A DNA stretch of 60,688 nucleotides, from positions 1 through 60,688 of the forward strand of contig NW_003314464.1 in assembly GCF_000143415.4 (NCBI RefSeq), in the 5' to 3' direction. The stretch is from Selaginella moellendorffii. Taxonomy: Eukaryota; Plantae; Lycopodiophyta. Shown here in pieces: positions 1 through 60,688 of this stretch (the stretch's first letter is position 1; every line of letters starts with the position of its first letter). Made by a program: the position numbers and the translations under genes. The notes beneath the pieces are model-generated. The model saw nothing but the letters and a program-made list of their open reading frames with translations, had not been told where the DNA came from and made no database searches.

Positions 1-239
1 TTAGGTGTAAAAGATAGTGAATAGTGGTGACATCTAGCATCACAAAAGTACCCTCTGTTCGAAAATGCAGAAAGCCTTTTATTCAAGGAACAGTTGTGTA
101 TATCAAATTTTCTTTTTGTCAGCTGTTGTGTGCTTGGCATTGGCAATTGAAGCGAAAAAGAAAGCAAAGATTTTTTTAAAAACAACAGCACCACTGGCAG
201 AAAACCCAAAAAATCGGGATCGTGCACTTGATAGACACA

Positions 240-700
240 TTCGAGCAAGGCAAAGATGTTAAGAAGAGTCCCTGCAGAGAGAGCACAAGCAACAAATGGA
301 AGAAGAGTATCGCTTGTACATCTTTTACATCTTTTTCTTTCTAAATATTTACAACTCTTTCTCATCATAGGAAAACCTGGAGAAGTATCTAGAGGAGTTG
401 AAGGCCAGGCATTGTGAAGTTTCAACAAAGGTAGACCAAAGAAAACAGCAGAAAGTTTGCACAAACAACGGCCATGGTACTGTAGTTGCAGACTCACAGT
501 CAAGAGTGAAAGGCTGACTGCCGTGTAGAGAGAACAAATGAAACTCTTAATGCAAGCAACCTTTGGACGAAGATACTTTTGGCATGAATGATGAGGACTG
601 GCATATGTACAAGCAAATGGACAGAGACTACAAAGAAGAAGTAGAAGAAGATGTAGATGAAGATGAAGTAGAACTCAGTCGTCTAACCTCGAAACTCAAG
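240..700 (+). pseudogene. ARP5: Actin-related protein 5 (INO80 complex)-like fragment, degenerate
   Basis: Exon after an AG near 370 reads ENLEKYLEELKARH...; then EDTFGMNDEDWHMYKQM...EVELSRLTSKLK up to a GT donor at ~701. This resembles the ARP5 coiled region and EDTFGxxDEDW motif. It has a stop and a frameshift, and is followed by an N gap. Confidence 0.55.
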
Positions 701-779
701 GTATATCACTTTCGTCACTACTTTTCTTTTCCCTTTCTAACTGCTTTACTTCGAGGAAATTGATCTTTCATATACTTCA

Positions 780-1229
780 NNNNNNNNNNNNNNNNNNNNN
801 NNNNNNNNNNNNNNNNNNNNNNNNNNNNNNNNNNNNNNNNNNNNNNNNNNNNNNNNNNNNNNNNNNNNNNNNNNNNNNNNNNNNNNNNNNNNNNNNNNNN
901 NNNNNNNNNNNNNNNNNNNNNNNNNNNNNNNNNNNNNNNNNNNNNNNNNNNNNNNNNNNNNNNNNNNNNNNNNNNNNNNNNNNNNNNNNNNNNNNNNNNN
1001 NNNNNNNNNNNNNNNNNNNNNNNNNNNNNNNNNNNNNNNNNNNNNNNNNNNNNNNNNNNNNNNNNNNNNNNNNNNNNNNNNNNNNNNNNNNNNNNNNNNN
1101 NNNNNNNNNNNNNNNNNNNNNNNNNNNNNNNNNNNNNNNNNNNNNNNNNNNNNNNNNNNNNNNNNNNNNNNNNNNNNNNNNNNNNNNNNNNNNNNNNNNN
1201 NNNNNNNNNNNNNNNNNNNNNNNNNNNNN
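780..1229. other. Assembly gap (N run); further gaps at 12754-12853 and 14194-14293
   Basis: Runs of N in the sequence. Confidence 1.
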
Positions 1230-4075
1230 ATGGCATTGATTTCAGTAATGTAGTGTTCATTCTAACTGTTAACATTCGTAAAGACAATTTCCAACAAGCC
1301 AAAATTGATTCTAATGCATCCAATGGTATATAGTATAAGAAAAAGTGATAAACAGGGCATGTACATGAAATGTGGAAACTTGGTGGATTCTCAGCCAGCT
1401 TTGACAAGATGGCTTGCCACAGTGCTGTGTCATAGATGTCACTGATGCTGGGATTGGCAAGGAGGTGGTTCTGGAGTTGTTTGTTTGTGATGGTTTTGCC
1501 ATAAGCCTCTCCACGGTGCTTAAGTTGTGTGGGAGCCTGGTGGATGTGTGGCTTAGAGAAGGAGAGGGTCACTCCCAGGCGTGTAGAAAACAATGCTGCC
1601 GTGTCAAACTCAATAAAAGTTTTTGGAATCTGACTTTGTTCTTATGTCAGGATTTCAGGATAAATACAACACAGAGAATAGGCCTTGGCCTTGCTTTAGA
1701 GGGCTTCACTAATAAGATCTACGAGGCATAGAACATAGTTAAATTCATCACATTTGTTCCTGTTATTTTCAACTGCAAATGTGTTGTCCCATCAAGCCAG
1801 ATGACTACTCAGATTCTTCTCAGATAATTCAAATTCTCTGCTTGAGAAAGTTGTGATCACAACAAACAAGTACTTCAAGCCACCTGGATTGCTGTTAAGA
1901 TTGGATCGTGAGTTAAAAGCTCTTGGATAGATTTCTTTCACCATTTTTTCCCGGTCTACACAACTTAAGTCACATGTAAGTTCATTGGCTACCTCATTGT
2001 CAATGCCACTTTGGTTCAGTGCGCCAGATAATACTAAGATATATGTGAAACATCAACTACTCATGCAACTTAAGGAAGGTTAGTATGACACATGTCTTGG
2101 AGCTACACATAGTGGCCTCCCATGCCTCACTTCCATCATCAATAGTACGTGATGAGTGAGAACGAACGAGATGCCTTTAAAAGAATTAAAGAATAGACAG
2201 ATTTACATAACATATAATATGTATAAGATGAGCATCTCTAGCAAATTTCTCCAGTTGTACCTTGAAGCATTGTTCAAAAAAAATGCAAAGAGTAAGACAA
2301 GCATCCAGATGACCATTGTGTTTGTGGTGCCATATAACAAGAGGATCTACCTCCGGAACTAAGTGACTTGTGCAACCTTTCTGAGCCACCCAACTTCGAC
2401 AACACTTGGGCCATAACAATCCTCTTCTAATGTTTTCTGATCAGACAAGTTGCATCAAAGAACTTCTTAATTTCATGATTGGAGTTTAGACTATGACCCT
2501 TTACAGGAGTAGTGACAACAGAAGTAAGTGAAGTTTTTTTTTTTCTAGATTCTTGAGAGTCCAGAGCTGGTTGCCAGAATCTGGTAATTGAACTTATAGA
2601 TGTATACTCTTTCTCTTGGTTTTGAAGGTATTCTTAATCAACTTAGTTGCAAAGACTAATGAAGAGCTCATTGAATTGCTAAAATACTTACTGGTGGTGG
2701 GGAGAATGCAAAGAGAGACTCTCCCATTCTTTTTTGACAAATTGTCAACTACCAAACTTAGAAAAGGATAATCCCAGGATCTTTGCCAATAATATCTTCC
2801 CCTCTTTGACACGGCTAGAGTGGATGCAAGTGCTGAAGCTGCATTTTGCACCTGCAAAGTTTCTGTGCAGTGACGAACATCATAAGTCATTGTTCTATTA
2901 TTTTATTTTTTTAAAATGTGTTGTTCTAACCCAAAGTATGTATGATTGCATTTTTTCATATTGAAAACATTCTTTACTTTTTTCCATCGGAGCTGGGATC
3001 CCTGCTAGTACAATTTATGAGCGCTAAAGGCACGATGGTGAAGACGAATAAAGAACCGAGGAGCTCATTCGCTGTTTAAGAATAGAAAGACTCAACTCTG
3101 TTTGAATGTCCATGCTAGCGCTTTTGATGGATTCTGATCACAAGAACGAAACTGAATGCTTACAGACTGCGTTCAGCTGACAAAAATATCGCAACGTTTG
3201 AAATCCTCATGCTGGTGTTGGGGATATACACGTTTACAAGTGGAACAAAGTTAAACACCTCACATCGGAAAATGGCCGGTAATGAGCCTATAAGTCAATC
3301 ACGAGACGGTAAACCAGGGATTCAACTTAGGAAAACTAGGAAATGTTTTTATGGCTAGAATCCAGTTGGCCAGAATCTTTACCGTTAGATCAAAGGTAGC
3401 ATAGTTACATTCTAACCAAGACATTCTTCTCTGAAAAGAAGACAGTCCAGCAGTTTAAATAGCGCACGTTTTTCTGTCGGAGCAGCACTTTTATTCGCTA
3501 CTCTAGTGGCAATAATAGAGGAAACAAAAGAAATAAATTGATTGCGGGAGACGTCAGTGCATCTTGTTCAGCATGCAAGCTCAATTAAATGTTTCTTGGA
3601 AGGCTCCATGAGACCTTGCAAACAGTTCATGAATGAATAAACGAAGTGTCATGGCCGCAGTGCTCTCCACAGTCCATGATAGCTCGATCCTTCAAGGCAT
3701 ATTATTGAAGGACTCCCATAGCTTATTGGCTGACCAATGCAGGGAGATTGACCATATGCATTGGCCTGGGATGAGGCATACTGTGTTTTATTTGATACTC
3801 AAGTCATCATCCACTTCTTGTTGCTCATGAAAACCTCATGACCACCGTCAGTGATGAGTGCATGAGTTCTAAAACTGGATAAACTAGAGACTCACCCAGA
3901 TGCAAAGCTATGCATTCTTAAAAAAAGAATTTTAGCTGGTCATCAAATGGTTGGCGGTTGATGCACTCACTTTCAAACAGGGTGTCGCACACAACGCAAC
4001 CACAATTACCACTAACAGTTCCTTAGTTAGGGTTCCGCATTTGGTATGGATTAGGGAAACTTTCAGTAGAAAGCT

Positions 4076-6262
4076 ATGGCAGTCACAGCCGTCACGACTG
4101 ATTTGCTGCGCTCGTGCATCAAGGCAAATTGACTGATTAAACTTCTCATCTTGAAATCTTTGTTTTTCAGGTAGAAGGAGGATCACCTGAAAAACTAGAG
4201 GAAAGAAAGAGGACAATGCCTTTGAGTACTGTGACATGCCTAATCTTCTCCTTCAAGTGTGAGTACAACTTAATCAGGATTTCTTTTTTTTAATCTAATC
4301 GTAATTCCTTTAGGTCAGCGATCAATCAATTGGTTGCATGGACTTGGGTCTTTAACCAAACTCTATCTCGATAACAACGACATTTCTAAAATTGAAAATC
4401 TTTCTCACCTGGCAACTTTGAAACTGCTGGGTAAGAAAACTTTTCTTTAGTCTACTACTAACTCTACTCCTGTGCGTTTCTCTATTAGATTTGTCCTTCA
4501 ATAAAATAAAAAGCATAGGTGGTCTTGAGACTCTAACAAACCTGGAAGATTTGTCACTATATCACAACGAAATTGAGAAAATCACAGGCCTTGACACACT
4601 ACAAAAGATCACGTCCTTTTCTCTTGGCAAAAACAGAATAAGGCGTCTGGAAGACGTGCGATAAGAAACACAAACTCATGTTTCTGCTACTCTGTTAAAT
4701 CCGAAAGCACTTGCAGGTAATTCCGCTTCGCCGCTTAAGAAATCTCCACGTGCTGACTCTCGATGGAAATCCTCTTGCTACGGTTAGTGTGTCTTGATAA
4801 ATTCATAGTTTCTGACACTTGTTCAGTTTTTTTATTTAGGATCCCGAATACAGGATCTATGTTATTTCCCACCTGAGAGATTTGACATATTTTGATCATA
4901 GATATGTAGACAGAGCTGCAGTAAATATTTCCCTTCCAGTGACTTGTCTTATATTAATCCAGCAGGTGGTAGCCGCTAGGGATCAATACCAAGATGACAT
5001 GACAGATTTAAAACAAAAAGAAGCTGAGGAAGATCTTCTTATTAAGGCAGCTGAAGAGCATGCAACTCGACAAGCACTTTACAAAGTATACATCACATTA
5101 ATACTAGGATCTCACTTCGAAAATGTGCAGGATGCTAACCTGCTAGGATGTGACACCCTCTTCGAGAGAATGATTTCGGAAGATGTAGAGTACCCCAAAC
5201 TTAGCCAAGTTCCTGGTCTCCTAGCTTCTATGGACGAGTATTTCCGTCTGGTTTCTCCTCATGTCGATTTTGACGTCCTTAAGTCAGATATAAAGAAAAA
5301 TATGTTACTGCGACTGAAGAGATTATTGGAACAATTTTAGCTGAATACAAGAAAAAGCATGTTGAAATAGAGTTCTGGCAGTTTACTACAAATGCTTTAC
5401 TTGACGTCAGGGACAAAGAATCCCGAGAATACGCGAGAAGAATAACAAAAATTAAAAAAAAGGTCTGTGTTCTTCTAGTTTTACCTGATTCAAAATGCTT
5501 GCTTGCAGATTCTTGCAGAGGTTCGTTTGAACTCCAGCACAGCAGACAAAAAGCTGGCGCTTCTTAGAGAAGACAACGACCGGACTAGGGAGAAGTTGTT
5601 GGAGCTTGAAATGTTCACCTTTGGTGAAGTTCATTGTAAGTCCATGACGAAAATATTCCTATATTATTCTCCTTTTCTACGACCTATGGTCCGGTTTCGA
5701 CAACACTTTCCTGCAATTGTTGACCAACAAGATTCAATTTCAAAACTAATATCCTTAATAACTCTTCTTTTTACCATGTCTGAACCTTAACAACTGGACC
5801 ACCTTCGGAACCATAAGAATGTCAGAAAACAACTGCTCTGAAACAGTAATGGCGCAGGCTTCACTTCTTATGGAACAATTTTCACTAGGGGAACTTGAAG
5901 TCGACTCAGATGAAGGTCGCATGGTAACTGTTGTAATTTCGCTTTCTTTTTCTCATCCCATCTATTTCAGTTGCTCCGTGACAAAGATATGATACTCAAT
6001 GCGATTCAAGCTTCTCACGATGCCAGAACACTGAAGATAGACTCACTAGTAACATCAGCTCCTCAATGTTTAACCTAGTTGTGCTTTAACAGGAAGACCA
6101 GAGATTGCGTGGGGAAGAGGAAATGCAAAAAGCAATGAACATAAGATTTAGACAAGAAGAAAATAAGAGAAATCGGGAAAGGATTGAAGAGATTGACTTT
6201 CTTCATCAGACTACAATTGATGAAATTACCGATCTTCTTGGAAACCTTGAAGTGGGGAATGT
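4076..6262 (+). CDS. DRC3: Multi-exon LRR plus coiled-coil protein, dynein regulatory complex subunit 3 (LRRC48)-like; 3' end approximate
   Basis: Probable ATG at 4076 (MAVTAVTTDLLRSCIK, GC-AG first intron). SDS22-type LRR exons: LTKLYLDNNDISKIENL, DLSFNKIKSIGGLETLTNLEDLSLYHNEIEKITGL, LTLDGNPL. LRR cap DPEYRIYVISHLRDLTYFD, then a coiled C-terminus (SHDARTLKID; EENKRNRERIEEI). Many ~50-nt introns. Confidence 0.72.
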
Positions 6263-6446
6263 TTGGTATGTATTGATCATTCTTCTTCCTTTAAACTATT
6301 CCTGTGGCAGATTGGAGCACGGTGAAGCTATGGTATTTATAAAGGGTAGATCTAATGAGTTGAGCTTTAAAAACCCAGTTCCAGGTCTACATTTGAATTA
6401 ATGTTTTAGATTTAAACACTAACCGTGTACAAGACAAGTAACAAAC

Positions 6447-9400
6447 ATGCTTGCTTTTTGTTGCCTTCCTCAAGCTTTTCTCACAGTCAATGCAAACACT
6501 GATGCGTTGATGTGTTTGGTAGGCTTTGTCCGCAGACACCAAATCCAAGTGATGATTGATATGGGAGCTACACACAGTGTGATATCTGAAGACTTGGTTA
6601 AGTTGTTAGGATTGAATGTTGAACAAATATTGCCCATACACTTTCAGTTTGCGGAAGGTGGGCAAGTAGCCAGAAAATTTGTGAGTGATGTTCCAATAAA
6701 AATATCCAAGTGGAAAGAAAAAGTGGACTTGGTAGTGTTGAAGATACTAGATTTTCAGATTGTGATGGTATGGATTTCTTCAACAAATATATTAAAGGGA
6801 TTTATGGTGCTAGACAAATTCATATCACATTGAAGTTAGAAGGATGTCCCGATGTGTCCTTCAAGTTGCAAAAGCGCTCTTCAAAGGATTGGGATGTTAA
6901 GTTCCTGACTATAAGAGCTGCTCAAAAAGCAGCTAATAAGGGATGTCGGACCTTTTGGGTTCAAGTGATGGAAGTTGAGGGTGTTTGTGACTTAGTTCAA
7001 ATTGGTGATGGGGTTGATTATGTACCAAAGTAGATATTGGAGTTGTTGGCAAGGAATCAGGATATCTTTTCGAAGGATTTGCCTAGGGCTACCTCCTAGC
7101 CGTGAGGTTGATCATCGTCATTCTGGGTTCTATACCACCTACAAAGGCTCCATATTGTCTGAATATCAAGGAAATGGCTGAACTCAAGAAGCAACTCACG
7201 GAGCTTCTTGACAAAGGTCATATCCCACTAAGAAAGTCACCTTATGGAGTTCCAGTCCTTTTTGTTATGAAAAAGGATGGAACCATGAGGATGTGTATCA
7301 ATTATTGGGCACTCAACAAGATCACAGTCAAAAATAGTTATCCTTTACCTCACATAGATTACTTGTTTGACCAACTCTTAAAGACTAAGTATTTTATGCG
7401 GCTTGATTTGCGGTCTGGGTATCATCAGATATGGGTGGCAAATCAAGATGTGGAGAAGACAGCCTTTAAAACTTGGTATGGATCTTATGAGTTTCTTGTC
7501 ATGCTATCTGGGTTATGTAATGCTTTGGCAACATTCAACACTATGATGGATAGAATATTCAGAGATTATTTGGACACATTTATTGTCCTCTATATCAATG
7601 ATGTTCCAGTCTTTAGTGAAATGTTGGAGGATCATTTGAAACACTTGGAGCTGGTGTTTCAGAAATTGCATGAACACAAACTGTATGCTAAGGAAAGTAA
7701 ATGTGCTTTTGGACAATTGCATATGAACTTTCTTGGACATATAGTTAGTGGTGGTGTAATTGAGGTGGATCCAAAGAAGGTGGAAGCGGTGAAGTCCTGG
7801 GAAGTTCCGACCACAATATCAAATGTTCATTCCTTTCTCGGTTTGGTGAGATACTATCACAAGTTTGTCCACAATTTTGCGAACTGTGGTTAAGATCTCC
7901 TTCAACCGTACAAAAGCACGTTGACAAGCTAGTGTCCAATGAAACAGTATACTACTCCATTAACTCAGTCAATAGAAGAGCAATTCTTTTGTTCTTAGGA
8001 TCCCAGATTTTAATAAACCCTTCAAAGTGCATTGTGATGCATCTGGCTATGCTATTAGTGCCGTGTTATAGCAAGATTGTGATAAAGCAATTGGTGTTAT
8101 GCTAAGGCGACATGGTTGTCCCATTGCATTCTATTCCAAGAAATTGGATGAAACCCAACAAAGATGACCAATGCACGAGAAAAAGATGTTTGCTATATTG
8201 TCGGTGTTGGAATATTAGAGACACTATTTGGGTGGACATACCAAGGTTTATACAGATAGTAACACACTGAGCTACTTTGCTACGCTGCCAAAGCTTATGC
8301 TGAAGCAGGTTCATTGGCAAGAGAAGCTTGCTAGATATGATATTGAAATCATATATAAACCTGGTAAAGATAATATTGTTCCGGATGCATTGAGTTGTCA
8401 AGCTCAGTTCCAGGCAATATCGGCAATCAGTTCGGACTAGTTAGAGGATGTTTGAGCTAAGTATGGAAGTGATCCATTGGCAAAGTCAATTTTGCACCAT
8501 GTGGAGTTGTTGAAGCAAGACACTAGTAGTAAAATGGCGAAAGTTGCTAGTCAAACCAATGTGAAACTTCACTTCTCAGTTTGGGATAGGCTTATATTCT
8601 ATAAGCAAGAAAGATTGTATCCTCCCTCTAAGGATCTGCAGCAGTTGTTTCTGCAGGAACATCATGATGTTCTAGCAGCGGGACATGGTAGATAATACAA
8701 GACTCTTGCTTCATTGAAAGAGGGATTTTTCTGGTCTGGTATGGAAGGTGATGTAACAGACTATATCCATTCCTACCCTATATGCCAGTAATGTAAGTGT
8801 AGAACTGAGAAGCAAGCTGGAAAGTTGCAGTGCATTTCAGGATCGGCATGGCCACTTTAAAGTGTGACACTTGATTTAGTCATTTGCTTACTATAGTCTA
8901 AGGGTTATGATACTTTGATGGTGGTTGTGGATCAGTTGTCGAAGATTACACACTTCATTCCAACTATGGAAACAGTGAATGCAAAACAAGTAGCAAAGCT
9001 CTTTTTCCATGAGGTAGTGCGGGTTTGTGGTCTTCCCAAAGAGATGATCTTGGATAGAGATTCGAGATTTACGGGAAAGTTTTGGGGCATACTATTCCAG
9101 TTTTTTAGTACCAAGTTGAAATTTAGTACAGCTTATCATCCTCAAACTGATGGGTAGACCAAATGTGTGAATGCTCAAGTTGAGGATTATCTACGGTACT
9201 ATGTTGCAGCGGACCAACGTGACTGGGTTGAGCATTTGGATATAGCAAAAATCTGTTATAACAACACATTTCATAGTGCTATTAGCTGTTCTCCATAGGA
9301 GATGTTGCAAGGGAATGCTCATGGGGTGCCTCAACAGATTGTTGTTCCGACACCAATGTTTGAAGTGTTGGTTTTGGCCATTGAGACTTATGTGGAGAAA

Positions 9401-9630
9401 CTACGCCAAAGTTGGTCTAGAGCTACTTAGGTGATGGGTAGAGCTTAGGATAGGTATCCACCGGATAAGGATCAGCATTGTCGGGATGTATCCTATCAAG
9501 TGGGAGATCAGGTGTGGCTATCTTCCCGAAACTTGAACATTAAGGGATCTTTGTCTTAGAAGTTATTACTAAGATATGTTGAACCCTATCGGGTGTTGAA
9601 ACGATTTGGTGATGTATCATATCGGTTAAT
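6447..9630 (+). mobile_element. Degenerate Ty3/gypsy pol (protease-RT-RNaseH-integrase)
   Basis: Protease MIDMGATHS; RT SPYGVPVLFV...RMCINY...LDLRSGYHQI...YIND; RNaseH HCDASGYA and YKPGKDN..PDALS; integrase [24 protein letters not shown]. Many stops and frameshifts. Confidence 0.93.
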
Positions 9631-9939
9631 TGGGCATTTTGAGTGTACTTAGACTAGACAAGCATAAGGACAAAATTCTTATGTGCTATTAGTTAAGCAT
9701 AATTAGCCCGGTAAGGAGTGTCTTGCACTAGCTAGTGACAAGAACCCTCGCGTATTGAGACTAATCCCTCAATATCGCTGGATGATAGCTTACCGTGTCT
9801 GCCAAACACCCTCACTATCATGCCCTTTGTATTAGTCTTATTTCGGTCCCAAATGCTAATTATGGAAAGTATCTAGATTTGCTCATTTGGAATATCTATA
9901 GACTGTAGAGATTGTCTTGAACATGAAAGGGACTGACAC

Positions 9940-11294
9940 ATGGCAAGTGTCGTGACACATGAACTGAGTCCAAGATGGAGTTTGACATGGAGTCTGATAG
10001 AGAGTCCAAGATGGAGTTTGACATGGAGTCTGATAGAGAGTCCAAGATGGAGAGTCTAAGAAGGAGTGTAAGACCAGGTTTAAGATCGGGACTAAGACTA
10101 AGATTAGGTCGAGACTAAGTTTGAGTCCGAGTCCAAGTGTGAAAGCCCAAAGTGATCATCTCCCAAATCCTAGGGGGGTTGGTGGGTCCTTGTGGAATAG
10201 TAAGGTGGAAGACTTTAGTGGAACTAATTTGGCCAGAAAAGGCTAGTGTGACCAAGGAAGGCTACATCCACGTGGTGGGTGATGATGTAACCATTGAGGA
10301 GTCTAAGGTTAGAGTGAATACAAATGAACAATTGGAGTAACTTAGTGAAATGTTCAAGAGTTGGCTCTAGCTCCCACGATAGATCAGATGGTCAATGCTC
10401 TCAATCCAAGTGTGGGTTGCATTACCTACTTAGATAACCTTGAATGACTCATTAAAACCTCACTCTAACCACATAGTTGGGGCACTCTAGTGGTGGAAGA
10501 TGGGGGGAGTACCCACGAGGCTGGGTTGTGATGTTTCGAAATGTCATCCCAAAGTCCTAGATTATAGAAAAAAAGAGGAGTGGTCTTCTTACTTGGTGAC
10601 CAAGGGTATGGTTACATAGTGAAGGAGCCCTAGAGGTTAGTAGGGCTTAGTAGATGGGCCTTTAGGCATTAAACCAGTGGTGGTATTAGCAAGCACTGGC
10701 ATAGATGGAGCAGGACTTGGTGAGGATTGAAAAAGGGATATTGGGGGATGGTGTTCCTTAAGTGTTGAGGCATCCTAAAGATCCTAAGGTGTGGTTATGG
10801 AATAACCACTCATAGATGGATAGCCTAGTCTTGGAGAGATGAAACTGTATTGTAGGTGGTCTTGGACTACCAATGGGACAAGGGCAAATAGATATAGTCT
10901 TAGTATAATAGGTTGAGATGTTGGTGGTACCTTTACCTTCCTTAGCCACACTTGCCTTTTTTAGCCAAATTGGTTCCATTGGAGTCCTCCCCCTACTATG
11001 ATTTTGGAGCTCACCAAACCCCCTAGGGTTTGGGAGACGATTACTTTGGGCTTTCACCCTTGGACTTGGACTCGGACTTGGTCTCAGAGTCAGTCTCGGT
11101 CTTGGTCTTGGTCTTGGTCTCGTTCTCAGTCTCGGTCTCGGTCTTGGTCTCGGTCTCGGTCTCGGTCTTAGTCTCTGTCTTGGTCTCAGTCCCCATTTCA
11201 AACTCCTTCTCAGACTCTATCTCGGATTCCTTCTCAGACTCCTTAGATTCCATCTTGGACTCCTTAAATTCCTTCTTGAACTCCATCTCAAACT
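9940..11294. repeat. Two opposing LTR-derived remnants with GAGTCC/GAGACC hexamer arrays followed by GTGAAAGCCCAAAG
   Basis: Plus copy ~9940-10760 and minus copy ~10860-11294. Same layout as the LTRs at 18467 and 25548 and the repeats at 41980-43480. Confidence 0.75.
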
Positions 11295-12753
11295 TGTTGC
11301 GAATGTGACTTTCGGTATCAAAAGATACTTGTCAGCTAGTCCTTACTACCATGATGGTAGGAGGTCGGTACTGCTGATTCCCTTTAGAAGCCCCTCTTGT
11401 CCAAGTGTTAGCTTACTGGGCTTAGCATTTGTACTTAGCTAGATGAACATAAGGTAGGAACTTTTATGTGTTTCTAGCTAAGCATTCTCGGCCTAGCTCT
11501 TAGTTCTCTTTTGCTCTATTTTGCACTGGCTTGGCAAGAACCCTCGTGTGTTGAGACTAGTCCCTCAATATCGCTGGATGATAGTTTACCATATCTGCCA
11601 AACACTCTCACTATCATGCCCTTTGTGTTAGTCTCATTTCAGTTCCAAATGCTATTTATGGAAAGTGTTTAGATTTGTTTATTTGGCATATTTACAAAAT
11701 GTAGAGATCGGCCTGAACACAATGGTGTTCGTCTCGTGTCCAAATTCGCAATCTAGGGACATCCCATATTTAGTAAGTTTCAAGTTTGTCCCAGAGACTA
11801 ACTTCTGGTACTAAGGGAGGCTTGGGGTGAAAGCCCAAAGCATGTGTTTTTCAAAGGGGTATGGTCGTGTAAACAACTTAATCTGCCCATTTATAATAGT
11901 TGTCTAAATCTTTCCGACGGGGTTGATTTCTTGTTCAGAGGAAGTTGGGCCTTTGGCCTTCTCCCTATGTCCCTATGGGCAAGGATGTATCATTCCTTTG
12001 TAAGCCGAGTGGTACTCGAAGCAGCAAGGGTGGTTAACTTCGTTAGTCATTTCCTTGTCGGTGAAAACTGAAGGGTGTTTGAGTCTTAACGTCTTTGTTA
12101 AGTCATAACTCATTTAAGTCGGTGTGTTTCCCCTATAGTGTGCTTTCCGTTAACTTTCGGAGCTGTTTCTTTGACGATTTGCTAGACTTGGGTATGCATA
12201 GACGAGGACGTTGATCTTCCCTAAGCGGGGGAGAGTATCGCAAATGTGACTTTGGGTATTGAAAGATACTTGTCAGCTAGTCCTTACGGACACTCTTTCC
12301 TTACTGCCATGACAGTAGGAGGTCAGTACTGCTAGTTCCCTTCAGAAGCCCCTCTTGTCCAAGTGTTAGCTTACTGAGTTTAGCATCTGTACTTAGCTAG
12401 ATGAACATAAGGTAGGAACTATGTGTTTCTAGCTGAGTATTCTTGGCTTGGCTCTTAATTCTCTTTTGATTTGTCTTGCACTGGCTTGGTAAGAACCCTC
12501 ACATGTTGAGACTAATCCTTTAATATCGCTAGATGATAGCTTACCATGTTTGCCGAACACCTCTGTTTGATAACTTACCGTGTTACACTCTCACTATCAT
12601 GCCCTTTGTGTTAGTCTTATTTCAGTTCCAAATGCTATTTATGAAAAGTGTCTAGATTCGCTCATTTAGCATATCTATGGAATGTAGAGATCAGCCTAAA
12701 CATAATGGTGTTTGTCCCGTGTCCAAATTAAAATATAGGGACATCCCATATTT
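11295..12753 (+). mobile_element. Short non-coding LTR element (TRIM/LARD-like) with ~490-bp direct repeats
   Basis: Repeat 1 starts TGTTGCGAATGTGAC at 11295. Repeat 2 starts TATCGCAAATGTGAC at 12236, directly after the purine tract GCGGGGGAGAG, and runs into the N gap. Partial third copy at ~9640-9925. Confidence 0.6.
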
Positions 12754-13539
12754 NNNNNNNNNNNNNNNNNNNNNNNNNNNNNNNNNNNNNNNNNNNNNNN
12801 NNNNNNNNNNNNNNNNNNNNNNNNNNNNNNNNNNNNNNNNNNNNNNNNNNNNNGGGGGGGGGGGGGGGGGGCTATAGGGGGTTCCAAATGTATAGTAGGG
12901 ATAGTGGTTGGAATGCATGTCCAACCACCTGAGACATTACTTTGGCTCCTACTGGGTTGTGTGGCTCCTTGTTCTGTATCCGGCTTGGGTCTAAGCTCAA
13001 GCTCCACGCTGCTCTAGTCAGTGGGACTCCTTCTCATGGTAGGCCACTAGTATGCCAAAATTGTGCTAGACACCGTTTGACACCATTTTGTATGCAAGTG
13101 CTGGATACAGGGAGTTGGTGCTAGTGGGATTGTACCGAACCCTTGTTTTGTAGTGCAACGGGCTTAGAGTTTGGCTCTAAATTTAGGTGCGCTACAAGAC
13201 TCCATCTCGGACTCCTTCTCAAACTCTATCTTGAACTCTATCTCGAGCTCCATCTCAAATTCCTTCTCAACTCCATCTCATACTCCTTCTCAACACTTCC
13301 ATGTGTCACCCCTTATGTCCCTTTCTAGAAACTCATTTATCAATCATTTCGCACTCATCCTCGAGCACTTTGTTCGGAGTTTCACTCTCACTAAAGCTTT
13401 TGGTCTCAATGTGTTATGCTCATTGGACTTCTGTTTTGACCACTAATGTTGAAATTTTTGGCAAAGTAAGTAAGTAATTAATTGATTGAATTAAATTGAA
13501 TTGAATTGATTGAGTTTGTCAGCAAAGTAAGTAATTATA

Positions 13540-14733
13540 TCATTAGTTTTCAAAAGAGATGCTTACAACATTGTCATCTTTTAGTAATACTTAATAAAAA
13601 ATACAAAATACAAATATTGATGATATAGATAATATTATATATGCAAAAATACCTAATCCCAATGAAGATTCAGAGTTATATGAGTTGGTAAAAAAACAAA
13701 ATGACATATGAGCCTTATGAACCTGGATTTATAAATAATCGTTGTTATAGAAATGGTGCTAAGTATCCTTGGTCAATTTCCATAGTATAGATGACTAGAG
13801 CATGGATATTATATACAGATATTGACCAAGAAAATAAATAATCAATTTTTGTGCTATATAAAAATATCTTCTTCATAAATTTGCAACTTATGTGAATAAC
13901 AGTGAATAGAATTTTATATATATATGAGAGAGGCATGACTGTGCCTTAATAAATCTTTGAAAAGATAGTGATATAAGTAATGAAAAATATTAGACTCAGA
14001 TGAAATTACTGCCTTCTGAAATTGCCATCTAAGTCCATAACCATCTGAGTTTATGTAGAGAATATTTAGGTATGATTTACCTAGACAACCTCATAGAATT
14101 GAAATATTATAAATATATCTCTCAAATTTACAAAGTGTTTACTTTAATGAAGGTGAAGCAGAAATCAATCCCGTACAGCAACAATTCCCAGGCNNNNNNN
14201 NNNNNNNNNNNNNNNNNNNNNNNNNNNNNNNNNNNNNNNNNNNNNNNNNNNNNNNNNNNNNNNNNNNNNNNNNNNNNNNNNNNNNNNNNNNNNAATCTAT
14301 AATCATACCATTGTGAAGCAACACCGGGCGCGTCTTTTAAAAATTATTTTCTATACATAAATATGCATATAAATGAAAATGACAAGGAATGAAGTAAATG
14401 GCTTAAAATAAAATGCAATTGAATTATCATTAAAATGTACATCTAGGGAAGATATGATTGATGTTGTGTTTAGTAAAGATATATCAGCAAACAATAATTT
14501 TACACAGAGCAATACTTACATCACTTAATGAAGAATCATTATAAATAAATGAATAAGTATTGTCATGCAGGATGGGTAAATTGTTATCCTACAAAAATAT
14601 TGATAATTTTGAAAGATGACATAGTAGATTTTCCTATTGAATATCTCAACTCAATAACACCATCTGATATGCCTGCACATATTTTAAGTATTAAGGTTAG
14701 ATGTGTTGTTATGTTAATGCATAATCTGGATAT
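13540..14733 (+). mobile_element. Helitron Rep/Hel pseudogene, left part
   Basis: HUH motif remnant FQKRCLQHCHLL and IDNIIYAKIPNPNEDSELYELV. PIF1-helicase segment PIEYLNSITPSDMPAHILSIKVRCVVMLMHNLDI, cut at 14733. Confidence 0.88.
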
Positions 14734-14735
14734 AA

Positions 14736-14757
14736 GCTCTATTTTGTTAAAGTGGGA
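14736..14757 (+). repeat. Left terminal inverted repeat
   Basis: GCTCTATTTTGTTAAAGTGGGA, the exact reverse complement of 35970-35991. Confidence 0.95.
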
Positions 14758-17700
14758 ATTGTCATTATCCCACTTGTAAAATAAGGTTTCCAAACCTTTA
14801 TATAGTATATAAATATAACAAAATTCAACTACATTGAAGCACATGCCATTTTATTTTAAACAAGGAAATGTCTACTCAATCACTTCTCCTCCCCCTGCCA
14901 CTGCTTCACCTCTCTCTTCTCTTTGTCATCGTCGTCCAATTTCTTTCCATCCTTTTAATATTGGCTCAGTTGCTCCAAGTCTAGGTGGAGCCCAAGTCCC
15001 CATTCAATCTTTACTTTCCCCCTATTAATAAAACAACTTCGTAAACTTCCAATAACATGTTGTAACACTTCTAGTATAATGCAAATCCTCTCAAAGAATT
15101 GTCTTTTAATATTAATACAATGGCATGGAACCCCATGCCATAATAAGTTACATTTTTAAATAAATACATGCCATCTCAGACTGTTATTTTTTTCCTCCAA
15201 CGCCTATACAATAATCTTGGAATTTCATCACTCTCCACACTATCAGGATTTAAACCCAATAGTAATGCCATCTCTTCTCTAATACATCCACGCTCATGTT
15301 CAGTGGTCGAAGAACCCATCCGGTTGAGCAGATTATAGAGATGCGGATAGTGCTTGGCTAGACAATATACATGCCATAAATGATGACTGGTGTCTGTCAG
15401 ACCAAATGGCTTCTGATATACCGTTCCATCTGCCATTTGGTTGATTTCTGCAGCCACCTTCTGGACTGGCCGGTTCTCTATCACCATCGCTCCAAGCCGT
15501 TTTGCAAGGTCCCCTAGAACATACGGTTTCTTCTCCCTAGTTTCCATACTACAAGAGATGGGGTGCACTGCATATGTGTGCGTGTTCGTTGCAGTTTTAA
15601 TCGGCGAGTCATCGATGATGAGGATTTCACTTGACCTAGCAGTCCGGTTCATCACTACAGCCTCTGGCTTGACGAAGATGGGCTTGCTACCCCTCACATG
15701 GACCATAGTCAAGCAATCCTCCTGCGTTAGGAGAAAGTCAAATGGTAATATTACTCGCGTTTGATCGTGCATCATCTGTAGCAATGTTAATGCATTGTGG
15801 CGCATCATGGATGTCCAAACTCCCAATTGCAAATTGAACCCGGCCCTTTGTTTTAAGTGTCGCATGGTCATTATTAGATCCCGCAGTTTCTCCCGTGTGA
15901 TTAATGTGAATCTATCTCTTTTGACCAACTTGCGACCGCAGGCTTTGGAGGGTGCAGTGACATTCGAGGACGAGCCACGCTCATGGGAGAAAAGGACACC
16001 GTTCAGATAAAAAACGATACAGTACCTTTGCCGTGACTCTGAAATGAAATGCATTAGCATAAAAAATGGTACAAGTCAATTTTACCATCTACAATATTAG
16101 CGAATGGTGCTCCCGATGGTCGTTGAGAGGGTTTTGGTCGAGGAAACGTGAAGGGTGGAAATACTCTCCTCTGCAATGTGGGGTCAATCGCATTCGATGG
16201 CGTGTGGGCACATGCCATTTCAGCTGTAGACTCTGGTACAACTGGCTCAACAGTGGCATGGGGTGGTTCCGATGGCGTGTGATCACACGCCATTTCAGCT
16301 GGTGCCTCTGTTGGCAAAGTGGACATGACCGAACAGGCAGCAAGGGCGGTGTAGGGAGGTTCCAACGGCGCATAGTCAGACGATTGGGCACACGTTGAGT
16401 CCGTTAGAAATGAGGATACGACCGGCTTGGCGGCTGGGGCGGCCTCATGCGGGTCCAATGGCGCCTGGTCACCGTCAGTTGGATACGTGGACAAGATTGA
16501 CTCAGTGGTATGGGCAGCATCAAGTGGAGTGTGGTCAGCTTGCTTGGCGTTGATATGGATAGTAGCCTCCACCAGCTCTGATGACTCTTGCAGGCAAGTA
16601 GAGTCCACTGGCGGATCCATATGCATGTCCAAATATCTCCCTTCGATTGAGATGGTATCCTCCCTACTAGCTACTAAAAACAAACTCATTAGCACATTGA
16701 ATCGACTATACTGTATTTACCATCAACTACTATTGAGGAACTAGGACCGATATCACTTGGGCACACTGCTGATTCTGAAGAATTGGACATATGTTTCGAC
16801 CCTTGCTTGGCACTATCCTTCCTTGACACTAAAGGCTAGAGTTTGTATCTTAATTCAACTGAATAATCTCTACTTACCATTTGCTCTGCGACCTACATGG
16901 ACAATGTTAGAAATGGTAAAAGGTTAGGAATGGATGTACTATTATTTACCTGATGGTTTGTCTTGTATGACCTTCCTCCGCTGCTCTTTGGCCACCTCAG
17001 GCTGGCTATCGTCGTCATCATCGTCGTCGTTGTTATTGTGATCGTCACCATTGTGAGGACCATCTAAGTCCTCTTCGTCCTCCTCTTCTTTGTCCTCCTC
17101 TTCGTCCTTCTGCTCTTCCTGCTCATTATCTTTCTCTGGCTCCTCATCCCCCTCCTGCATTTCTTCCATAGGCTGCTTAGGCTGGATGGCTTGTTCTTCT
17201 GGGACCATCTTGGGAAAATCATCTGGCCAAGTCTCCATCTCAAAATACAAGACATCCATAGCCTGTTTTAGTGCGTGACCTAGGACCGTATCCTCACCCG
17301 ACTGTCTTAACATGGTTTTTACACGTTCTTGCACCCTTTGAAGATGACGAGATGAGAAAAATGTGGCCCTGACTTGAAAAGCATCCCTCATCTATTGTAC
17401 CTCTTCATTGAGATTGGGGAAGGGGAGTCTGCTATAGGAATCTGAGTCAGGAGGTGGTGACTGGCTGCTTTCACTCAGCCCTTGATCTGCAATGAATGGC
17501 ATGAGCACACACGCCATAACCGTGAGGCATTACGTATCATCTTTTCGTTGCCCTTCTTCCTTTTCGAATCAAAAGCCTCTGATCCCGACGATTGTCCAAC
17601 GTGCTTTCGCTTTTTATGACCACTGTCAGTTTGAGCTTGGCTGGTGCTTGCCTGTTTTGCCTTTGAAGAAGTGTCTCCTGCTAGGAATGGCATGAGACCA

Positions 17701-18466
17701 CACGCCATTGCAAATATAATTTGTACCTCCTTTTTTCCTATTGCTTGTCTGTTTGTCCTTTTTCGACGCGCCACCAGTGCGCTTTTCAGTCCTCGTGTCT
17801 GAATATTCACAACGATCTATAATCAAAATGGCGTGAGGCCTCACGTGACCTTACCTTGTGCAGGTTGTGAGCTCGGCCCAACATGGGTATCTTCAACAGT
17901 AGCTGTTAACGCCGTTTCAGCATCTGGGGGTGGCCACGCTCCTGCATACAGAGCTTGTGAGATAACATTTAAACTTAAAGTGCGTACTCACCAGGTTCGC
18001 AGAGAAGATACTGTTTTTCTTTGGCAACTGTAATTATATGCTCCATTGAAGTCACCTCTTCAATGGAGTTTGTCACCGCAACACACGGGACACCCTTGAG
18101 TAGTGCGGCTCGAAAGAATAGTCCGCCGCAGTTGTACTCGACAACGCATTTGCCCTTGGAGTCGGAAGCAGGTGACCCACCCGCTATTGCGTTGAAGACC
18201 CAGCTGAGCATTTCCCATGCTGCACCTGGAGCTTTCTCTGGATTCGAAAGCTCCATAGCCATCTTCAGTTCCTCAGGCACGGGTAAATTGACCTCCCTCA
18301 GATCAATTCGATCGGCCTTGTCGAACGAAGCTGGGAAGTCACTCCAGTCCCACTCTGCTGCAGGACCAATAACAAGGGCGAGTGTGAAGATGCGGACATT
18401 CGTTGGTATCTTCTTCTTAGCCATTATCCCATGGATCTCCCGCATCTCCTTGCCTTTCAATCGAGC

Positions 18467-19631
18467 TGTAAGGAACCGACTCCCCGAGATGTCGTAGGCT
18501 AAAGGATCCCCAAAAGCTTGACCGAAATGACAAAGAGTTCATCGGATGGGACCAAGTCGAAGATCGAGTCCAAGACCAACTCTAGGACCGAGTTCGAGAT
18601 AGAGTCCAGAATCGAGTCCGAGACCGACTCGGGGACCGAGTTTGAGTCCGAGTTCGACACCGAGTTCGAGACGGAGTCCGAGATCCGAAATCGGGTCCGA
18701 GACCGAGTCCAAGGTCGAGTCCGAGGTCGGGTCCGAGATCGGGTTCGAGATCGAGTCCGAGATCGAGTCCGAGACCAAATCCGAAGTCGGATCCGAAATC
18801 GGGTCCGAGATCGAGCCAGAGACTAAGTCCAAATACTAATACGGGTCAAGGGGTGAAAGCCCAAAGCGTGCATCTCCCAGGGGGGGGGGGGGGGGGCTGC
18901 AGGGGGTTCCAAAAGTATAGTAGGGATAGTGAGGTCCAGGAACCAGTCTTGAAGGAACTCTCCGGTGGTGCTTCCAAACTGACTTGAGGTTGAGACTGGG
19001 GCCGAGGGGCCTTGGGTGGGAGTGAGCATGGGCCTGAGTGGTGCCGGAGGGGCCACCCAGGGAAGTGCTCAAGAGCAGCTCCCACTCCCGAAAGGGAAAC
19101 CGACTGCGGTGCTCCCGGCTCAGGTGGAGTGGTGCCCCACTTGAGTACCTTGTGGCTCATTGGTCCTCGCCCTTCCTAGGGGCTTGGGCCTTCCCTTCGG
19201 GATGAAAGTGGGGGGGTAGAGGTACCCATACCGGGCCGTTAGGCCATGGTGTTTTGCCCCGACATCCCGAAGCAAGTGCTGCACCCAAGACTTGGGATTT
19301 AGAGGGTCCCATGATCAAGTCTTGTGGTACCAAGGGGTGTTAGGAATCTGGAGGCTTGGTGTGCTTGGCTGTTTGTGCCTGCGGGGAGTGTAGCCGAACC
19401 TTAAGTCCAGTCTAACCCGGGGAGGGGGATTGGGAGAGATTTGGGAATCCGTAGATGGATGGCTAACACTCCGTTGTTCATGTAGTAAGTAGTTGAAACC
19501 AAGTAGGACCAAGTAGGAGCTGGTACCATAGGCGGGAACCTTGGCGAGGGAACTTAGCACAAGCCAAGGCAGAGTTGGTCGGATAGACGAGGTAAGCTGG
19601 CAAATTGGAAAGGAAAAATTTGTGGCTTACA
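18467..19631 (+). repeat. 5' LTR
   Basis: TGTAAGG...GGCTTACA; near-identical to 25548-26703; contains a CCGAGT/CCGAGA hexamer array. Confidence 0.95.
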
Positions 19632-19634
19632 ATT

Positions 19635-19646
19635 TGGTATCAGAGC
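19635..19646 (+). promoter_or_regulatory. Primer-binding site complementary to tRNA-iMet
   Basis: TGGTATCAGAGC, 3 nt after the 5' LTR end. Confidence 0.93.
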
Positions 19647-22600
19647 TTCTTCCTCAGTTCTAGCGAAGGATAGAGGCGGATTGCTGGGAGATGGCGAGGG
19701 CAGGACGTAAGAGAACCCAGGCAGAGACGGAACCTCCTCCAGAGCTGGAGCCTCCGGTCGAACAGGAGGCTATGGATGAGGAATCCTTGCATGAGGAGGA
19801 CTCCAGTGAGGCAACTTCCAAATAGGAGTCTGGTGGTGAGGTTCGGTCGTCCAAGGCTCGATTGGATGCTCTAGAAGGACAATTGGCACAGACCAATGCC
19901 CTGCTAAAGACTCTCATACGCAAGCTAAAGCGTGACGAGAAGCGGAAGAAAAAGCGAAAGACTGCGGATGCTGGTAGCGCAGAAGGTGCGGACCCTTCGG
20001 CAGGGACTGAGGCAAAACCAGACAAGGTCGAAAAGACCAAAGTGGAATCAGTCCCTCAGGCAGTTCCCAAGTACAAACCAAAGCCCCCACCGGTCTTCAA
20101 GGGAGTGAACGACTATAAGGTGGTGGAGGATTGGTTTTACGATATGGAGGACTACTTCCGAGCGTTGTGATTACCGAGCTCAAAGAAGGTCCCATGTGCA
20201 AAACCATACTTGGCGGATAATGCCAAGTCTTGGTGGAGAACGACAGAGGCCAACGAAGGATCGGTGGCCACTTGGGAAATGATGAAGGCAAGGATCCGCG
20301 CAACTTACGTTCCTCCGAATGCTACTCTGCATCTAAGGGACGAGCTGAGTAGGCTGAAGCAGACTGGAACCATTCAGGAGTATGTGAATGGGTTTATGGC
20401 AAAGAGGATACTTGTCACGGACATGGGGGATATGGATGCGTTCCATGCCTTCATATCAGGTTTGCAAACCTTGGCTCGCGGCGAGGTAATGCGGTGGAAC
20501 CCGACCAACTACAAGGAAGCGTTGGATGCGGCCATCAAGGTGCATTTCAACGATAACCTGCGAAAGGGGAACACGACGGGGTCGGGATCCACGTTTAGCA
20601 AAGGGGCCAAACCAAGGGGAACGTTTAGCAGAGGGAAATTCAAGAAGAGTTTCTCTAAGAATGAGTCCTCGAGGTTCCGGAAAGGCAGATCCGATGGCCA
20701 GCGAGCGAGTACTTGGGGGAGCTAAGCGAAAAGAGACAAACCCATGGATAAGAAGGTCAAGTCGTATAGCAGCGTGGGAAACAATGTATGCTACAACTGC
20801 GGTGAAGCAGGACACTTCTCGAGGGAATGTCCCTACTCGAAGAAGGCCAGAGCCAATATGGCCATCAAGTCGGGTGAAGTCCAAACGGAGGTATGTGATC
20901 CAGTCCCTAACTCAAAGTTACTCATTACACAAGCAACTTTGGTAGAGAGTCGTTCGCGACATCTACTAGCCCTCCAAAGGAAGCTCAGAGGTAGCTTTGT
21001 TAAAATCCTTATTGACACGGGTGCTTCGGATAATTTTGTGGCTGCAAACATAGTCTGGCAAGCCGGACTAACGGTGCAGCGGCTAGGCGATCCAAGGACT
21101 ATAGAGTTTGTTCAAGGTAGCCAAAGCACCGATGAGGTACTTCGACAAGCGAGAGTCGAAGTGGGGACTTGGAAGGTGGACATGGATTTCACCATGTTGG
21201 ACATGGCGGGATTTGACGTGATCTTCGGAATGGACTGGTTCAATCGATTTGTGGTAGCCCTGCATGGACAAGGTAGAAATCTTGTGGTACTGGCGAATGC
21301 CCAAGGAAGAAGATCTAGGGTGGAGGCCCAAGATCCAAAGGTAGGGCAAAGCATGGCCAAAGATTCCTGCTTAAACCTGGTGTCCACGAGAGGACAACTA
21401 ACTAAAGGAACTAAGGCGGCCTTTTTGTGCTTACTCTCGGTGAAGAGTGACAAAAAGACAGGAATGGAAGAAGTACCTTTAGTGATCCAGCAGGTGTTGG
21501 ACCAATTCCAGGATACCATGCCGGAGGAGCTACCGGCGGGGCTACCCCCAGCACGACCGATAGAACATAAGATTGAGCTGGTCGAGGGTGCTGAGGCAGT
21601 GGTTCGTCCCCCTTATCGTTTGAACGAAAAAGAACTCAAGGAGCTCAAGTGCCAACTAGAGGAGTTGGTGGACAAAGGGTATGTTAGGTTGAGCAAGTCG
21701 CCGTATGGGGCGCCGGTGTTATTTGTGAAAAAGAAAGATGGATCTATGCGCATGTGCATAGACTACCGGTTGCTCAACAAGTATACAAAGAAGAACAAGT
21801 ACCCTTTGCCAAGGATTGAGGACCTGTTCGATAGGTTGGGAAAGGCAAAATACTTCTCGAGGATTGACCTAAGGTCAGGATACTACCAGATCAGGGTAAC
21901 CGAGGAAGATGTCGAGAAGACAACCTGTCGAACGAGGTATGGGAGCTTTGACTTTCTGGTGATGCCCTTCGGGCTATGTAATGCACCAGTAACGTTTTTG
22001 GTGCTAATGAACCACATCTTTGTACCCTATCTGGATCACTTCGTGGTCGTCTATATCGACGACATCCTGATCTATAGCGAGACGCTAGAGGAGCATGCCG
22101 AACACTTGGCGAAGGTGTTTGAGAAACTAAGGGAACACAAACTGTATGCTAAAGAGAGCAAATGTGACTTTGCTCAACAAGAGGTAAAGTTTCTTGGGCA
22201 TGTGGTGGGCCAGGACGGGCTCAAGGTGGACCCGGAGAAGGTCCAAGCGATCCAGGAATGGGAGCGACCATCCAATGTACACGAGTTGAGGGCATTCCTG
22301 GGGCTATGCAACTACTATCGAAAGTTTATCAGACACTATTCGAGAGTAGCCCTGCCTTTAACGGACCAAACGGGAAAAGGGAAGATGGTGTGGACAGCGG
22401 AATGCGAGGCGGCATTCTTCCACCTCAAAGGGAAGTTGAGGAAGGCTCCCGTATTGGCATTATCAGACTTTGGTAAGGACTTTGAGGTAGAAACGGATGC
22501 TTCGGACTTTGCGTTGGGCACAGTTTGAAGCAAGACAACCATCCGGTAGCGTTCTTCTCGAAGAAGTTGGACAAGGCTCAACGGAAGTGGCCTGCCCACG

Positions 22601-23563
22601 AGAAGGAATTGTTTGTGGTGGTCAAGGTGCTGAAGGAGTGGCGACACTACCTTGGGAGACACTTCAAGGTTTACACGGACAATGTGGCAACGAAACACTT
22701 CTTGTCACAGCCCGACCTAAGAGGGAAACAAGGTCGGTGGGCCAATGCCTTCGCTGAGTTTGATTGCGAGATTCTGTACAAGCCTGGGAAGAGCAACATC
22801 GTGGCGGATGCGCTAAGTCGAAAAGCGAGCTTGAGGTTGGCAATATCCAGCGCAACAGCAACCTTCTGGGACGATGTGCGGATAGCATATGAGAACGATG
22901 GTCTAGCACAAGAAGTGTTGCTGAGGAATCTAGAGGTGCGGGAAGCTCACCAGAGAGGTGAGCTGCCAGCAGAGGAGAAAATGGGCTATGCAGAACGCAA
23001 CGGACTCATCTATTACAAGCAAACGAGGGTGTATGTTCCAGAAGGGGAACTAAGGAAGGTGGCCTTAGAAGAGTGTCATGACGGACCTCTTGCGGGACAC
23101 GACGGAGTGCCCAAGACGATGGGCTTACTCAAAAGGAAGTACCATTGGCCAGATATGGCTAAGGACGTCCAAGACTATGTAAAGACATGTCCAACATGTC
23201 AGCAGGTAAAAGCCGTGACTAAGGCTAGTGGGGGCTTGTTGCAAAGCATCCCAATTCCAGATCGCCCGTGGAAATGTCTTACGATGGACTTCATCACGGG
23301 ACTCCCCCCAAGCGAGGGGTTTGATGCGATATTCGTGGTGGTGGACCGATTTTCTAAAATGGCAAATTTCATACCCACCACAACGGAAGTGGATGCGGAA
23401 GGTGTGGCGAAGCTGTTCTTCGAACAAGTGGTTTGAGTGCGGGGAAGGCTGGAAGAGATCATCTCAGATCGAGATAAAATCTTCACCAGTAGGTTTTGGA
23501 GGACTCTCCTGGAACAGTATCGCACCAAGCTAAAATTCAGCACAGCCTATCACCCACAGACAG

Positions 23564-23610
23564 GTATTGGGTATTAAGTCAAGTTTAATGGCACTAACAC
23601 TTCTTGACAG
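23564..23610 (+). other. 47-nt GT-AG intron in the integrase core
   Basis: HPQT-G|GTATTG...CACTAAC...TTGACAG|AC-GQT. Splicing restores [12 protein letters not shown]. Confidence 0.85.
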
Positions 23611-24028
23611 ACGGACAAACAAAAAGGGTGAATAGGCAGCTGGAGGATTATTTGCGATGCTATGTCTCGGGAGACCAGACCGATTGGGTAAGTCATTTGG
23701 GACTTGCGGACATGTGTTATAACAACTCACCACATTTGAGTATCGGGGTGAGTCCATGGGAAGTCATCAATGGGCGAGCTATTGAAGGTCCTGTGGAACT
23801 CGGCGTGGCCGAGTATCATGGAGAGTTGCCCGCAGTAGAGGCATTCACGGCGGAAAGACTCAGCATTTGGAATCTAGTGAGGGATTCCTTGGAACGGGCT
23901 CAACAAAGGCAAACCAAATACGCGAACCAGAAGCGTCGGGATGTAGAGTTCCAAGCTGGGGAGAAGGTGTGGCTGAACACCAAGAACCTCAGACTACCAA
24001 GTGGGATCAGCCGAAAGTTGACCCAAAG

Positions 24029-24080
24029 GTAAAGATGCATGTATTCCTGTAAATGAATTGATCTTGAGTTCCTTAAGCAG
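24029..24080 (+). other. 52-nt GT-AG intron in the integrase C-terminal region
   Basis: KLTQ-AG|GTAAAG...TTAAGCAG|G-FAGPY. Splicing restores KLTQRFAGPYKI. Confidence 0.85.
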
Positions 24081-24351
24081 GTTTGCGGGGCCTTACAAGA
24101 TTGAGGCACGAATCGGTAAAGTGGCTTACCGACTCCGACTTCCTCGAGAGATGGGGAAGATGCACCCAGTGTTCCACGTGAACTTACTCAAGCCGTACTT
24201 TGAGGATCCGCTTCGCAAGGACCAAGTGAGACCTTTACCTGAGGTTATCCAAGGGGAAGAGGAATACGAAGTTGAGGCCATCCTCAATGCGCGCAAGAGC
24301 AAGCGACAAGGACGCAAGGTGAGAGAGTTCCATGTGAAGTGGAAAGGATTT

Positions 24352-25027
24352 TGTAGCGCACCTTATCTCTCTCCCCTTAAGCCAACTGGAAAAGGGGCAA
24401 TTTGCTTGATGAGAGAGCCCTTAGTGGCTATTTTATCCCCATTTATCCCCCAAGGTTCCAAGGATCCACGGTGACAGTATATCCAAATCTCATCCCATGA
24501 TCACATGCGCTACACTCACCCCCCCTTCAGAGATGTCAATGTCCTCATTGACTATTGACTAGCAACCCCTACTGAGCCAAGGGGAACCAGCACCTCCATT
24601 TCCGCACTCAATCTACCAATCCTTCCATTGTGTAGACTAGCTATTCCATGTGAGGCAACTAGTCATCCACCCGTACCGCAGTCCCACGGTGGATACCTTC
24701 GTCCGTGGATACTCCACACAAGAGGAAGGACGTACGCATGGATGCCCAATACGTACGATTTCAAATTTAGGGGTAGGAATATACCTTGCTCAAGGGTATA
24801 TTATACTTTTTAAGTAGCCACTAATCAATGGGAATCGAACCCGTGCCATTTGCTCTGATACCAATTGTACCGCACCTTATCTCTCTCCCCTTAAGCCAAC
24901 TGGAAAAGGGGCAATTGCTTGATGAGAGAGCCCTTAGTGGCTATTTTATCCCCATTTATCCCCCAAGGTTCCAAGGATCCACGGTGACAGTATATCCAAA
25001 TCTCATCCCATGATCACATGCGCTACA
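24352..25027 (-). mobile_element. TRIM (terminal-repeat retrotransposon in miniature), 676 bp
   Basis: LTRs 24352-24514 and 24866-25027 differ by one substitution and one indel and have TGTAGCGCA/TGCGCTACA ends. TSD GATTT at 24347-24351 and 25028-25032. Minus-strand PBS at 24852-24863 and PPT at ~24515-24528. Inserted in the host chromodomain. Confidence 0.95.
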
Positions 25028-25547
25028 GATTTCCACACTGCGAAGCAACATGGGAACCGGAGGAGAACTTAGCGAACGCACGAGATCTAGTGGAGGAATT
25101 TCTGCAAGGCAGAACTCTATGTACTTATGCAAAATTCAATTAAAAATAATCAATTTGCAAAGTTGAGCAAGTGGCATATGTTGGGACCCGAAGGCGCGCC
25201 GAAGGTAAGCTAATTAGCATGGGTTGGATAGGTCGACCAGGCGTAAGGCACTACGCCCGACTCCCCACAGGGATGTCGAATCCGTAGACGTATTCTACGG
25301 AGGTTGGGTTCGAGTCCCAACCCCCTAGTAAAGCAAGGCTGGGTTCAAGTCCCAACCCCATACTAGGGCGTGGTGAGGTTAGGGGTATAGGGACATCTAT
25401 ATTCCGTTGTCATGGGCTTTTGGCCTGGGAGGCTAACTTAGGCACACTGCTAAGTGGGGGGATGCCCCCGGAGACATGGTCAACAAGTCGTGGGATAAAA
25501 CGAGACGTTCGATGTGGGCATCGAACTTCTTCTATGGGTGGTGGAGT

Positions 25548-26703
25548 TGTATAGAACCGACTCCCCGAGATGTCGTAGGCTAAAGGATCCCCAAAAGCTT
25601 GACCGAAATGACAAAGAGTTCATCGGATGGGACCAAGTCGAGGATCGAGTTCAAGACCGACTCTAGGACCAAGTTCGAGATAGAGTTCAGAATCGAGTCC
25701 GAGACCGACTCGGGGACCGAGTTCGAGTCCGAGTTCAAGACCGAGTTCGAGACGGAGTCCGAGATCCGAATTCGGGTCCGAGACCAAGTCCGAGGTTGAG
25801 TCCGAGGTCGGGTCCGAGATCGGCTCCAAGATCGAGTCCAAATCGAGTCCGAGACCGAATCTGAAGTCGGATCCGAAATCGGGTCCGAGATCGAGCCAGA
25901 GACTAAGTCCAAATACTAATACGGGTCAAGGGGTGAAAGCCCAAAGCGTGCGTCTCTCAGCGGGGGGGCTACAGGGGGTTCCAAAAGTATAGTAGGGATA
26001 GTGAGGTCCAGGAACCAGTCTTGAAGGAACTCTCCGGTGGTGCTTCCAAACTGACTTGAGGTTGAGACTGGGGCCGAGGGGCCTTGGGTGGGAGTGAGCA
26101 TGGGCTTGAGTGGTGCCGGAGGGGCCACCCAGGGAAGTGCTCAAGAGCAGCTCCCACTCCCGAAAGGGAAACCGACTGCGGTGCTCCCGGCTCAGGTGGA
26201 GTTGTGCCCCACTTGAGTACCTTGTGGCTCATTGGTCCTCGCCCTTCCTAGGGGCTTCGGCCTTCCCTTCGGGATGGAAGTGGGGGGGTAGAGGTACCCA
26301 TACCGGGCCGTTAGGCCACGGTGTTTTGCCCCGACATCCCGAAGCAAGTGCTGCACCCAAGACTTGGGATTTAGAGGGTCCCATGATCAAGTCTTGTGGT
26401 ACCAAGGGGTGTTAGGAATCTGGAGGCTTGGTGTGCTTGGCTGTTTGTGCCTGCGGGGAGTGTAGCCGAACCTTAAGTCCAGTCTAACCCGGGGAGGGAG
26501 ATTGGGAGAAATTTGGGAATCCGTAGATGGATGGCTAACACTCCGTTGCTCGTGCAGTAAATAGCTGAAACCAAGTAGGACCAAGTAGGAGCTGGTACCA
26601 TAGGCGGGAACCTTGGCGAGGGAACTTAGCACAAGCCAAGGCAGAGTTGGTCGGATAGACGAGGTAAGCTGGCAAATTGGAAAGGAAAAATTTGTGGCTT
26701 ACA
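25548..26703 (+). repeat. 3' LTR
   Basis: TGTATAG...GGCTTACA, followed by TSD CGAGC. Confidence 0.95.
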
Positions 26704-29700
26704 CGAGCCTTCACCTCGTTCAAGGCCTTCCAGAACTTGTGATAGGATTCGGAGTCGTAGATTATATAGTGGACTGAAGATTCCACCTCCGCAAGTCCCA
26801 CCATTAAGTCAATGATGGAGCTGACTTCGTCTGCATGAGTGATCTCCTCGTTTGTGAAGTCCATCACACAAAAGATGTTCTTGACCTGCTCATCTCCGCG
26901 GGAAACGATGCTCCTCCACCTTTAATCCTCATCCAAATTCACGTATACCCAGTAAGGTTCTGGATAGGCCTCTGCTGTGGGGTCGAGCTGTTTCTGAAGC
27001 CGGCGGTCAACATCCCTCTTAATGAAATTTGGATACTGATCCAACTTCTCAGCTTTACTTTTCGTGGCATCCCGCAGCAGATCGATGAACTTGGGGGCCC
27101 CCTTCACGTACTCGTCGATGTCTTCATTTGACAACTCCAGCTCTTCCATCATCTCTTGCGTGGTGTCGATGCTCACCCTCTCCACGGCCACTTGCTCGAA
27201 GATCCAATCCTTCAATAGCGCACGAGCTCTCAGAGTCGTGCACAAGTCCTCGTATGTCATAATATGGCCGGGAGTCATTTTGGTCTTGTTGAAGACTACC
27301 TTACCACGTAGAAGAGCATTAGCCACTGTTAAAAGGTCGTCGTCGTCTAGAGACCGCGAGAAACGCAAGGCGTTGAGCTTCAAATCATTGGGCTTCCGGC
27401 CGTCCTCCACACCCATTGAGTTTAGCAACTCCCCGTTATGGTACCTCCTCAGCACATCTACCCATTTGTCAAAAACAACTTTTGTCGCGAGTAGAATGTT
27501 ATGGATGCTAAGTGTGTCATTGACCCCCACTGTTTTCGAGAGAAGACTCGAGAATTCCTGCAATGGAAATGGCGTGAGGCCACATGCTATGCCACATGCA
27601 ACGAGGCTTACCTGCCAGGTGCTAGTTGCTAGTGCACGTCCTTGTCCTGGTTTTTGTGGCTTCTTCAGTTGAACTCAGAGCTTCCGTATTCGTGCCAATG
27701 TCTCGTGCAGACCCGATTTGTAGCACGTTTCTTGCTTGACATTCTGCGCATGGGAGATGTATATGATAGATCGGAGGGGTGAGTTGCCTTTTATCAGGCG
27801 GACAACTCTTGTCTTGAAGACTTTCTTCACCTCCTCGCCCACCATAATATCCACAACTATCTTTTGCATCGCCAAGCTAGAATGCTGCCCGGAGACGGCA
27901 TAGAACCGGATGTTCTGATCGTCCAACACCTTCCTATTGATCAAGTCTGGAAACCTCGTCTCGCCCTTCATTGTTCGGTAGTAGGGGATCACGTCTACGA
28001 TGTCGGGTGTTACTGGCCTTGCCAGCATCTTCTGCTTCAGTTTCTCCACCCACTCATCAGATACTAGCCTGTGGTTGTATTTGCTTTGGATGTCGATACG
28101 GCTCACGTCGATTGTATATACTTTGTTGGAATAGTAACAAGTACTATTATCTGCGACGATTTTTGCTGCCTCTTCTTGCTCTTTCTGCTCTTTGCAACTC
28201 TTCTTTTTGGTGGGTGTAGTGTTCGAACCCGAGGCAATGGCATCACCGAGTAGCTTCTTTTTTGGAGCAGGAGAGTCGGACGTCGGCTTGAGCTTGACCA
28301 CCCTTTTCTGCTTCGGGGTAGTTTCCAGATCGACCCCCTTCCCCTTCGCTTCACGAACTCGAGGCACTCTCAACAGCTCAATGTTGGAATATAGTTTTTG
28401 AACATCGCCGTAGGTGAGGTCCGTGGATTCCATGTGATCTTCATAGACCCGCAGTGTCTTTGAAATTGTGGGCCTCCTGGACAACCTCTCCCTAGCTCCC
28501 TCTAGGAGTTCCTCATAGCCGCTGCCCCCCTCCGGGAAGCCGCTAGGATGTGCAAGGTGGATCTTGAAGGCGGACGCTGTCTCTACCACAAGTGCCAGTC
28601 CATATTCTTGCATGGAACTGCATGGAGTGTCTGTCACTTGGATAAGGATCCCCATGCATTCTTTTCTCCCACCATCTGTGTTGTACAGCCTCAGATCCTC
28701 GTCTTCCATCCCGAAAGTCCAACTGGTGAGCTCCTCCCCCTTCTCTGCATCCACATTGATAGTGGCTGGAAGAAGAACGCAATTCCTCGCCTGTTCAGAA
28801 ATGCACAACAATTAGAGCTGACAGATGAAAAGCTAGCAGCTAGAAAAAATGTGAGGCCACACGCCATTCACCACTGCATCAGATGTCTTGAGGCTGCATC
28901 CTAAGATGGCGTGAGGCTACACGCCATCTGTAACCGGACTGCACTCGAGAGCCCAATCGGTGCATGCCAATGTTGCTACTGAATGGCATGTGGCCTCATG
29001 CCATTTTCTACTTGGCCTAAAAGACTTACCATTTGAAGCCGAATGGAGGCGTGACAACCGGACTCGTTGGCGAATGTGCACTGTGTGTGCAGCGGATCGT
29101 AGCAGCAAGGCTACTCTGCCACTTACAGTTGGAGAGTGGCGCTGAAATCTCCCGGGACGCCAAGTGGGCTGCGTGTGGGTGGCGGAGTGGGCGGCGGAGT
29201 TGGCGGTGAAGTTACAAACTAGGTGTGTCTTGAAGTGGACGCCGATGCACACGAGCGCGATGCGAGCGCGAGTGTGATGCAAGCGCGAGTGGATGCCGAT
29301 GCACACGAGAAACCTGTAGAGAAGGTAGATGAGCGCCAATGTGAGCGTGATCGCGAGTGGGAGCGCGATGCGAGCATGAGTACGAAGCAAAATGCAAACC
29401 CTAACCTCACACGCGCGAAATGTCACGACGGTTGGTAATCCCACAACGTCATCATTTCTCGGACTTGGGCGCCACCATTAATTTCTGTATCGCCGCGCGT
29501 ATGCATGCACGTGAAATCCAAAAGAAATCCGCAACGTCATCATTCCTCAGACTGCATGCACGCAAAATCCAAAAGAAAGATCATGATTGGGATATCATTT
29601 AATACCCTCGCTATATTTATACCATGCATGATTGGATATTCCAAAGCATCTTGTATTTCCAAAAATGCCAGATGTTCAGCTAAATAAAGAATGGTATACA

Positions 29701-30057
29701 ATGTCCTTCTTGATGACCCTGCAAAGAAGCATCTCGATCAGACACCACATGAGACCACACGAGCCTTACAATGTTTCAGGGGCATTTGCCATAGATCCGA
29801 CCGTTATTTTGCTCCAAGATTCTACAGTTTGGTGTGCATTGACCTTTCCATCAACACTGCAAAGGGACATCACAATCAGATGCGGGATCACAAGAAACTA
29901 ACTTCACTAACTCTGGTTTCACCAAGATCTACGTAAGGAGTTATGAAATGAAAGGACCCTCTCTATTGAAATGTGTTTATGGTCCTAGGGGCATTGTGAC
30001 ATATCATGGATTTTGCATCAAGTTCTGTATTTGCATGTTTATCAAGCTACTGAATTG

Positions 30058-30083
30058 CTAAACCCTAAACCCTAAACCCTAAA
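30058..30083 (+). promoter_or_regulatory. Plant telomere-type (AAACCCT)n / telo-box array between the divergent genes
   Basis: CTAAACCCTAAACCCTAAACCCTAAA. Confidence 0.6.
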
Positions 30084-31205
30084 CATGTGGCAAATGCTGC
30101 ATGAAGAAAGATGCCCTTTCTAGGCAAATGCTGTAAGAGGCAGATGCCGAGCAGATGTATCTCAAGTTAGCGAAGGGGACAAACAAAAGCTAGCTATAAA
30201 CATGACGGGACGCAAATAGATTACTAGGCTGGTCCTGCGAAAATCAAAAACCATAATTGAAAACATTGAAACTGCAAAACGAAAGGTTTATAATATTTTT
30301 GAATTTTAAGCAACCAAAGGAATGTAAGTAGGGCATGTGTTTGTAAGTTTAAAAATGCCTCAACCACTTAAATTCCCAAGTAAATAAAGTTGTTTCTATT
30401 TTTGGTACAGGTAAACTTTATAGCGTGTGGGCTCATGCAATTTTGAACCCAAAAATGCACCAAAAAATGCTTGACTAGCATTATTCTTTGAATGGCGTGT
30501 GGCCTTATATTGCCATAAATGGACGTACACACACAGCATAATTATTCCTTTACACGGCGAATAATCTTGGCGCGGATCGCTGACATGGCATGGCAAAGTT
30601 CGAATCACTGACATGGCACAGCTGGATCGAGGCAAGGACATGATGTGACAAAGTTCAACCTCCGACAGCAAAGTCTAGAAGCTACTCAGTTTGAAATTTG
30701 TCAGAGGAATCATAAGATCTGGTTTGTCAGAGGATTTGATGTGACGTTCAAGCGTGTGTTATTTTTGAATTCTCGAACTCATTCCTAGGTCTATCATTTT
30801 TGTGCGCCGTGTTCTTGGTTTCGCTGAGTGCAGTGAGCGCTACTTGTGTAAGCGGCGTTGTGAGCTGTGGTTTATGCGTCTACGAGCGGTTGCGGCATTG
30901 CGAGCGCCATTGCGAGCGGCAGTTTATGCGAGTGGCAGTTTGTGCGAGCGGCGCTACGAGCAGTTGCGGTGTTGCGAGTGGCACTACAAGTAGTTGCGGT
31001 GTTGCGAGCGGCACTGTCTTTGGTGTGGCTACCGCTTCCTCTTGATATTCGGCACTTGTGCTTCCTGGTATGTTCACCATGGAATGGCTTAGGACCACAT
31101 TTAGAAATGGCATGAGGCCACATGCCATCTTGGGCCCTTGCAATTTCATGGCTAGCGTATTGTCATGTATGTTTTTACTTGCCTGCAGCTGTGTGTATAT
31201 CAAGA

Positions 31206-31395
31206 TGGCATGAGGCCTCATGCCATCTTTGACCCCTGCTAGCCTATTGCCATATTCCTTTTGCCTTGCTGCAACTGTATATATTTTTGTACGGGTGACT
31301 AGTCACACACACAAAAATATATACAGTTGCAGCAAGGCAAAAGGAATATAGCAACAGGCTAGCAGGGGCCAAAGATAGCGTGAGGCCTCATGCCA
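31206..31395. repeat. ~190-bp near-perfect foldback upstream of the transposase
   Basis: Arms are symmetric about 31300/31301 (centre GTGACTAGTCAC); each arm ends in a 22-bp palindrome copy. Confidence 0.9.
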
Positions 31396-31548
31396 ATTTT
31401 GTGAATGCGAAATTTCACGTGGGTGTCAATAGCATGTTTGAATAATGGCATGTGGCCTCATGCTATTGAGGTTGTTTGGTATGTTATGATTTAGCCCATT
31501 CTCCAATCATTTTTTGTATGGTCTTAACTTCTTTTCTGCACTTTCAAA

Positions 31549-34446
31549 ATGGCCTCCGCAAGTGCGACGCATGTTCCCTCCGTGGATATTAAGAACCGTG
31601 CTACATGGATTCAGGTAAAGGTGTTTCTAAACAACCCCGAGGGGGAGGTGGTAGCTGAGGGCTTAGCCACAGTTGTCGATCCAAGAGATGCGGTTGCTAA
31701 TCAAGAATTGGGCTGGGATGATATTGGAGTTGTGATTTTAGAGGTTGTTGACACAGAAGAAAACAGTCTGACTATTGGAAGCATTGTGCGGTGGAAATTG
31801 AGGCACTTAGTGTTTGAGAATGTGAAGGATTCACAATCAAACACCACTACAATTGATGACAGAACATCTCTTCATGGGAAAAGAAAGTACACCTTTCTAA
31901 AGCGCAGCCAAAGGGATCTGAGCAACGAACCGAAAAGGCAGAAAATGGCGATGGAGGTTCGAATGGTCTCGACAGTTGCTTGTTGCAAGAGGAGGTGCTG
32001 TCAACATGCTGATTGGGATGCTATTGAAGAGGAGAGAGCAAGATACAAGACATTGTCCTAGAAGGCAACTCGCAATTTTGTGTATGAGGCATTACAGTCA
32101 TCTGTTGATGCTTCAGAACATCAGGTGGGGGGCATGGTCTTCTAGAAGGGTTTGGTCTGCATGAAGGCATGGAGAATCATTTATGGAGTCCCTCGAACCA
32201 CATTCTATAGAATCAAAACTGAGTTCGAGGAACAAAGGGTTCAACAGGCAGTCCATGGGAACGACGGTACTCACAAAACCAGGGGTCATGTTGTATATGG
32301 AGAGGCAATCTTCAAGAGGTTTATCGAGACATGTAGCGAGCAGCAACCACATAAAACCTGCCTCTTGGAAGATGGAACTCGAGACACCCAACGAGTTCTC
32401 CCTTCCATGTATACCAAGGGGGCCATATTGGAAGATGTGAATCGGGAACTCTAGAGTAATGGCTACAGGAAGTTGAGCCAATCTAGATTTAGTAGATTGT
32501 GGAGCAACAGGTTCAGGGATGTGAGTATAGGAAAGTACTCCAGCTTTTCAAATTGTGACGAGTGCACTGCTATCAAAATGGCTTTGTCGAAGAATTCTTG
32601 CATCGCTCAAGAGCGAGAGACGTTGGTTAGAAGGCGGCTTGACCACAACATCGAGTAGAGAAGCTGCAAGACTGCATATTATCATAACAGGATTCTCTCC
32701 ATGGAGAGACCTGACTCTTACCTCTGCATCATCCACGACAAAATGGACTAGAAAAAGACGTGCTTACCTCGACTCAATCCTGCCCCCAAGGCAATCTCTT
32801 CATCCATGCAGCTGCCTGTGTCTCTGTTTGGCATAATCGCTCATGGGCATGGTGCCCAAAACTATGGGAACTTCTTTGTACCTCTATGGGGTGGCGGGGG
32901 TGCAAACATGATGATTGCGTCCTAGCAAAACACTTAAGGTCTCTGCAAAGTGCGCAGACTGAGCTGAACGGCCAACCCTTGCATAAGGCCCTTGTCGATC
33001 GAACCCCATACGGGGTTCAGCTGGAGGAGGAGCAAAGGCTTGCAGTATTGCGTAGGGCCCCATGCCATCCCAGTGAATATGTTGGCCGTCAGATTGTAGG
33101 GTTATCACGTGAGGCCTCATGCCATTCCGACGAGGCTGGTCGCCCGGTGAATGCACAGCCTCATCCAAACGAAGCAGAATCTCAAGGAAGTTCTTGCAGC
33201 CAATGTGGCCTTCCACCCCATCTTCTGCTCCAAACAGACAATGCTGGCAGTGAGAACAAAAACATGTACGTCTTCGCGTACTTGGCGATGCTTGTTGCCA
33301 AAGGCATATTTGAAACGGTTACACTTGGCTTTCTCATGGTTGGGCACACTCATGAAGACGTCGATGCCATGTTCAGTCACCTGGCAGAGTCCCTCCGGCG
33401 ATCCAATGTCCTCACCCTCCCACAACTCTACGATGAATTCCAAAATTGCATCAAAGGCATTGTTGAAGCTACACTTGTGACAGAGGTTCCAGACTTTAAG
33501 GGGTTTGTAAGAGGCTACATTAGGGACGGATCTGAAATGCTGATTGGCCACTCCAAGCCTCTTCAATTTTATTTCAGCATGCGTGACGGTGCTCCAGTGA
33601 TGAGGTACAAGATGAGAGAATGGGACACAGTGTGGCTGCCAGTGGACGGCATTGAACTCTTCAAGAGAGATCCCATAACTGGGGAACCTATGATTCCTCA
33701 GGGTTCCCCACGGCCGATGCACCCGGATGGACTCAAAGACCAAGAAAGTATAGTGGCCGGGATTAGACAACATATTGCCTTCTGGAAGAGGGGGTTGGTG
33801 TATTGTGGAGAATCCTATTTTAAGAGGTGCAAGCCTTTGCTCGAATACTGGGAGAAGATTATATCTGCTATCCAAAATGGGCCGGTTGTATATGAAGAAT
33901 TGGAAGAGTCCTTTTGGCCAGAACCCAGAGCACCAGATAGTAGCAGAACAATGTCCTCTGGAAATGCAGTGACAGATAACGATGTTGAGGATCACTATTG
34001 TGGGCCGAGGAACAAGAAGCCGAATTCAGCATTCAATCCAATACAAGTCTGCAAAGGAATGGTCGTGCTTGTCAGACCCAGTAATAAAAAAAAAATGATA
34101 TGGGTGGGGCGTTGCATCACTGATGCAGAGGAGGATGCGGAAACTAACTCCTTCAATGTAACTGTGGAGTGGTTCAAGCCAAGTTCTGGATATACGAAGG
34201 ATTGCCTAGAAAAGAGATGGGTGCTGAATCCAAGGGATCCTAGCATGAGCATATCGGTGGATAATGTTGTGCATGGTTGGATGCGGAAGCAGAGTGCCAC
34301 CATCACCTTGCCAGACCATGCAAGAGATGCAGCAAGAGCATTCATAACCCGGGTTCAAGGTGAGATTCATTAATATTCCTTTACTAAGTTTCTAATGTAT
34401 TTTATTTCAAGGTGAACAATCCGAATCTGAATCAGAGGAGGCGTGA
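31549..34446 (+). pseudogene. DDE transposase, Sola/DUF7869-like, with a TNP1/En-Spm-like N-terminus and a BAH/Tudor-like C-terminus
   Basis: One frame from ATG 31549: VAEGL...DP...LG...W; CCKRRCC; VCMKAW...YG; HGN; FSNCDEC...H; LCIIHDKMD. Frameshift at ~32910, then LLLQTDNAGSENKN and FLMVGHTHEDVDAMFS. C-terminus VLVRP...IWVGR...VEWFKP. Last intron 34360-34411, stop at 34446. Five in-frame TAG stops. Confidence 0.85.
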
Positions 34447-35076
34447 TGGCATGTGGCCTTACGCCATTCCTAGGTGAGATGATACAAATAACAAGTATAA
34501 ATTCTTAGTTGTTCTAGCAAATCTTACTTAAAGTTCAAGGTGAACAAGCCGAATATGAATTCATCGGATTGTTATAACAAATTGCGAGGTGATGGCATGA
34601 GGCGATACGCCATTTGAGAGTGGTAGCCATTCCTATATGAGGTGAGTGAAATATTTATTAGAAATACCTCATTCAATTGTGCACTTCTAAGTCTTGGTCC
34701 ACTCAATACTGTTTGCATGTTTTTATTTTAATTCTTTCTCTAAAATGTTATTTAGCATGTGGCTTCATGCCATTGCTCTCCACAATCATGCATTGAATTT
34801 TTCTATCCTTGCATAATACTTCTCCATATATATAGCATGTGCACACATATGATATGGTTCATTAGGCCTGATATAGTGTGTGAGGTAAAACAAAGATGAT
34901 GTGATACCAATCACACGTGCATAAATCTAATAATATGGCGTGTGGCCCATATTAATGGCACATAAACCCATATTGTGGGCTTACGTGCTTTATGTACCAT
35001 CATTCCCTTGCAGCATGTGTGTTGGTTTCCTTTTATAACACAACGAACTCCATATTTTAGGGTGAAGAGCGTTCTC

Positions 35077-35334
35077 ATGGCAAGCACAAAATCTGTAAGT
35101 GAGGTAAAAAAGGAGACGGAGAAGGAGATAGGTGAAGATGTAGAATATATAAGTCTTCCAAACTCCCCGTACTATACTCCAGGTGATCATTTTTCTGAAT
35201 AAACGGCAACATTAACAACTATCGAGAACGCCCCAGTAACGTCAGAGACAACAATCCAAAGCAAAACAACTGACCCAGAGAAGGATGATAGTACCGCTGA
35301 GAGTACCAAAAAGGAGGTGTCCACTAGCGCTTAG
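35077..35334 (+). pseudogene. Possible small acidic/Ser-Thr-rich ORF (85 codons, one internal TAA) inside the transposon
   Basis: MASTKSVSEVKKETEKEIGEDVEYISLPNSPYYTPG...; the frame continues through TAA at 35200 to TAG at 35334. Preceded by a TTTTAG acceptor and followed by a palindrome. Confidence 0.3.
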
Positions 35335-35969
35335 GCTTATAATGGCGTGTGCCCTCATGCCATTTACTTGATCACCAAATACCTTTTTCCCTTTGCACTA
35401 GTATATCTAATACCGGTCTGAGAAATAGAATGGCATGTGCCCTCAGGCCTTTTACTAAATCACCTTTGAAAGAAATGCAAGCCTCTATGTCGTAAAAAAA
35501 AGGTACTAGAGAAATTCCTTAATAATATGAATGTTATTTAGTTTCATGAAAATACACTTAGGGTCAAATGAGTTAAATGACTTCTCCAGACTAGCAATGC
35601 CTCTTGCTACACCTTCACAATTAGATTCATTAGAAAAAGATAATATTGAATAATATCTAAATGTTCTCACCATTAAGTTATATGTCTGGCTAATAGGAAT
35701 GACGTTCATCTTGGAAAGCTCACCACACGCTCAATGAACAAACAAATAGTGTGTGCGCGCATGCCATCGCTCTTCTTTAGCTTCAGATTCAGCTTGTTCA
35801 CCTTGACAATGAGATTTATTATACAACCAGATGGACTCAGTCTGGACACAAAGTCACCGCGCTAGTCACCATGCCCCAGATATGTCTAGCCCCTGGACAA
35901 AAAACATATAATTTCACGTCATTTTCAAATACTTGAAAATTTGTACCTAGTCCCATTTTACTGAATAAA

Positions 35970-35991
35970 TCCCACTTTAACAAAATAGAGC
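35970..35991 (-). repeat. Right terminal inverted repeat
   Basis: TCCCACTTTAACAAAATAGAGC. Confidence 0.95.
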
Positions 35992-35993
35992 AT

Positions 35994-36605
35994 ATATAAA
36001 GAAAAGACTGTGTAATGGTGAAAAGTTAATTGTGACAAAAGCTCTAAAGAGCTTTTGTAGAGAATTGTAAAAGCTCTAAACAATATTATTGAAACTAAAG
36101 TTAAACAAGGACAAGATCAAGGAAAAAGGGTATTACTACCTAGAATTACTTTGAAACCAACTGAAGAAGATATGATTTTTATCTTGAAAAGATAATAATT
36201 TCTTGTAAGATTAGCATTCTCAGTGAATATTTATAAATCATAAGGACAAACTTTAGAAAATATTGGAATTTATTTACCACAAACAGTTTTTGGTCATGGA
36301 CAATTATATGTTGTACTCTCAAGAGGAACATGAAAAGAAAAAATAGTCATGTGTGCTAAAAATTATAAGAGCCAAGGACAGTTAACAATAGAAAATACTC
36401 ATAAAAGTGTAACATACATAAGAAATATTGTATATAAAGAAATTCCTTAAACTTAGAAAATGGAATTATTATACCTTTCCAGTACATAAAAAAACATTTC
36501 ATACTAATGACACACTCTAAAACAGACCAACAGTATTCATATGTACTTTTTAAAATTATGGAATAATGTACATAGCACTCCTAGCGAAGCTGGAACGTTT
36601 ACTTA
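35994..36605 (+). mobile_element. Helitron helicase C-terminus and probable degenerate 3' end (right part)
   Basis: KKRLCNGEKLIV; LPRITL; LAFSVNIYKS*GQTL...VFGHGQLYVVLSR; TRNIVYKEI. Hairpin TCCTAGCGAAGCTGGA at 36579-36594. Confidence 0.88.
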
Positions 36606-36649
36606 TACACAATTATAAGTTTTGAATTATTAATCCAATAATTACATGA

Positions 36650-36805
36650 GGTCCAAGTGTACAGCTACGATGCCATATATTAATATTGGTGGCCGTACAC
36701 TAGTATTAGCATAATGGGATTTATTAGCTGTCTAATCAGTTAATTCCAGACCACTCGCTCCTATATACAAGCTAGGGTTTTTGGGTTAATTGATATGTAC
36801 AAAAT
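36650..36805 (+). repeat. Dispersed ~160-bp repeat; other copies at ~44740-44870 (-) and ~58705-58850 (+)
   Basis: Shared CAAGTGTAC(A/G)GCTA..ATGCC.TATA...ATTAG.ATA.TGGGATTT...TAGGGTT...GATATG.ACA. Two copies lead into long AT-rich tracts; possibly the end of a non-autonomous element. Confidence 0.7.
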
Positions 36806-38852
36806 GGTCTGGCTCCACTACTCCATCCTTGATGACAAAGGCAATCCGGGAGACGCAAGGAATGGCACAAGAGATGGTTGCCATGTTTTTGCACAGCTGG
36901 TGATTACAAGGTCTGCTGGAGGTGGCACCCACCAGACACCATTCTCCAGGCTGCCAGAGGAGCAGACATAGACCTCAACACGATTCACTGTAACCAACCT
37001 CTGGCTCTTCTGTTGCACAGTTAGGAACATGCTGGACGTGGGAACACTCGTAGGTAGCACTTGAGAGGTGGCATGCCTAAATTTTTGTACTAGTCCATAT
37101 GGGACATTGGGGAACAGACATATATGTTTCATCAACCTGAGCAAATGCAAGTTTGGAGTCACACAAGGAAGGCTGCTGGTTTTGACATCTTGGTTCAGGA
37201 TATCACTCCTCATGCTGAGAAGTGCATGGAGATCCTATAAAATCCTCCTCCAACATCACTTAAGATGGTGCCCGTTTCTTTTGCTGGTTTATACCAGAGT
37301 TCGCTGCTACCACCCACCTGTTCCAGCAAGGTTGAATTCAAGTATACACCACAAGCAGTCATCAACGTTATGACAAGAGTTGTCACATATTCTCATCCTC
37401 CTCCTTTTGTTAGAACTTGTGCAGTGTCAATTCACTATTGCAGAGTCAACCACATAAAAATTAAAGACCCAACCTGTGTGTTTTGTGGTGAATTGTCTAA
37501 GTGTGTCCTTATGAGTCAGTCTCGCCTTAAATGACGATTTATACGAACGGTTTGTAAGGCTTGCTATTGTGGTCTGAGAAATTAATGGTCGCTTTGATTT
37601 GGTCTCCTACATTTACAAAATTAAAAAGAGATAGCAACACAGAAAAAAGATTGGCTCCAAAGCAATAAACTTACAATCCTCCTCTTCTTCCTCGTGGCAA
37701 CGCTTCACCTGACCTGCTTCTCACCTCCTGAGCACACAGCCTCGATCTTTTCATCACGGAAACAACCATAACACAAAACAGACAAATAGAAAATGATTGT
37801 AGTAGCTATTCGAGGAGCGTGCATCAGAGATGCTTGAGAGCTGGTTTAGCTGTTAGCTCACTGGGTCGCGACCATTTCGGAGATAAATGCGGCATTCACT
37901 TTACCGAGACGTTCATGAGGTTCTGTTCCATGTGATATCTTTGCCATGTCAGATGATTCCCATCTGGCACTGGCTTTTAATGCACTTCCTTGACAGAGCT
38001 TTTGTCCGTGAGATAAAACCTTAGTGCTGTATTCATGGATCTGCACTCTCGCTGACCCGATGCTTGTGGCTCTTATCCTCTTCGGGGCCCTCCTTTGCCC
38101 ACCTTCTTCCGCTGCTGGTCTTCTTTCTTTCCTCCAGCCAAGTGAAAATCTGCCCGTGAGCAAAGATCATGACTGGAAGGTGGATGTGCTTTTTACTCGA
38201 AGGCTTGCCGGACGTCTCGTTGCTCCCTCCTGATTGATGGATGGTCTAGAAATGACAAAGCCTGGGCATTTCCTCCTACATCCCACAATAAAAATGTCTC
38301 CACGTAGAAATTTTAGACATTTGCCTGGCACTCGATGTATCAATCCTGGTCTTCGTTAGGTATTCTTCGAGCAAGCCATCATTTTGTTCCAGCACAGGCT
38401 TGGAAGATGCTCGTTTTCCTCGATCTGCAACCACCGCTTGACAAGCCATGTTTGTGAAATCCTGCCAAAAAAGAAAGAGGAAAAACTAATAAAGAATGAG
38501 AGAACTAGCTTGCAGAGTCCCTGTTAATTTTGTGTTGCGTCAAAATACAGACAGCAGAAGAAGTGATTGACAAAGATGACATGGCATGATGTGGACCAAT
38601 CAGGTCGAGAATCTGCATTTTTCTTGATCAGTCTAACCTCTTTAAAATCACGTCCGCTCTTCCATTTAAGGGCACGGTTTGTACTACGAAGCCGCGGACA
38701 TGGCGGCAGTGGAGGATTTGGGATCTCAAGAGCACTACCACTGGATGCAAACAAGCAAGGCTTACAACTCGGACCCATTCGTGTACCACGTCAATCGATG
38801 GACTAATTGGTATAACAATTCGCACCAAATTGTTTTACATCAGTCACGATCA

Positions 38853-40359
38853 ATGATAAAGCCGCAACCGCATATTATCGTCAATCAAGCATATGGCAAT
38901 CTCATGGCTCCCAAAATTGTGAGCTGAAGCTGCACGCGTTCTATAGGTTTACTAAGCTTTTTTTTATAGGTCCGTTGCTTGGGAGATCCAAATCTTATTG
39001 TTCGTCAAAAGACAATGACCTGGGCCGTGGAGTATCTTAGAATTGCAGATAACCGAGCACGATGCTTCCAAGCAGGTAAGAAAATGATATTTAATGTTTC
39101 ACATAAGTAAATAAATAAATAAATAAACTTGTGAAGGTCTTCTTAAGGTTTTGATGAAGCTTTTCTCGGAGACCGATTCTTACATGCTACAGCAACTGGC
39201 TTTGGCTTTTAAATATGCCGCAGGTGTGATTTTTAGCACACATGTCAATAAGTAATAACTTGCTGTCCCAGAAACTGAAATTGGTGGGCGTCACATGAGC
39301 TACTTGGGAGCAATACAGGGCCTGCTCAAGATGGTAGTCATGTCTCTGGGCTTGTTCTTGTGTAGAGGTTTACTTGTTTTTTTTAGCTCGAATCGGATGA
39401 CAGAATATTGAGAGGAAATGCACTTCAAGCCCTCAATAATGCCAGCAGTTCTCGACTAGGTATGATGAATTTATAAACACCATCTATCACTTTGTTTGTT
39501 CCCTCCGCAGCAAGGGAAGAGATTGTCTATGGTGATAAGACTTTGAAGTTCATTCTTAACATCATCAACTTGGAATATGATAATCGCTGCTTGACTGCTG
39601 GTCTGAAACTGCTGACAAAATGTGTTAGAGGAGGTTTGGATCACAAAGCGACTAATCAGCTCCTTGAAGCCGATGCAGTTATCACTTGTATCCAGCTTAC
39701 GGCATTCTCAGATATTGAAGTGAAAGAGTTGGCAGCTCGACTTTTATGCTTACTTGCGTAGGTTCATATTTTTATAGAAAGACATACGCTGTTTTTTTTT
39801 TTCTTTTTTTCTTTTTTCTTTTTTCTTTTTCTACTTGCACTGTCCTTGACACAGGCTCTCTAAGGATGTTCGAAAAGTGTCAGTTGAGAGGAAAGCCGTT
39901 GCAAAGCTCTTGGAATTGCTAAATGACAATGAGCCAAGTATTGTGCAAGCTGCTGCAGCAGCAGCACTGATGAGGTTTGCAGTTATTCAAGAAAAGTATT
40001 TTCCTGACGCTTCAACATGCAGCCTAACCATTAACGTGGATGCCAAAAAACAGCTCATTGATCATCAAGGAACTTTACAAATTCCTCCATTAATAATACC
40101 ACAGGACGAAGTTCTTTGTCTTAATATTCTTCAGGTTTATAGCATACTATGTTTTACAAGAAACTGAAAATTGTTCATTTTACAGTTGTTGATAAATGTG
40201 GCGGAGAATCCTCATTCAAGAAAAGAACTACAAGAAACAATTCCAGATTTACGTGAAATAATAGAGAAGTCTCCATCCGCTGTCCTTAAAAATTGGGCTA
40301 GATATGGCATCCAGCATCTTTTGTTTAAGCACCGACCATTTACCTGGGCTGGTGTCTAA
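38853..40359 (+). CDS. RSPH14: Radial spoke head 14 (RTDR1)-like armadillo-repeat protein, multi-exon
   Basis: MIKPQPHIIVNQAYGNLMAPKI|VRCLGDPNLIVRQK resembles the RSP14 AYGxxAxPKL...RQKA start. ARM-like exons follow (AVAKLLELL...VQAAAAAALM; SLTINVDAKK; LLINVAENPHSR). Short GT-AG introns; stop at 40359. Confidence 0.72.
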
Positions 40360-41979
40360 GCTGGGGCTTTGGTTCATAATAAAGGTGAACTATCTAGAAA
40401 GAAAACCTTATGATTTGACCAAATAACCAGAAAAATCCAAAAAAAACTGTTCAGTCATAGACTGTAAATGAATGAGATAAGAGTATTTCTTGAATAAGCA
40501 GTAAATTATGTGTGACTTCTTATCTAATGTTAATTATTCTTGGAGTCCTGATGCACTAGAGCAGTACCACATTCAAATAAATAGGGCCACACACAAACTG
40601 TAACATTGATTCACAATGTCCTTTTGTTGCTGAAGCCATATCCTGACAAGGGGCAAATGGAACATCGCTAAAGCTAGATTAAGTTGGGATGCAAAACTAG
40701 ATAGTCAACCCAGGGACCTAGGACCTAAAAAGTTCTAAGTGAGGAGCGAGAGAGAGAGAGAGAGAGAGGAGCGAGGGAGGAGTGTGAGGACAGCAGTAGC
40801 AACACTTGTGCCATGCCATCAACTCTCCTCCTTCCTCCTCTTCCTCCCCTTTGTCTCTTCTCTCAAAAGATGCTTTTCTGTCATTTGGATCTTGATTTCT
40901 CTCAAATGGTTGGGAGTTTCTACAATTCCTTTAATGGGAGGCTTGTAGGAGTGGAGCTTCACATCTGTCTATAATGGTGCAGTGAGATCTGCCACAGATC
41001 TGGAGATCTTGCTGACCCTGTCTGCAGCCAGGGTTAGGGTACTTGGTGCAGGCACAAGAATTACCTGTGGCTGGGATGGATTTCTCCTCCTTCACCACTT
41101 TCTTACCTATCTCTTTTCTCTCTTTTCCTCCCTTTCTTCCACTCTTTTTTGGTTTCTAATTTTTCAAGGCTTATAACGTTGGATCAGCTAGGAATCAGTA
41201 CAAAATTTCATAGAGGGATACCTGTGGGGACTGTTTACATCCTCAGCTCAAGGTCTGGCACAGTTGCAGAGATCTCCCCTACCCAAGGTGGCAGGTAGGT
41301 TTTCGACTAGCAGCCAGGGCTGTTAGCATGGCAGCTGTTTGGTCACCCTAATATACAATTTGCACCTTGGCATGGCAGCTAGTTGGTGGAAACATGTGGC
41401 AGTTGACCTTGCAGTCTCGCAAGTGGAATTTTTCACCCTAGGCCTGGCCATAATGGTGGCTAGGAGGACATGGGGGCTATAGGTTGGATGATCTTTGGTG
41501 CTAGTGTCATAGAAATATGGCCTAATGATGGAGAGCTCACTTTCTTCATTGGATAGTTCAAGGGTTTCTCTCTTGGCACATTCAAAATATTCCTCAAGGA
41601 TGGATATGAGGGGACTTTAGGGGATTTTTGGATCTAGTGGTAGGGATCGCTGTCACAACAATGGAGGGTGGCTGCATAAAAACTGCATCAATCTCGTTCC
41701 GCTTGATTGCTTGGATGTTGGTCTGATTGATATAGAGCTGTATGGTGAAGATCTTTGGAGTTGTGAGACACAAATCCCTAAGCCCCAAAGTGGAGCTGAG
41801 AGGGTGCCACATGGTAGTGGCTGAAGTAGAAGCCAAACAAATGTGATACATTTGGAATAAAAGCTCCCAATTTGAGAAGTCGAGAGCGGGAGTTGAACTC
41901 CCAATGAAGTGCTCAAGGAACGAGTACAAAGCGATCAAGAAGCAAGCTCCTAGAAAAGGGACACAAGAGGACCAACACA

Positions 41980-43480
41980 TGACACGTGGAAGTGTCAGGA
42001 CCAAATCCAAGATAGACCTGAGATGAAGTCTGAGATGGAGTCCAAGTTGGACCCGAGATGAAGTCTGAGATAGAGTCCAAGTTGGACCCAATATGAAGCC
42101 GAGATGGAGTCCGAGATGGAGTTCGAGTTGGACATGACATGGAATTTGAGATGAGTTTGAGAAGGAGTCCAAGATAGCCCCGACATGGAGTCTGAGAAGG
42201 AGCCCGAGAAGGAGTCTGAGATGGAATCCAAGAAGGAGTCTGAGATGGAATCCAAGAAGGAGTCTAAGATGGAGTCCAAGAAAGAGTCTGAGATGGAATC
42301 CAAGATAGAGTTTGAGATGAAGCCCAAGGTTAAGTCCAAGACCAAGACCAAGATCGAGATTGAGACCAAGACCAAGTCAGAGTCCAAGACCAAGACCAAG
42401 ACCGAGACCGAGTCTAAGTTTGAGTCTGAGTCCGAGTCCGAAGGTGAAAGCCCAAAGTGATTATCTTCCAGACCCTGGGGGGTTTGGTGAGCTCCAAAAT
42501 GTATGGTAGGGGGAGGACTTCAATGGAATCAGTTTGGCTAGGAAAGGCCAATGTGACCAAGGAAAGTTATATCTATATGGTGGGTGATGATATAACCATT
42601 GAAGAATCCAAAGCTAGAGTGAACAAGGATGAATAAGTGGGGTAACTTGGTGAAGTGTTCAAGAGTTAGCTCTAGGTACCCCAAAAGATCGAATAGTTGA
42701 TGCTCCCAATCCAAGTGTAGGTAGCATTACCTACTTGGATATGTGGTATAGCTCATCGAAACCTTGCTCTAGCCATATGGCTAGAGAGTAGAATATGTGG
42801 AGAGTACCCACAAGGCTTATGTAAGGCAATGGTGTTTCAAAATGTCATCCCAAAGTCTCGGACTCTAGAAAATAACTGAGAAGTACCCGAGATGGAGTCT
42901 AAGGTCGAGACTGAGATTGAGACCGAGACTGGGACCAGGACCAAGACCGAGACCAAGATCAAGGCCGAGGCCGAGACCGAAATCAAGCCCGAGTCCGAGT
43001 CCGAGGGTGAAAGCCCAAAGTGTTCATCTCCCAGACCTTGGGGGGTTTGGTGAGCTTCAAAAGTATAGTAGAGGGAGGATTCCAGTGGAGCCAGTTTGGC
43101 CAGGAAAGGCTAGTTTGGCCCAAGAGGGCTGTACCCAAGTGTTGGGTGATGGGATAACCATTGGGAAGTCCAAGACTAAAGTGAATATGGACTAACAAGT
43201 GGGATAGCTTGGTGAAGTGTTCAAGAGTCAGCTTTAGTTCCCCTAGGAGATTGAATGGCCGATGCTCCCAGACCAAATATGGGTGGCACTACCTACATAA
43301 ATAATTGGCATGGCTCAATAGAACCTCACTCTAAGCCCATGGCTAGAGCACCCAAAGGCAGAAGGTGGGGAGAGTACCTATGAGGCTTGTGTAGGGCCAC
43401 GGTATTCCAAAATGTTGTCCCAAAGTCTCAAACTATGGAAAAGAAGAAGAGTGGTCCTTTGGTGTAGTGACCAATGATAC
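41980..43480 (+). repeat. Two tandem LTR-derived remnants of the hexamer-array / GGTGAAAGCCCAAAG family
   Basis: Hexamer arrays end at the motif at ~42442 and ~43006; the downstream sequences are homologous to each other and to 10140-10600. Confidence 0.75.
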
Positions 43481-46400
43481 AGTCATGTGAGGAGGAAATC
43501 TCAGAAGACAAGTTAGACACGTGGAGCATTTGAACTAAGTGCAATGGTTGAGTGGCATAGATGCCATTCTTGGGGTTAACAAGTCCCTAAGTCTAGAATA
43601 AGACTTATGGAAGTTGTGAATAAGACTCCTCCAAGTGGTCGAAAGTGTGGGTAAGTGACTAAAGTAAAATTGAAAATTTAGTTGCTTACATGAAGTTGGA
43701 CTAAAGGTAATTAAGATTTAATATTTTACTAAGATATTTTTAAATTTATTAAACTTTATGTGATATTTCATATTGCATATGAAAGAAGAGTATTTAGATG
43801 ATTTGATACTGTATTATTAAAATTACACACACTTACTTTTATTATACAGATGGTATGTAGTGATATAATAGAAAATATAGTTTAAAGTAAAAACTAAATA
43901 AATAGTGACTAAAGAAAAAGATATATTCCATGACTTAAAATAAAGAGTTAAATAGCTTTAGCTATTTTTCTTGTGTATTTATTTATGCTTTTATTAATAA
44001 TCTGATGGTACTTATTAATACATTCATCAGTGAAATTAATCACATTTAGTTGTCAGTAGGCTGAGTATTCATATTTGTGCAATAACTTATAATTTTACAT
44101 ATTTTTTAGATTTAATAATATATGCATTGATATATGAAAAACATAATATGGACATGATTTAGACAACACTAGCACAAGAATAACACAATAAAACAAGCTA
44201 TAATTTAAAGAAATATGATTCATCATCCTAAAAGGATGAGAAACTAAATTCCATGACAAAGTTTATATTTTTTAATATTACAAGATGTATGTAGTTCAAG
44301 TTTGTCCTAAATCCATATATTTTGTAACAATATCATATTTTAATGTACATGAGGAAAAATTATAAGGTAGAATGAATCATCATGTAAGAATAAGTTTTAT
44401 CCAGTGATATGAAGATTTTAAATAAAAGAAAATATTAGTTATTAACTTAAAAATTGAAGTAAAATTTTAAATTATTACATTATACTTTTAGTTCTAATGA
44501 GTTTTAAAGTATAATAGAAGCACAAATATCAGACTAAAATATCTATAATCTCTTATTGTGGCATTTTAAAAAAATGATTGTTATTTAATAGTACATACAC
44601 AATTGTTTTATATACTAAACCAAAAAAAACCTTTATGAGGAAATTAAATAATAGATCATATTTTAAATTTTAAAAATAATAAATCAATTTTTATTTGTAA
44701 TATTAAATTGTGAGTGCATGGAATATGGATATGGAATATAGAAATGTGCATATCCATTAACCCTAATTTTTATACAAGAGCAAGTGATCCATATTAAAAC
44801 CAATCTAATGCCTGTCAAAATCCCACTATACTAATATTAATATATGGCATTGTAGCCGTACACTTGAACACAAAGTTTGTGGTGGAGAAGGGTTGATAAT
44901 GGAAGAAGGCTATAAAGTTGACAGATTCTAGAGCATAGATGCACTGATGAGTATTATAATCTTTTGGCTTAATCTCATTGGAGTATAGGCAATATTAAAG
45001 GGGAAACAAGTCATCTTTCATTAATGTGGAGGTTATTCTTACATTTGATTAATAATGGAGTGGAGCCTTTCTCTTCAATAAGTAGCTGTATTTTTTAATA
45101 CAAAACTAAAAAAGATGAAAAATAAGTGCTCAAGAATTCCTTCATCAAAGTTCTCAAAGTTCTTTTTTAAGAGCTAGATTGTATCATTTAGTCATTTTCA
45201 TTGTATTCATTTTCTACTCAATGGTGCAAAGTTTGTAGCACTTTCTTAAATTCCTGCAGTAAAAATCTTGGTGTTATACTAAACCAAGAAGATTATAACC
45301 ACGTGATACTTGGAAGAGCTAGCAGCAGTGAATATTATTTGATTATTTGCAAAGGTTGTCCCTACTTTAAACACGTCTTGAGTAAGCACACCATTCCCAG
45401 CATTGGCATTTCTAAGATTTGAAACCTCTTGAAGTGGATATGGCTCTAGTTTTATTATTCTTGTTAATCCTTTTGTAACTTAGAGCTTCTCCTTTCTCAT
45501 ACAGGTTGAAATCCCTCTTGTTGAAAAAAATTTCCAGTGCAAGATGTTCCAGATGGAAGAATTCATGGTTTGGCATGATTGATCCAGAAAATTGATGTGG
45601 CATAAATCAGCTGACACTCGCTCTGGATGATTTAATGTGGCTGACAAGAAAATTTAACCAAGATGATAATAATAATAATAATAATAATAATAGTAATAAT
45701 GCCAGATATCTGTCCACTCAAGCTTTTGATTGACTGTGATCTTGTGGAGAGCTATACAAATCAATCATATTCTCATGGCATGTGTCCAAAAATATCTCTA
45801 ACACTGGAAACTAAAAAGAAGGAAAAAGTAAGAAATTAATTTAATCTAAGTTTACCCCATAAAGATAGAAAATGGGGTGCTTACCTTAACCTCACTGGTG
45901 ATTCACTTTACTTGACAAGTCGTGCTCCATTACAGATATCTATGAGGCAGCAGGAGCAAGGATTTCTAGACGATTCTCGATTTCTTTACTTTGAGACTTT
46001 TTCCAAGATTTCTGAAAAGTTAGACTAGAAACTAAGTCAATAACTTACAAGAAGAGCGATGGTGATATAGATCAAGCATAGTCAGAAGGAATGCCACTTG
46101 TTTAAAGCAGCTTGAACATTGCAATCGGCTCCTCTAGGATCTGCTTGGATCATACCTCGGATTGCTCCAGCGCCTCTAATAGATTCATTGCATCTCCCCT
46201 TGGAAAAGTTCAAATGAACAAGCCAGTATCTAGAACTAGTTCCTGGAAAAAAATTGAAGATTATGTTTGCTTTTCCCATTTTTCCAATTTTTATTTTGTT
46301 CATTCAAATTTAGTGAGTTTGGGGAGGGCAGGACGACTTAAGCTTATCATTGAGTTTATTTGGTGGAATGCTTACTATTGAATTCTCTTTAGATGGTTTA

Positions 46401-49400
46401 ATTTTATGTCTCGTAATCTTTTATGGTTCCTATATTCTATTAGTTTATCGGATGATAACTTAATTGGAATACTTTAGTGATCCAATTTAAGATTTGTTAA
46501 TTGATAATTTAGTCCTCTAATAAGATATCTTTGTCTATGATTATTATATTGTGGCACTCTGTATGCATGGTGAAATCTTCAGTTATAGGGTAGCTACTAT
46601 AAATTTGTTATATAACCTGGCTCTCTTTCTCAATGATCCTATTTTTTGTGCTAACCATCACACCAATCAATACAAATAGATCCTAGTTAACAATACTAAA
46701 GGACCCAAGTTGCGAAAGCAAGCATTAGTAACATTCTATTGATATTTCAAATCTAGTAGATCAATAATACCAATATCCATCACACATATCCAATAGGTTC
46801 TATTTTATGGTTGTCTTATGGTAAAACACCATAGGGTATAGGGTCAAAACAATTAGCACTAAATTTAGTATTAAAGGGACAAACAAATGGAATCAATGGT
46901 ACCAAACTTTAATTGATATGGCAGTAAGAGGAGAATATCTAAAAGAATTTGTCAATAGGAAAGTTTTAATACTCATAGTCATATTCATGACAAAGGCCTC
47001 AATAAGCAACTAGGGAGGATCAAGCGCTCTCTGACCCTAAGTGTCAACAAATACACCAAGCTATAGCAAGTAAATGCTACAACCTTTTCTATAATATACA
47101 ACACTCTTTTGTTGTGTCTTTGCCAAAAGTAGAAAAACTCTAAGTTGTTGGTTGGTCTTCTTGTTTCCAAATTTCTTATAGACTTCATGATCACTATCTC
47201 AAGGTCATGATCATCCTTGGCATTGGGTGGGATGACCAAGTTCTAGAGGTACTCTCACTCCAGCTCCTCAGTATGATCAAAGACATTGATGCACACTGTA
47301 TGATGTTGTTTGGCAACTTTATGCTGGATCATCAGTTTAAGACCTTGGACAAAAGCAAGATGACTAGCTTCTTGTCCTTTGTGAGATTTGAAGCAATACA
47401 CACCTTCTAGTGACGTTTGAAGTGCATGACATAGTCTGCCATGCTCTCATTGTGTTGTTGTCAAATGGCGAAATGCTCTAAGTAAAGTTCCTAGTTGGTC
47501 TTCTCACTGCCAAACTTCTTATAGAACTTCTTGATCACTGTCTCAAGATCTAGCCTATCTAAAGGAAACAGAGAATTTGCCCACTCATGCACTGTGGCAT
47601 CGCTTTTAAGTGATGGAGAACATGAAATAGAAGAGCCTCCACAACAAGTTAAATATTGTGGCTTTCATCATAAAAGCCAGTGAAAAAGTGATTTGATTGT
47701 GTGGAGTCTTTCCACTATAAAATCCATAATGAAAAAGTAATTTTTTAAAATGGCTTATTCGAGTAATTTTTATAGTGATTTTTACAATATTTCTTTTGAG
47801 TGACTTATAATAGTGAAAAGTACAGGTAGCCAAGTCAATATTAAAATGGCTTTTAGTGTGGTTTGCAAGAGTGTTCCTCGAATGGTGGCTTTTATTAGTA
47901 ATAGCTTCTTATTATATACATTTGTTATTGCAAACAAAAAGTTCATCACAGCCCACACCGCTTGGATGCCACATGCTCTAACACTGCAAACCTGCACTAC
48001 AAACACTTAGAGCACTAAACAAATCCACTCACCCAGCTGGAAGCCCATGGATGCTCTAGGTGAGTGAAATGTAAAAGAAACAAAGAAGAAAAAAACAAAG
48101 AAAAAAAAAAGAATTCACCATGAAATGAGGATGTGGCATGTCTTGATCATCCCTCCATCTATCCCAACTCCATTCTCTATATCTCAAATGCTTGCCCTGT
48201 GTCTCTGTCTCTCACGCTCTGTGGGCATTCATACAAGGGTTTTGGGACATTGAAAGAATATCTCACTTGAATATCCCACTCTCACTCTCATGCACTAAAC
48301 TCTCTTATGGTGATGAAGCTTCTAATAGGCAACCACAGGAGGATCGAACACTCCTGGTGTGAAGACAAGCCAATGACCTTTGCAAAAACAAGGTGATGTG
48401 GCCAAGAGAAATACCCAAGACTGGTAACTGCTAGAGCAAAACGAGTTGAAAGAAAGAAACAATGCAACAGAAAGAAAGAGTGGAACACACACTAGAAAGT
48501 TAGGAAGGAGGTGTAAAGTTTGGACTTAGAGGAAACCACATGGGAAAACCTGTGAAGTCAAACTGAAACATGGAAACTCACACAAAGAGAGACAAAGAAG
48601 AAGAGTAAAAGAAAAGCTAGGAAAAGGAAGTGCAAACCGTCTGGCTTGGCTCCCACACGTCCCAAAAGTACCTTGTGTCGCTCGTAAGCTTGCTCAAGGT
48701 TCTGAAGGGAAATGGAATGACTGAAGTGAAGTGGATGCATGGATGATGGTGATATGAAGAGGGACGTGGAAGTCGTCATGTCGAACTGCAATGGCAGCTT
48801 CTCAGACGGCCAAAAATTGTCGAAAAATGCCGCAGCAAAGAGATGGTGAAATCCACAGAGTGATAAGCAAAGAGAACAATGTCGGCTGGCAAGTCTGCAT
48901 TGAGACTGTGGTCTGCTATCTGTAGCTAGCAGAATGCCCAGGTCCAAAGAAGAGAGATGCTCCAAAAGTGATAGTACATTGCAGTAACTTGTAACTGGCT
49001 CATCTGGTTTTTGCTAATCATTGTTGCTGCCTGATGAAGTCACAACTTTGTGTCCCAGAGATGGTGTGAAGTGAATGGTAAAAGCATGATAAAATTGATT
49101 GGGGTATCAGCAGTAGTGAATGGGCAATGCCCCTGGAAGTGACTGAACAATGAAAGTATGGAACCTTAAAAAAAACTTGGAGCAAGCACGAGGTTCAGGA
49201 CAAGTGGGATAAATGCAGCCTCAAGACCAAAAACCCAGGCAAATGTCAGCTCAGCTGAGGCCATAAAGACCTTGAAAAGAAGAGACAATGGTGGAAGAAC
49301 GAAACAGAAAAAGAAAAGAAAGATCTCACTGCCGTGCAGGCCTAAGGTGGCGATGGTTGTGGGCATGTGGAAGTTGATGGCCACGTTCATCAGTGAGGAT

Positions 49401-51429
49401 GTAAGCTCCTCCTCCAACATGCGGCTGGATGATGAATAGACCGAGCCATCATGGAGAGAACTGGTGTCCCAGATCAAGATCTTCAAGGTAGACAATGCCT
49501 GGAAATTTAGAAGCAGAGAAAACATTGTTCAAGTTATTACTTTCTGATCATCCCCAGAGGAAATAAGTGAAGAGTTAGGCAGCACACTGAGTACAAGAGT
49601 CACCACATCTGTGATCCATACGCCGCAAATAGTTGAGAACCGTATGGAACTGTTTGCAGGACTTTCCCAGAGGCTGATTATTCAAAGCCAATGTTGTTGT
49701 TGTCCTTGTGTTCTCCACCACATCATATGCAGGAAAGACAAAGACAAATAGGGATCATCATAACAATCTGCTCGAGGCTACCCCACCATCTGGAGATGAT
49801 TCCAGTGGAGTGGTTCCATAAAGCTTCTCGATCTAGGCCCCAAGAACATGTTATATTGAAATCCCTAGCAATGGCACTACCACAGAGAATGCTACCGCCC
49901 CAACTCCATGCTCAAGCCCTGGAAGAATGCGTGAAGCCCTATCTTCCGCCTGCTATGAGAGTTCTAAACAGCACGGGTGGGATTTTTTTTGGTGGGTTCC
50001 TCTTCGCAGTGAATGGATTCTCTTTAGTGAGTGTGCAGTTCCATGTGCTGATATCAGTAGCACTAAAGAGGAGGAAAATTCTGTACTGGGACAGCGAGCA
50101 TAACTGCGAGTGTGCGCTCATATTTACATGATTCTGACTCTGCGCAAGCGTGGAATTTAAGTAAGCTTTTGTGAAAGTGACCGTGAGTGATATGGTGTAA
50201 GGTTTGTATTGCTTACTTGTTGCTTAGTGCTTCAACAGGAATACCGGAGGAGAAGAGACATCTTGCGACAGGCCAACTATAGGCTCCATGGTTCATGTGG
50301 AGTACACAGCCTGATTATGTAGAGGAGCTGTTGATATAAATGTAGAGAAGCAAGGTGACTTTGAGCTTGAACTGAGCAGTGGGCTTGGCCTTGGCCTTCT
50401 CGACACATATGTTACTGTTATGTGTGTTGGTCAGAGTGCTCACTTAGAGCAAAGAGGGAAAGACATTTGCTATTTTTTGTAGCCAGTCAAGGGTAGGAGA
50501 CACCTTATATAAAATGTAGTATTACAACACAAATACAATTGAATCTGGCACCACTTCACTTAATTTGTCCTCAGACATGTGATGCTGATAGTAATTGGAT
50601 TTGTACAGCACCGTGTCCCTGTAGAGAAACGCATGGTCATCATTACCACTTCTAGAGCTGCTGCTCTGGATCACTGCCACGACGTTGAAGCTCACCTTGC
50701 CACTCAGAAATGACTCCAAAGTGATAGAGCAAACCAGGACCTCATCAATCTCTGCTGCTCCTGGGTGATGACGGACCCTGTAAGATCTTCATCCCTGTCC
50801 CTCACACTGCCCTTCTCACCTGGCCGCTACGTACATGTGACTGATCCCAAACTGGTGGAGGATTCTCATGACCTTGATATCTTCTCACTGGTGATGCTGC
50901 TGCTGCTACTGCTGTGATTCCGACTCCAAATCTCCTCTCTCTCTCCAGCCACTGCTGTCGTTGATCAGATAGCGATATGTAGTGGTGCTTAAATTTTGTA
51001 TCCTGGATCCACACGAGAATGACGTGATAGCAAAGAGCAAGACTTACCTGTAGCATTAAGTCGACTCTACCATTGGGACTTCTAGATAGCCTTTCTGTCA
51101 CCATACTGCCGTAAAAAACTGTAACAAAACCATACCCCAACCGAAGAACTTCCTCTAGCTTTGATAGCAAAACTTACAAAGCACTATGTTTACCTGTATC
51201 CCAAGATATTCACTGACTTTCTCCAAAAAGAATAGATATCAGAGGTTCCACTCTGTAATCAAGACGAAAGGATAAATGTAAACACTGCTAACACGGCAGT
51301 ATATTGATACCTGTAAGCGACAGGATCATATGGGTGAAATATGTTCATCATTTGCCTGCATGCTGGCGTTTTTTTCTTCAATGCTTTCATCTTCCCAGTA
51401 CTCCTGACCTGTTCTTTTGCAAACACATT

Positions 51430-51515
51430 CAATTTACCATGGGCTGGTAGTGGGAATTGCAAGAGGTATTGGTATGTAACATCATCGTCTAATCTGGGAA
51501 TTAGTGCTGTTGTTG
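51430..51515 (-). pseudogene. F-box(-kelch)-like fragment
   Basis: ALIPRLDDDVTYQYLLQFP resembles the LIPGLPDDVAxxCLxRxP F-box start; no intact continuation seen. Confidence 0.35.
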
Positions 51516-53917
51516 CCATGGTTGAGGGACCTATTTGCCCTGAATTCAAGAGGCATGACAAACCTTCCTCTTGCTATAACAGTTCTTTGGCAATCAACGT
51601 TAAGAAAGCTAAGGCAATGATCAGGTAGGCAGTTTTTCTTTGAGGTTAATAGTAAATGGATTGATCCATGAAGTGTGCAATGGGTGGCGATCGTGATGGG
51701 ATGACCAGGGTCTAGCACCACTTACCTCTATTCAATGTATCTCTTGCATTCTTCTTGATGCCCATACCCAAGAATCAGTAGCATGAGTTCAACACTTAAA
51801 ATAGTTAAATTGACATTCTTTCAGCAGGCAAAGCCCTCAATGGTGATTAGAGCTTAATTTTCCATTTCTTATGTAGAGTGTTATGCATGTCCCATCATCA
51901 TGAAGCTATTATCTACAAGTTTCTCAAGTTATATTTTCATCTAGCCCGACTTGGGCTCCAGATGTTTTCCTTTGGAGGCTGCATCTCCTCTGGGATTCAT
52001 AGCAGTCTTGAAGCTCTCTGACGATTCTGGGACTTCAAATGGAAGGCAAGCACTGCCTTTGCCACTGTCACTGTCTATTATACATGATGACCAGTTTCAG
52101 AGACTATGGCTAAGTTTCTGGACATGAGATGTAGGAGAAGTTCCTAAGTGGTGATCATTGAAAATGTGGTCAATGGTACAGAAGTGACTGAAAAGCTGAA
52201 AAGAAGTAAACTCTGATCAACAGGCTATATGTAATGATTCTTGTGCACATAACGCATTTCAGCTTCTAAAGATGGTGATTTTCTTTTATGCACGTAAGAA
52301 TGTTGCTTACAAACGATGAACTTGTAGCTTCTTGAATTCTTCTTTTATAATTTAAGTGTATTATTTGAGTGTGAGGTTGAGGAAGGCCGACAAAGTTTCT
52401 GGTTGGTGTCTCAGCATTTATTTTAATAGCTCCATTCATTCCATATAATTTATTTTTTGCGTTTTTGTGTATGCCCAAACACAAATGGTTCAGGTAATAA
52501 GTTTCCATGACATGGAATAAATTTTAAGTTTGTCTTGTAGAAATCTCACATCACTTTATGTTCCATGTGACAGTTTTGATTGCTGTTGGCATGGAGGCTC
52601 AATGCTTTGCTTAGCCGGATGCAGCTCCACACGTGATGAAGTATGCTCCAAAGCTGTCCTCGGATTTTCAGGACCAGGTCTGGACCTCGCTTTGTGATCT
52701 GGTACGTTTGTTTGCAAGCAAAAATCAGGTTTGTATACAAACAATAATTTATCGAATGTTACCTCTTTCCCTTGAATCCACAACTATTTTCTTTGGCATT
52801 ATTTGTGAGTCTCAGTACCTCCAATCGCATCATTGTTGACAATGTGGAAGCACCTAAAAGCAAAATAAAAAACGTTTATCCAGTTTAGAAAAGACAAAAT
52901 CATAAGAAAAGAAGAGGAGGCTGACCTGGTCTGCAGTGTAATCACCATTGTGTCACAGAAGTACAATTAAAGTGTAATCGTCCATTGTGTCCCAACTGTA
53001 GGAGGACAATTGACGACTCAAGCATGAGAAAAACCAGTTGATTACAGCCTCAATGCATCAAAGTAAACAATCTGGAAGAATTATCAAATTAGGAATACAT
53101 ACACACAAAGACTCATCTCTCACATTCACATCAATTGGGAGTGCCATCGCTCTCAATTCCATCCAAATAGCAATCTTCACATACTTCCTCCTTTGTTGAA
53201 TCAGCAGTCTTGAAAGCTCCAGGACTACAAGTTCTCTGGAAAAGAATACTAAGATCGCCAAGAAGAACACATTATGTTACCAAGAGTCAGAAGAAGAAAC
53301 CACGAGGGACTACATGAAAAAACCAGTCCACAACTCCAATCTGCAATTCGTGGAACTGCTCAAGTTTTCTTCCTTGGACATTGTGCCTTAAAATGTCGTG
53401 CTCTTGGCTATGGCAAGCACTGATCCCATTTGAGGTGTTTGACAAGATGCCCTGAGCATGGTACTGCAGCGGATGCTGATGGATTGGATGGATCTGCGCC
53501 AGGGCAATGGTAAGAGTAAGGGCGTAGCCACCAGGATCCTCTGTGGCTCAAGAGCAAATTCCTGCAAATTGTGGTGACTACTGGCAGCCATCTGCTGGAC
53601 AAGCTGCAATGCTGCTGGGAGAAAATATGATCAACTCAAGAACACGAAAAGAAGGATTCGTTTTATCAATGCTGCAATACTTTCTGGGAAGAGATCTCAA
53701 CAATCAACAGAGCTTGTGCACAACATATCACAAAACCAAACCGGGATGCTGAGCAAAAAATGTGTACCTTATGGCCGAAAACATGCCAAGCTTTCGCTGC
53801 TGGGCTCGATACATAAGGAAAGATAAAATAGCAGCCCAGAAAAAGAGAATTTGCTTATACCAGGATAAAAAATAAACAAGGTCGGGCCCTGAATCAATCC
53901 AGGGCACATGATTCCAA

Positions 53918-53919
<2 letters not shown>

Positions 53920-53962
<43 letters not shown>
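53920..53962 (+). repeat. (GA)n microsatellite; also (GA)n at ~40749-40768 and (AAT)n at ~45666-45700
   Basis: Direct reading. Confidence 0.9.
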
Positions 53963-53964
<2 letters not shown>

Positions 53965-54148
53965 TTCCCGCTACCAACGCTCGTTGCTTTCCTCCCTGCC
54001 CTAAAAGCCATTTGAAATTTTTTATTATCCCAAAAGTCACGACTTTCCATCATTTAATCTCAACTGTTAGATTTTGGGATATGCCCAGAATAAGTGTCCC
54101 CAGTATATGCTATTATTATACCGGCTCTTTTGTTTAAATATATGAGTA

Positions 54149-54174
54149 CTAGCAGGGAACCCAGCTCCGCTGGG
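54149..54174 (-). mobile_element. Helitron 3' terminus on the minus strand
   Basis: Minus strand reads hairpin CCCAGC-GGA-GCTGGG, 7 nt, CTAG, then T. The element would extend rightwards; its 5' end was not found. Confidence 0.6.
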
Positions 54175-54859
54175 ATAGTTAGATGCTAATTCTAAAAAGA
54201 GAACAATTTATTAAAATTTGCTTAGGTTTAATATGTAACAAGCACTTGGTTTATTTAGTTTTTACTTAGTGATTGCAACCAAACACTATTTATTAAATGG
54301 TTTACTGGAATAAAATAATACAAGCTTGGACTCAAAGCTTAAAAGAATTATTCAACACATGAAGAGGTGGCTTAATCATATTCCTCAATTTGGTATATTA
54401 TTTGGGCATTCTAGATCAGGTTCATCACCTTCTATAAGCTCATTGGGGTTGAGCAATAGACTAAAAAGCATTTTCCATCTCAAGGCATTTTTAATTTATG
54501 CCCATGTGAATAAGGAGTAGTTCCCTTAGGGTGGGGTTCCATGCTCCACCCACCTGGAAATTTCTCCTCACCCCCCCCTCCAAAAAAAACTTTCCCCTCC
54601 TTTTTTTTTAATGGTTACATTACATGTAACCCTCTTTTTTATATGCCACATAAGGCTGCTTCTTTTTTTCCACATCATAATGGATTAGGGTGCCATTTTT
54701 TTTTACCCTAAATTGAGTGTATAGCATGCCATAGCTTGGCAATTTTTCCTTGGCAATCATTTCCCATGTTGTAGAGATTGTGATGAGGTACTTAAATTTG
54801 GTAGAGTTGTTCTTTCTGGAGGAGGACATGATCTTAGTTCCAGTTTCAAGAAAGCTTTT

Positions 54860-55900
54860 GTTCATTTAAGCGATTGCTATAGTGCTTTCTATGCCATGTC
54901 CTACTGCAACTTCATTTATTGAAAAAGTGATCACTAAAAAGGAGCTCCTAGGGCTATTGATCAGTTTGGATTACATCAAGCCAAGAAGTCTTCCACTGGT
55001 GGTATCAAATAGAGTTTCAGGTTCTCCATATAAATCCATAAAGATTCAGAGAAGTTTTTTAGTATCTACATTCATTTTTCTTTGTGACGAGCTTGCTCCA
55101 AAATTGGCTAGGAGGCCTCCTCCAGGTTTGGCAGAAATACCAAAGTAGCATTTAGCTATTTCAAAGAAAGTAACTATTGCTTTGAAACACTTGGCATTCG
55201 GGGACACATGGCAAATAATTGGTGATGCATTTAGAGTGGCTTCATGCACTCAAGTTTGTCTATGCTGATTCAGGTATTCATTGTTTGAGCATGAAGGACT
55301 AATGATCCATTGGCAGATGAGGAGGGAATAAATGAAGTTATAGCATGATTTCAGAGATTGCATGGATTCCCAAATTGTTGTGATGCAATGGATTGCACTC
55401 ATATGGCAATCGAGCTCCTAGGATCAGAGGATGCAATAAATTGGTATGCTAGGGAAAAAAGTACTACTCAATGGTAGTTTAAGTTGTGGTAGACAGTAAG
55501 ACTTCATTCCTTTACATAACAATAGAGATAGTAGGTAGTGTTCCAGATAGACAAGTTTGGAATTCTAGTGGTTTGAAGAAGGCATAGATAGAGAAGAAGT
55601 GTTTATGTGGTCCAGTGTACCACACAGAGTTTGGGGACATTCCATTGTATATCATTGCTGACAGAGGATAAGAGTGTGCTTACCTGGTTTTGGTTTTATA
55701 TCCAAACAAGTTTCATGGCAAAGAGCAATACAGCTTTCTTCATTCTTCTATGAGGATTGTGTTCAAGCAATCTTTTGGAATTTTAAAGAGGCAATGGAAA
55801 TTGCTTGGTTAGAAGGGATTTAGAGGACATCTAGGCATCCTTGCGAACAACATCATGTCTTGCTATGTGCTGCATACCTTGATGATCACAAGGAATGACA
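54860..55900 (+). mobile_element. PIF/Harbinger transposase pseudogene
   Basis: GFPNCCDAMDCTHMAI; YYSMVV*VVVD; GSVPDRQVW; YIIADRG; RIVFKQSFGILKRQW; SCYVLH. Many stops. Confidence 0.85.
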
Positions 55901-58900
55901 GGTTCATGGAAAATTTTGACCCTAATAGATATAACTACAATGCAGACTACCTTCCACAGATTTTATTATGAGAATGAAGTGGTTAGTTATATGGATCTCC
56001 AAAAAGTTTTAATGCCACATTAAACTCTCAAGAGCATTCATGTATAAGCTAAACACAGTGGACATCCTTATTTAATGCAAATAGTGCATTCAATCTATTT
56101 AACTCCTTGATAGTCTGCAAGAATAATGACATATATTTATTCAATGACAACTAATGGCGTGTTAATTTGTTGTAGCTATTGAAATAATTTATCATGGGAA
56201 ACTGTGTTGACTAAGTTTTATATATCAAGACAATCCCCTATACCATATTTTTGAATTGTCCATGAAGTTGTGAGTTTCATTGCTACAGCTATCATGTGTC
56301 ATTCTGTTTTTTAAATGCTATTAGAAAAGGGAGGGATTCCTTTGACTTCAAAAAGTGCTAGAAACTATGCTAAGTTGGTACTTGAACTTATATAAAACAC
56401 CTGTTGTTATAGGATAAAATGTGATGAGCACATAGTGCATTAGGAAGTCATTATTTGTTATTGAATATTTGTTTCATTCCTCTCTAAGAAGGAACACTTG
56501 TCCCATCAACTACACCCTTTTACTCTTTATAGTTGCAAATCTAAAAGAATGCCCTCTTGTGCCAATGATTCCTTCTTCCAATTAATACATCATTTTAGCA
56601 ACACACTTGTGAGATATGTTTACCCTCTATCATAGGTTCACTTTAGTAAAAAAGAATACCTTTCCAAAGTAGTTTATCAACTATTAAGCTTAATTCCAGC
56701 AAGTAAAGCCAAATTGAAAAACTGTTACCAAGAATATATATTTTGAAATAGGGGCTAGATTAAAGTAAAGTAAGGGAACTTCATATGAGAAAAATATCCT
56801 TGACAAAAAAAAAAAAAAAAAACTGTAAGTATTTGAGTTTTGATTTCTTATTTAGCCATCACTCAAGTTAGTGACATGACTTCCTAGATATGTTAGCCTA
56901 GTAAATCCTATGGGACTTTCTTGTGGATTTCTTTTGTTTCCAAGGTCAAATAGTAGGAACATCAAGAATACACTTCAAAAATGAGACTTCTTTAAAAGAT
57001 CATATAATTTTTACTACAACTTACTAATAATCCATCCAAGCTAATAATTTGAAACATATGTTACTCAATTTTATTCATATTTTGGGTTTGTTCTTTTATT
57101 AAAAGTGACTAATTTATTTTCATGAAACATTAAACCATAATTACATCTATCCATAAATTATATTATTTTAATCATGTAGCTTAATTTATAGTTGTAATCC
57201 ATAATATAAAATTGTAAGTTTAAAGCTGATTAAAATCACTTGTAAAATTTCCATTATAAATATTAAATAAAGCTAAATAATATTATGTAAAAGATAATAA
57301 AATATTGTTTTTTATTCTTTGAATTTACTCTCACTGAAAATTCACCTAAAATCATAATTATTTTTTATTTTTTTAAATATTTATTTTCAGATATGAGTAT
57401 TTGATTTTGGTTTGATTTTTTTATTGAATTAGTATATATAAAAATTGTTTAATTTACTCTTAAATATCTCTTCTCTCTTTATAAATCCACAATAATAGTA
57501 GAATATGTTCTTATGAATATTTTTAGTATAATATAATTTTTATCAAACTCATTAGTGTAATGTTATAATTTATAATTTTATGTTATTCTTTCAGCTAATA
57601 ACAATTGTTTTATTTTATTTTAAATCTTCATATAACTGAGATATAATCAAGAAATGGATTTGATCTTTCAATATGTATGAGATAGCTTATACCATATTAG
57701 ATAGCATGTTATTAATGAGACATGAATGCATAATTTTATTATAAAGCATTAGTATAGGTTTGTCTTAAAACTTTACATGAGCTTTATTTTTTATTTATAA
57801 TACAAAAAATAATTTTGTATTATATCAATCCATACATAAGCATAAGGAAAATATCGTGTTAGTTCAAATGGTAAATTAAGTATTTTATAAAAAAAGTTAA
57901 TGCTTTCGAAATAGGGTAAAATTATATGTCACATTTGTGAGAAAAATACAACTCAGAAAGTAAGGATAGAAAATCTATTTTATTAAATATTTATATTAAA
58001 TATTTTATAAAAAATATTAATACATGTGTAAAACCTTTCTAACCAGAATATAAGTTACTAATAGATCAAGAGTATGTAACACATTTTGTAATTTATAATA
58101 CATAAGTTAACTACTACAAAAATTAAATGATGAAGAGAAAAAATATTTGAGAAAGAAAAACTTAGAATAAGAAGAAAGAAAGAAATTAATAGAAATAAAA
58201 TTTTAAATATTAAAAAGACTGGTCTATATGAAATTCTCATGAAAAGTGATTTATATTAAAAATTAGTAGAGCAACTCTAAAATTAAATATCTAGATTGTA
58301 ACCCTTAAAGTTGAAATTTATAAACTACAGTTCATTAGGATTATATTTAGGTAATATCATGCTAGAAGTTATAATTTCAATATTTCAAGGAACTTTGAAA
58401 ATTTGAAAAACATTCTGCAAGATTGTCTCTTACCGAAGGATTTCAAATCAAATATAGCTAAAAATCTCAGAAAGTGTAATTTAAATATAAATTTACTATT
58501 AGATTATTTAAAAATGCTTACAATTCAACAATTATCTAAAGGAGAACATTATTATAAACAAACTTATATTATAAGAAATATTAATAATTTTATTATAAAC
58601 TTCCATATAGCACATTCATATTTACATAATAATATTTTTATTTTTAGTACTATATTTATTATAATATAATAATATTCTCAAAATGTATTAAAATTGAAGT
58701 TGTGAGGGCCAAGTGTACGGCTATGATGCCGTATACTAATATTAGCATAGTGGGATTTTGGTAGCCATCGGATTGGTTTAATTCTGGACCACTCACTCCT
58801 GTATATAAGGTAGGGTTTTTGGGCTAATTGATATGCACATTTCTGTATTCCCTTTCCATATTCCAAACACTCATAATGTTTATTTTAATTTTATTTTTTT

Positions 58901-59699
58901 AAAAAATAATATGTATTGTTGTTTCAACATTATCATTTGTGAATAAAGTTTCAAATTTTTCATTCTCTTAAATTTTATTGTTGATATGTTCATTATAAAG
59001 AATATAAAAATAAATATACAAACTTTGACCTAATATATTACAATATACAAGAATAATATAATGACATTGTTTACTTTTTAAAGTATAACATAATATAATT
59101 ATTAACATATAATATATACTTTAAAGTATTTCTTAAATGAATTTCTTAAAAAAAACTTACAATTCACATATATAGCTTTGATTTACATTAATTTTAAGTT
59201 TGATATTTGTTGAGGATTTTAATGAGTGAGAATAATTTTCTTAAGTCTTCAAGAGGAGAGTTTTCTACAAAAATAATGATATTTTTGAGATGTTCTTAAG
59301 AATTGTTTGGAATATATACATCTCCAAAGATTTCTCTAAATAGCAAAATACAATACATCTTTATGAATATCTCCTTGTGTCATTTTGACCTTGTAAGCAT
59401 TGGTTTGTTGTCAAGCAAAGCCACAAAGGCTACAACAAGCAGCTTCTATTTAACTATTTATTAGAGCAAGAAAATATCATGTTACACCTTACAGTTTCTC
59501 ATTCCCTAGACATTCCTCAGATGCTGCTCATAGAATTCCAGAAGTTGTAACTTGACTACCATAAAACATGAAAGAAGCAGTGAAAAAGTACCATTCATGT
59601 TTTAAAAGTTTTTTTCTGTTATTGAAAGATATCTAGAGGAGGTTAACACTTTAGAGCCTTACAAGCACCTCATAAATTTCCCTTAAAGAGATGATGTGC

Positions 59700-60688
59700 A
59701 GTTCTATGGTTCTTTAAGAATACCTGCCAGTTTGCATCTGTCTTGAACATGTCTTCGTTAGGTCCATTGGAGCAAAGGGTAAACATAAATGCAGAGCTTT
59801 CATAAATAGCATTTCCTTCCAAATACAGAAGTGACAGGGATGAATTAGAATAATGGAGGCATGAGAATACATAGGATATCATCTTGTATGAGGTACAATT
59901 CAGTAGAATACTTTTTTCTTTTATAATTACAGAAGTTTGAAACTTTTACAGAATAGTCTGGATGTGGCCTAAAGAAGAAAGATTGTATGAAGGAAAGTTT
60001 GTATGAAATTGTAAATGTTTATCTTCACTTTCTCGAGCACATCAGGATTTTGCTTTAGAAAACCATCAGCCATCGAGTTGTGACCAGCGTTTATGTACAT
60101 GTTGAGCATGTCTATGATTTCAGCACTTCCAGAGACTCTCCTTTGTCATCCAGCTCATCCATGAGCAACAAAAGAATGCTTGTTTCCTGTGTCTTTCTAG
60201 AAGCTCTTCGCTGGTTGATCAGGTCCTGGATAAGCTTGATGACCTTTCACCTGGCCTGAGAATGGGAAAACATCACAAAACTATGTAAGACAATGCATAT
60301 GGCTTTTACCTTCGAGGCTTTGTTGTAGGCAGTGTTGGGGAAGTTGATGGGGAAAGCCTGAATGCCTTGGTTGACAATGTAGTACAAGGAGAAAATCTCA
60401 TCCACATCGAGACTGGAGTCTTTCCTATATAAAATGTAGAGGACAGTTAGATACGTGAACTGTTATATCAGAAAAAAAACAGTATCAACGAGAAAATAAG
60501 ACAGACAGGAAGTAAACATCACTTACCCTTCTCATCTCAGTAAGAAGAACAATCTTATGCTCCGTAGGCCACCTTGCAAGGCATGCTGTTGTAGGGGCAC
60601 GTACTGCTTAAGAGCTTTGGATTGTTCACAGTGACTCAGTAAGCTTCTGGAGCTTCAAGTAGCTCTCTTCAGTTAATCTCGCAAACAG
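59700..60688 (-). pseudogene. Cytochrome P450, CYP88 (ent-kaurenoic acid oxidase)-like, degenerate and truncated by the window edge
   Basis: Exons read LARWPTEHKIVLLTEMRR; GIQAFPINFPNTAYNKASK; and DMLNMYINAGHNS, which matches the CYP88 I-helix MYLNAGHES. Stops and frameshifts present. Confidence 0.65.

Follow-up and report, generated by a model that had tools for sequence, protein, structure and literature searches.

We identified, at positions 14734–35993 of the window (the whole 60,688-nucleotide stretch of Selaginella moellendorffii DNA that was analyzed), an old, inactive two-gene TIR DNA transposon of the DUF7869 (Sola-type) group, an assignment of which we are highly confident, with a Ty3/gypsy LTR retrotransposon nested inside it. 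Without this retrotransposon, the element's own length is roughly 13 kb, and within the DUF7869 group it is probably Sola1-like. It represents a family whose design very likely consists of a transposase, a divergent accessory gene, and approximately 13–32 copies of a 15–22-bp palindrome. We are just as confident of the order within the accessory gene: a ParB/Srx-like N-terminus, a poorly conserved middle (motif-I-like), acidic/repeat linkers, and a catalytically degenerate NIF/FCP1-like C-terminus.

The sequence GCTCTATTTTGTTAAAGTGGGA at 14736–14757 is the exact reverse complement of 35970–35991, so the perfect 22-bp TIRs described in the sequence-only reading were confirmed (22/22). Lengthened by two bases, the TIRs reach 24 bp with 23 of 24 positions matching (AAGCTC.. 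vs ..GAGCAT): the left one, AAGCTCTATTTTGTTAAAGTGGGA, lies at 14734–14757 (plus strand) and the right one at 35970–35993 (minus strand). That reading had called for a search for further copies, and a second copy, L001, was found that is 97% identical, has a different flank, and terminates at the identical base. The right tip of L001 (..GAGCTT) agrees with the left tip of the window element, which sets the element at 14734–35993 with a 4-bp TSD, ATAT, at 14730–14733 and 35994–35997. When the element and one TSD copy were excised in silico, the flanks joined in frame (...MLMHNLDIKKRLCNGEKLIV) into a Pif1-type helicase 2B domain, part of a Helitron-like remnant on the plus strand that occupies 14549–14733 and resumes at 35998–36067. 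The left flank covers positions 1–31 of 47 of Pfam Pif1_2B_dom (E 4.1e-6) and the match ends exactly at the junction; the insertion into a Helitron helicase whose frame is regained on removal, as proposed earlier, is thus supported by both the joined ORF and the profile. A reading with a 22-bp TIR and a 6-bp TSD was rejected, as it broke the joined helicase frame.

The nested Ty3/gypsy retrotransposon (18467–26703, plus strand) is a later insertion that is foreign to the element. Its LTRs (18467–19631 and 25544–26703) are 96% identical, it is flanked by the TSD CGAGC, its PBS is TGGTATCAGAGC, and its domain order by Pfam is PR-RT-RNaseH-integrase. Cutting it out reunites one ORF of the accessory gene as ..ALNEVKARLKGKEMREIHG... 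We place with high confidence the insertion into the Pif1/Helitron-like remnant (with duplication of ATAT) before the Ty3/gypsy hit and the decay of the element.

The DUF7869 (Sola-like) transposase gene is intron-less, lies at 31549–34373 on the plus strand, and has ~940 codons. A 537-aa ORF (32760–34373) matches DUF7869 (Pfam E 2.9e-39) and includes the motifs DNAGSENKN and GHTHEDVD that had been picked out from the letters; together with the AT-rich 4-bp TSD, this match upholds the earlier description of a TIR transposon with Sola-type features. Comparison with P0018/L001 revealed five in-frame stops (32059, 32143, 32452, 32656, and 32749) and a 1-bp deletion near 32920, so that the gene is a pseudogene, a degradation that corrects the earlier reading. 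Transposases of this family are intron-less and ~940–1330 aa long, and the named relatives of the window protein are from liverworts.

The long ORFs of the accessory (cargo) gene span 28811 to 15179 on the minus strand. This is a genuine gene; the length of ~1,640 aa first given for it is obtained only by reading through stops or introns. The N-terminal ORF (27678–28811, 378 aa) encodes a Lys-rich linker and a predicted ParB/Srx-like domain, in which the motif F.A.SGQHS..A is invariant. The middle region (E2 and the first part of E3; 26709–27563) is collinear with the start of a 1241-aa ORF of L012, a related locus on a metagenome contig (BLASTP, 6e-7), and a splice-acceptor-like TTGCAG in this region occupies a position common to L003 and L012. 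The exon part 3' of the retrotransposon insertion (17978–18466) carries a motif-I-like stretch, KCVVEYNCGGLFFRAALL, that aligns with VLDFFSGGICLKAALM of L012 (BLASTP, E 0.002). The central region (16057–17391) comprises an acidic low-complexity segment (17391–16945) and Pro/Thr-rich repeats (16716–16057) of the form AEMAC[DA]HTPS, within which two palindromes lie inside the ORF; L012 shows the parallel arrangement, with an acidic stretch and then 9-aa repeats embedding palindromes. The C-terminal domain (15179–16075) is NIF/FCP1-like (HAD-type), with the catalytic DxDxT changed to YLNGV. Its Pfam NIF match (E 6.5e-4) is below the cutoff, and it is homologous to an ORF of L018 (tblastn 7e-6) that is a solid Pfam NIF match (3.8e-12). 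Of the domain labels proposed earlier, "HAD" therefore holds in the form of a NIF/FCP1-like domain without the catalytic DxDxT, while "MTase-like" lacks profile support: a Pfam search of the gene gave no match to a methyltransferase domain, and only the motif-I-like stretch is conserved.

The third label, "ParB-like", is backed by a predicted fold. The AF2 model of the GQHS domain, for which an L012-type homologue 25% identical to the window protein was the query, has a pLDDT of 64.6 (core roughly 60–89). Among the top 32 Foldseek matches in the PDB, nearly all are ParB, Noc, KorB, sulfiredoxin, or PadC, with probabilities up to 1.00, E-values of 1e-3 to 1e-2, and TM-scores of 0.33–0.45. No ParB-like domain was detected by sequence in Pfam, NCBIfam, PADLOC, a PDB sequence search, or hhalign against two F-plasmid ParBs. 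The arginine of the ParB GxxR box is a serine here (GQHS), which makes CTP-clamp chemistry doubtful.

A search for ATGGCRTG-N6-CAYGCCAT with up to two mismatches gave 21 matches, all in the element's own 13 kb (0.04 expected by chance), and none in the nested retrotransposon (18467–26703) or the 39 kb of flanking DNA, in agreement with the ~20 element-confined palindromes noted before. The array of the 22-bp palindrome (A)ATGGCRTG-N6-CAYGCCAT(T) comprises 21–24 copies between 15120 and 35767, starting at 15120, 16197, 16272, 17496, 17687, and 17828 in the left part; at 27569, 28850, 28906, 28983, 30420, 30492, 31107, 31205, 31375, and 31445 in the middle; and at 33047, 33104, 34446, 34592, 34752, 35342, 35430, and 35746 in the right part. 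The intergenic region between the divergent genes (28850–31466) holds 10 palindromes and a 190-bp perfect-type inverted repeat (31206–31395). The left 1.4 kb of the element contains one palindrome only, and clustering at both termini is absent. At the R/Y positions, the variation resembles decay of CpG to TpG.

The combination of a transposase, a divergent gene whose product has a GQHS domain and ends in a NIF-like one, and a palindrome array is shared by the window, L012, and L004/L018 (the latter two being metagenome contigs). On its minus strand, L012 encodes a 1328-aa transposase (DUF8039+DUF7869); its plus strand has intact ORFs homologous to E1, E2, and E3 in order, together with a last ORF that is NIF-like. 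Its 32 palindromes (RCAACGC-S-GCGTTGY) cover all the placements seen in the window except the subterminal regions; the contig stops short of the element ends. L004/L018 carries an INGQHS domain, a NIF domain (Pfam 3.8e-12), and the palindrome TTATCTTCGA-N-TCGAAGATAA (13 copies with as many as 3 mismatches allowed, 18 with as many as 4), which flanks both gene starts and also occurs inside the accessory gene. Across the family, sites lie in the shared promoter region, introns, linkers, and the transposase linker, and towards the right end in the window copy. The two-gene family and the co-occurrence of its three parts, one suggested and the other put up for checking in the sequence-only reading, thus extend to three lineages. 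In a transposase tree, these fall into three different groups, two of them (L012 and L004/L018) well-supported clades, which argues that the accessory gene is a family trait and not a chance capture. A host gene or passenger taken up by Pack-type capture, with no role in the element, would fit a protein family nearly missing from databases (3 weak matches among 1.8 billion representatives) and the decayed window copy; it is nevertheless very improbable, given that the gene adjoins the transposase with the same orientation and domain order in three deeply diverged lineages and that the L012 ORFs are intact. The searches turned up no unlinked homologue in a host, and P0056, the sole other NIF match, is a host gene from a compact genome and unrelated.

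The palindromes are specific to the element and differ from lineage to lineage, which fits a protein–site pair. We put at about an even chance that the accessory protein binds the element's own palindromes in the manner of ParB or KorB. It would grip them as a dimer (cf. ParB/parS, Noc/NBS, and KorB/OB) and mark or regulate the element's own DNA, possibly controlling both divergent promoters, using the NIF-like module to recruit chromatin or Pol-II-CTD-related factors, or holding donor ends and excised DNA together. Co-evolution of protein and sites would give each lineage a separate palindrome. Counting against such binding are the negative sequence-profile searches for the ParB-like domain, the modest Foldseek E-values and TM-scores, the serine in GQHS, the 25% identity between the modelled homologue and the window protein, and arrays at three loci (L005, L006, and L010) with no visible accessory gene; binding could instead be the work of the transposase. 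The anti-silencing role and the VANC analogy offered in the sequence-only reading are speculative.

Subterminal repeats in hAT, CACTA, and P elements aid transpososome assembly or promoter autoregulation. Similarly, though with less likelihood, the transposase could bind the palindromes through a DNA-binding region at its N-terminus (DUF8039 or HTH-like), serving either purpose; the ParB-like/NIF-like protein might then have another job, such as chromatin/DNA modification or Pol II CTD interference. Arrays of 21–22-bp palindromes, each specific to its lineage, immediately precede the transposase ORF of each DUF7869 locus for which sufficient upstream DNA is available (20 palindromes in L005, 23 in L006, 26 in L010, 13 in L018, 32 in L012, and 21 in the window), except L009, where the upstream DNA is unrelated, and a profile search gave a weak HTH_psq-like match in the transposase N-terminus. 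The three loci lacking the accessory gene on their contig DNA point the same way, but these contigs stop before the position equivalent to that of the gene in L018, 7.6 kb upstream, so its absence is unproven. ParB-family proteins, moreover, are classic palindrome binders, and the window palindromes also run throughout the accessory gene instead of gathering at both termini. An improbable reading dispenses with an element-encoded partner altogether, the palindromes being promoter/enhancer elements for host factors, hairpins/cruciforms, small-RNA sources/targets, or selfish palindromic inserts. Frequent tandem arrays (units of 26–27 bp in L012, 153 bp in L005, and ~50 bp in L010) and palindromes inside ORFs in any reading frame are in keeping with it. 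However, all three lineages keep the placement but have wholly different sequences, and the sites are always dyad-symmetric and 15–22 bp long; this speaks for a sequence-specific dimeric binder that co-evolves with them and against a host factor or chance.

The two-gene layout, thought undescribed in the sequence-only reading, was published in 2025 for algal Sola1: the 21.5-kb Sola1-1_Ec32 of Ectocarpus has an opposite-strand ParB-like + DNA-methyltransferase gene, and it was proposed that such accessory proteins bind the transposon encoding them and modify it (PMC12477816). The window element resembles Ectocarpus Sola1 (2011 and Petroll et al. 2025) as a giant Sola-type TIR transposon. Compared by description, its family differs in having a motif-I-like stretch only, with no recognizable N4/N6 DNA-methyltransferase domain, and an extra C-terminal NIF/FCP1-like pseudo-phosphatase domain. 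The word stem "palindrom" is absent from the text of PMC12477816, and lineage-changing, element-wide arrays, not mentioned there, go beyond the published layout; no description of palindrome arrays or of the NIF-like domain was found in the literature. Chimeric Sola2-Fanzor1 elements, known from Dictyostelium fasciculatum and Polysphondylium pallidum, are also similar: they measure 10–15 kb, have TIRs of 12–22 bp and 4-bp AT-rich TSDs (ATAT among them), and carry a large second gene (PMC3627910). Judged by eye on motifs alone, their D..N / xDNAxxxK / HGKSxxD..F follows the same pattern as DKMD / DNAGSENKN / GHTHEDVD..F in the window. Their second gene, however, is Fanzor1 (TnpB-like), neither ParB-like nor NIF-like, and palindrome arrays are unreported there. 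CACTA/En-Spm elements combine TnpA and its 12-bp subterminal motifs with TnpD, and PIF/Harbinger elements encode a Myb-like ORF1 plus a transposase. A second element-encoded DNA-binding protein acting on repeated internal motifs makes them possible analogues, but the folds are unrelated, and their motifs are subterminal and not element-wide perfect palindromes. KorB, a ParB-family protein of a mobile element, binds several palindromic operators of the replicon that encodes it and silences at a distance; its OB sites are found both within promoters and far away from them, and long-range repression is mediated by these sites (PMC11790492). By analogy, KorB-OB of plasmid RK2, ParB-parS, and Noc-NBS would resemble the window family in pairing an element-encoded ParB-family protein with a dispersed, multi-copy short palindrome (PMC11790492). 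Those systems are bacterial, with a CTP-dependent clamp and GxxR, whereas the window family has GQHS and a fused NIF-like domain.

The element at 14734-35993 is bounded by the junctions ..CTGGATAT/AAGCTCTATTTTGTTAAAGTGGGA.. on the left and ..TCCCACTTTAACAAAATAGAGCAT/ATATAAAG.. on the right (slashes mark the junction), and the inner 22 bp of its terminal inverted repeats (TIRs) form a perfect inverted repeat. The true tip is AAGCTC, as a second copy of the element, L001, ends there; once this tip is counted, the TIRs in the window are 24 bp long with one mismatch. With these boundaries, a 4-bp target site duplication (TSD), ATAT, flanks the element on both sides, as read from one complete copy only. 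Removal of the element together with one ATAT yields an open frame, ..MLMHNLDIKKRLCNGEKLIV.., and the left flank corresponds to positions 1-31 of the 47 in Pfam Pif1_2B_dom, cut exactly at the junction. A reading with 22-bp TIRs and a 6-bp TSD was rejected, as only the 4-bp TSD restores the Pif1 frame. The element inserted into a degenerate helicase of the Pif1 type (2B domain; 14549-14733 plus 35998-36067), probably a Helitron remnant, around which the ORFs are short and broken. Copy L001 was found in Logan run ERR10900155 via the near-identical protein P0018. It aligns with window positions 31383-33437 at 97% identity, jumps next to 35860-35991 (an internal deletion) and terminates in ..ATAGAGCTT, followed by unrelated DNA. 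The same end in a different flank indicates that the terminus is real and that the element is present elsewhere. The sequence-only reading of this region as a TIR transposon with a transposase, a cargo gene and palindromes was confirmed as an observation.

Without the nested retrotransposon, the element measures 13,018 bp. This insertion, at 18467-26703, has TG..CA ends, a 5-bp TSD (CGAGC), a tRNA-Met-type PBS (TGGTATCAGAGC) and LTRs (18467-19631 and 25544-26703) that self-comparison identified as 1169-bp direct repeats with 96% identity. The order of its internal ORFs (protease, RT, RNase H, integrase) assigns it to Ty3/gypsy. Its excision rejoins a minus-strand ORF as ..ALNEVKARLKGKEMREIHG.., which places the retrotransposon insertion within a coding exon of the cargo. 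It also contains internal duplications (24351-24514 and 24865-25027) and two tandem 35-bp units (25301-25370) with the sequence GGTTCGAGTCCCAACC, which resembles a tRNA T-arm. With a further reverse-transcriptase ORF upstream of the element, at 7102-7893 (RVT_1, E 2.6e-29), the window as a whole is a nest of transposons. Repeat families of 74-89% identity are common to the region around 9.7-12.8 kb (9719-12753) and to 42006-43456, in both orientations. The flanks of the element (1-14733 and 35994-60688) are AT-rich (25-44% GC) and strongly depleted in CpG (observed/expected 0.33-0.44). The element itself and the nested retrotransposon have 46-52% GC and a CpG ratio of 0.66-0.72, a difference that suggests CpG methylation in the host and a younger age of the inserts.

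The transposase ORF (32760-34373) matches Pfam DUF7869 (PF25273; E 2.9e-39, with 135 bits where the cutoff is 26) and carries the motifs DNAGSENKN and GHTHEDVD; all homologs retrieved by the transposase search have PF25273. Comparison with P0018, the protein of copy L001, showed that the gene is intron-less and starts at 31549, and that the window copy has in-frame stops at 32059, 32143, 32452, 32656 and 32749 and has lost 1 bp near 32920. Copy L001 bears other lesions, a 7-bp and a 2.4-kb deletion. Transitions account for 33 of the 37 differences over 1371 aligned bases, and codon changes are 13 synonymous versus 23 non-synonymous. The divergence is neutral decay, and both copies are dead. 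The nearest named relatives of this transposase are from the liverworts Riccia and Calypogeia (30-37% identity), which extends the element class towards liverwort relatives; the other matches are mostly metagenome proteins. P0141 (UniParc UPI0003239915, 764 aa) clusters with the L001 transposase at 90% identity or more, so that an annotated proteome of the source species, or of a close relative, may exist already.

The cargo gene occupies the minus strand as ORFs at 28811-27678 (378 aa), 27674-26925, 26921-17978 (234 aa after LTR excision), 17391-16945, 16716-16057 and 16075-15179. With the LTR retrotransposon excised, the first three share one frame, with single stops between them. A phmmer search of 1.84 billion representatives with the 378-aa ORF returned three weak matches only, one of which (P0052) was discarded as a repetitive false match; the A2 profile search gave P0054 and P0055 only, and the metagenome_contigs scan with the cargo alignment gave no match. 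The window protein and the database proteins P0053, P0054 and P0055 have in common an invariant F.A.SGQHS..A motif, after which we call the N-terminal region the GQHS domain. A cluster member, P0126, is located on L012, a 13.4-kb JGI contig on which a minus-strand transposase (216-4202, 1328 aa, DUF8039+DUF7869) and a gene on the plus strand are arranged divergently. ORFs of the plus-strand gene match parts of the window cargo in the same order: E1 (N-terminal; E 9e-8), E2 (2e-6) and E3 (7e-3). This L012 element was recovered from other samples at 99.3-99.8% identity (L013-L017), and it looks active, given its intact ORFs and a CpG observed/expected ratio of 0.96. No TIRs were found on L012, as the contigs end before the termini. 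Some six direct repeats of 22 bp (AAAGTGAACTATT..) at the right end of the contig (13150-13409) may be subterminal.

A profile of the GQHS domain gave a weak match at the edge of a third locus, L004. On L018, a 295-kb contig spanning L004, the transposase lies on one strand and a multi-ORF cargo about 7.6 kb off on the other; this cargo has both an INGQHS domain (E 1.8e-4) and a clear NIF domain. An early reading that L004-L006 were without cargo was therefore misleading, the L004 cargo being 7.6 kb upstream, just past the stretch first covered. Ty3-type retrotransposon genes flank or interrupt this element (L018 18024-20789; L004 14052-14999). The transposase tree places the three elements in three different groups (window with P0001/P0003, support 99/98; L012 with Riccia, 100/100; L004 with P0028, 98/99). 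Recurring in three groups, the pair is old and conserved and not a one-off capture. Opposite-strand cargo beside a transposase is thus a family trait, as had been proposed for the second gene, and cargo, transposase and palindromes co-occur in the window, L012 and L004/L018.

The three elements differ in the sequence of their palindromes. In the window, ATGGCRTG-N6-CAYGCCAT occurs 21 times at two mismatches or fewer (0.04 expected), always in the element's own DNA; looser matching gives 24 copies. Ten lie between the two genes, and six more follow the transposase downstream, on the side of the right TIR; others lie in cargo gaps, introns and low-complexity linkers, and in the variable linker of the transposase (33047 and 33104). 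They avoid conserved domains. They also occur in differing reading frames and are therefore DNA-level features. Between the divergent genes, a 190-bp near-perfect inverted repeat (31206-31395; 95-nt arms, 92% complementary, no spacer) is built around palindrome copies. The R and Y positions are CG/CA and CG/TG alternatives, in DNA with a CpG ratio of 0.66, which suggests an ancestral site ATGGCGTG..CACGCCAT that has decayed by deamination.

L012 carries 32 copies of RCAACGC-S-GCGTTGY (for example, GCAACGCSGCGTTGC) in the same kinds of place: in 26-bp tandem units of the intergenic region, in the E1-E2 intron, in the linker of the transposase and, as 27-bp units that encode ARRGVDSAE repeats, within the cargo ORF. 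Loci L003 and L008 follow the L012 pattern. On L018, TTATCTTCGA-N-TCGAAGATAA is present in 13 copies at three mismatches or fewer (18 at four or fewer), adjoining both gene starts and also within the cargo gene; the 6 kb that separate its two clusters may represent a further nested insertion. Further DUF7869 loci have arrays upstream of the transposase: CCTATGGC-N6-GCCATAGG in L005 (20 copies), AGCTTGGTC-N4-GACCAAGCT in L006 (23 copies) and AGATCAGAC-N3-GTCTGATCT in L010 (26 copies). These three contigs stop short of the cargo position known from L018. L009 and L010, from one sample, have only 3.65 kb in common (8719-12358 and 8242-11881, 95% identical, the transposase gene); upstream are palindrome arrays in L010 and unrelated DNA in L009. 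There is no TIR at the left boundary of this common segment, and one of the two is a truncated or rearranged copy.

We then examined the domains of the cargo protein. An AF2 model of the GQHS domain, built from a 7-sequence alignment of the cargo family, reached a pLDDT of 64.6 overall and about 60-89 for residues 10-150; a first model from three sequences (pLDDT 36) was discarded. In a Foldseek search of the PDB, 31 of the 32 top matches belonged to the ParB/Srx superfamily (Noc, CTP-bound ParB, KorB, sulfiredoxin, PadC), the best with E 1.2e-3 and probability 1.00. The label "ParB-like" holds at the level of the modeled fold but not at that of sequence profiles. Neither ParB nor methyltransferase families were matched in Pfam, NCBIfam and PADLOC searches of E1, E2, E3 and homologs, even with E allowed to reach 10. 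PDB sequence searches (E1, E3, E6, profiles and the 1241-aa ORF of L012) gave no significant match, hhalign detected no similarity of A1 to the F-plasmid proteins SopB and leading-region ParB (probability below 1%), and tblastn with the domain found no match in phages. Conserved boxes in this superfamily are GxxR in ParB, GCHR in Srx and DGQHR in DndB; in the cargo protein this box reads [SN]GQHS, Ser occupying the position of the Arg of GxxR. We assign a ParB/Srx-like fold to the cargo N-terminal domain with moderate confidence.

The C-terminal part, described earlier as HAD, is accepted as a NIF/FCP1-like domain. The window E6 region scores 19.9 bits against NIF (PF03031; cutoff 21.8, E 6.5e-4) and the last ORF of L012 matches weakly (2e-3); the match in L018 is solid (46.6 bits, Pfam E 3.8e-12; tblastn with window E6, 7e-6). 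The best PDB match of the NIF-region profile is UBLCP1, the PDB profile matches not being significant. The only match to an E6 search, P0056, is an ordinary NIF-like host gene of a compact eukaryotic genome and is irrelevant. The catalytic motif DxDx(T/V) is absent (YLNGV in the window, ELVGV in L012, DLNGV in L018), and the domain is probably a pseudo-phosphatase rather than an active phosphatase. The third label, "MTase-like", was not upheld: with an E limit of 1, the ORFs of the window, L012 and L018 matched neither Pfam N6_N4_Mtase nor another methyltransferase family, and no DPPY-type motif was seen. What is kept between the window and L012 is one stretch, KCVVEYNCGGLFFRAALL versus TVLDFFSGGICLKAALM (VVEYNCGG/VLDFFSGG, E 0.002), that resembles motif I of N4/N6 methyltransferases.

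A three-part design is thus conserved across deep lineages, with the palindrome sequence replaced and its length, symmetry and placement kept. Such a pattern would be expected if a dimeric protein that binds DNA sequence-specifically evolved together with its sites. The ParB-like protein and the palindromes co-occur and co-vary by lineage (window, L012, L018), and we give this protein an even chance of being the palindrome binder. The main rival is the N-terminus of the transposase, which is also encoded by the element; we consider it a less likely candidate. In favor of the ParB-like protein, short palindromes dispersed across a replicon are the classic targets of ParB, Noc and KorB. The long-range repression that KorB exerts through such sites on plasmid RK2 points the same way (PMC11790492). 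A putative complex of the ParB-like protein with the palindromes could control the promoters, mark chromatin or DNA, connect with the Pol II CTD by way of the NIF-like module, or tether the element's DNA. More tentatively, and on balance doubtfully, this eukaryotic cut-and-paste family may possess its own ParB/KorB-like partition- or repressor-type module, in which a ParB-fold protein fused to a Pol-II-CTD-phosphatase-like pseudoenzyme would co-evolve with some 20-30 palindromic 'parS-like' sites across the whole element. If so, each lineage would privately mark, silence or insulate, or tether its own DNA, in a eukaryotic counterpart of the plasmid KorB-OB system.

Sola elements have TIRs of 11 bp to about 1 kb and sizes of 2 to more than 15 kb (PMC10741241), and the window element (22-24 bp; 13,018 bp) is inside these ranges. 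Sola2 elements of 10-15 kb have ATAT, AAAT or ATTT TSDs and TIRs of 12-22 bp (PMC3627910). The motif pattern of the Sola2_DFa-2 and PPa-1 transposases (supplement of the same paper) was matched by eye only: ..DFKEN.., ..CDNARHFKS.. and ..YHGKSECDQHF.. versus ..DKMDQKK.., ..TDNAGSENKN.. and ..GHTHEDVDAMF.. in the window. The 4-bp AT-rich TSD, short TIRs, size above 10 kb and these motifs are consistent with Sola membership without proving it. No mention of DUF7869 or DUF8039 was found in the literature search.

The architecture points to Sola1, as it is common with that of Sola1-1_Ec32 of Ectocarpus, a 21.5-kb element (PMC12477816, Genome Biology 2025). The sequence-only interpretation is supported in part: the two-gene family stands, but the architecture was not undescribed, its outline having been published for the Ectocarpus element. 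That paper makes no mention of palindromes or subterminal repeats, and the proposal in print, by which the accessory ParB proteins of Sola-type elements 'bind and modify their own transposon', came without a candidate binding site. Here, three deeply diverged lineages have a ParB-like gene and their own palindrome at equivalent positions (promoter region, intron, protein linkers, transposase linker), and these lineage pairs are concrete, testable candidate protein-DNA pairs with natural specificity swaps. The conserved NIF-like module, probably a pseudo-phosphatase, may point to a connection with RNA polymerase II or chromatin. Annotators should note that large ORFs of this kind are transposon genes and not host genes. 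Compared with the Ectocarpus-type Sola1 and its ParB-MTase gene, the N4C/N6A DNA methyltransferase domain was not found here, whereas the opposite-strand accessory gene (window, L012, L018) and, at the level of the predicted fold, the ParB-like domain are alike. The element is a variant of a kind described very recently. What sets it apart is its private palindrome arrays and its NIF-like module; with these, the idea that such a protein binds its own transposon can be tested directly.

Follow-up and report, generated by a model that had tools for sequence, protein, structure and literature searches.

A high-copy, likely Sola1-type transposon of Selaginella moellendorffii with its own palindromes and a predicted spliced second gene that likely encodes a ParB-type domain

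In bacteria, ParB at parS, Noc at NBS and KorB are clamp proteins acting at palindromic sites, and ParB CTPase clamps carry an arginine-rich CTP motif, GxxRxxA, and an HTH for binding the palindrome. The VANC proteins of VANDAL transposons are anti-silencing proteins thought to recognise repeated motifs in their own element. Two algal genome papers of 2025 proposed, without a test, that ParB-like proteins let giant transposons find and mark their own DNA, and their accounts of such elements make giant transposons with a ParB-type second gene a known kind in brown and red algae (PMC12477816; 10.1101/2025.02.11.637652). In the brown alga Ectocarpus, Sola1-1_Ec32 is described as a 21.5-kb element with AA...TT ends, a 4-bp duplication, a transposase whose best match is Physcomitrella Sola1, and an opposite-strand ParB-like gene, the 1,104-aa product of which has a predicted N4/N6 DNA methyltransferase, no phosphatase being reported in that description (PMC12477816). 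In red-algal Plavaka (EnSpm) elements, PAG3/PAG2 is a ParB-like accessory protein (HHpred E 0.29); PAG3 adjoins inverted repeats, and the protein's proposed role is binding and modification of the transposon that encodes it (10.1101/2025.02.11.637652). In the literature searched, neither a ParB-to-HAD fusion nor a land-plant case of such a second gene was found; the table of PAG elements in the red-algal preprint may list relatives.

The window analyzed here is a stretch of 60,688 nucleotides from the lycophyte Selaginella moellendorffii. A DNA transposon occupies positions 14734-35993 (unstranded), which amounts to 13,023 bp without a nested LTR element. It is bounded by 24-bp terminal inverted repeats (left, 14734-14757, plus strand, starting AAGCT; right, 35970-35993, minus strand, matching the left end at 23 of 24 positions) and by the 4-bp target duplication ATAT (14730-14733, plus strand; second copy 35994-35997). 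Summed contig depth in run X1, which does not equal copy number, rises from ~210-360 outside to ~500,000-900,000 inside, with the step at both ends, and four contigs (runs X4, X6, X11 and X16) exit the transposon at 14731/14734 and 35993/35994 into foreign flanks. The element interrupts a Helitron-type Pif1 helicase remnant, the left half of which lies at 14561-14733 on the plus strand (Pfam PF21530, E 2e-5) and which resumes at 35998; after removal of the transposon and one 4-bp duplicate, the helicase frame is continuous across the reconstructed empty site. Of seven boundary models that have a matching inverted repeat, two preserve this frame, the 4-bp duplication model among them, and the contig ends favor the boundaries 14734/35993 over a 2-bp TA model, the ATAT duplication itself resting on one insertion. 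The transposon belongs to a high-copy family and sits within the Helitron remnant.

The transposase, at 31549-34373 on the plus strand, is a divergent DDD protein (DUF7869; Pfam PF25273, E 2e-39) arranged head to head with a second gene, and five TAG stops plus a frameshift near 32920 disrupt its reading frame. Homologue searches obtained 37 proteins, including ones from the liverworts Riccia and Calypogeia; the protein P0020 is identical at 434 of 457 positions and has residues at all five stop positions. The motifs D-K-M-D, D-N and G-H-T-H-E-D are kept across the homologues and would supply the three catalytic Asp residues. The transposase was found in none of 13 viral contigs and in no phage record. 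In the transposase tree the present protein groups with P0001 and P0003 (support 99/98); this tree of 29 rows, which excludes P0020 and rows short of sequence before the GHTH motif, contains no reference superfamily members and so gives no classification. EnSpm/CACTA transposons, Plavaka and Chapaev included, have CAC...GTG termini, and membership in this group was rejected on the termini, which read AAGCT...AGCAT. Kolobok, which has a TTAA target duplication (PMC9587614), was also rejected: the duplication is ATAT here, and the flanks beside the ends in contigs from other copies are TTAT, TGTA, AATG and CAAA. Sola transposons have a DDD-type transposase (PMC10741241), and the present element shares this transposase type with Sola (Sola1), together with the 4-bp target duplication and terminal inverted repeats (24 bp, 23 matching, inside the 11-1,124 bp reported for Sola). 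We infer that DUF7869 corresponds to Sola1, and the element is likely a Sola1-type, cut-and-paste transposon.

For the second gene, the preliminary description had joined scattered minus-strand reading frames into an 11-exon gene running from an ATG at 29030-29032 to a stop at 15176. Rebuilt from coordinates, this frame comprises 4,938 nt and 1,645 codons, and all 10 predicted introns are GT-AG, with phases 0,0,1,1,1,1,1,1,1,1; the run of eight phase-1 introns and the 15-nt exon reported earlier were both recovered. Exon 1 is predicted to be the ATG only, with a strong donor at 29029. Exon 2 (27612-28790) contains the N-terminal region, a basic linker and a ParB/sulfiredoxin-like domain; exon 3 has a first part with a helical region and the beginning of an alpha/beta domain (26704-27557, no family match) and a second part with the remainder of that domain (17992-18461). 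Exons 4-10 (16086-17941) encode a low-complexity, acidic, Pro/Ser/Thr-rich linker (exon 4, 17941-17855; exon 5, 17816-17727; exon 6, 17677-17534; exon 7, 17486-16950; exon 8, 16892-16878, 15 nt; exon 9, 16828-16721; exon 10, 16673-16086), and exon 11 (15176-16038) a putative NIF/FCP1-like HAD domain. Internal stops occur at 27677 (TGA, exon 2), 26924 (TAA, exon 3) and 17394 (TAG, linker). The phase-1 introns around exons 4-10 are 38-57 nt each, intron 4 being just 38 nt. Neighbouring host introns measure 48 and 51 nt.

Exon 3 is split by a broken Ty3/gypsy chromodomain LTR retrotransposon (18467-26703, plus strand), a later insertion into this transposon copy, the LTRs of which show 36 differences in 1,156 aligned bases and which is flanked by a 5-bp duplication (18462-18466 and 26704-26708). 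The earlier proposal that removing this element and one duplicate rejoins the gene is borne out by one contig each from X6 and X11 (one sample), which link 18466 directly to 26709, so other transposon copies do have the junction without the LTR element.

We infer from the exon model that the gene is spliced into one 1,645-aa protein, and a single ParB-to-HAD transcript is probable. It is rather improbable that there are instead two genes, a ParB-like one ending in the linker and a separate HAD gene, or that the linker exons are spliced otherwise. Such an arrangement is consistent with the absence of RNA support (run X20, presumed to be RNA, reads through introns 6 and 10 unspliced, and no spliced read was seen), with alternative in-frame acceptors in introns 3, 4, 5 and 9, with the 1,104-aa length and unreported phosphatase of the Sola1-1_Ec32 protein as described and, as weak evidence, with the lack of a full-length homologue among proteins of 689-2,000 or 882-2,515 aa. 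However, the eight successive phase-1 introns have good donors and join without frameshift, other copies vary in length by multiples of three (3 and 15 nt, the two differences that the X6/X11 contigs show inside one half of the gene), and the pieces lie too close for a promoter or polyadenylation in between. One X6 contig has a further palindrome-bearing acceptor, phase 1, at 17639. In 5/5 homologues of exon 2, which were called as ORFs without splicing and compared as proteins rather than as DNA, a Val stands close to where intron 2 has its donor, and the ORF stops 0-22 residues further on.

Over its whole compared length the second gene lies in the high-copy part and is ~2% away from the majority sequence. 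Among 35 listed differences from that sequence, this copy has a C-to-T change, on one strand or the other, in 31, and 23 of these 31 fall in CG/CHG, which accounts for 31% of all C; 8 listed differences are silent and 19 replacing, the pattern expected when a methylated copy decays neutrally. C-to-T changes caused the decay of the present transposon copy, which is dead. The second gene is almost certainly an accessory gene of the transposon. The preliminary description was right that the domain combination does not belong to an ordinary host gene, because the gene belongs to a DNA transposon present in many copies, where it stands head to head with the DUF7869 transposase; this setting, with its high copy number, transposase and palindromes, had been missed. 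The host-like ~50-nt introns and the eukaryote-type NIF domain might suggest a host gene that was captured or domesticated (Pack-type cargo, or a gene present once in the host), but this is hardly credible given the high-copy state of the entire compared gene, the element's own palindrome in its introns, and homologue searches in which no named host protein was found.

The ParB/sulfiredoxin-like domain spans ~aa 220-395 and has an SGQH motif. Exon 2 has five homologues (E 7e-6 to 1e-3), and together with them it obtained no match in Pfam, PHROGs, NCBIfam or PDB sequences. With the domain model (pLDDT 56) as a Foldseek query, the top 11 of 11 rows had the ParB/sulfiredoxin fold (E at least 0.11, TM ~0.2-0.3), and these ranks comprise PadC, Noc, sulfiredoxin, ParB and KorB, none at E 0.001; in VIA-align, PadC had Z 2.0 and rank 6/6. 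The arginine-rich CTP motif of ParB is absent and GQHS stands instead, G-Q-H being invariant in 8/8 aligned rows, with no Arg; the motif presumably resembles that of DGQHR-type relatives. Judged from these models, the N-terminal domain likely has a ParB fold. Among metagenome contigs, 263 pattern matches to ParB-like loci were obtained, 0 of which were confirmed.

A methyltransferase reading of aa 586-840, suggested by visual inspection and by the precedent of Sola1-1_Ec32, was rejected after three negative profile tests: the profile of beta-class N4/N6 DNA methyltransferases, PF01555 (28 sequences), gave -2.1 bits, with 424/760 reported shuffles as high, glocal alignment gave z 0.42 (131/400 shuffles as high), and hhalign gave a probability of 0.03%. 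This region has no match in Pfam, PHROGs, NCBIfam, PDB, phage or plasmid sets, its single-sequence structure model (pLDDT 35) is unusable, and the catalytic DPPY/SPPY and FxGxG motifs are missing, DFTN and YNCGG being their by-eye equivalents. The idea survives only as a hint that this may be a dead fold.

FCP1/SCP phosphatases of the NIF type have the motif I DxDx(T/V). Exon 11 of this decayed copy matches Pfam PF03031 (NIF) at E 6e-4 and 19.9 bits, below the 21.8 cut-off, over 126/160 profile positions. Motif I reads D-L-N (D-L-N-G-V) in the family allele vs Y-L-N in the present copy, position 16009 differing from the present copy in 4/4 runs; the first Asp of the motif is there in the family allele, and the second is replaced by Asn. 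The exon also carries a DD motif (IIDDSP), and a NIF/FCP1-like, phosphatase-like domain is weakly supported. The ParB-like and FCP1/NIF-like domains previously placed in one frame are both supported, each weakly.

A 22-bp palindrome (consensus ATGGCRTGWGGCCWCAYGCCAT; unstranded) has 24 copies between 15120 and 35767. Allowing up to 4 mismatches, there are 24 in the transposon's 13.0 kb and 0 in the other 47.7 kb of the window, with 0-1 in 40 shuffles; at up to 3 mismatches there are 19, vs 0 in 100 shuffles. Seven lie in introns, two in exon 10, five between the genes, two in the transposase and eight towards the ends; the palindromes are confined to the transposon in this window and enriched in the introns of the second gene (7 of its 9 copies, binomial p ~1e-6). 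None was found in viral contigs. Four intronic palindromes stop 9-11 nt before the acceptor, a position that would suit RNA hairpins aiding the splicing of very short introns rather than DNA sites; this is very improbable, as 0/5 introns fold better than shuffles (z -1.14 to 0.90), 15/24 palindromes are outside the second gene and 5/10 introns have none.

The palindromes could also be transposase binding sites, like subterminal repeats, the second gene being passenger cargo or acting elsewhere, which we regard as unlikely. Besides the eight palindromes towards the ends, this is suggested by 4/80 related metagenome transposase loci with their own, different multi-copy palindromes (L011, 10; L054, 9 in tandem; L001, 9; L028, 4; shuffling each 30 times gave 2 at the most), no ParB-like ORF having been detected beside the transposase in the 80 loci (best E 0.095, outside the core). 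However, these four contigs are 3.0-5.6 kb long and none shows both element ends, so a second gene is possible there, and 16/24 palindromes of the present element are internal, clustered in second-gene introns and between the two promoters.

By description rather than by sequence, the present element resembles Sola1-1_Ec32 in being a giant element with a 4-bp duplication, an opposite-strand ParB-like second gene and AA...TT ends (AACCG-CGGTT there, AAGCT-AGC(A/T)T here). The inverted repeats are 282 bp there vs 24 bp here, the second protein has a predicted methyltransferase there, whereas the 1,645-aa protein here has no detectable methyltransferase profile or motifs and a NIF-like end, and palindromes are unmentioned in the description of Sola1-1_Ec32. 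With PAG3/PAG2 it shares a ParB-like accessory protein, an equally weak match and element-borne inverted repeats; as described, the transposase superfamily is different there, ParB is fused to a 2OG oxygenase, and the repeats are tandem arrays beside the gene rather than dispersed and intronic. With ParB-parS, Noc-NBS and KorB it likely shares the N-terminal fold, and in both cases a single palindrome recurs many times along the DNA, but it has GQHS for the arginine-rich motif, no ParA partner, a 22-bp site, and a eukaryotic, fused protein predicted to be spliced. Like VANC, it combines a transposon-encoded protein with repeated motifs in its own element, no sequence relation being expected and an anti-silencing role being only proposed here. 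The C-terminal domain resembles FCP1/SCP in the weak Pfam match, the motif I Asp (family allele) and the DD motif, and differs in its sub-cut-off score, in D-x-N instead of D-x-D-x-T/V, and in being transposon-carried. Altogether the second gene and its transposon look like a land-plant variant of the algal layout with a new C-terminal domain.

Our main reading, with a probability of roughly 55%, is that the second gene of this 13-kb, high-copy, likely Sola1-type transposon encodes a likely ParB-type domain that binds the element's own palindromes and marks its copies as self. For binding of the 22-bp palindromes by this protein, an argument from analogy, the odds are slightly favorable. As in ParB-parS, the domain would dock on the palindromes as a dimer, their occupancy would label transposon copies as self, and short introns would be a way of housing binding sites inside the gene. 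The protein may keep the element transcribed despite host methylation, and the tethered FCP1-like domain may act on phosphorylated RNA polymerase II or chromatin proteins. That the role is anti-silencing rather than structural, i.e., pairing of ends, is a tentative view with the odds against it. Quite doubtful is the fuller scheme, in which a ParB-fold clamp would load on palindromes in purpose-built 40-55-nt introns, spread along the transposon, and tether to it a phosphatase of the RNA polymerase II CTD type, with anti-silencing through protein dephosphorylation and not DNA modification, and with phase-1 palindrome introns as exon-gain units.

The present transposon carries the ParB-like second-gene layout into a land plant and names an exact candidate site, the 22-bp palindrome, with 24 copies and none outside the transposon in this window. 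It also brings in an effector of a third type, phosphatase-like, besides the methyltransferase and the 2OG oxygenase, hinting at a modular design in which a ParB address is combined with a swappable effector. With a transposon family this young and abundant, it should be feasible to obtain intact copies and to test binding directly. Annotators are cautioned that, in seed-free plants, spliced genes of this kind are parts of transposons and not host genes.

A transposase at 31549-34373 (Pfam DUF7869, E 2e-39) lies head to head with the minus-strand gene at 15176-29032, and a 24-bp inverted repeat at 14734-14757 and 35970-35993 encloses both. The flanks are two halves of one Pif1-type helicase remnant, whose frame was restored by two of the seven boundary models having a matching inverted repeat; between these two, contig ends favour a 4-bp duplication, ATAT. 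Contigs of sequencing runs from three samples in total were compared with the window in the regions 14550-18560 and 34200-36250. In run X1, possibly from the source sample, summed contig depth (not equivalent to copy number) rises from about 210-360 outside to 500,000-900,000 inside, with the step exactly at the element ends, while in the small runs the element is at depth 40-160 and the flanks are missing or at 2-11. Four contigs exit the element into four different flanks. The inverted repeats, restored helicase frame, depth steps and foreign flanks place this second gene in a 13-kb high-copy DNA transposon. At 14775, contigs of X1, X6 and X11 diverge into an additional copy of the palindrome described below, which points to a subfamily with a different left end.

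The transposase has 37 homologues, including named proteins from the liverworts Riccia sorocarpa and Calypogeia fissa, a coral and a sponge. The window's copy carries five TAG stops and one frameshift; a close homologue (P0020), identical at 434 of 457 positions in the N-terminal half, encodes an amino acid wherever the window's copy has one of these stops and departs from the frame further on. Among the 40 of 95 differences listed, 35 are majority alleles inside the element, and 31 of these 35 are C-to-T changes on either strand, 23 of them in CG or CHG (vs 31% of all C). The 27 coding differences among those listed comprise 8 silent and 19 replacing changes. This element copy is dead. Past the transposase, a short open stretch on the plus strand (35080-35330), rich in Ser/Thr and acidic residues, might represent another exon or the remains of a gene.

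Rebuilding the second gene from its coordinates gave 11 minus-strand exons in a single frame (4,938 nt, 1,645 codons; internal stops at 27677, 26924 and 17394), and GT-AG borders were found in 10/10 introns, with phases 0, 0, then 1 eight times; the preliminary description had predicted the canonical borders and the eight final phase-1 introns. Nine of the ten introns are 38-57 nt long, and two neighbouring host introns are 48 and 51 nt. Introns this short, together with the liverwort homologues of the transposase, suggest that the host is probably a Selaginella-like, seed-free plant. Exon 3 is interrupted by a Ty3/gypsy element at 18467-26703 with a 5-bp duplication (36 mismatches in 1,156 LTR bases). 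The in-frame rejoining proposed on its removal was borne out by one contig each of X6 and X11, runs of the same sample, which join 18466 straight to 26709 onward, so an uninterrupted exon 3 is present in other element copies. No spliced transcript was seen in the runs compared; X20, which is RNA only by guess, crosses introns 6 and 10 unspliced. Indirect support for the splice model comes from sequence comparison: in a search of 1.84 billion representatives, 5/5 exon-2 homologues have a Val close to where the intron-2 donor would fall and stop a short way beyond it, other copies of the gene have length variants of 3 and 15 nt, and one X6 contig has an additional phase-1 acceptor bearing the palindrome at 17639. 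Exact exon boundaries may shift, because four introns have alternative in-frame acceptors.

Several other features were observed in the window. A 637-bp TRIM-like element at 24391-25027, inserted in the LTR element towards its 3' end, has two 124-bp terminal repeats (120/124 identical), a minus-strand primer-binding site and an apparent 5-bp duplication. Older relatives of the nested LTR family, with 12-bp tandem units, lie at 9958-11230 and 42006-43350 in both orientations. Introns near 50 nt also occur in two host genes: an armadillo/HEAT-repeat gene at 39477-40360 (weak Pfam matches) and an unassigned coiled-coil gene at 4840-6270, which an older gypsy remnant at 6450-9700 interrupts further downstream.

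The 22-bp palindrome ATGGCRTGWGGCCWCAYGCCAT has 24 copies inside the 13.0 kb element (at most four mismatches; 0-1 in shuffles, n = 40), a count somewhat inflated since the consensus was built from the same copies, and at this threshold it is absent from the remaining 47.7 kb of the window, nested LTR element included, a contrast unaffected by the inflation. An independent palindrome count gave 19 vs 0 in 100 shuffles. In the second gene, 7 of 9 palindromes are intronic (introns 1, 2, 4, 5 and 6; p ~1e-6), and these introns fold no better than shuffles, which favours the palindrome as a DNA site. The main rival to a site for the second-gene protein is a binding site of the transposase. Own, different multi-copy palindromes are found at 4 of 80 related metagenome transposase loci, so the trait recurs within this transposase lineage; element-specific palindromes of 16-18 bp flank the DUF7869 transposase, on one side or both, in L011 (51-351, 674 and 2836-2936), L001 (527-1583), L028 (63-1026) and L054 (3406-3666). 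A ParB-like ORF was found at none of the 80 loci, most of which are short or decayed. A distant DUF7869 locus, L062, has more ORFs on either side (2674-4005 and 5656-8524), one Ulp1-protease-like by eye and another divergent and apparently spliced. In the window, a 190-nt hairpin at 31206-31395 between the divergent genes (95-nt arms, 92% complementary, no spacer) includes palindrome copies and is a possible small-RNA source. A 932-bp deletion variant, 34456-35389, with its left break at a palindrome centre, appears at depth 26-32 in the contigs of a single sample (runs X4, X16 and X19). Three tandem plant telomere-type repeats, at 30060-30083 and 29398 within the bidirectional promoter region, are telo-box-like.

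Exon 2 matched no family in Pfam, PHROGs, NCBIfam or PDB sequence searches. With a weak fold model from 7 homologous rows (pLDDT 56), Foldseek ranks 1-11 were all of the ParB/sulfiredoxin fold (E 0.11-0.66), whereas VIA-align was uninformative, with a best Z of 2.5 and 2.0 for PadC, one of those Foldseek matches. The invariant exon-2 motif is G-Q-H, in place of the arginine-rich CTP motif of ParB CTPase clamps. By eye, residues 586-840 resembled a permuted DNA methyltransferase lacking catalytic motifs, but all three tests with a profile built from 28 of these enzymes were negative, and this domain is not claimed. Exon 11 matches NIF (PF03031, FCP1/SCP HAD phosphatases) slightly under the Pfam cut-off; the first Asp of motif I is restored in 4/4 runs, and the predicted phosphatase activity is uncertain because the second is Asn. 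The ParB-to-HAD fusion described earlier, as a combination unfamiliar among plant host genes, is thus supported in part: one spliced frame is probable, the ParB-like and NIF matches are weak, and the gene belongs to a DNA transposon.

According to PMC12477816, Sola1-1_Ec32 is 21.5 kb long, with AACCG-CGGTT ends, a 4-bp duplication and a Physcomitrella Sola1 transposase as best match; its opposite-strand gene encodes a protein with a ParB-like part and an N4/N6 methyltransferase, which is proposed to attach to the element that carries it and modify that DNA. In two further sources, the ParB-like PAG3 of red-algal Plavaka adjoins inverted repeats (10.1101/2025.02.11.637652), and ParB-linked methyltransferases are known in phages, chlorophytes and chytrids (PMC4738411). 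Our element shares with Sola1-1_Ec32 the 4-bp duplication and an opposite-strand second gene, here with a putative ParB-like domain, whereas the candidate effector here is a NIF-like C-terminal domain rather than a methyltransferase. On DDD motifs, duplication and layout the element is likely Sola1-like (Sola features from PMC10741241, Kolobok features from PMC9587614, classification context from PMC4455052 and 10.1101/2021.09.26.461848). No land-plant case or ParB-HAD fusion was found in the literature searched, whose coverage excluded most subscription papers, and the papers listed for DUF7869 held no mention of it.

By analogy, the second-gene protein is most likely a self-recognition factor for the element. 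Its ParB-like part, as a dimer, would bind the palindromes spread across the element, among them those in short introns, where binding sites would take up no coding sequence, and the bound protein would bring its C-terminal domain to the element, which might thus be kept transcribed despite host methylation. We prefer this anti-methylation role only slightly over structural pairing of ends 13 kb apart. The element looks like a land-plant version of a recently recognised, putative kind of transposon accessory system, in which the ParB-HAD combination appears to be new.

Follow-up and report, generated by a model that had tools for sequence, protein, structure and literature searches.

Two exactly spliced micro-introns inside the integrase of a Selaginella moellendorffii chromovirus, most likely SM1-Galahad

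Retrotransposition has classically been proved by the loss of introns, on which the yeast, LINE-1, IAP and plant reporters are built. As far as the available text of a 2025 review goes, plant LTR elements are generally devoid of introns, Ogre and EVADE being the notable exceptions (PMC12786077). According to the accessible parts of the literature, the DNA of Ogre (Ty3/gypsy, Tat lineage) retains an intron, and the translation of its enzymes depends on splicing, as in the element described here, but the splicing falls between protease and reverse transcriptase (RT), whereas our element bears two introns of ~50 nt inside integrase and RT is not gated (PMC6317226, PMC4408406, PMC12786077). Our element is not a member of Ogre, as its protease and RT share one frame and a chromodomain is present. 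In BARE1 of barley (Ty1/copia), splicing yields a Gag-only RNA and the unspliced RNA codes for everything, in contrast to the situation here, where splicing is needed for an enzyme; the BARE1 RNA to be translated has a different start, lacks R and is unpackaged (PMC3735527, in the text available). EVADE and other Arabidopsis Ty1/copia elements are likewise plant LTR elements whose protein stoichiometry is set by splicing, albeit through long introns around protease that give a short Gag, and the same source, as far as accessible, reports no conserved splicing in Arabidopsis gypsy elements (PMC5580714). Foamy viruses likewise produce enzymes from spliced RNA and use unspliced RNA as the genome, but their splice removes gag to give a separate Pol and no intron lies within a catalytic domain (PMC7828637, in part). 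Finally, Penelope-like elements can keep introns after retrotransposition, and one spikemoss family has an inferred intron; on the other hand, they are non-LTR elements with another mechanism, and their introns are mostly in the 5' UTR (PMC8557442, in part). Ogre, BARE1, foamy viruses and Penelope elements are partial precedents. In the literature outside Repbase and the subscription journals, we found no report of an intron inside the integrase of an LTR element or of splicing in SM1-Galahad.

SM1-Galahad is a named family of S. moellendorffii, described as 7.5 kb long with LTRs of >1 kb, a G tract of 11-25 nt and a Met primer-binding site (PBS) (Novikov et al. 2012, PMC3350952, here and below in the available text). 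Its 3,885-bp Gag-Pol open reading frame (ORF) ends in the integrase core; downstream are an ORF of 316 bp and one of 309 bp with the chromodomain; the integrase was read as split into separate ORFs. Hundreds of copies, ~95% alike, were reported with none intact, and the sister family SM2-Galahad has a single 4,731-bp ORF with a chromodomain. The words 'intron' and 'splic' are absent from the text of the paper that was available, and 'intron' is also absent from the text of its supplement.

We analyzed a window of 60,688 nt, the whole stretch of contig NW_003314464.1 under study, in which one element of this kind lies on the plus strand. As the preliminary description had stated, the element has paired LTRs and a target site duplication (TSD): the 5' LTR (18467-19631; 1,165 nt) and the 3' LTR (25548-26703; 1,156 nt), both TG..CA, are flanked by CGAGC on the left (18462-18466) and on the right (26704-26708). 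The two LTRs share 1,120 matches against 36 mismatches (96.9% identical; K2P ~0.03), and the G tract, which is found at 18880 in the 5' LTR, counts 17 G there and 7 in the 3' LTR. No match to TATA or AATAAA was found in the 5' LTR. The PBS TGGTATCAGAGC occupies 19635-19646; we take it to be of the tRNA-Met type, in line with PMC3350952. A purine-rich tract (25536-25546) precedes the 3' LTR. Coding exon 1 (19691-23563) comprises Gag, a CCHC knuckle, protease, RT, RNase H and the integrase zinc finger (Pfam), and holds the first two catalytic aspartates (23287 and 23467). Exon 2 (23611-24028; 418 nt) comprises the third catalytic position, the remainder of the integrase core and a linker, and matches residues 1264-1389 of Ty3 Gag-Pol (E 3.9e-6). 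The first part of exon 3 (24081-24351) holds the SH3-like integrase C-terminal domain and the first half of the chromodomain, with Pfam matches to PF24626 (E 2.8e-16) and PF00385 (E 6.9e-5; 23.1 bits on this half of the interrupted domain, below the cut-off of 25.1); the second part (25033-25143) holds the remainder of the chromodomain and the stop. The chromodomain is interrupted in this copy by a nested TRIM on the minus strand (24352-25027), which is 676 nt long and non-coding, with LTRs of ~163 nt, a Met-type PBS and the TSD GATTT; no Rfam family matched the TRIM at gathering level. The paired TG..CA LTRs, TSD, PBS and polypurine tract (PPT), together with the order Gag-PR-RT-RH-INT and the C-terminal chromodomain found with Pfam, are those of a Ty3/gypsy chromovirus.

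The chromovirus had been called structurally complete, which holds for its outline but not for its coding capacity. This copy is dead: there are four premature stops (19823, 20168, 20723 and 23434), a frameshift near 22523 that the contigs of the sequencing runs X4 and X18 (see below) do not share, a residue other than glutamate at the third catalytic position, and the nested TRIM. At 19823, 22523, 23434 and 23621-23622, where tabulated, most other copies differ from this one.

The surroundings contain several further features. A minus-strand reading frame is split by the insertion of the element and resumes beyond both TSDs; it belongs to a long gene (15176-18461 and 26709-29477) with no Pfam family and a weak match to NIF at 15179-16075. 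Beyond a hairpin with 95-nt arms (31206-31395), there is a decayed plus-strand gene with DUF7869 (31528-34373; E 3e-39), and a GGCATGTGGCCTCATGCCAT-like palindrome recurs across the region of the two genes, which possibly constitute one large DNA transposon with divergent genes. LTR-like repeats at 9958-11244 and 42156-43445 have a 12-nt tandem unit and a GTGAAAGCCCAAAG block in common with the LTRs of the element and are probably solo LTRs of related families. A short internal run of plant telomere-type repeats, (TAAACCC)x3, was seen at 30061-30083. Two host genes with introns of ~50 nt were found at 4259-6400 and 38991-40356, one coding for a leucine-rich-repeat and coiled-coil protein and the other for an armadillo-like one; they may resemble the flagellar proteins DRC3 and RSPH14.

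The integrase is interrupted by two inserts. The first (23564-23610, plus strand) is 47 nt long, lies in phase 1, runs GTATTG..ACAG and has a stop in every frame, which for the coding frame lies at 23575. A branch-like CACTAAC motif is present, its final A being 14 nt before the intron end. The second (24029-24080, plus strand) is 52 nt long, lies in phase 2 and runs GTAAAG..GCAG, with TTGAT as its sole, weak branch candidate. The preliminary description had claimed inserts of 47 and 52 nt with GT donors and YAG acceptors, a CACTAAC branch point in the first and a host-like size; we confirmed the lengths, the splice-site motifs, the presence of CACTAAC and the size match. The 11 predicted host introns, hand-picked from 29 proposed ab initio, range from 44 to 97 nt with a median of 51, and the median for the species is 59 nt (PMC3729371, Table 3, the part of the source available). 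The GC content is 36% in intron 1 and 35% in intron 2 against 49-52% in the coding parts; an equally low value occurs in 0.5% of 4,422 other 47-nt windows in gag-pol for the former and in 0 of 4,407 other 52-nt windows for the latter. The chance of a GT start plus a YAG end in a random AT-rich insert is p ~0.0016, and 2.6e-6 for both inserts, values that leave out sliding inside the junction repeats.

The joined exons read HPQT/(D)GQT at site 1 and KLTQ(R)/FAGPY at site 2, the same as in relatives, which bears out the claim that exact removal restores the motifs at both sites. The two lengths are not divisible by three. The catalytic triad of integrase is the D,D(35)E motif. Only 31 residues separate the second catalytic aspartate from the end of exon 1; position 36 falls in exon 2, the third catalytic position being four codons into that exon. 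Thus, unspliced RNA cannot encode a whole integrase, as the preliminary description had argued from the insert lengths; the split triad now adds to that argument.

As to the origin of the introns, the junction repeats (GACAG, 5 nt, in intron 1; AGGT, 4 nt, in intron 2) compare with 1-4 nt in the 11 host introns and point only faintly, if at all, to an insertion that duplicated its target. A transposon origin was otherwise unsupported. We detected no introner-type look-alikes, that is, no match of >16 nt to either intron within the window or in 33 metagenome loci, and the two introns did not match each other. We also considered RNA structure as a brake on splicing and found no support for it, the folding z scores being -0.27 and +0.73 for the introns and -0.09 and +0.63 with flanks.

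The introns are present across the element family in the DNA contigs we examined. The comparison covered two runs: X1, which is DNA by a guessed label and comes from sample S1, for which there are three DNA runs, and X4, which is from another sample, its kind of nucleic acid not being on record; X2, X3 and X5-X14 were left out. None of the 18,455 X1 contigs mapped on 23100-24350 had an intron-less junction for either intron. The summed depth in the bins of the two introns was 81,831 and 87,118, values inside the 4,451-115,047 spanned by the 30 bins as a whole, and the joints listed for X1 were 11 in number (ten skips and one strand switch, one contig each, depth 7.8-21), none of them at the introns. 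In X4, contigs 23488-23706 (depth 41) and 23738-24350 (depth 44) spanned intron 1 and intron 2 unbroken, respectively, and no intron-less joint was seen in 285 contigs. Contig depth is not copy number and contigs drop rare variants, so that a few intron-less copies could be missed in these counts. The inserts might have proved unique to this copy, an outcome the preliminary description had set against itself; they are instead kept across the family DNA in X1 and X4.

Both inserts are real introns that are exactly spliced. We compared six of the nine RNA or probable-RNA runs listed, of which X15, X17, X18 and X19 are RNA by a guessed label and X23 and X24 are recorded as RNA; X15, X17, X19 and X23 belong to studies P2, P3, P5 and P6, respectively. 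Intron 1 was exactly skipped (GT..AG) in three of the six (X15, X19 and, by one raw read, X23), and intron 2 in three of the six as well (X15, X17 and X19). A single 2,500-nt contig of X15 lacked both introns exactly, both were absent from X19, and X17 lacked intron 2 and kept a form of intron 1 that has four substitutions and is 1 nt shorter. Never being spliced in transcripts, the other outcome that had been set against the introns, is at odds with these junctions. The X17 contig has letters absent from X18, X19 and X4, and the spliced forms therefore come from more than one locus. The X15 contig has at least one letter, at 23847, not found in X1; the RNA and DNA runs therefore represent different individuals. 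Retention was seen too: an X18 contig kept intron 1 and ran 7 nt into intron 2, a pattern that could reflect carried-over DNA instead of unspliced RNA, and one read of X23 seems, by bin depth, to enter intron 2. X23 and X24 gave 5 and 2 reads only, from ~12% of each run, and the two of X24 were poor. The contigs and reads that keep an intron are consistent with either partial splicing or DNA carry-over. The four runs labelled as RNA by guess gave 1, 2, 17 and 8 contigs against 18,455 in X1, low numbers that fit RNA. No other GT..AG joint was seen in 18900-23100, where one run with both introns spliced covered only 17 of 30 bins. Altogether, the inserts have the GT donor, the YAG acceptor and the host-like size and composition of U2-type introns, and are exactly removed in RNA and present in DNA. 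As a separate observation, the X17 contig on 23533-24330 (depth 59) is chimeric, with unrelated sequence joined to the 3' half of integrase, and is perhaps a host transcript that absorbed a fragment of the element.

The element can be compared with SM1-Galahad. Without the TRIM it measures 7,556 nt, with LTRs of 1,165 and 1,156 nt, and its ORFs of 3,884 nt (counted up to the stop inside intron 1 and shortened by a private loss of 1 nt), 318 nt and 309 nt stand against 3,885, 316 and 309 in SM1-Galahad. The two are alike in size, LTR length, G tract, Met PBS and ORF layout, and the breaks between the separate ORFs of the SM1-Galahad paper correspond to spliced introns in our element. We regard the element as most likely SM1-Galahad, an assignment made on geometry rather than on a sequence alignment to the exemplar. 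What is known is the named family; what is new is the pair of spliced, family-wide micro-introns in its integrase.

The phylogenetic position of the element was assessed with a quick tree of 101 RTs, which included no clade-labelled Galadriel or Galahad reference. The element grouped with the second gypsy copy of the window, Riccia and unnamed rows with an SH-aLRT of 94, and this group was sister to 43 mostly angiosperm rows with a support of 90; both forks are below 95. The second gypsy copy (6423-9640) is an older fragment with amino acid identities to the element of 56% in RT and 41% in RH-INT. The preliminary description had cited it as a related copy that reads on without an intron; it indeed has no insert at either site, but at 41% RH-INT identity it belongs to a different family and serves as an outgroup rather than an intron-less sister. 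Among 270 proteins of relatives, 228 fit a loose continuous pattern at site 1, 41 lack the motif and one departs, and at site 2, 118 fit a continuous pattern and 152 do not match. The loose pattern at site 1 also counts P0101, a metagenome chromovirus Pol that departs two residues further on: after HPQTDG, it has 35 unrelated residues and a stop. This departure could mark an intron placed one codon later, or some other insertion. Fourteen of 33 metagenome loci, all distant, showed the HPQx motif, and none of the 14 has an insert there. No relative of exon 2 near full length was found among 30 candidates, and the search of viral contigs gave seven stretches with none confirmed. Likewise, we found no other species with these introns, the best identities being ~45-48% (RH-INT) and 49% (exon 2), too distant to say much. 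The introns appear derived, because SM2-Galahad has a single ORF, the second gypsy copy has no inserts and the 14 metagenome loci have none at site 1. Thus, the introns were probably gained on the own branch of the element family.

The claim that the introns survived reverse transcription is supported by two lines of evidence, the TSD of the element's own and the LTR haplotype. Among the LTR sites listed (40 of 333 rows), there are 14 at which more than half of the X4 depth differs from the 5' LTR, and at 11 of them the two LTRs of this copy carry the same letter. Therefore, this copy would represent a sub-lineage that had already separated from the majority when its LTR was duplicated, and the introns are present in the sub-lineage and the majority alike. 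Part of this signal could be mimicked by gene conversion between the LTRs. Because both introns are kept in DNA, the template of new copies must have been the unspliced RNA, unless copies were made as DNA.

We propose, with fairly good confidence, that the element is a decayed Ty3/gypsy chromovirus, likely SM1-Galahad, the unspliced RNA of which is packaged and copied and the doubly spliced RNA of which gives the only complete integrase. As read from the sequence, unspliced RNA would yield a single Gag-PR-RT-RH polyprotein with a truncated integrase at its end, which lacks the third catalytic residue as well as the C-terminal domain and chromodomain, and spliced RNA would yield the full Gag-Pol. 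Splicing efficiency would then set the dose of integrase. The spliced RNA would have to be kept out of particles or replication, most plausibly by separate pools of translated and packaged RNA as in BARE1 (start, end, cap, poly(A)), or by Gag binding its own unspliced message first. An RNA from which only intron 2 has been removed would have its stop 452 nt before the junction and would probably be decayed. We lean, by a modest degree, to the stricter proposal of an autonomous family with an obligate two-intron integrase switch, which excludes spliced RNA so fully that hundreds of copies arose without intron loss.

It is unlikely, in our estimate, that there is a bias instead of exclusion, such that spliced RNA is packaged and copied as well and intron-less copies are rare, short-lived or missed. 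The spliced RNA retains the PBS and the PPT, with no missing signal found, and the DNA survey used Logan contigs, which drop rare variants, from one of three S1 DNA runs. Nevertheless, ten skips at a depth of 7.8-21 were visible in X1, so that low-copy junctions are detectable, and a copy without introns would encode every protein and be expected to spread, but the two samples show none.

We give a rather low probability to the family being a part-parasite that replicates from unspliced RNA and takes its integrase from a relative without introns, for example SM2-Galahad, splicing being incidental. An intact, high-copy sister family resides in the same genome and no intact SM1-Galahad copy was found in 2012 (PMC3350952, in part), and BARE2 is a precedent for borrowing (PMC3735527, in part). 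The lack of an intact copy is, however, the expected output of an ORF-based search that is blind to introns. Moreover, two separate inserts each restore the frame exactly on splicing, and exon 2 is stop-free in an old copy with the domains of exon 3 kept, as expected only under selection on the spliced product.

Multiplication at the DNA level, in which the introns arose in one copy and spread by segmental duplication or with a DNA transposon and were never reverse-transcribed, gains something from the position of this copy in a reading frame of a possible other mobile element, but we consider it very improbable: the copy has its own TSD and splits that reading frame, the haplotype common to its two LTRs departs from the family majority at 11 of 14 among the sites listed, the X1 contigs spread widely in identity (4,247 at 99+%, 6,638 at 95-99%, 6,368 at 90-95% and 1,202 at <90%), and hundreds of copies were reported (PMC3350952, in part). 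That the skipped forms are intron-less genomic copies of other accessions is hardly credible, since, even with RNA and DNA runs from different samples and most RNA labels guessed, both cuts are GT..AG and recur in four studies (P2, P3, P5 and P6), one contig lacks intron 2 yet has a mutated intron 1, and neither skipped form is in X1 or X4.

The reading preferred here, of unspliced RNA copied and doubly spliced RNA translated into integrase, has several consequences. With two sense-strand introns retained in an essential enzyme, such a family has to hold the RNA it translates apart from the RNA it copies, and two tags of ~50 nt make such RNA sorting measurable in particle RNA, polysomes and cDNA without engineering. 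The integrase introns also explain why a family of hundreds of copies was reported without an intact member, and ORF-based annotation can misfile intron-bearing families as dead, a risk that is greatest where the introns of a species are tiny. If the obligate splicing switch is true, this family would be the first case of an LTR element in which spliceosomal introns interrupt a catalytic domain.
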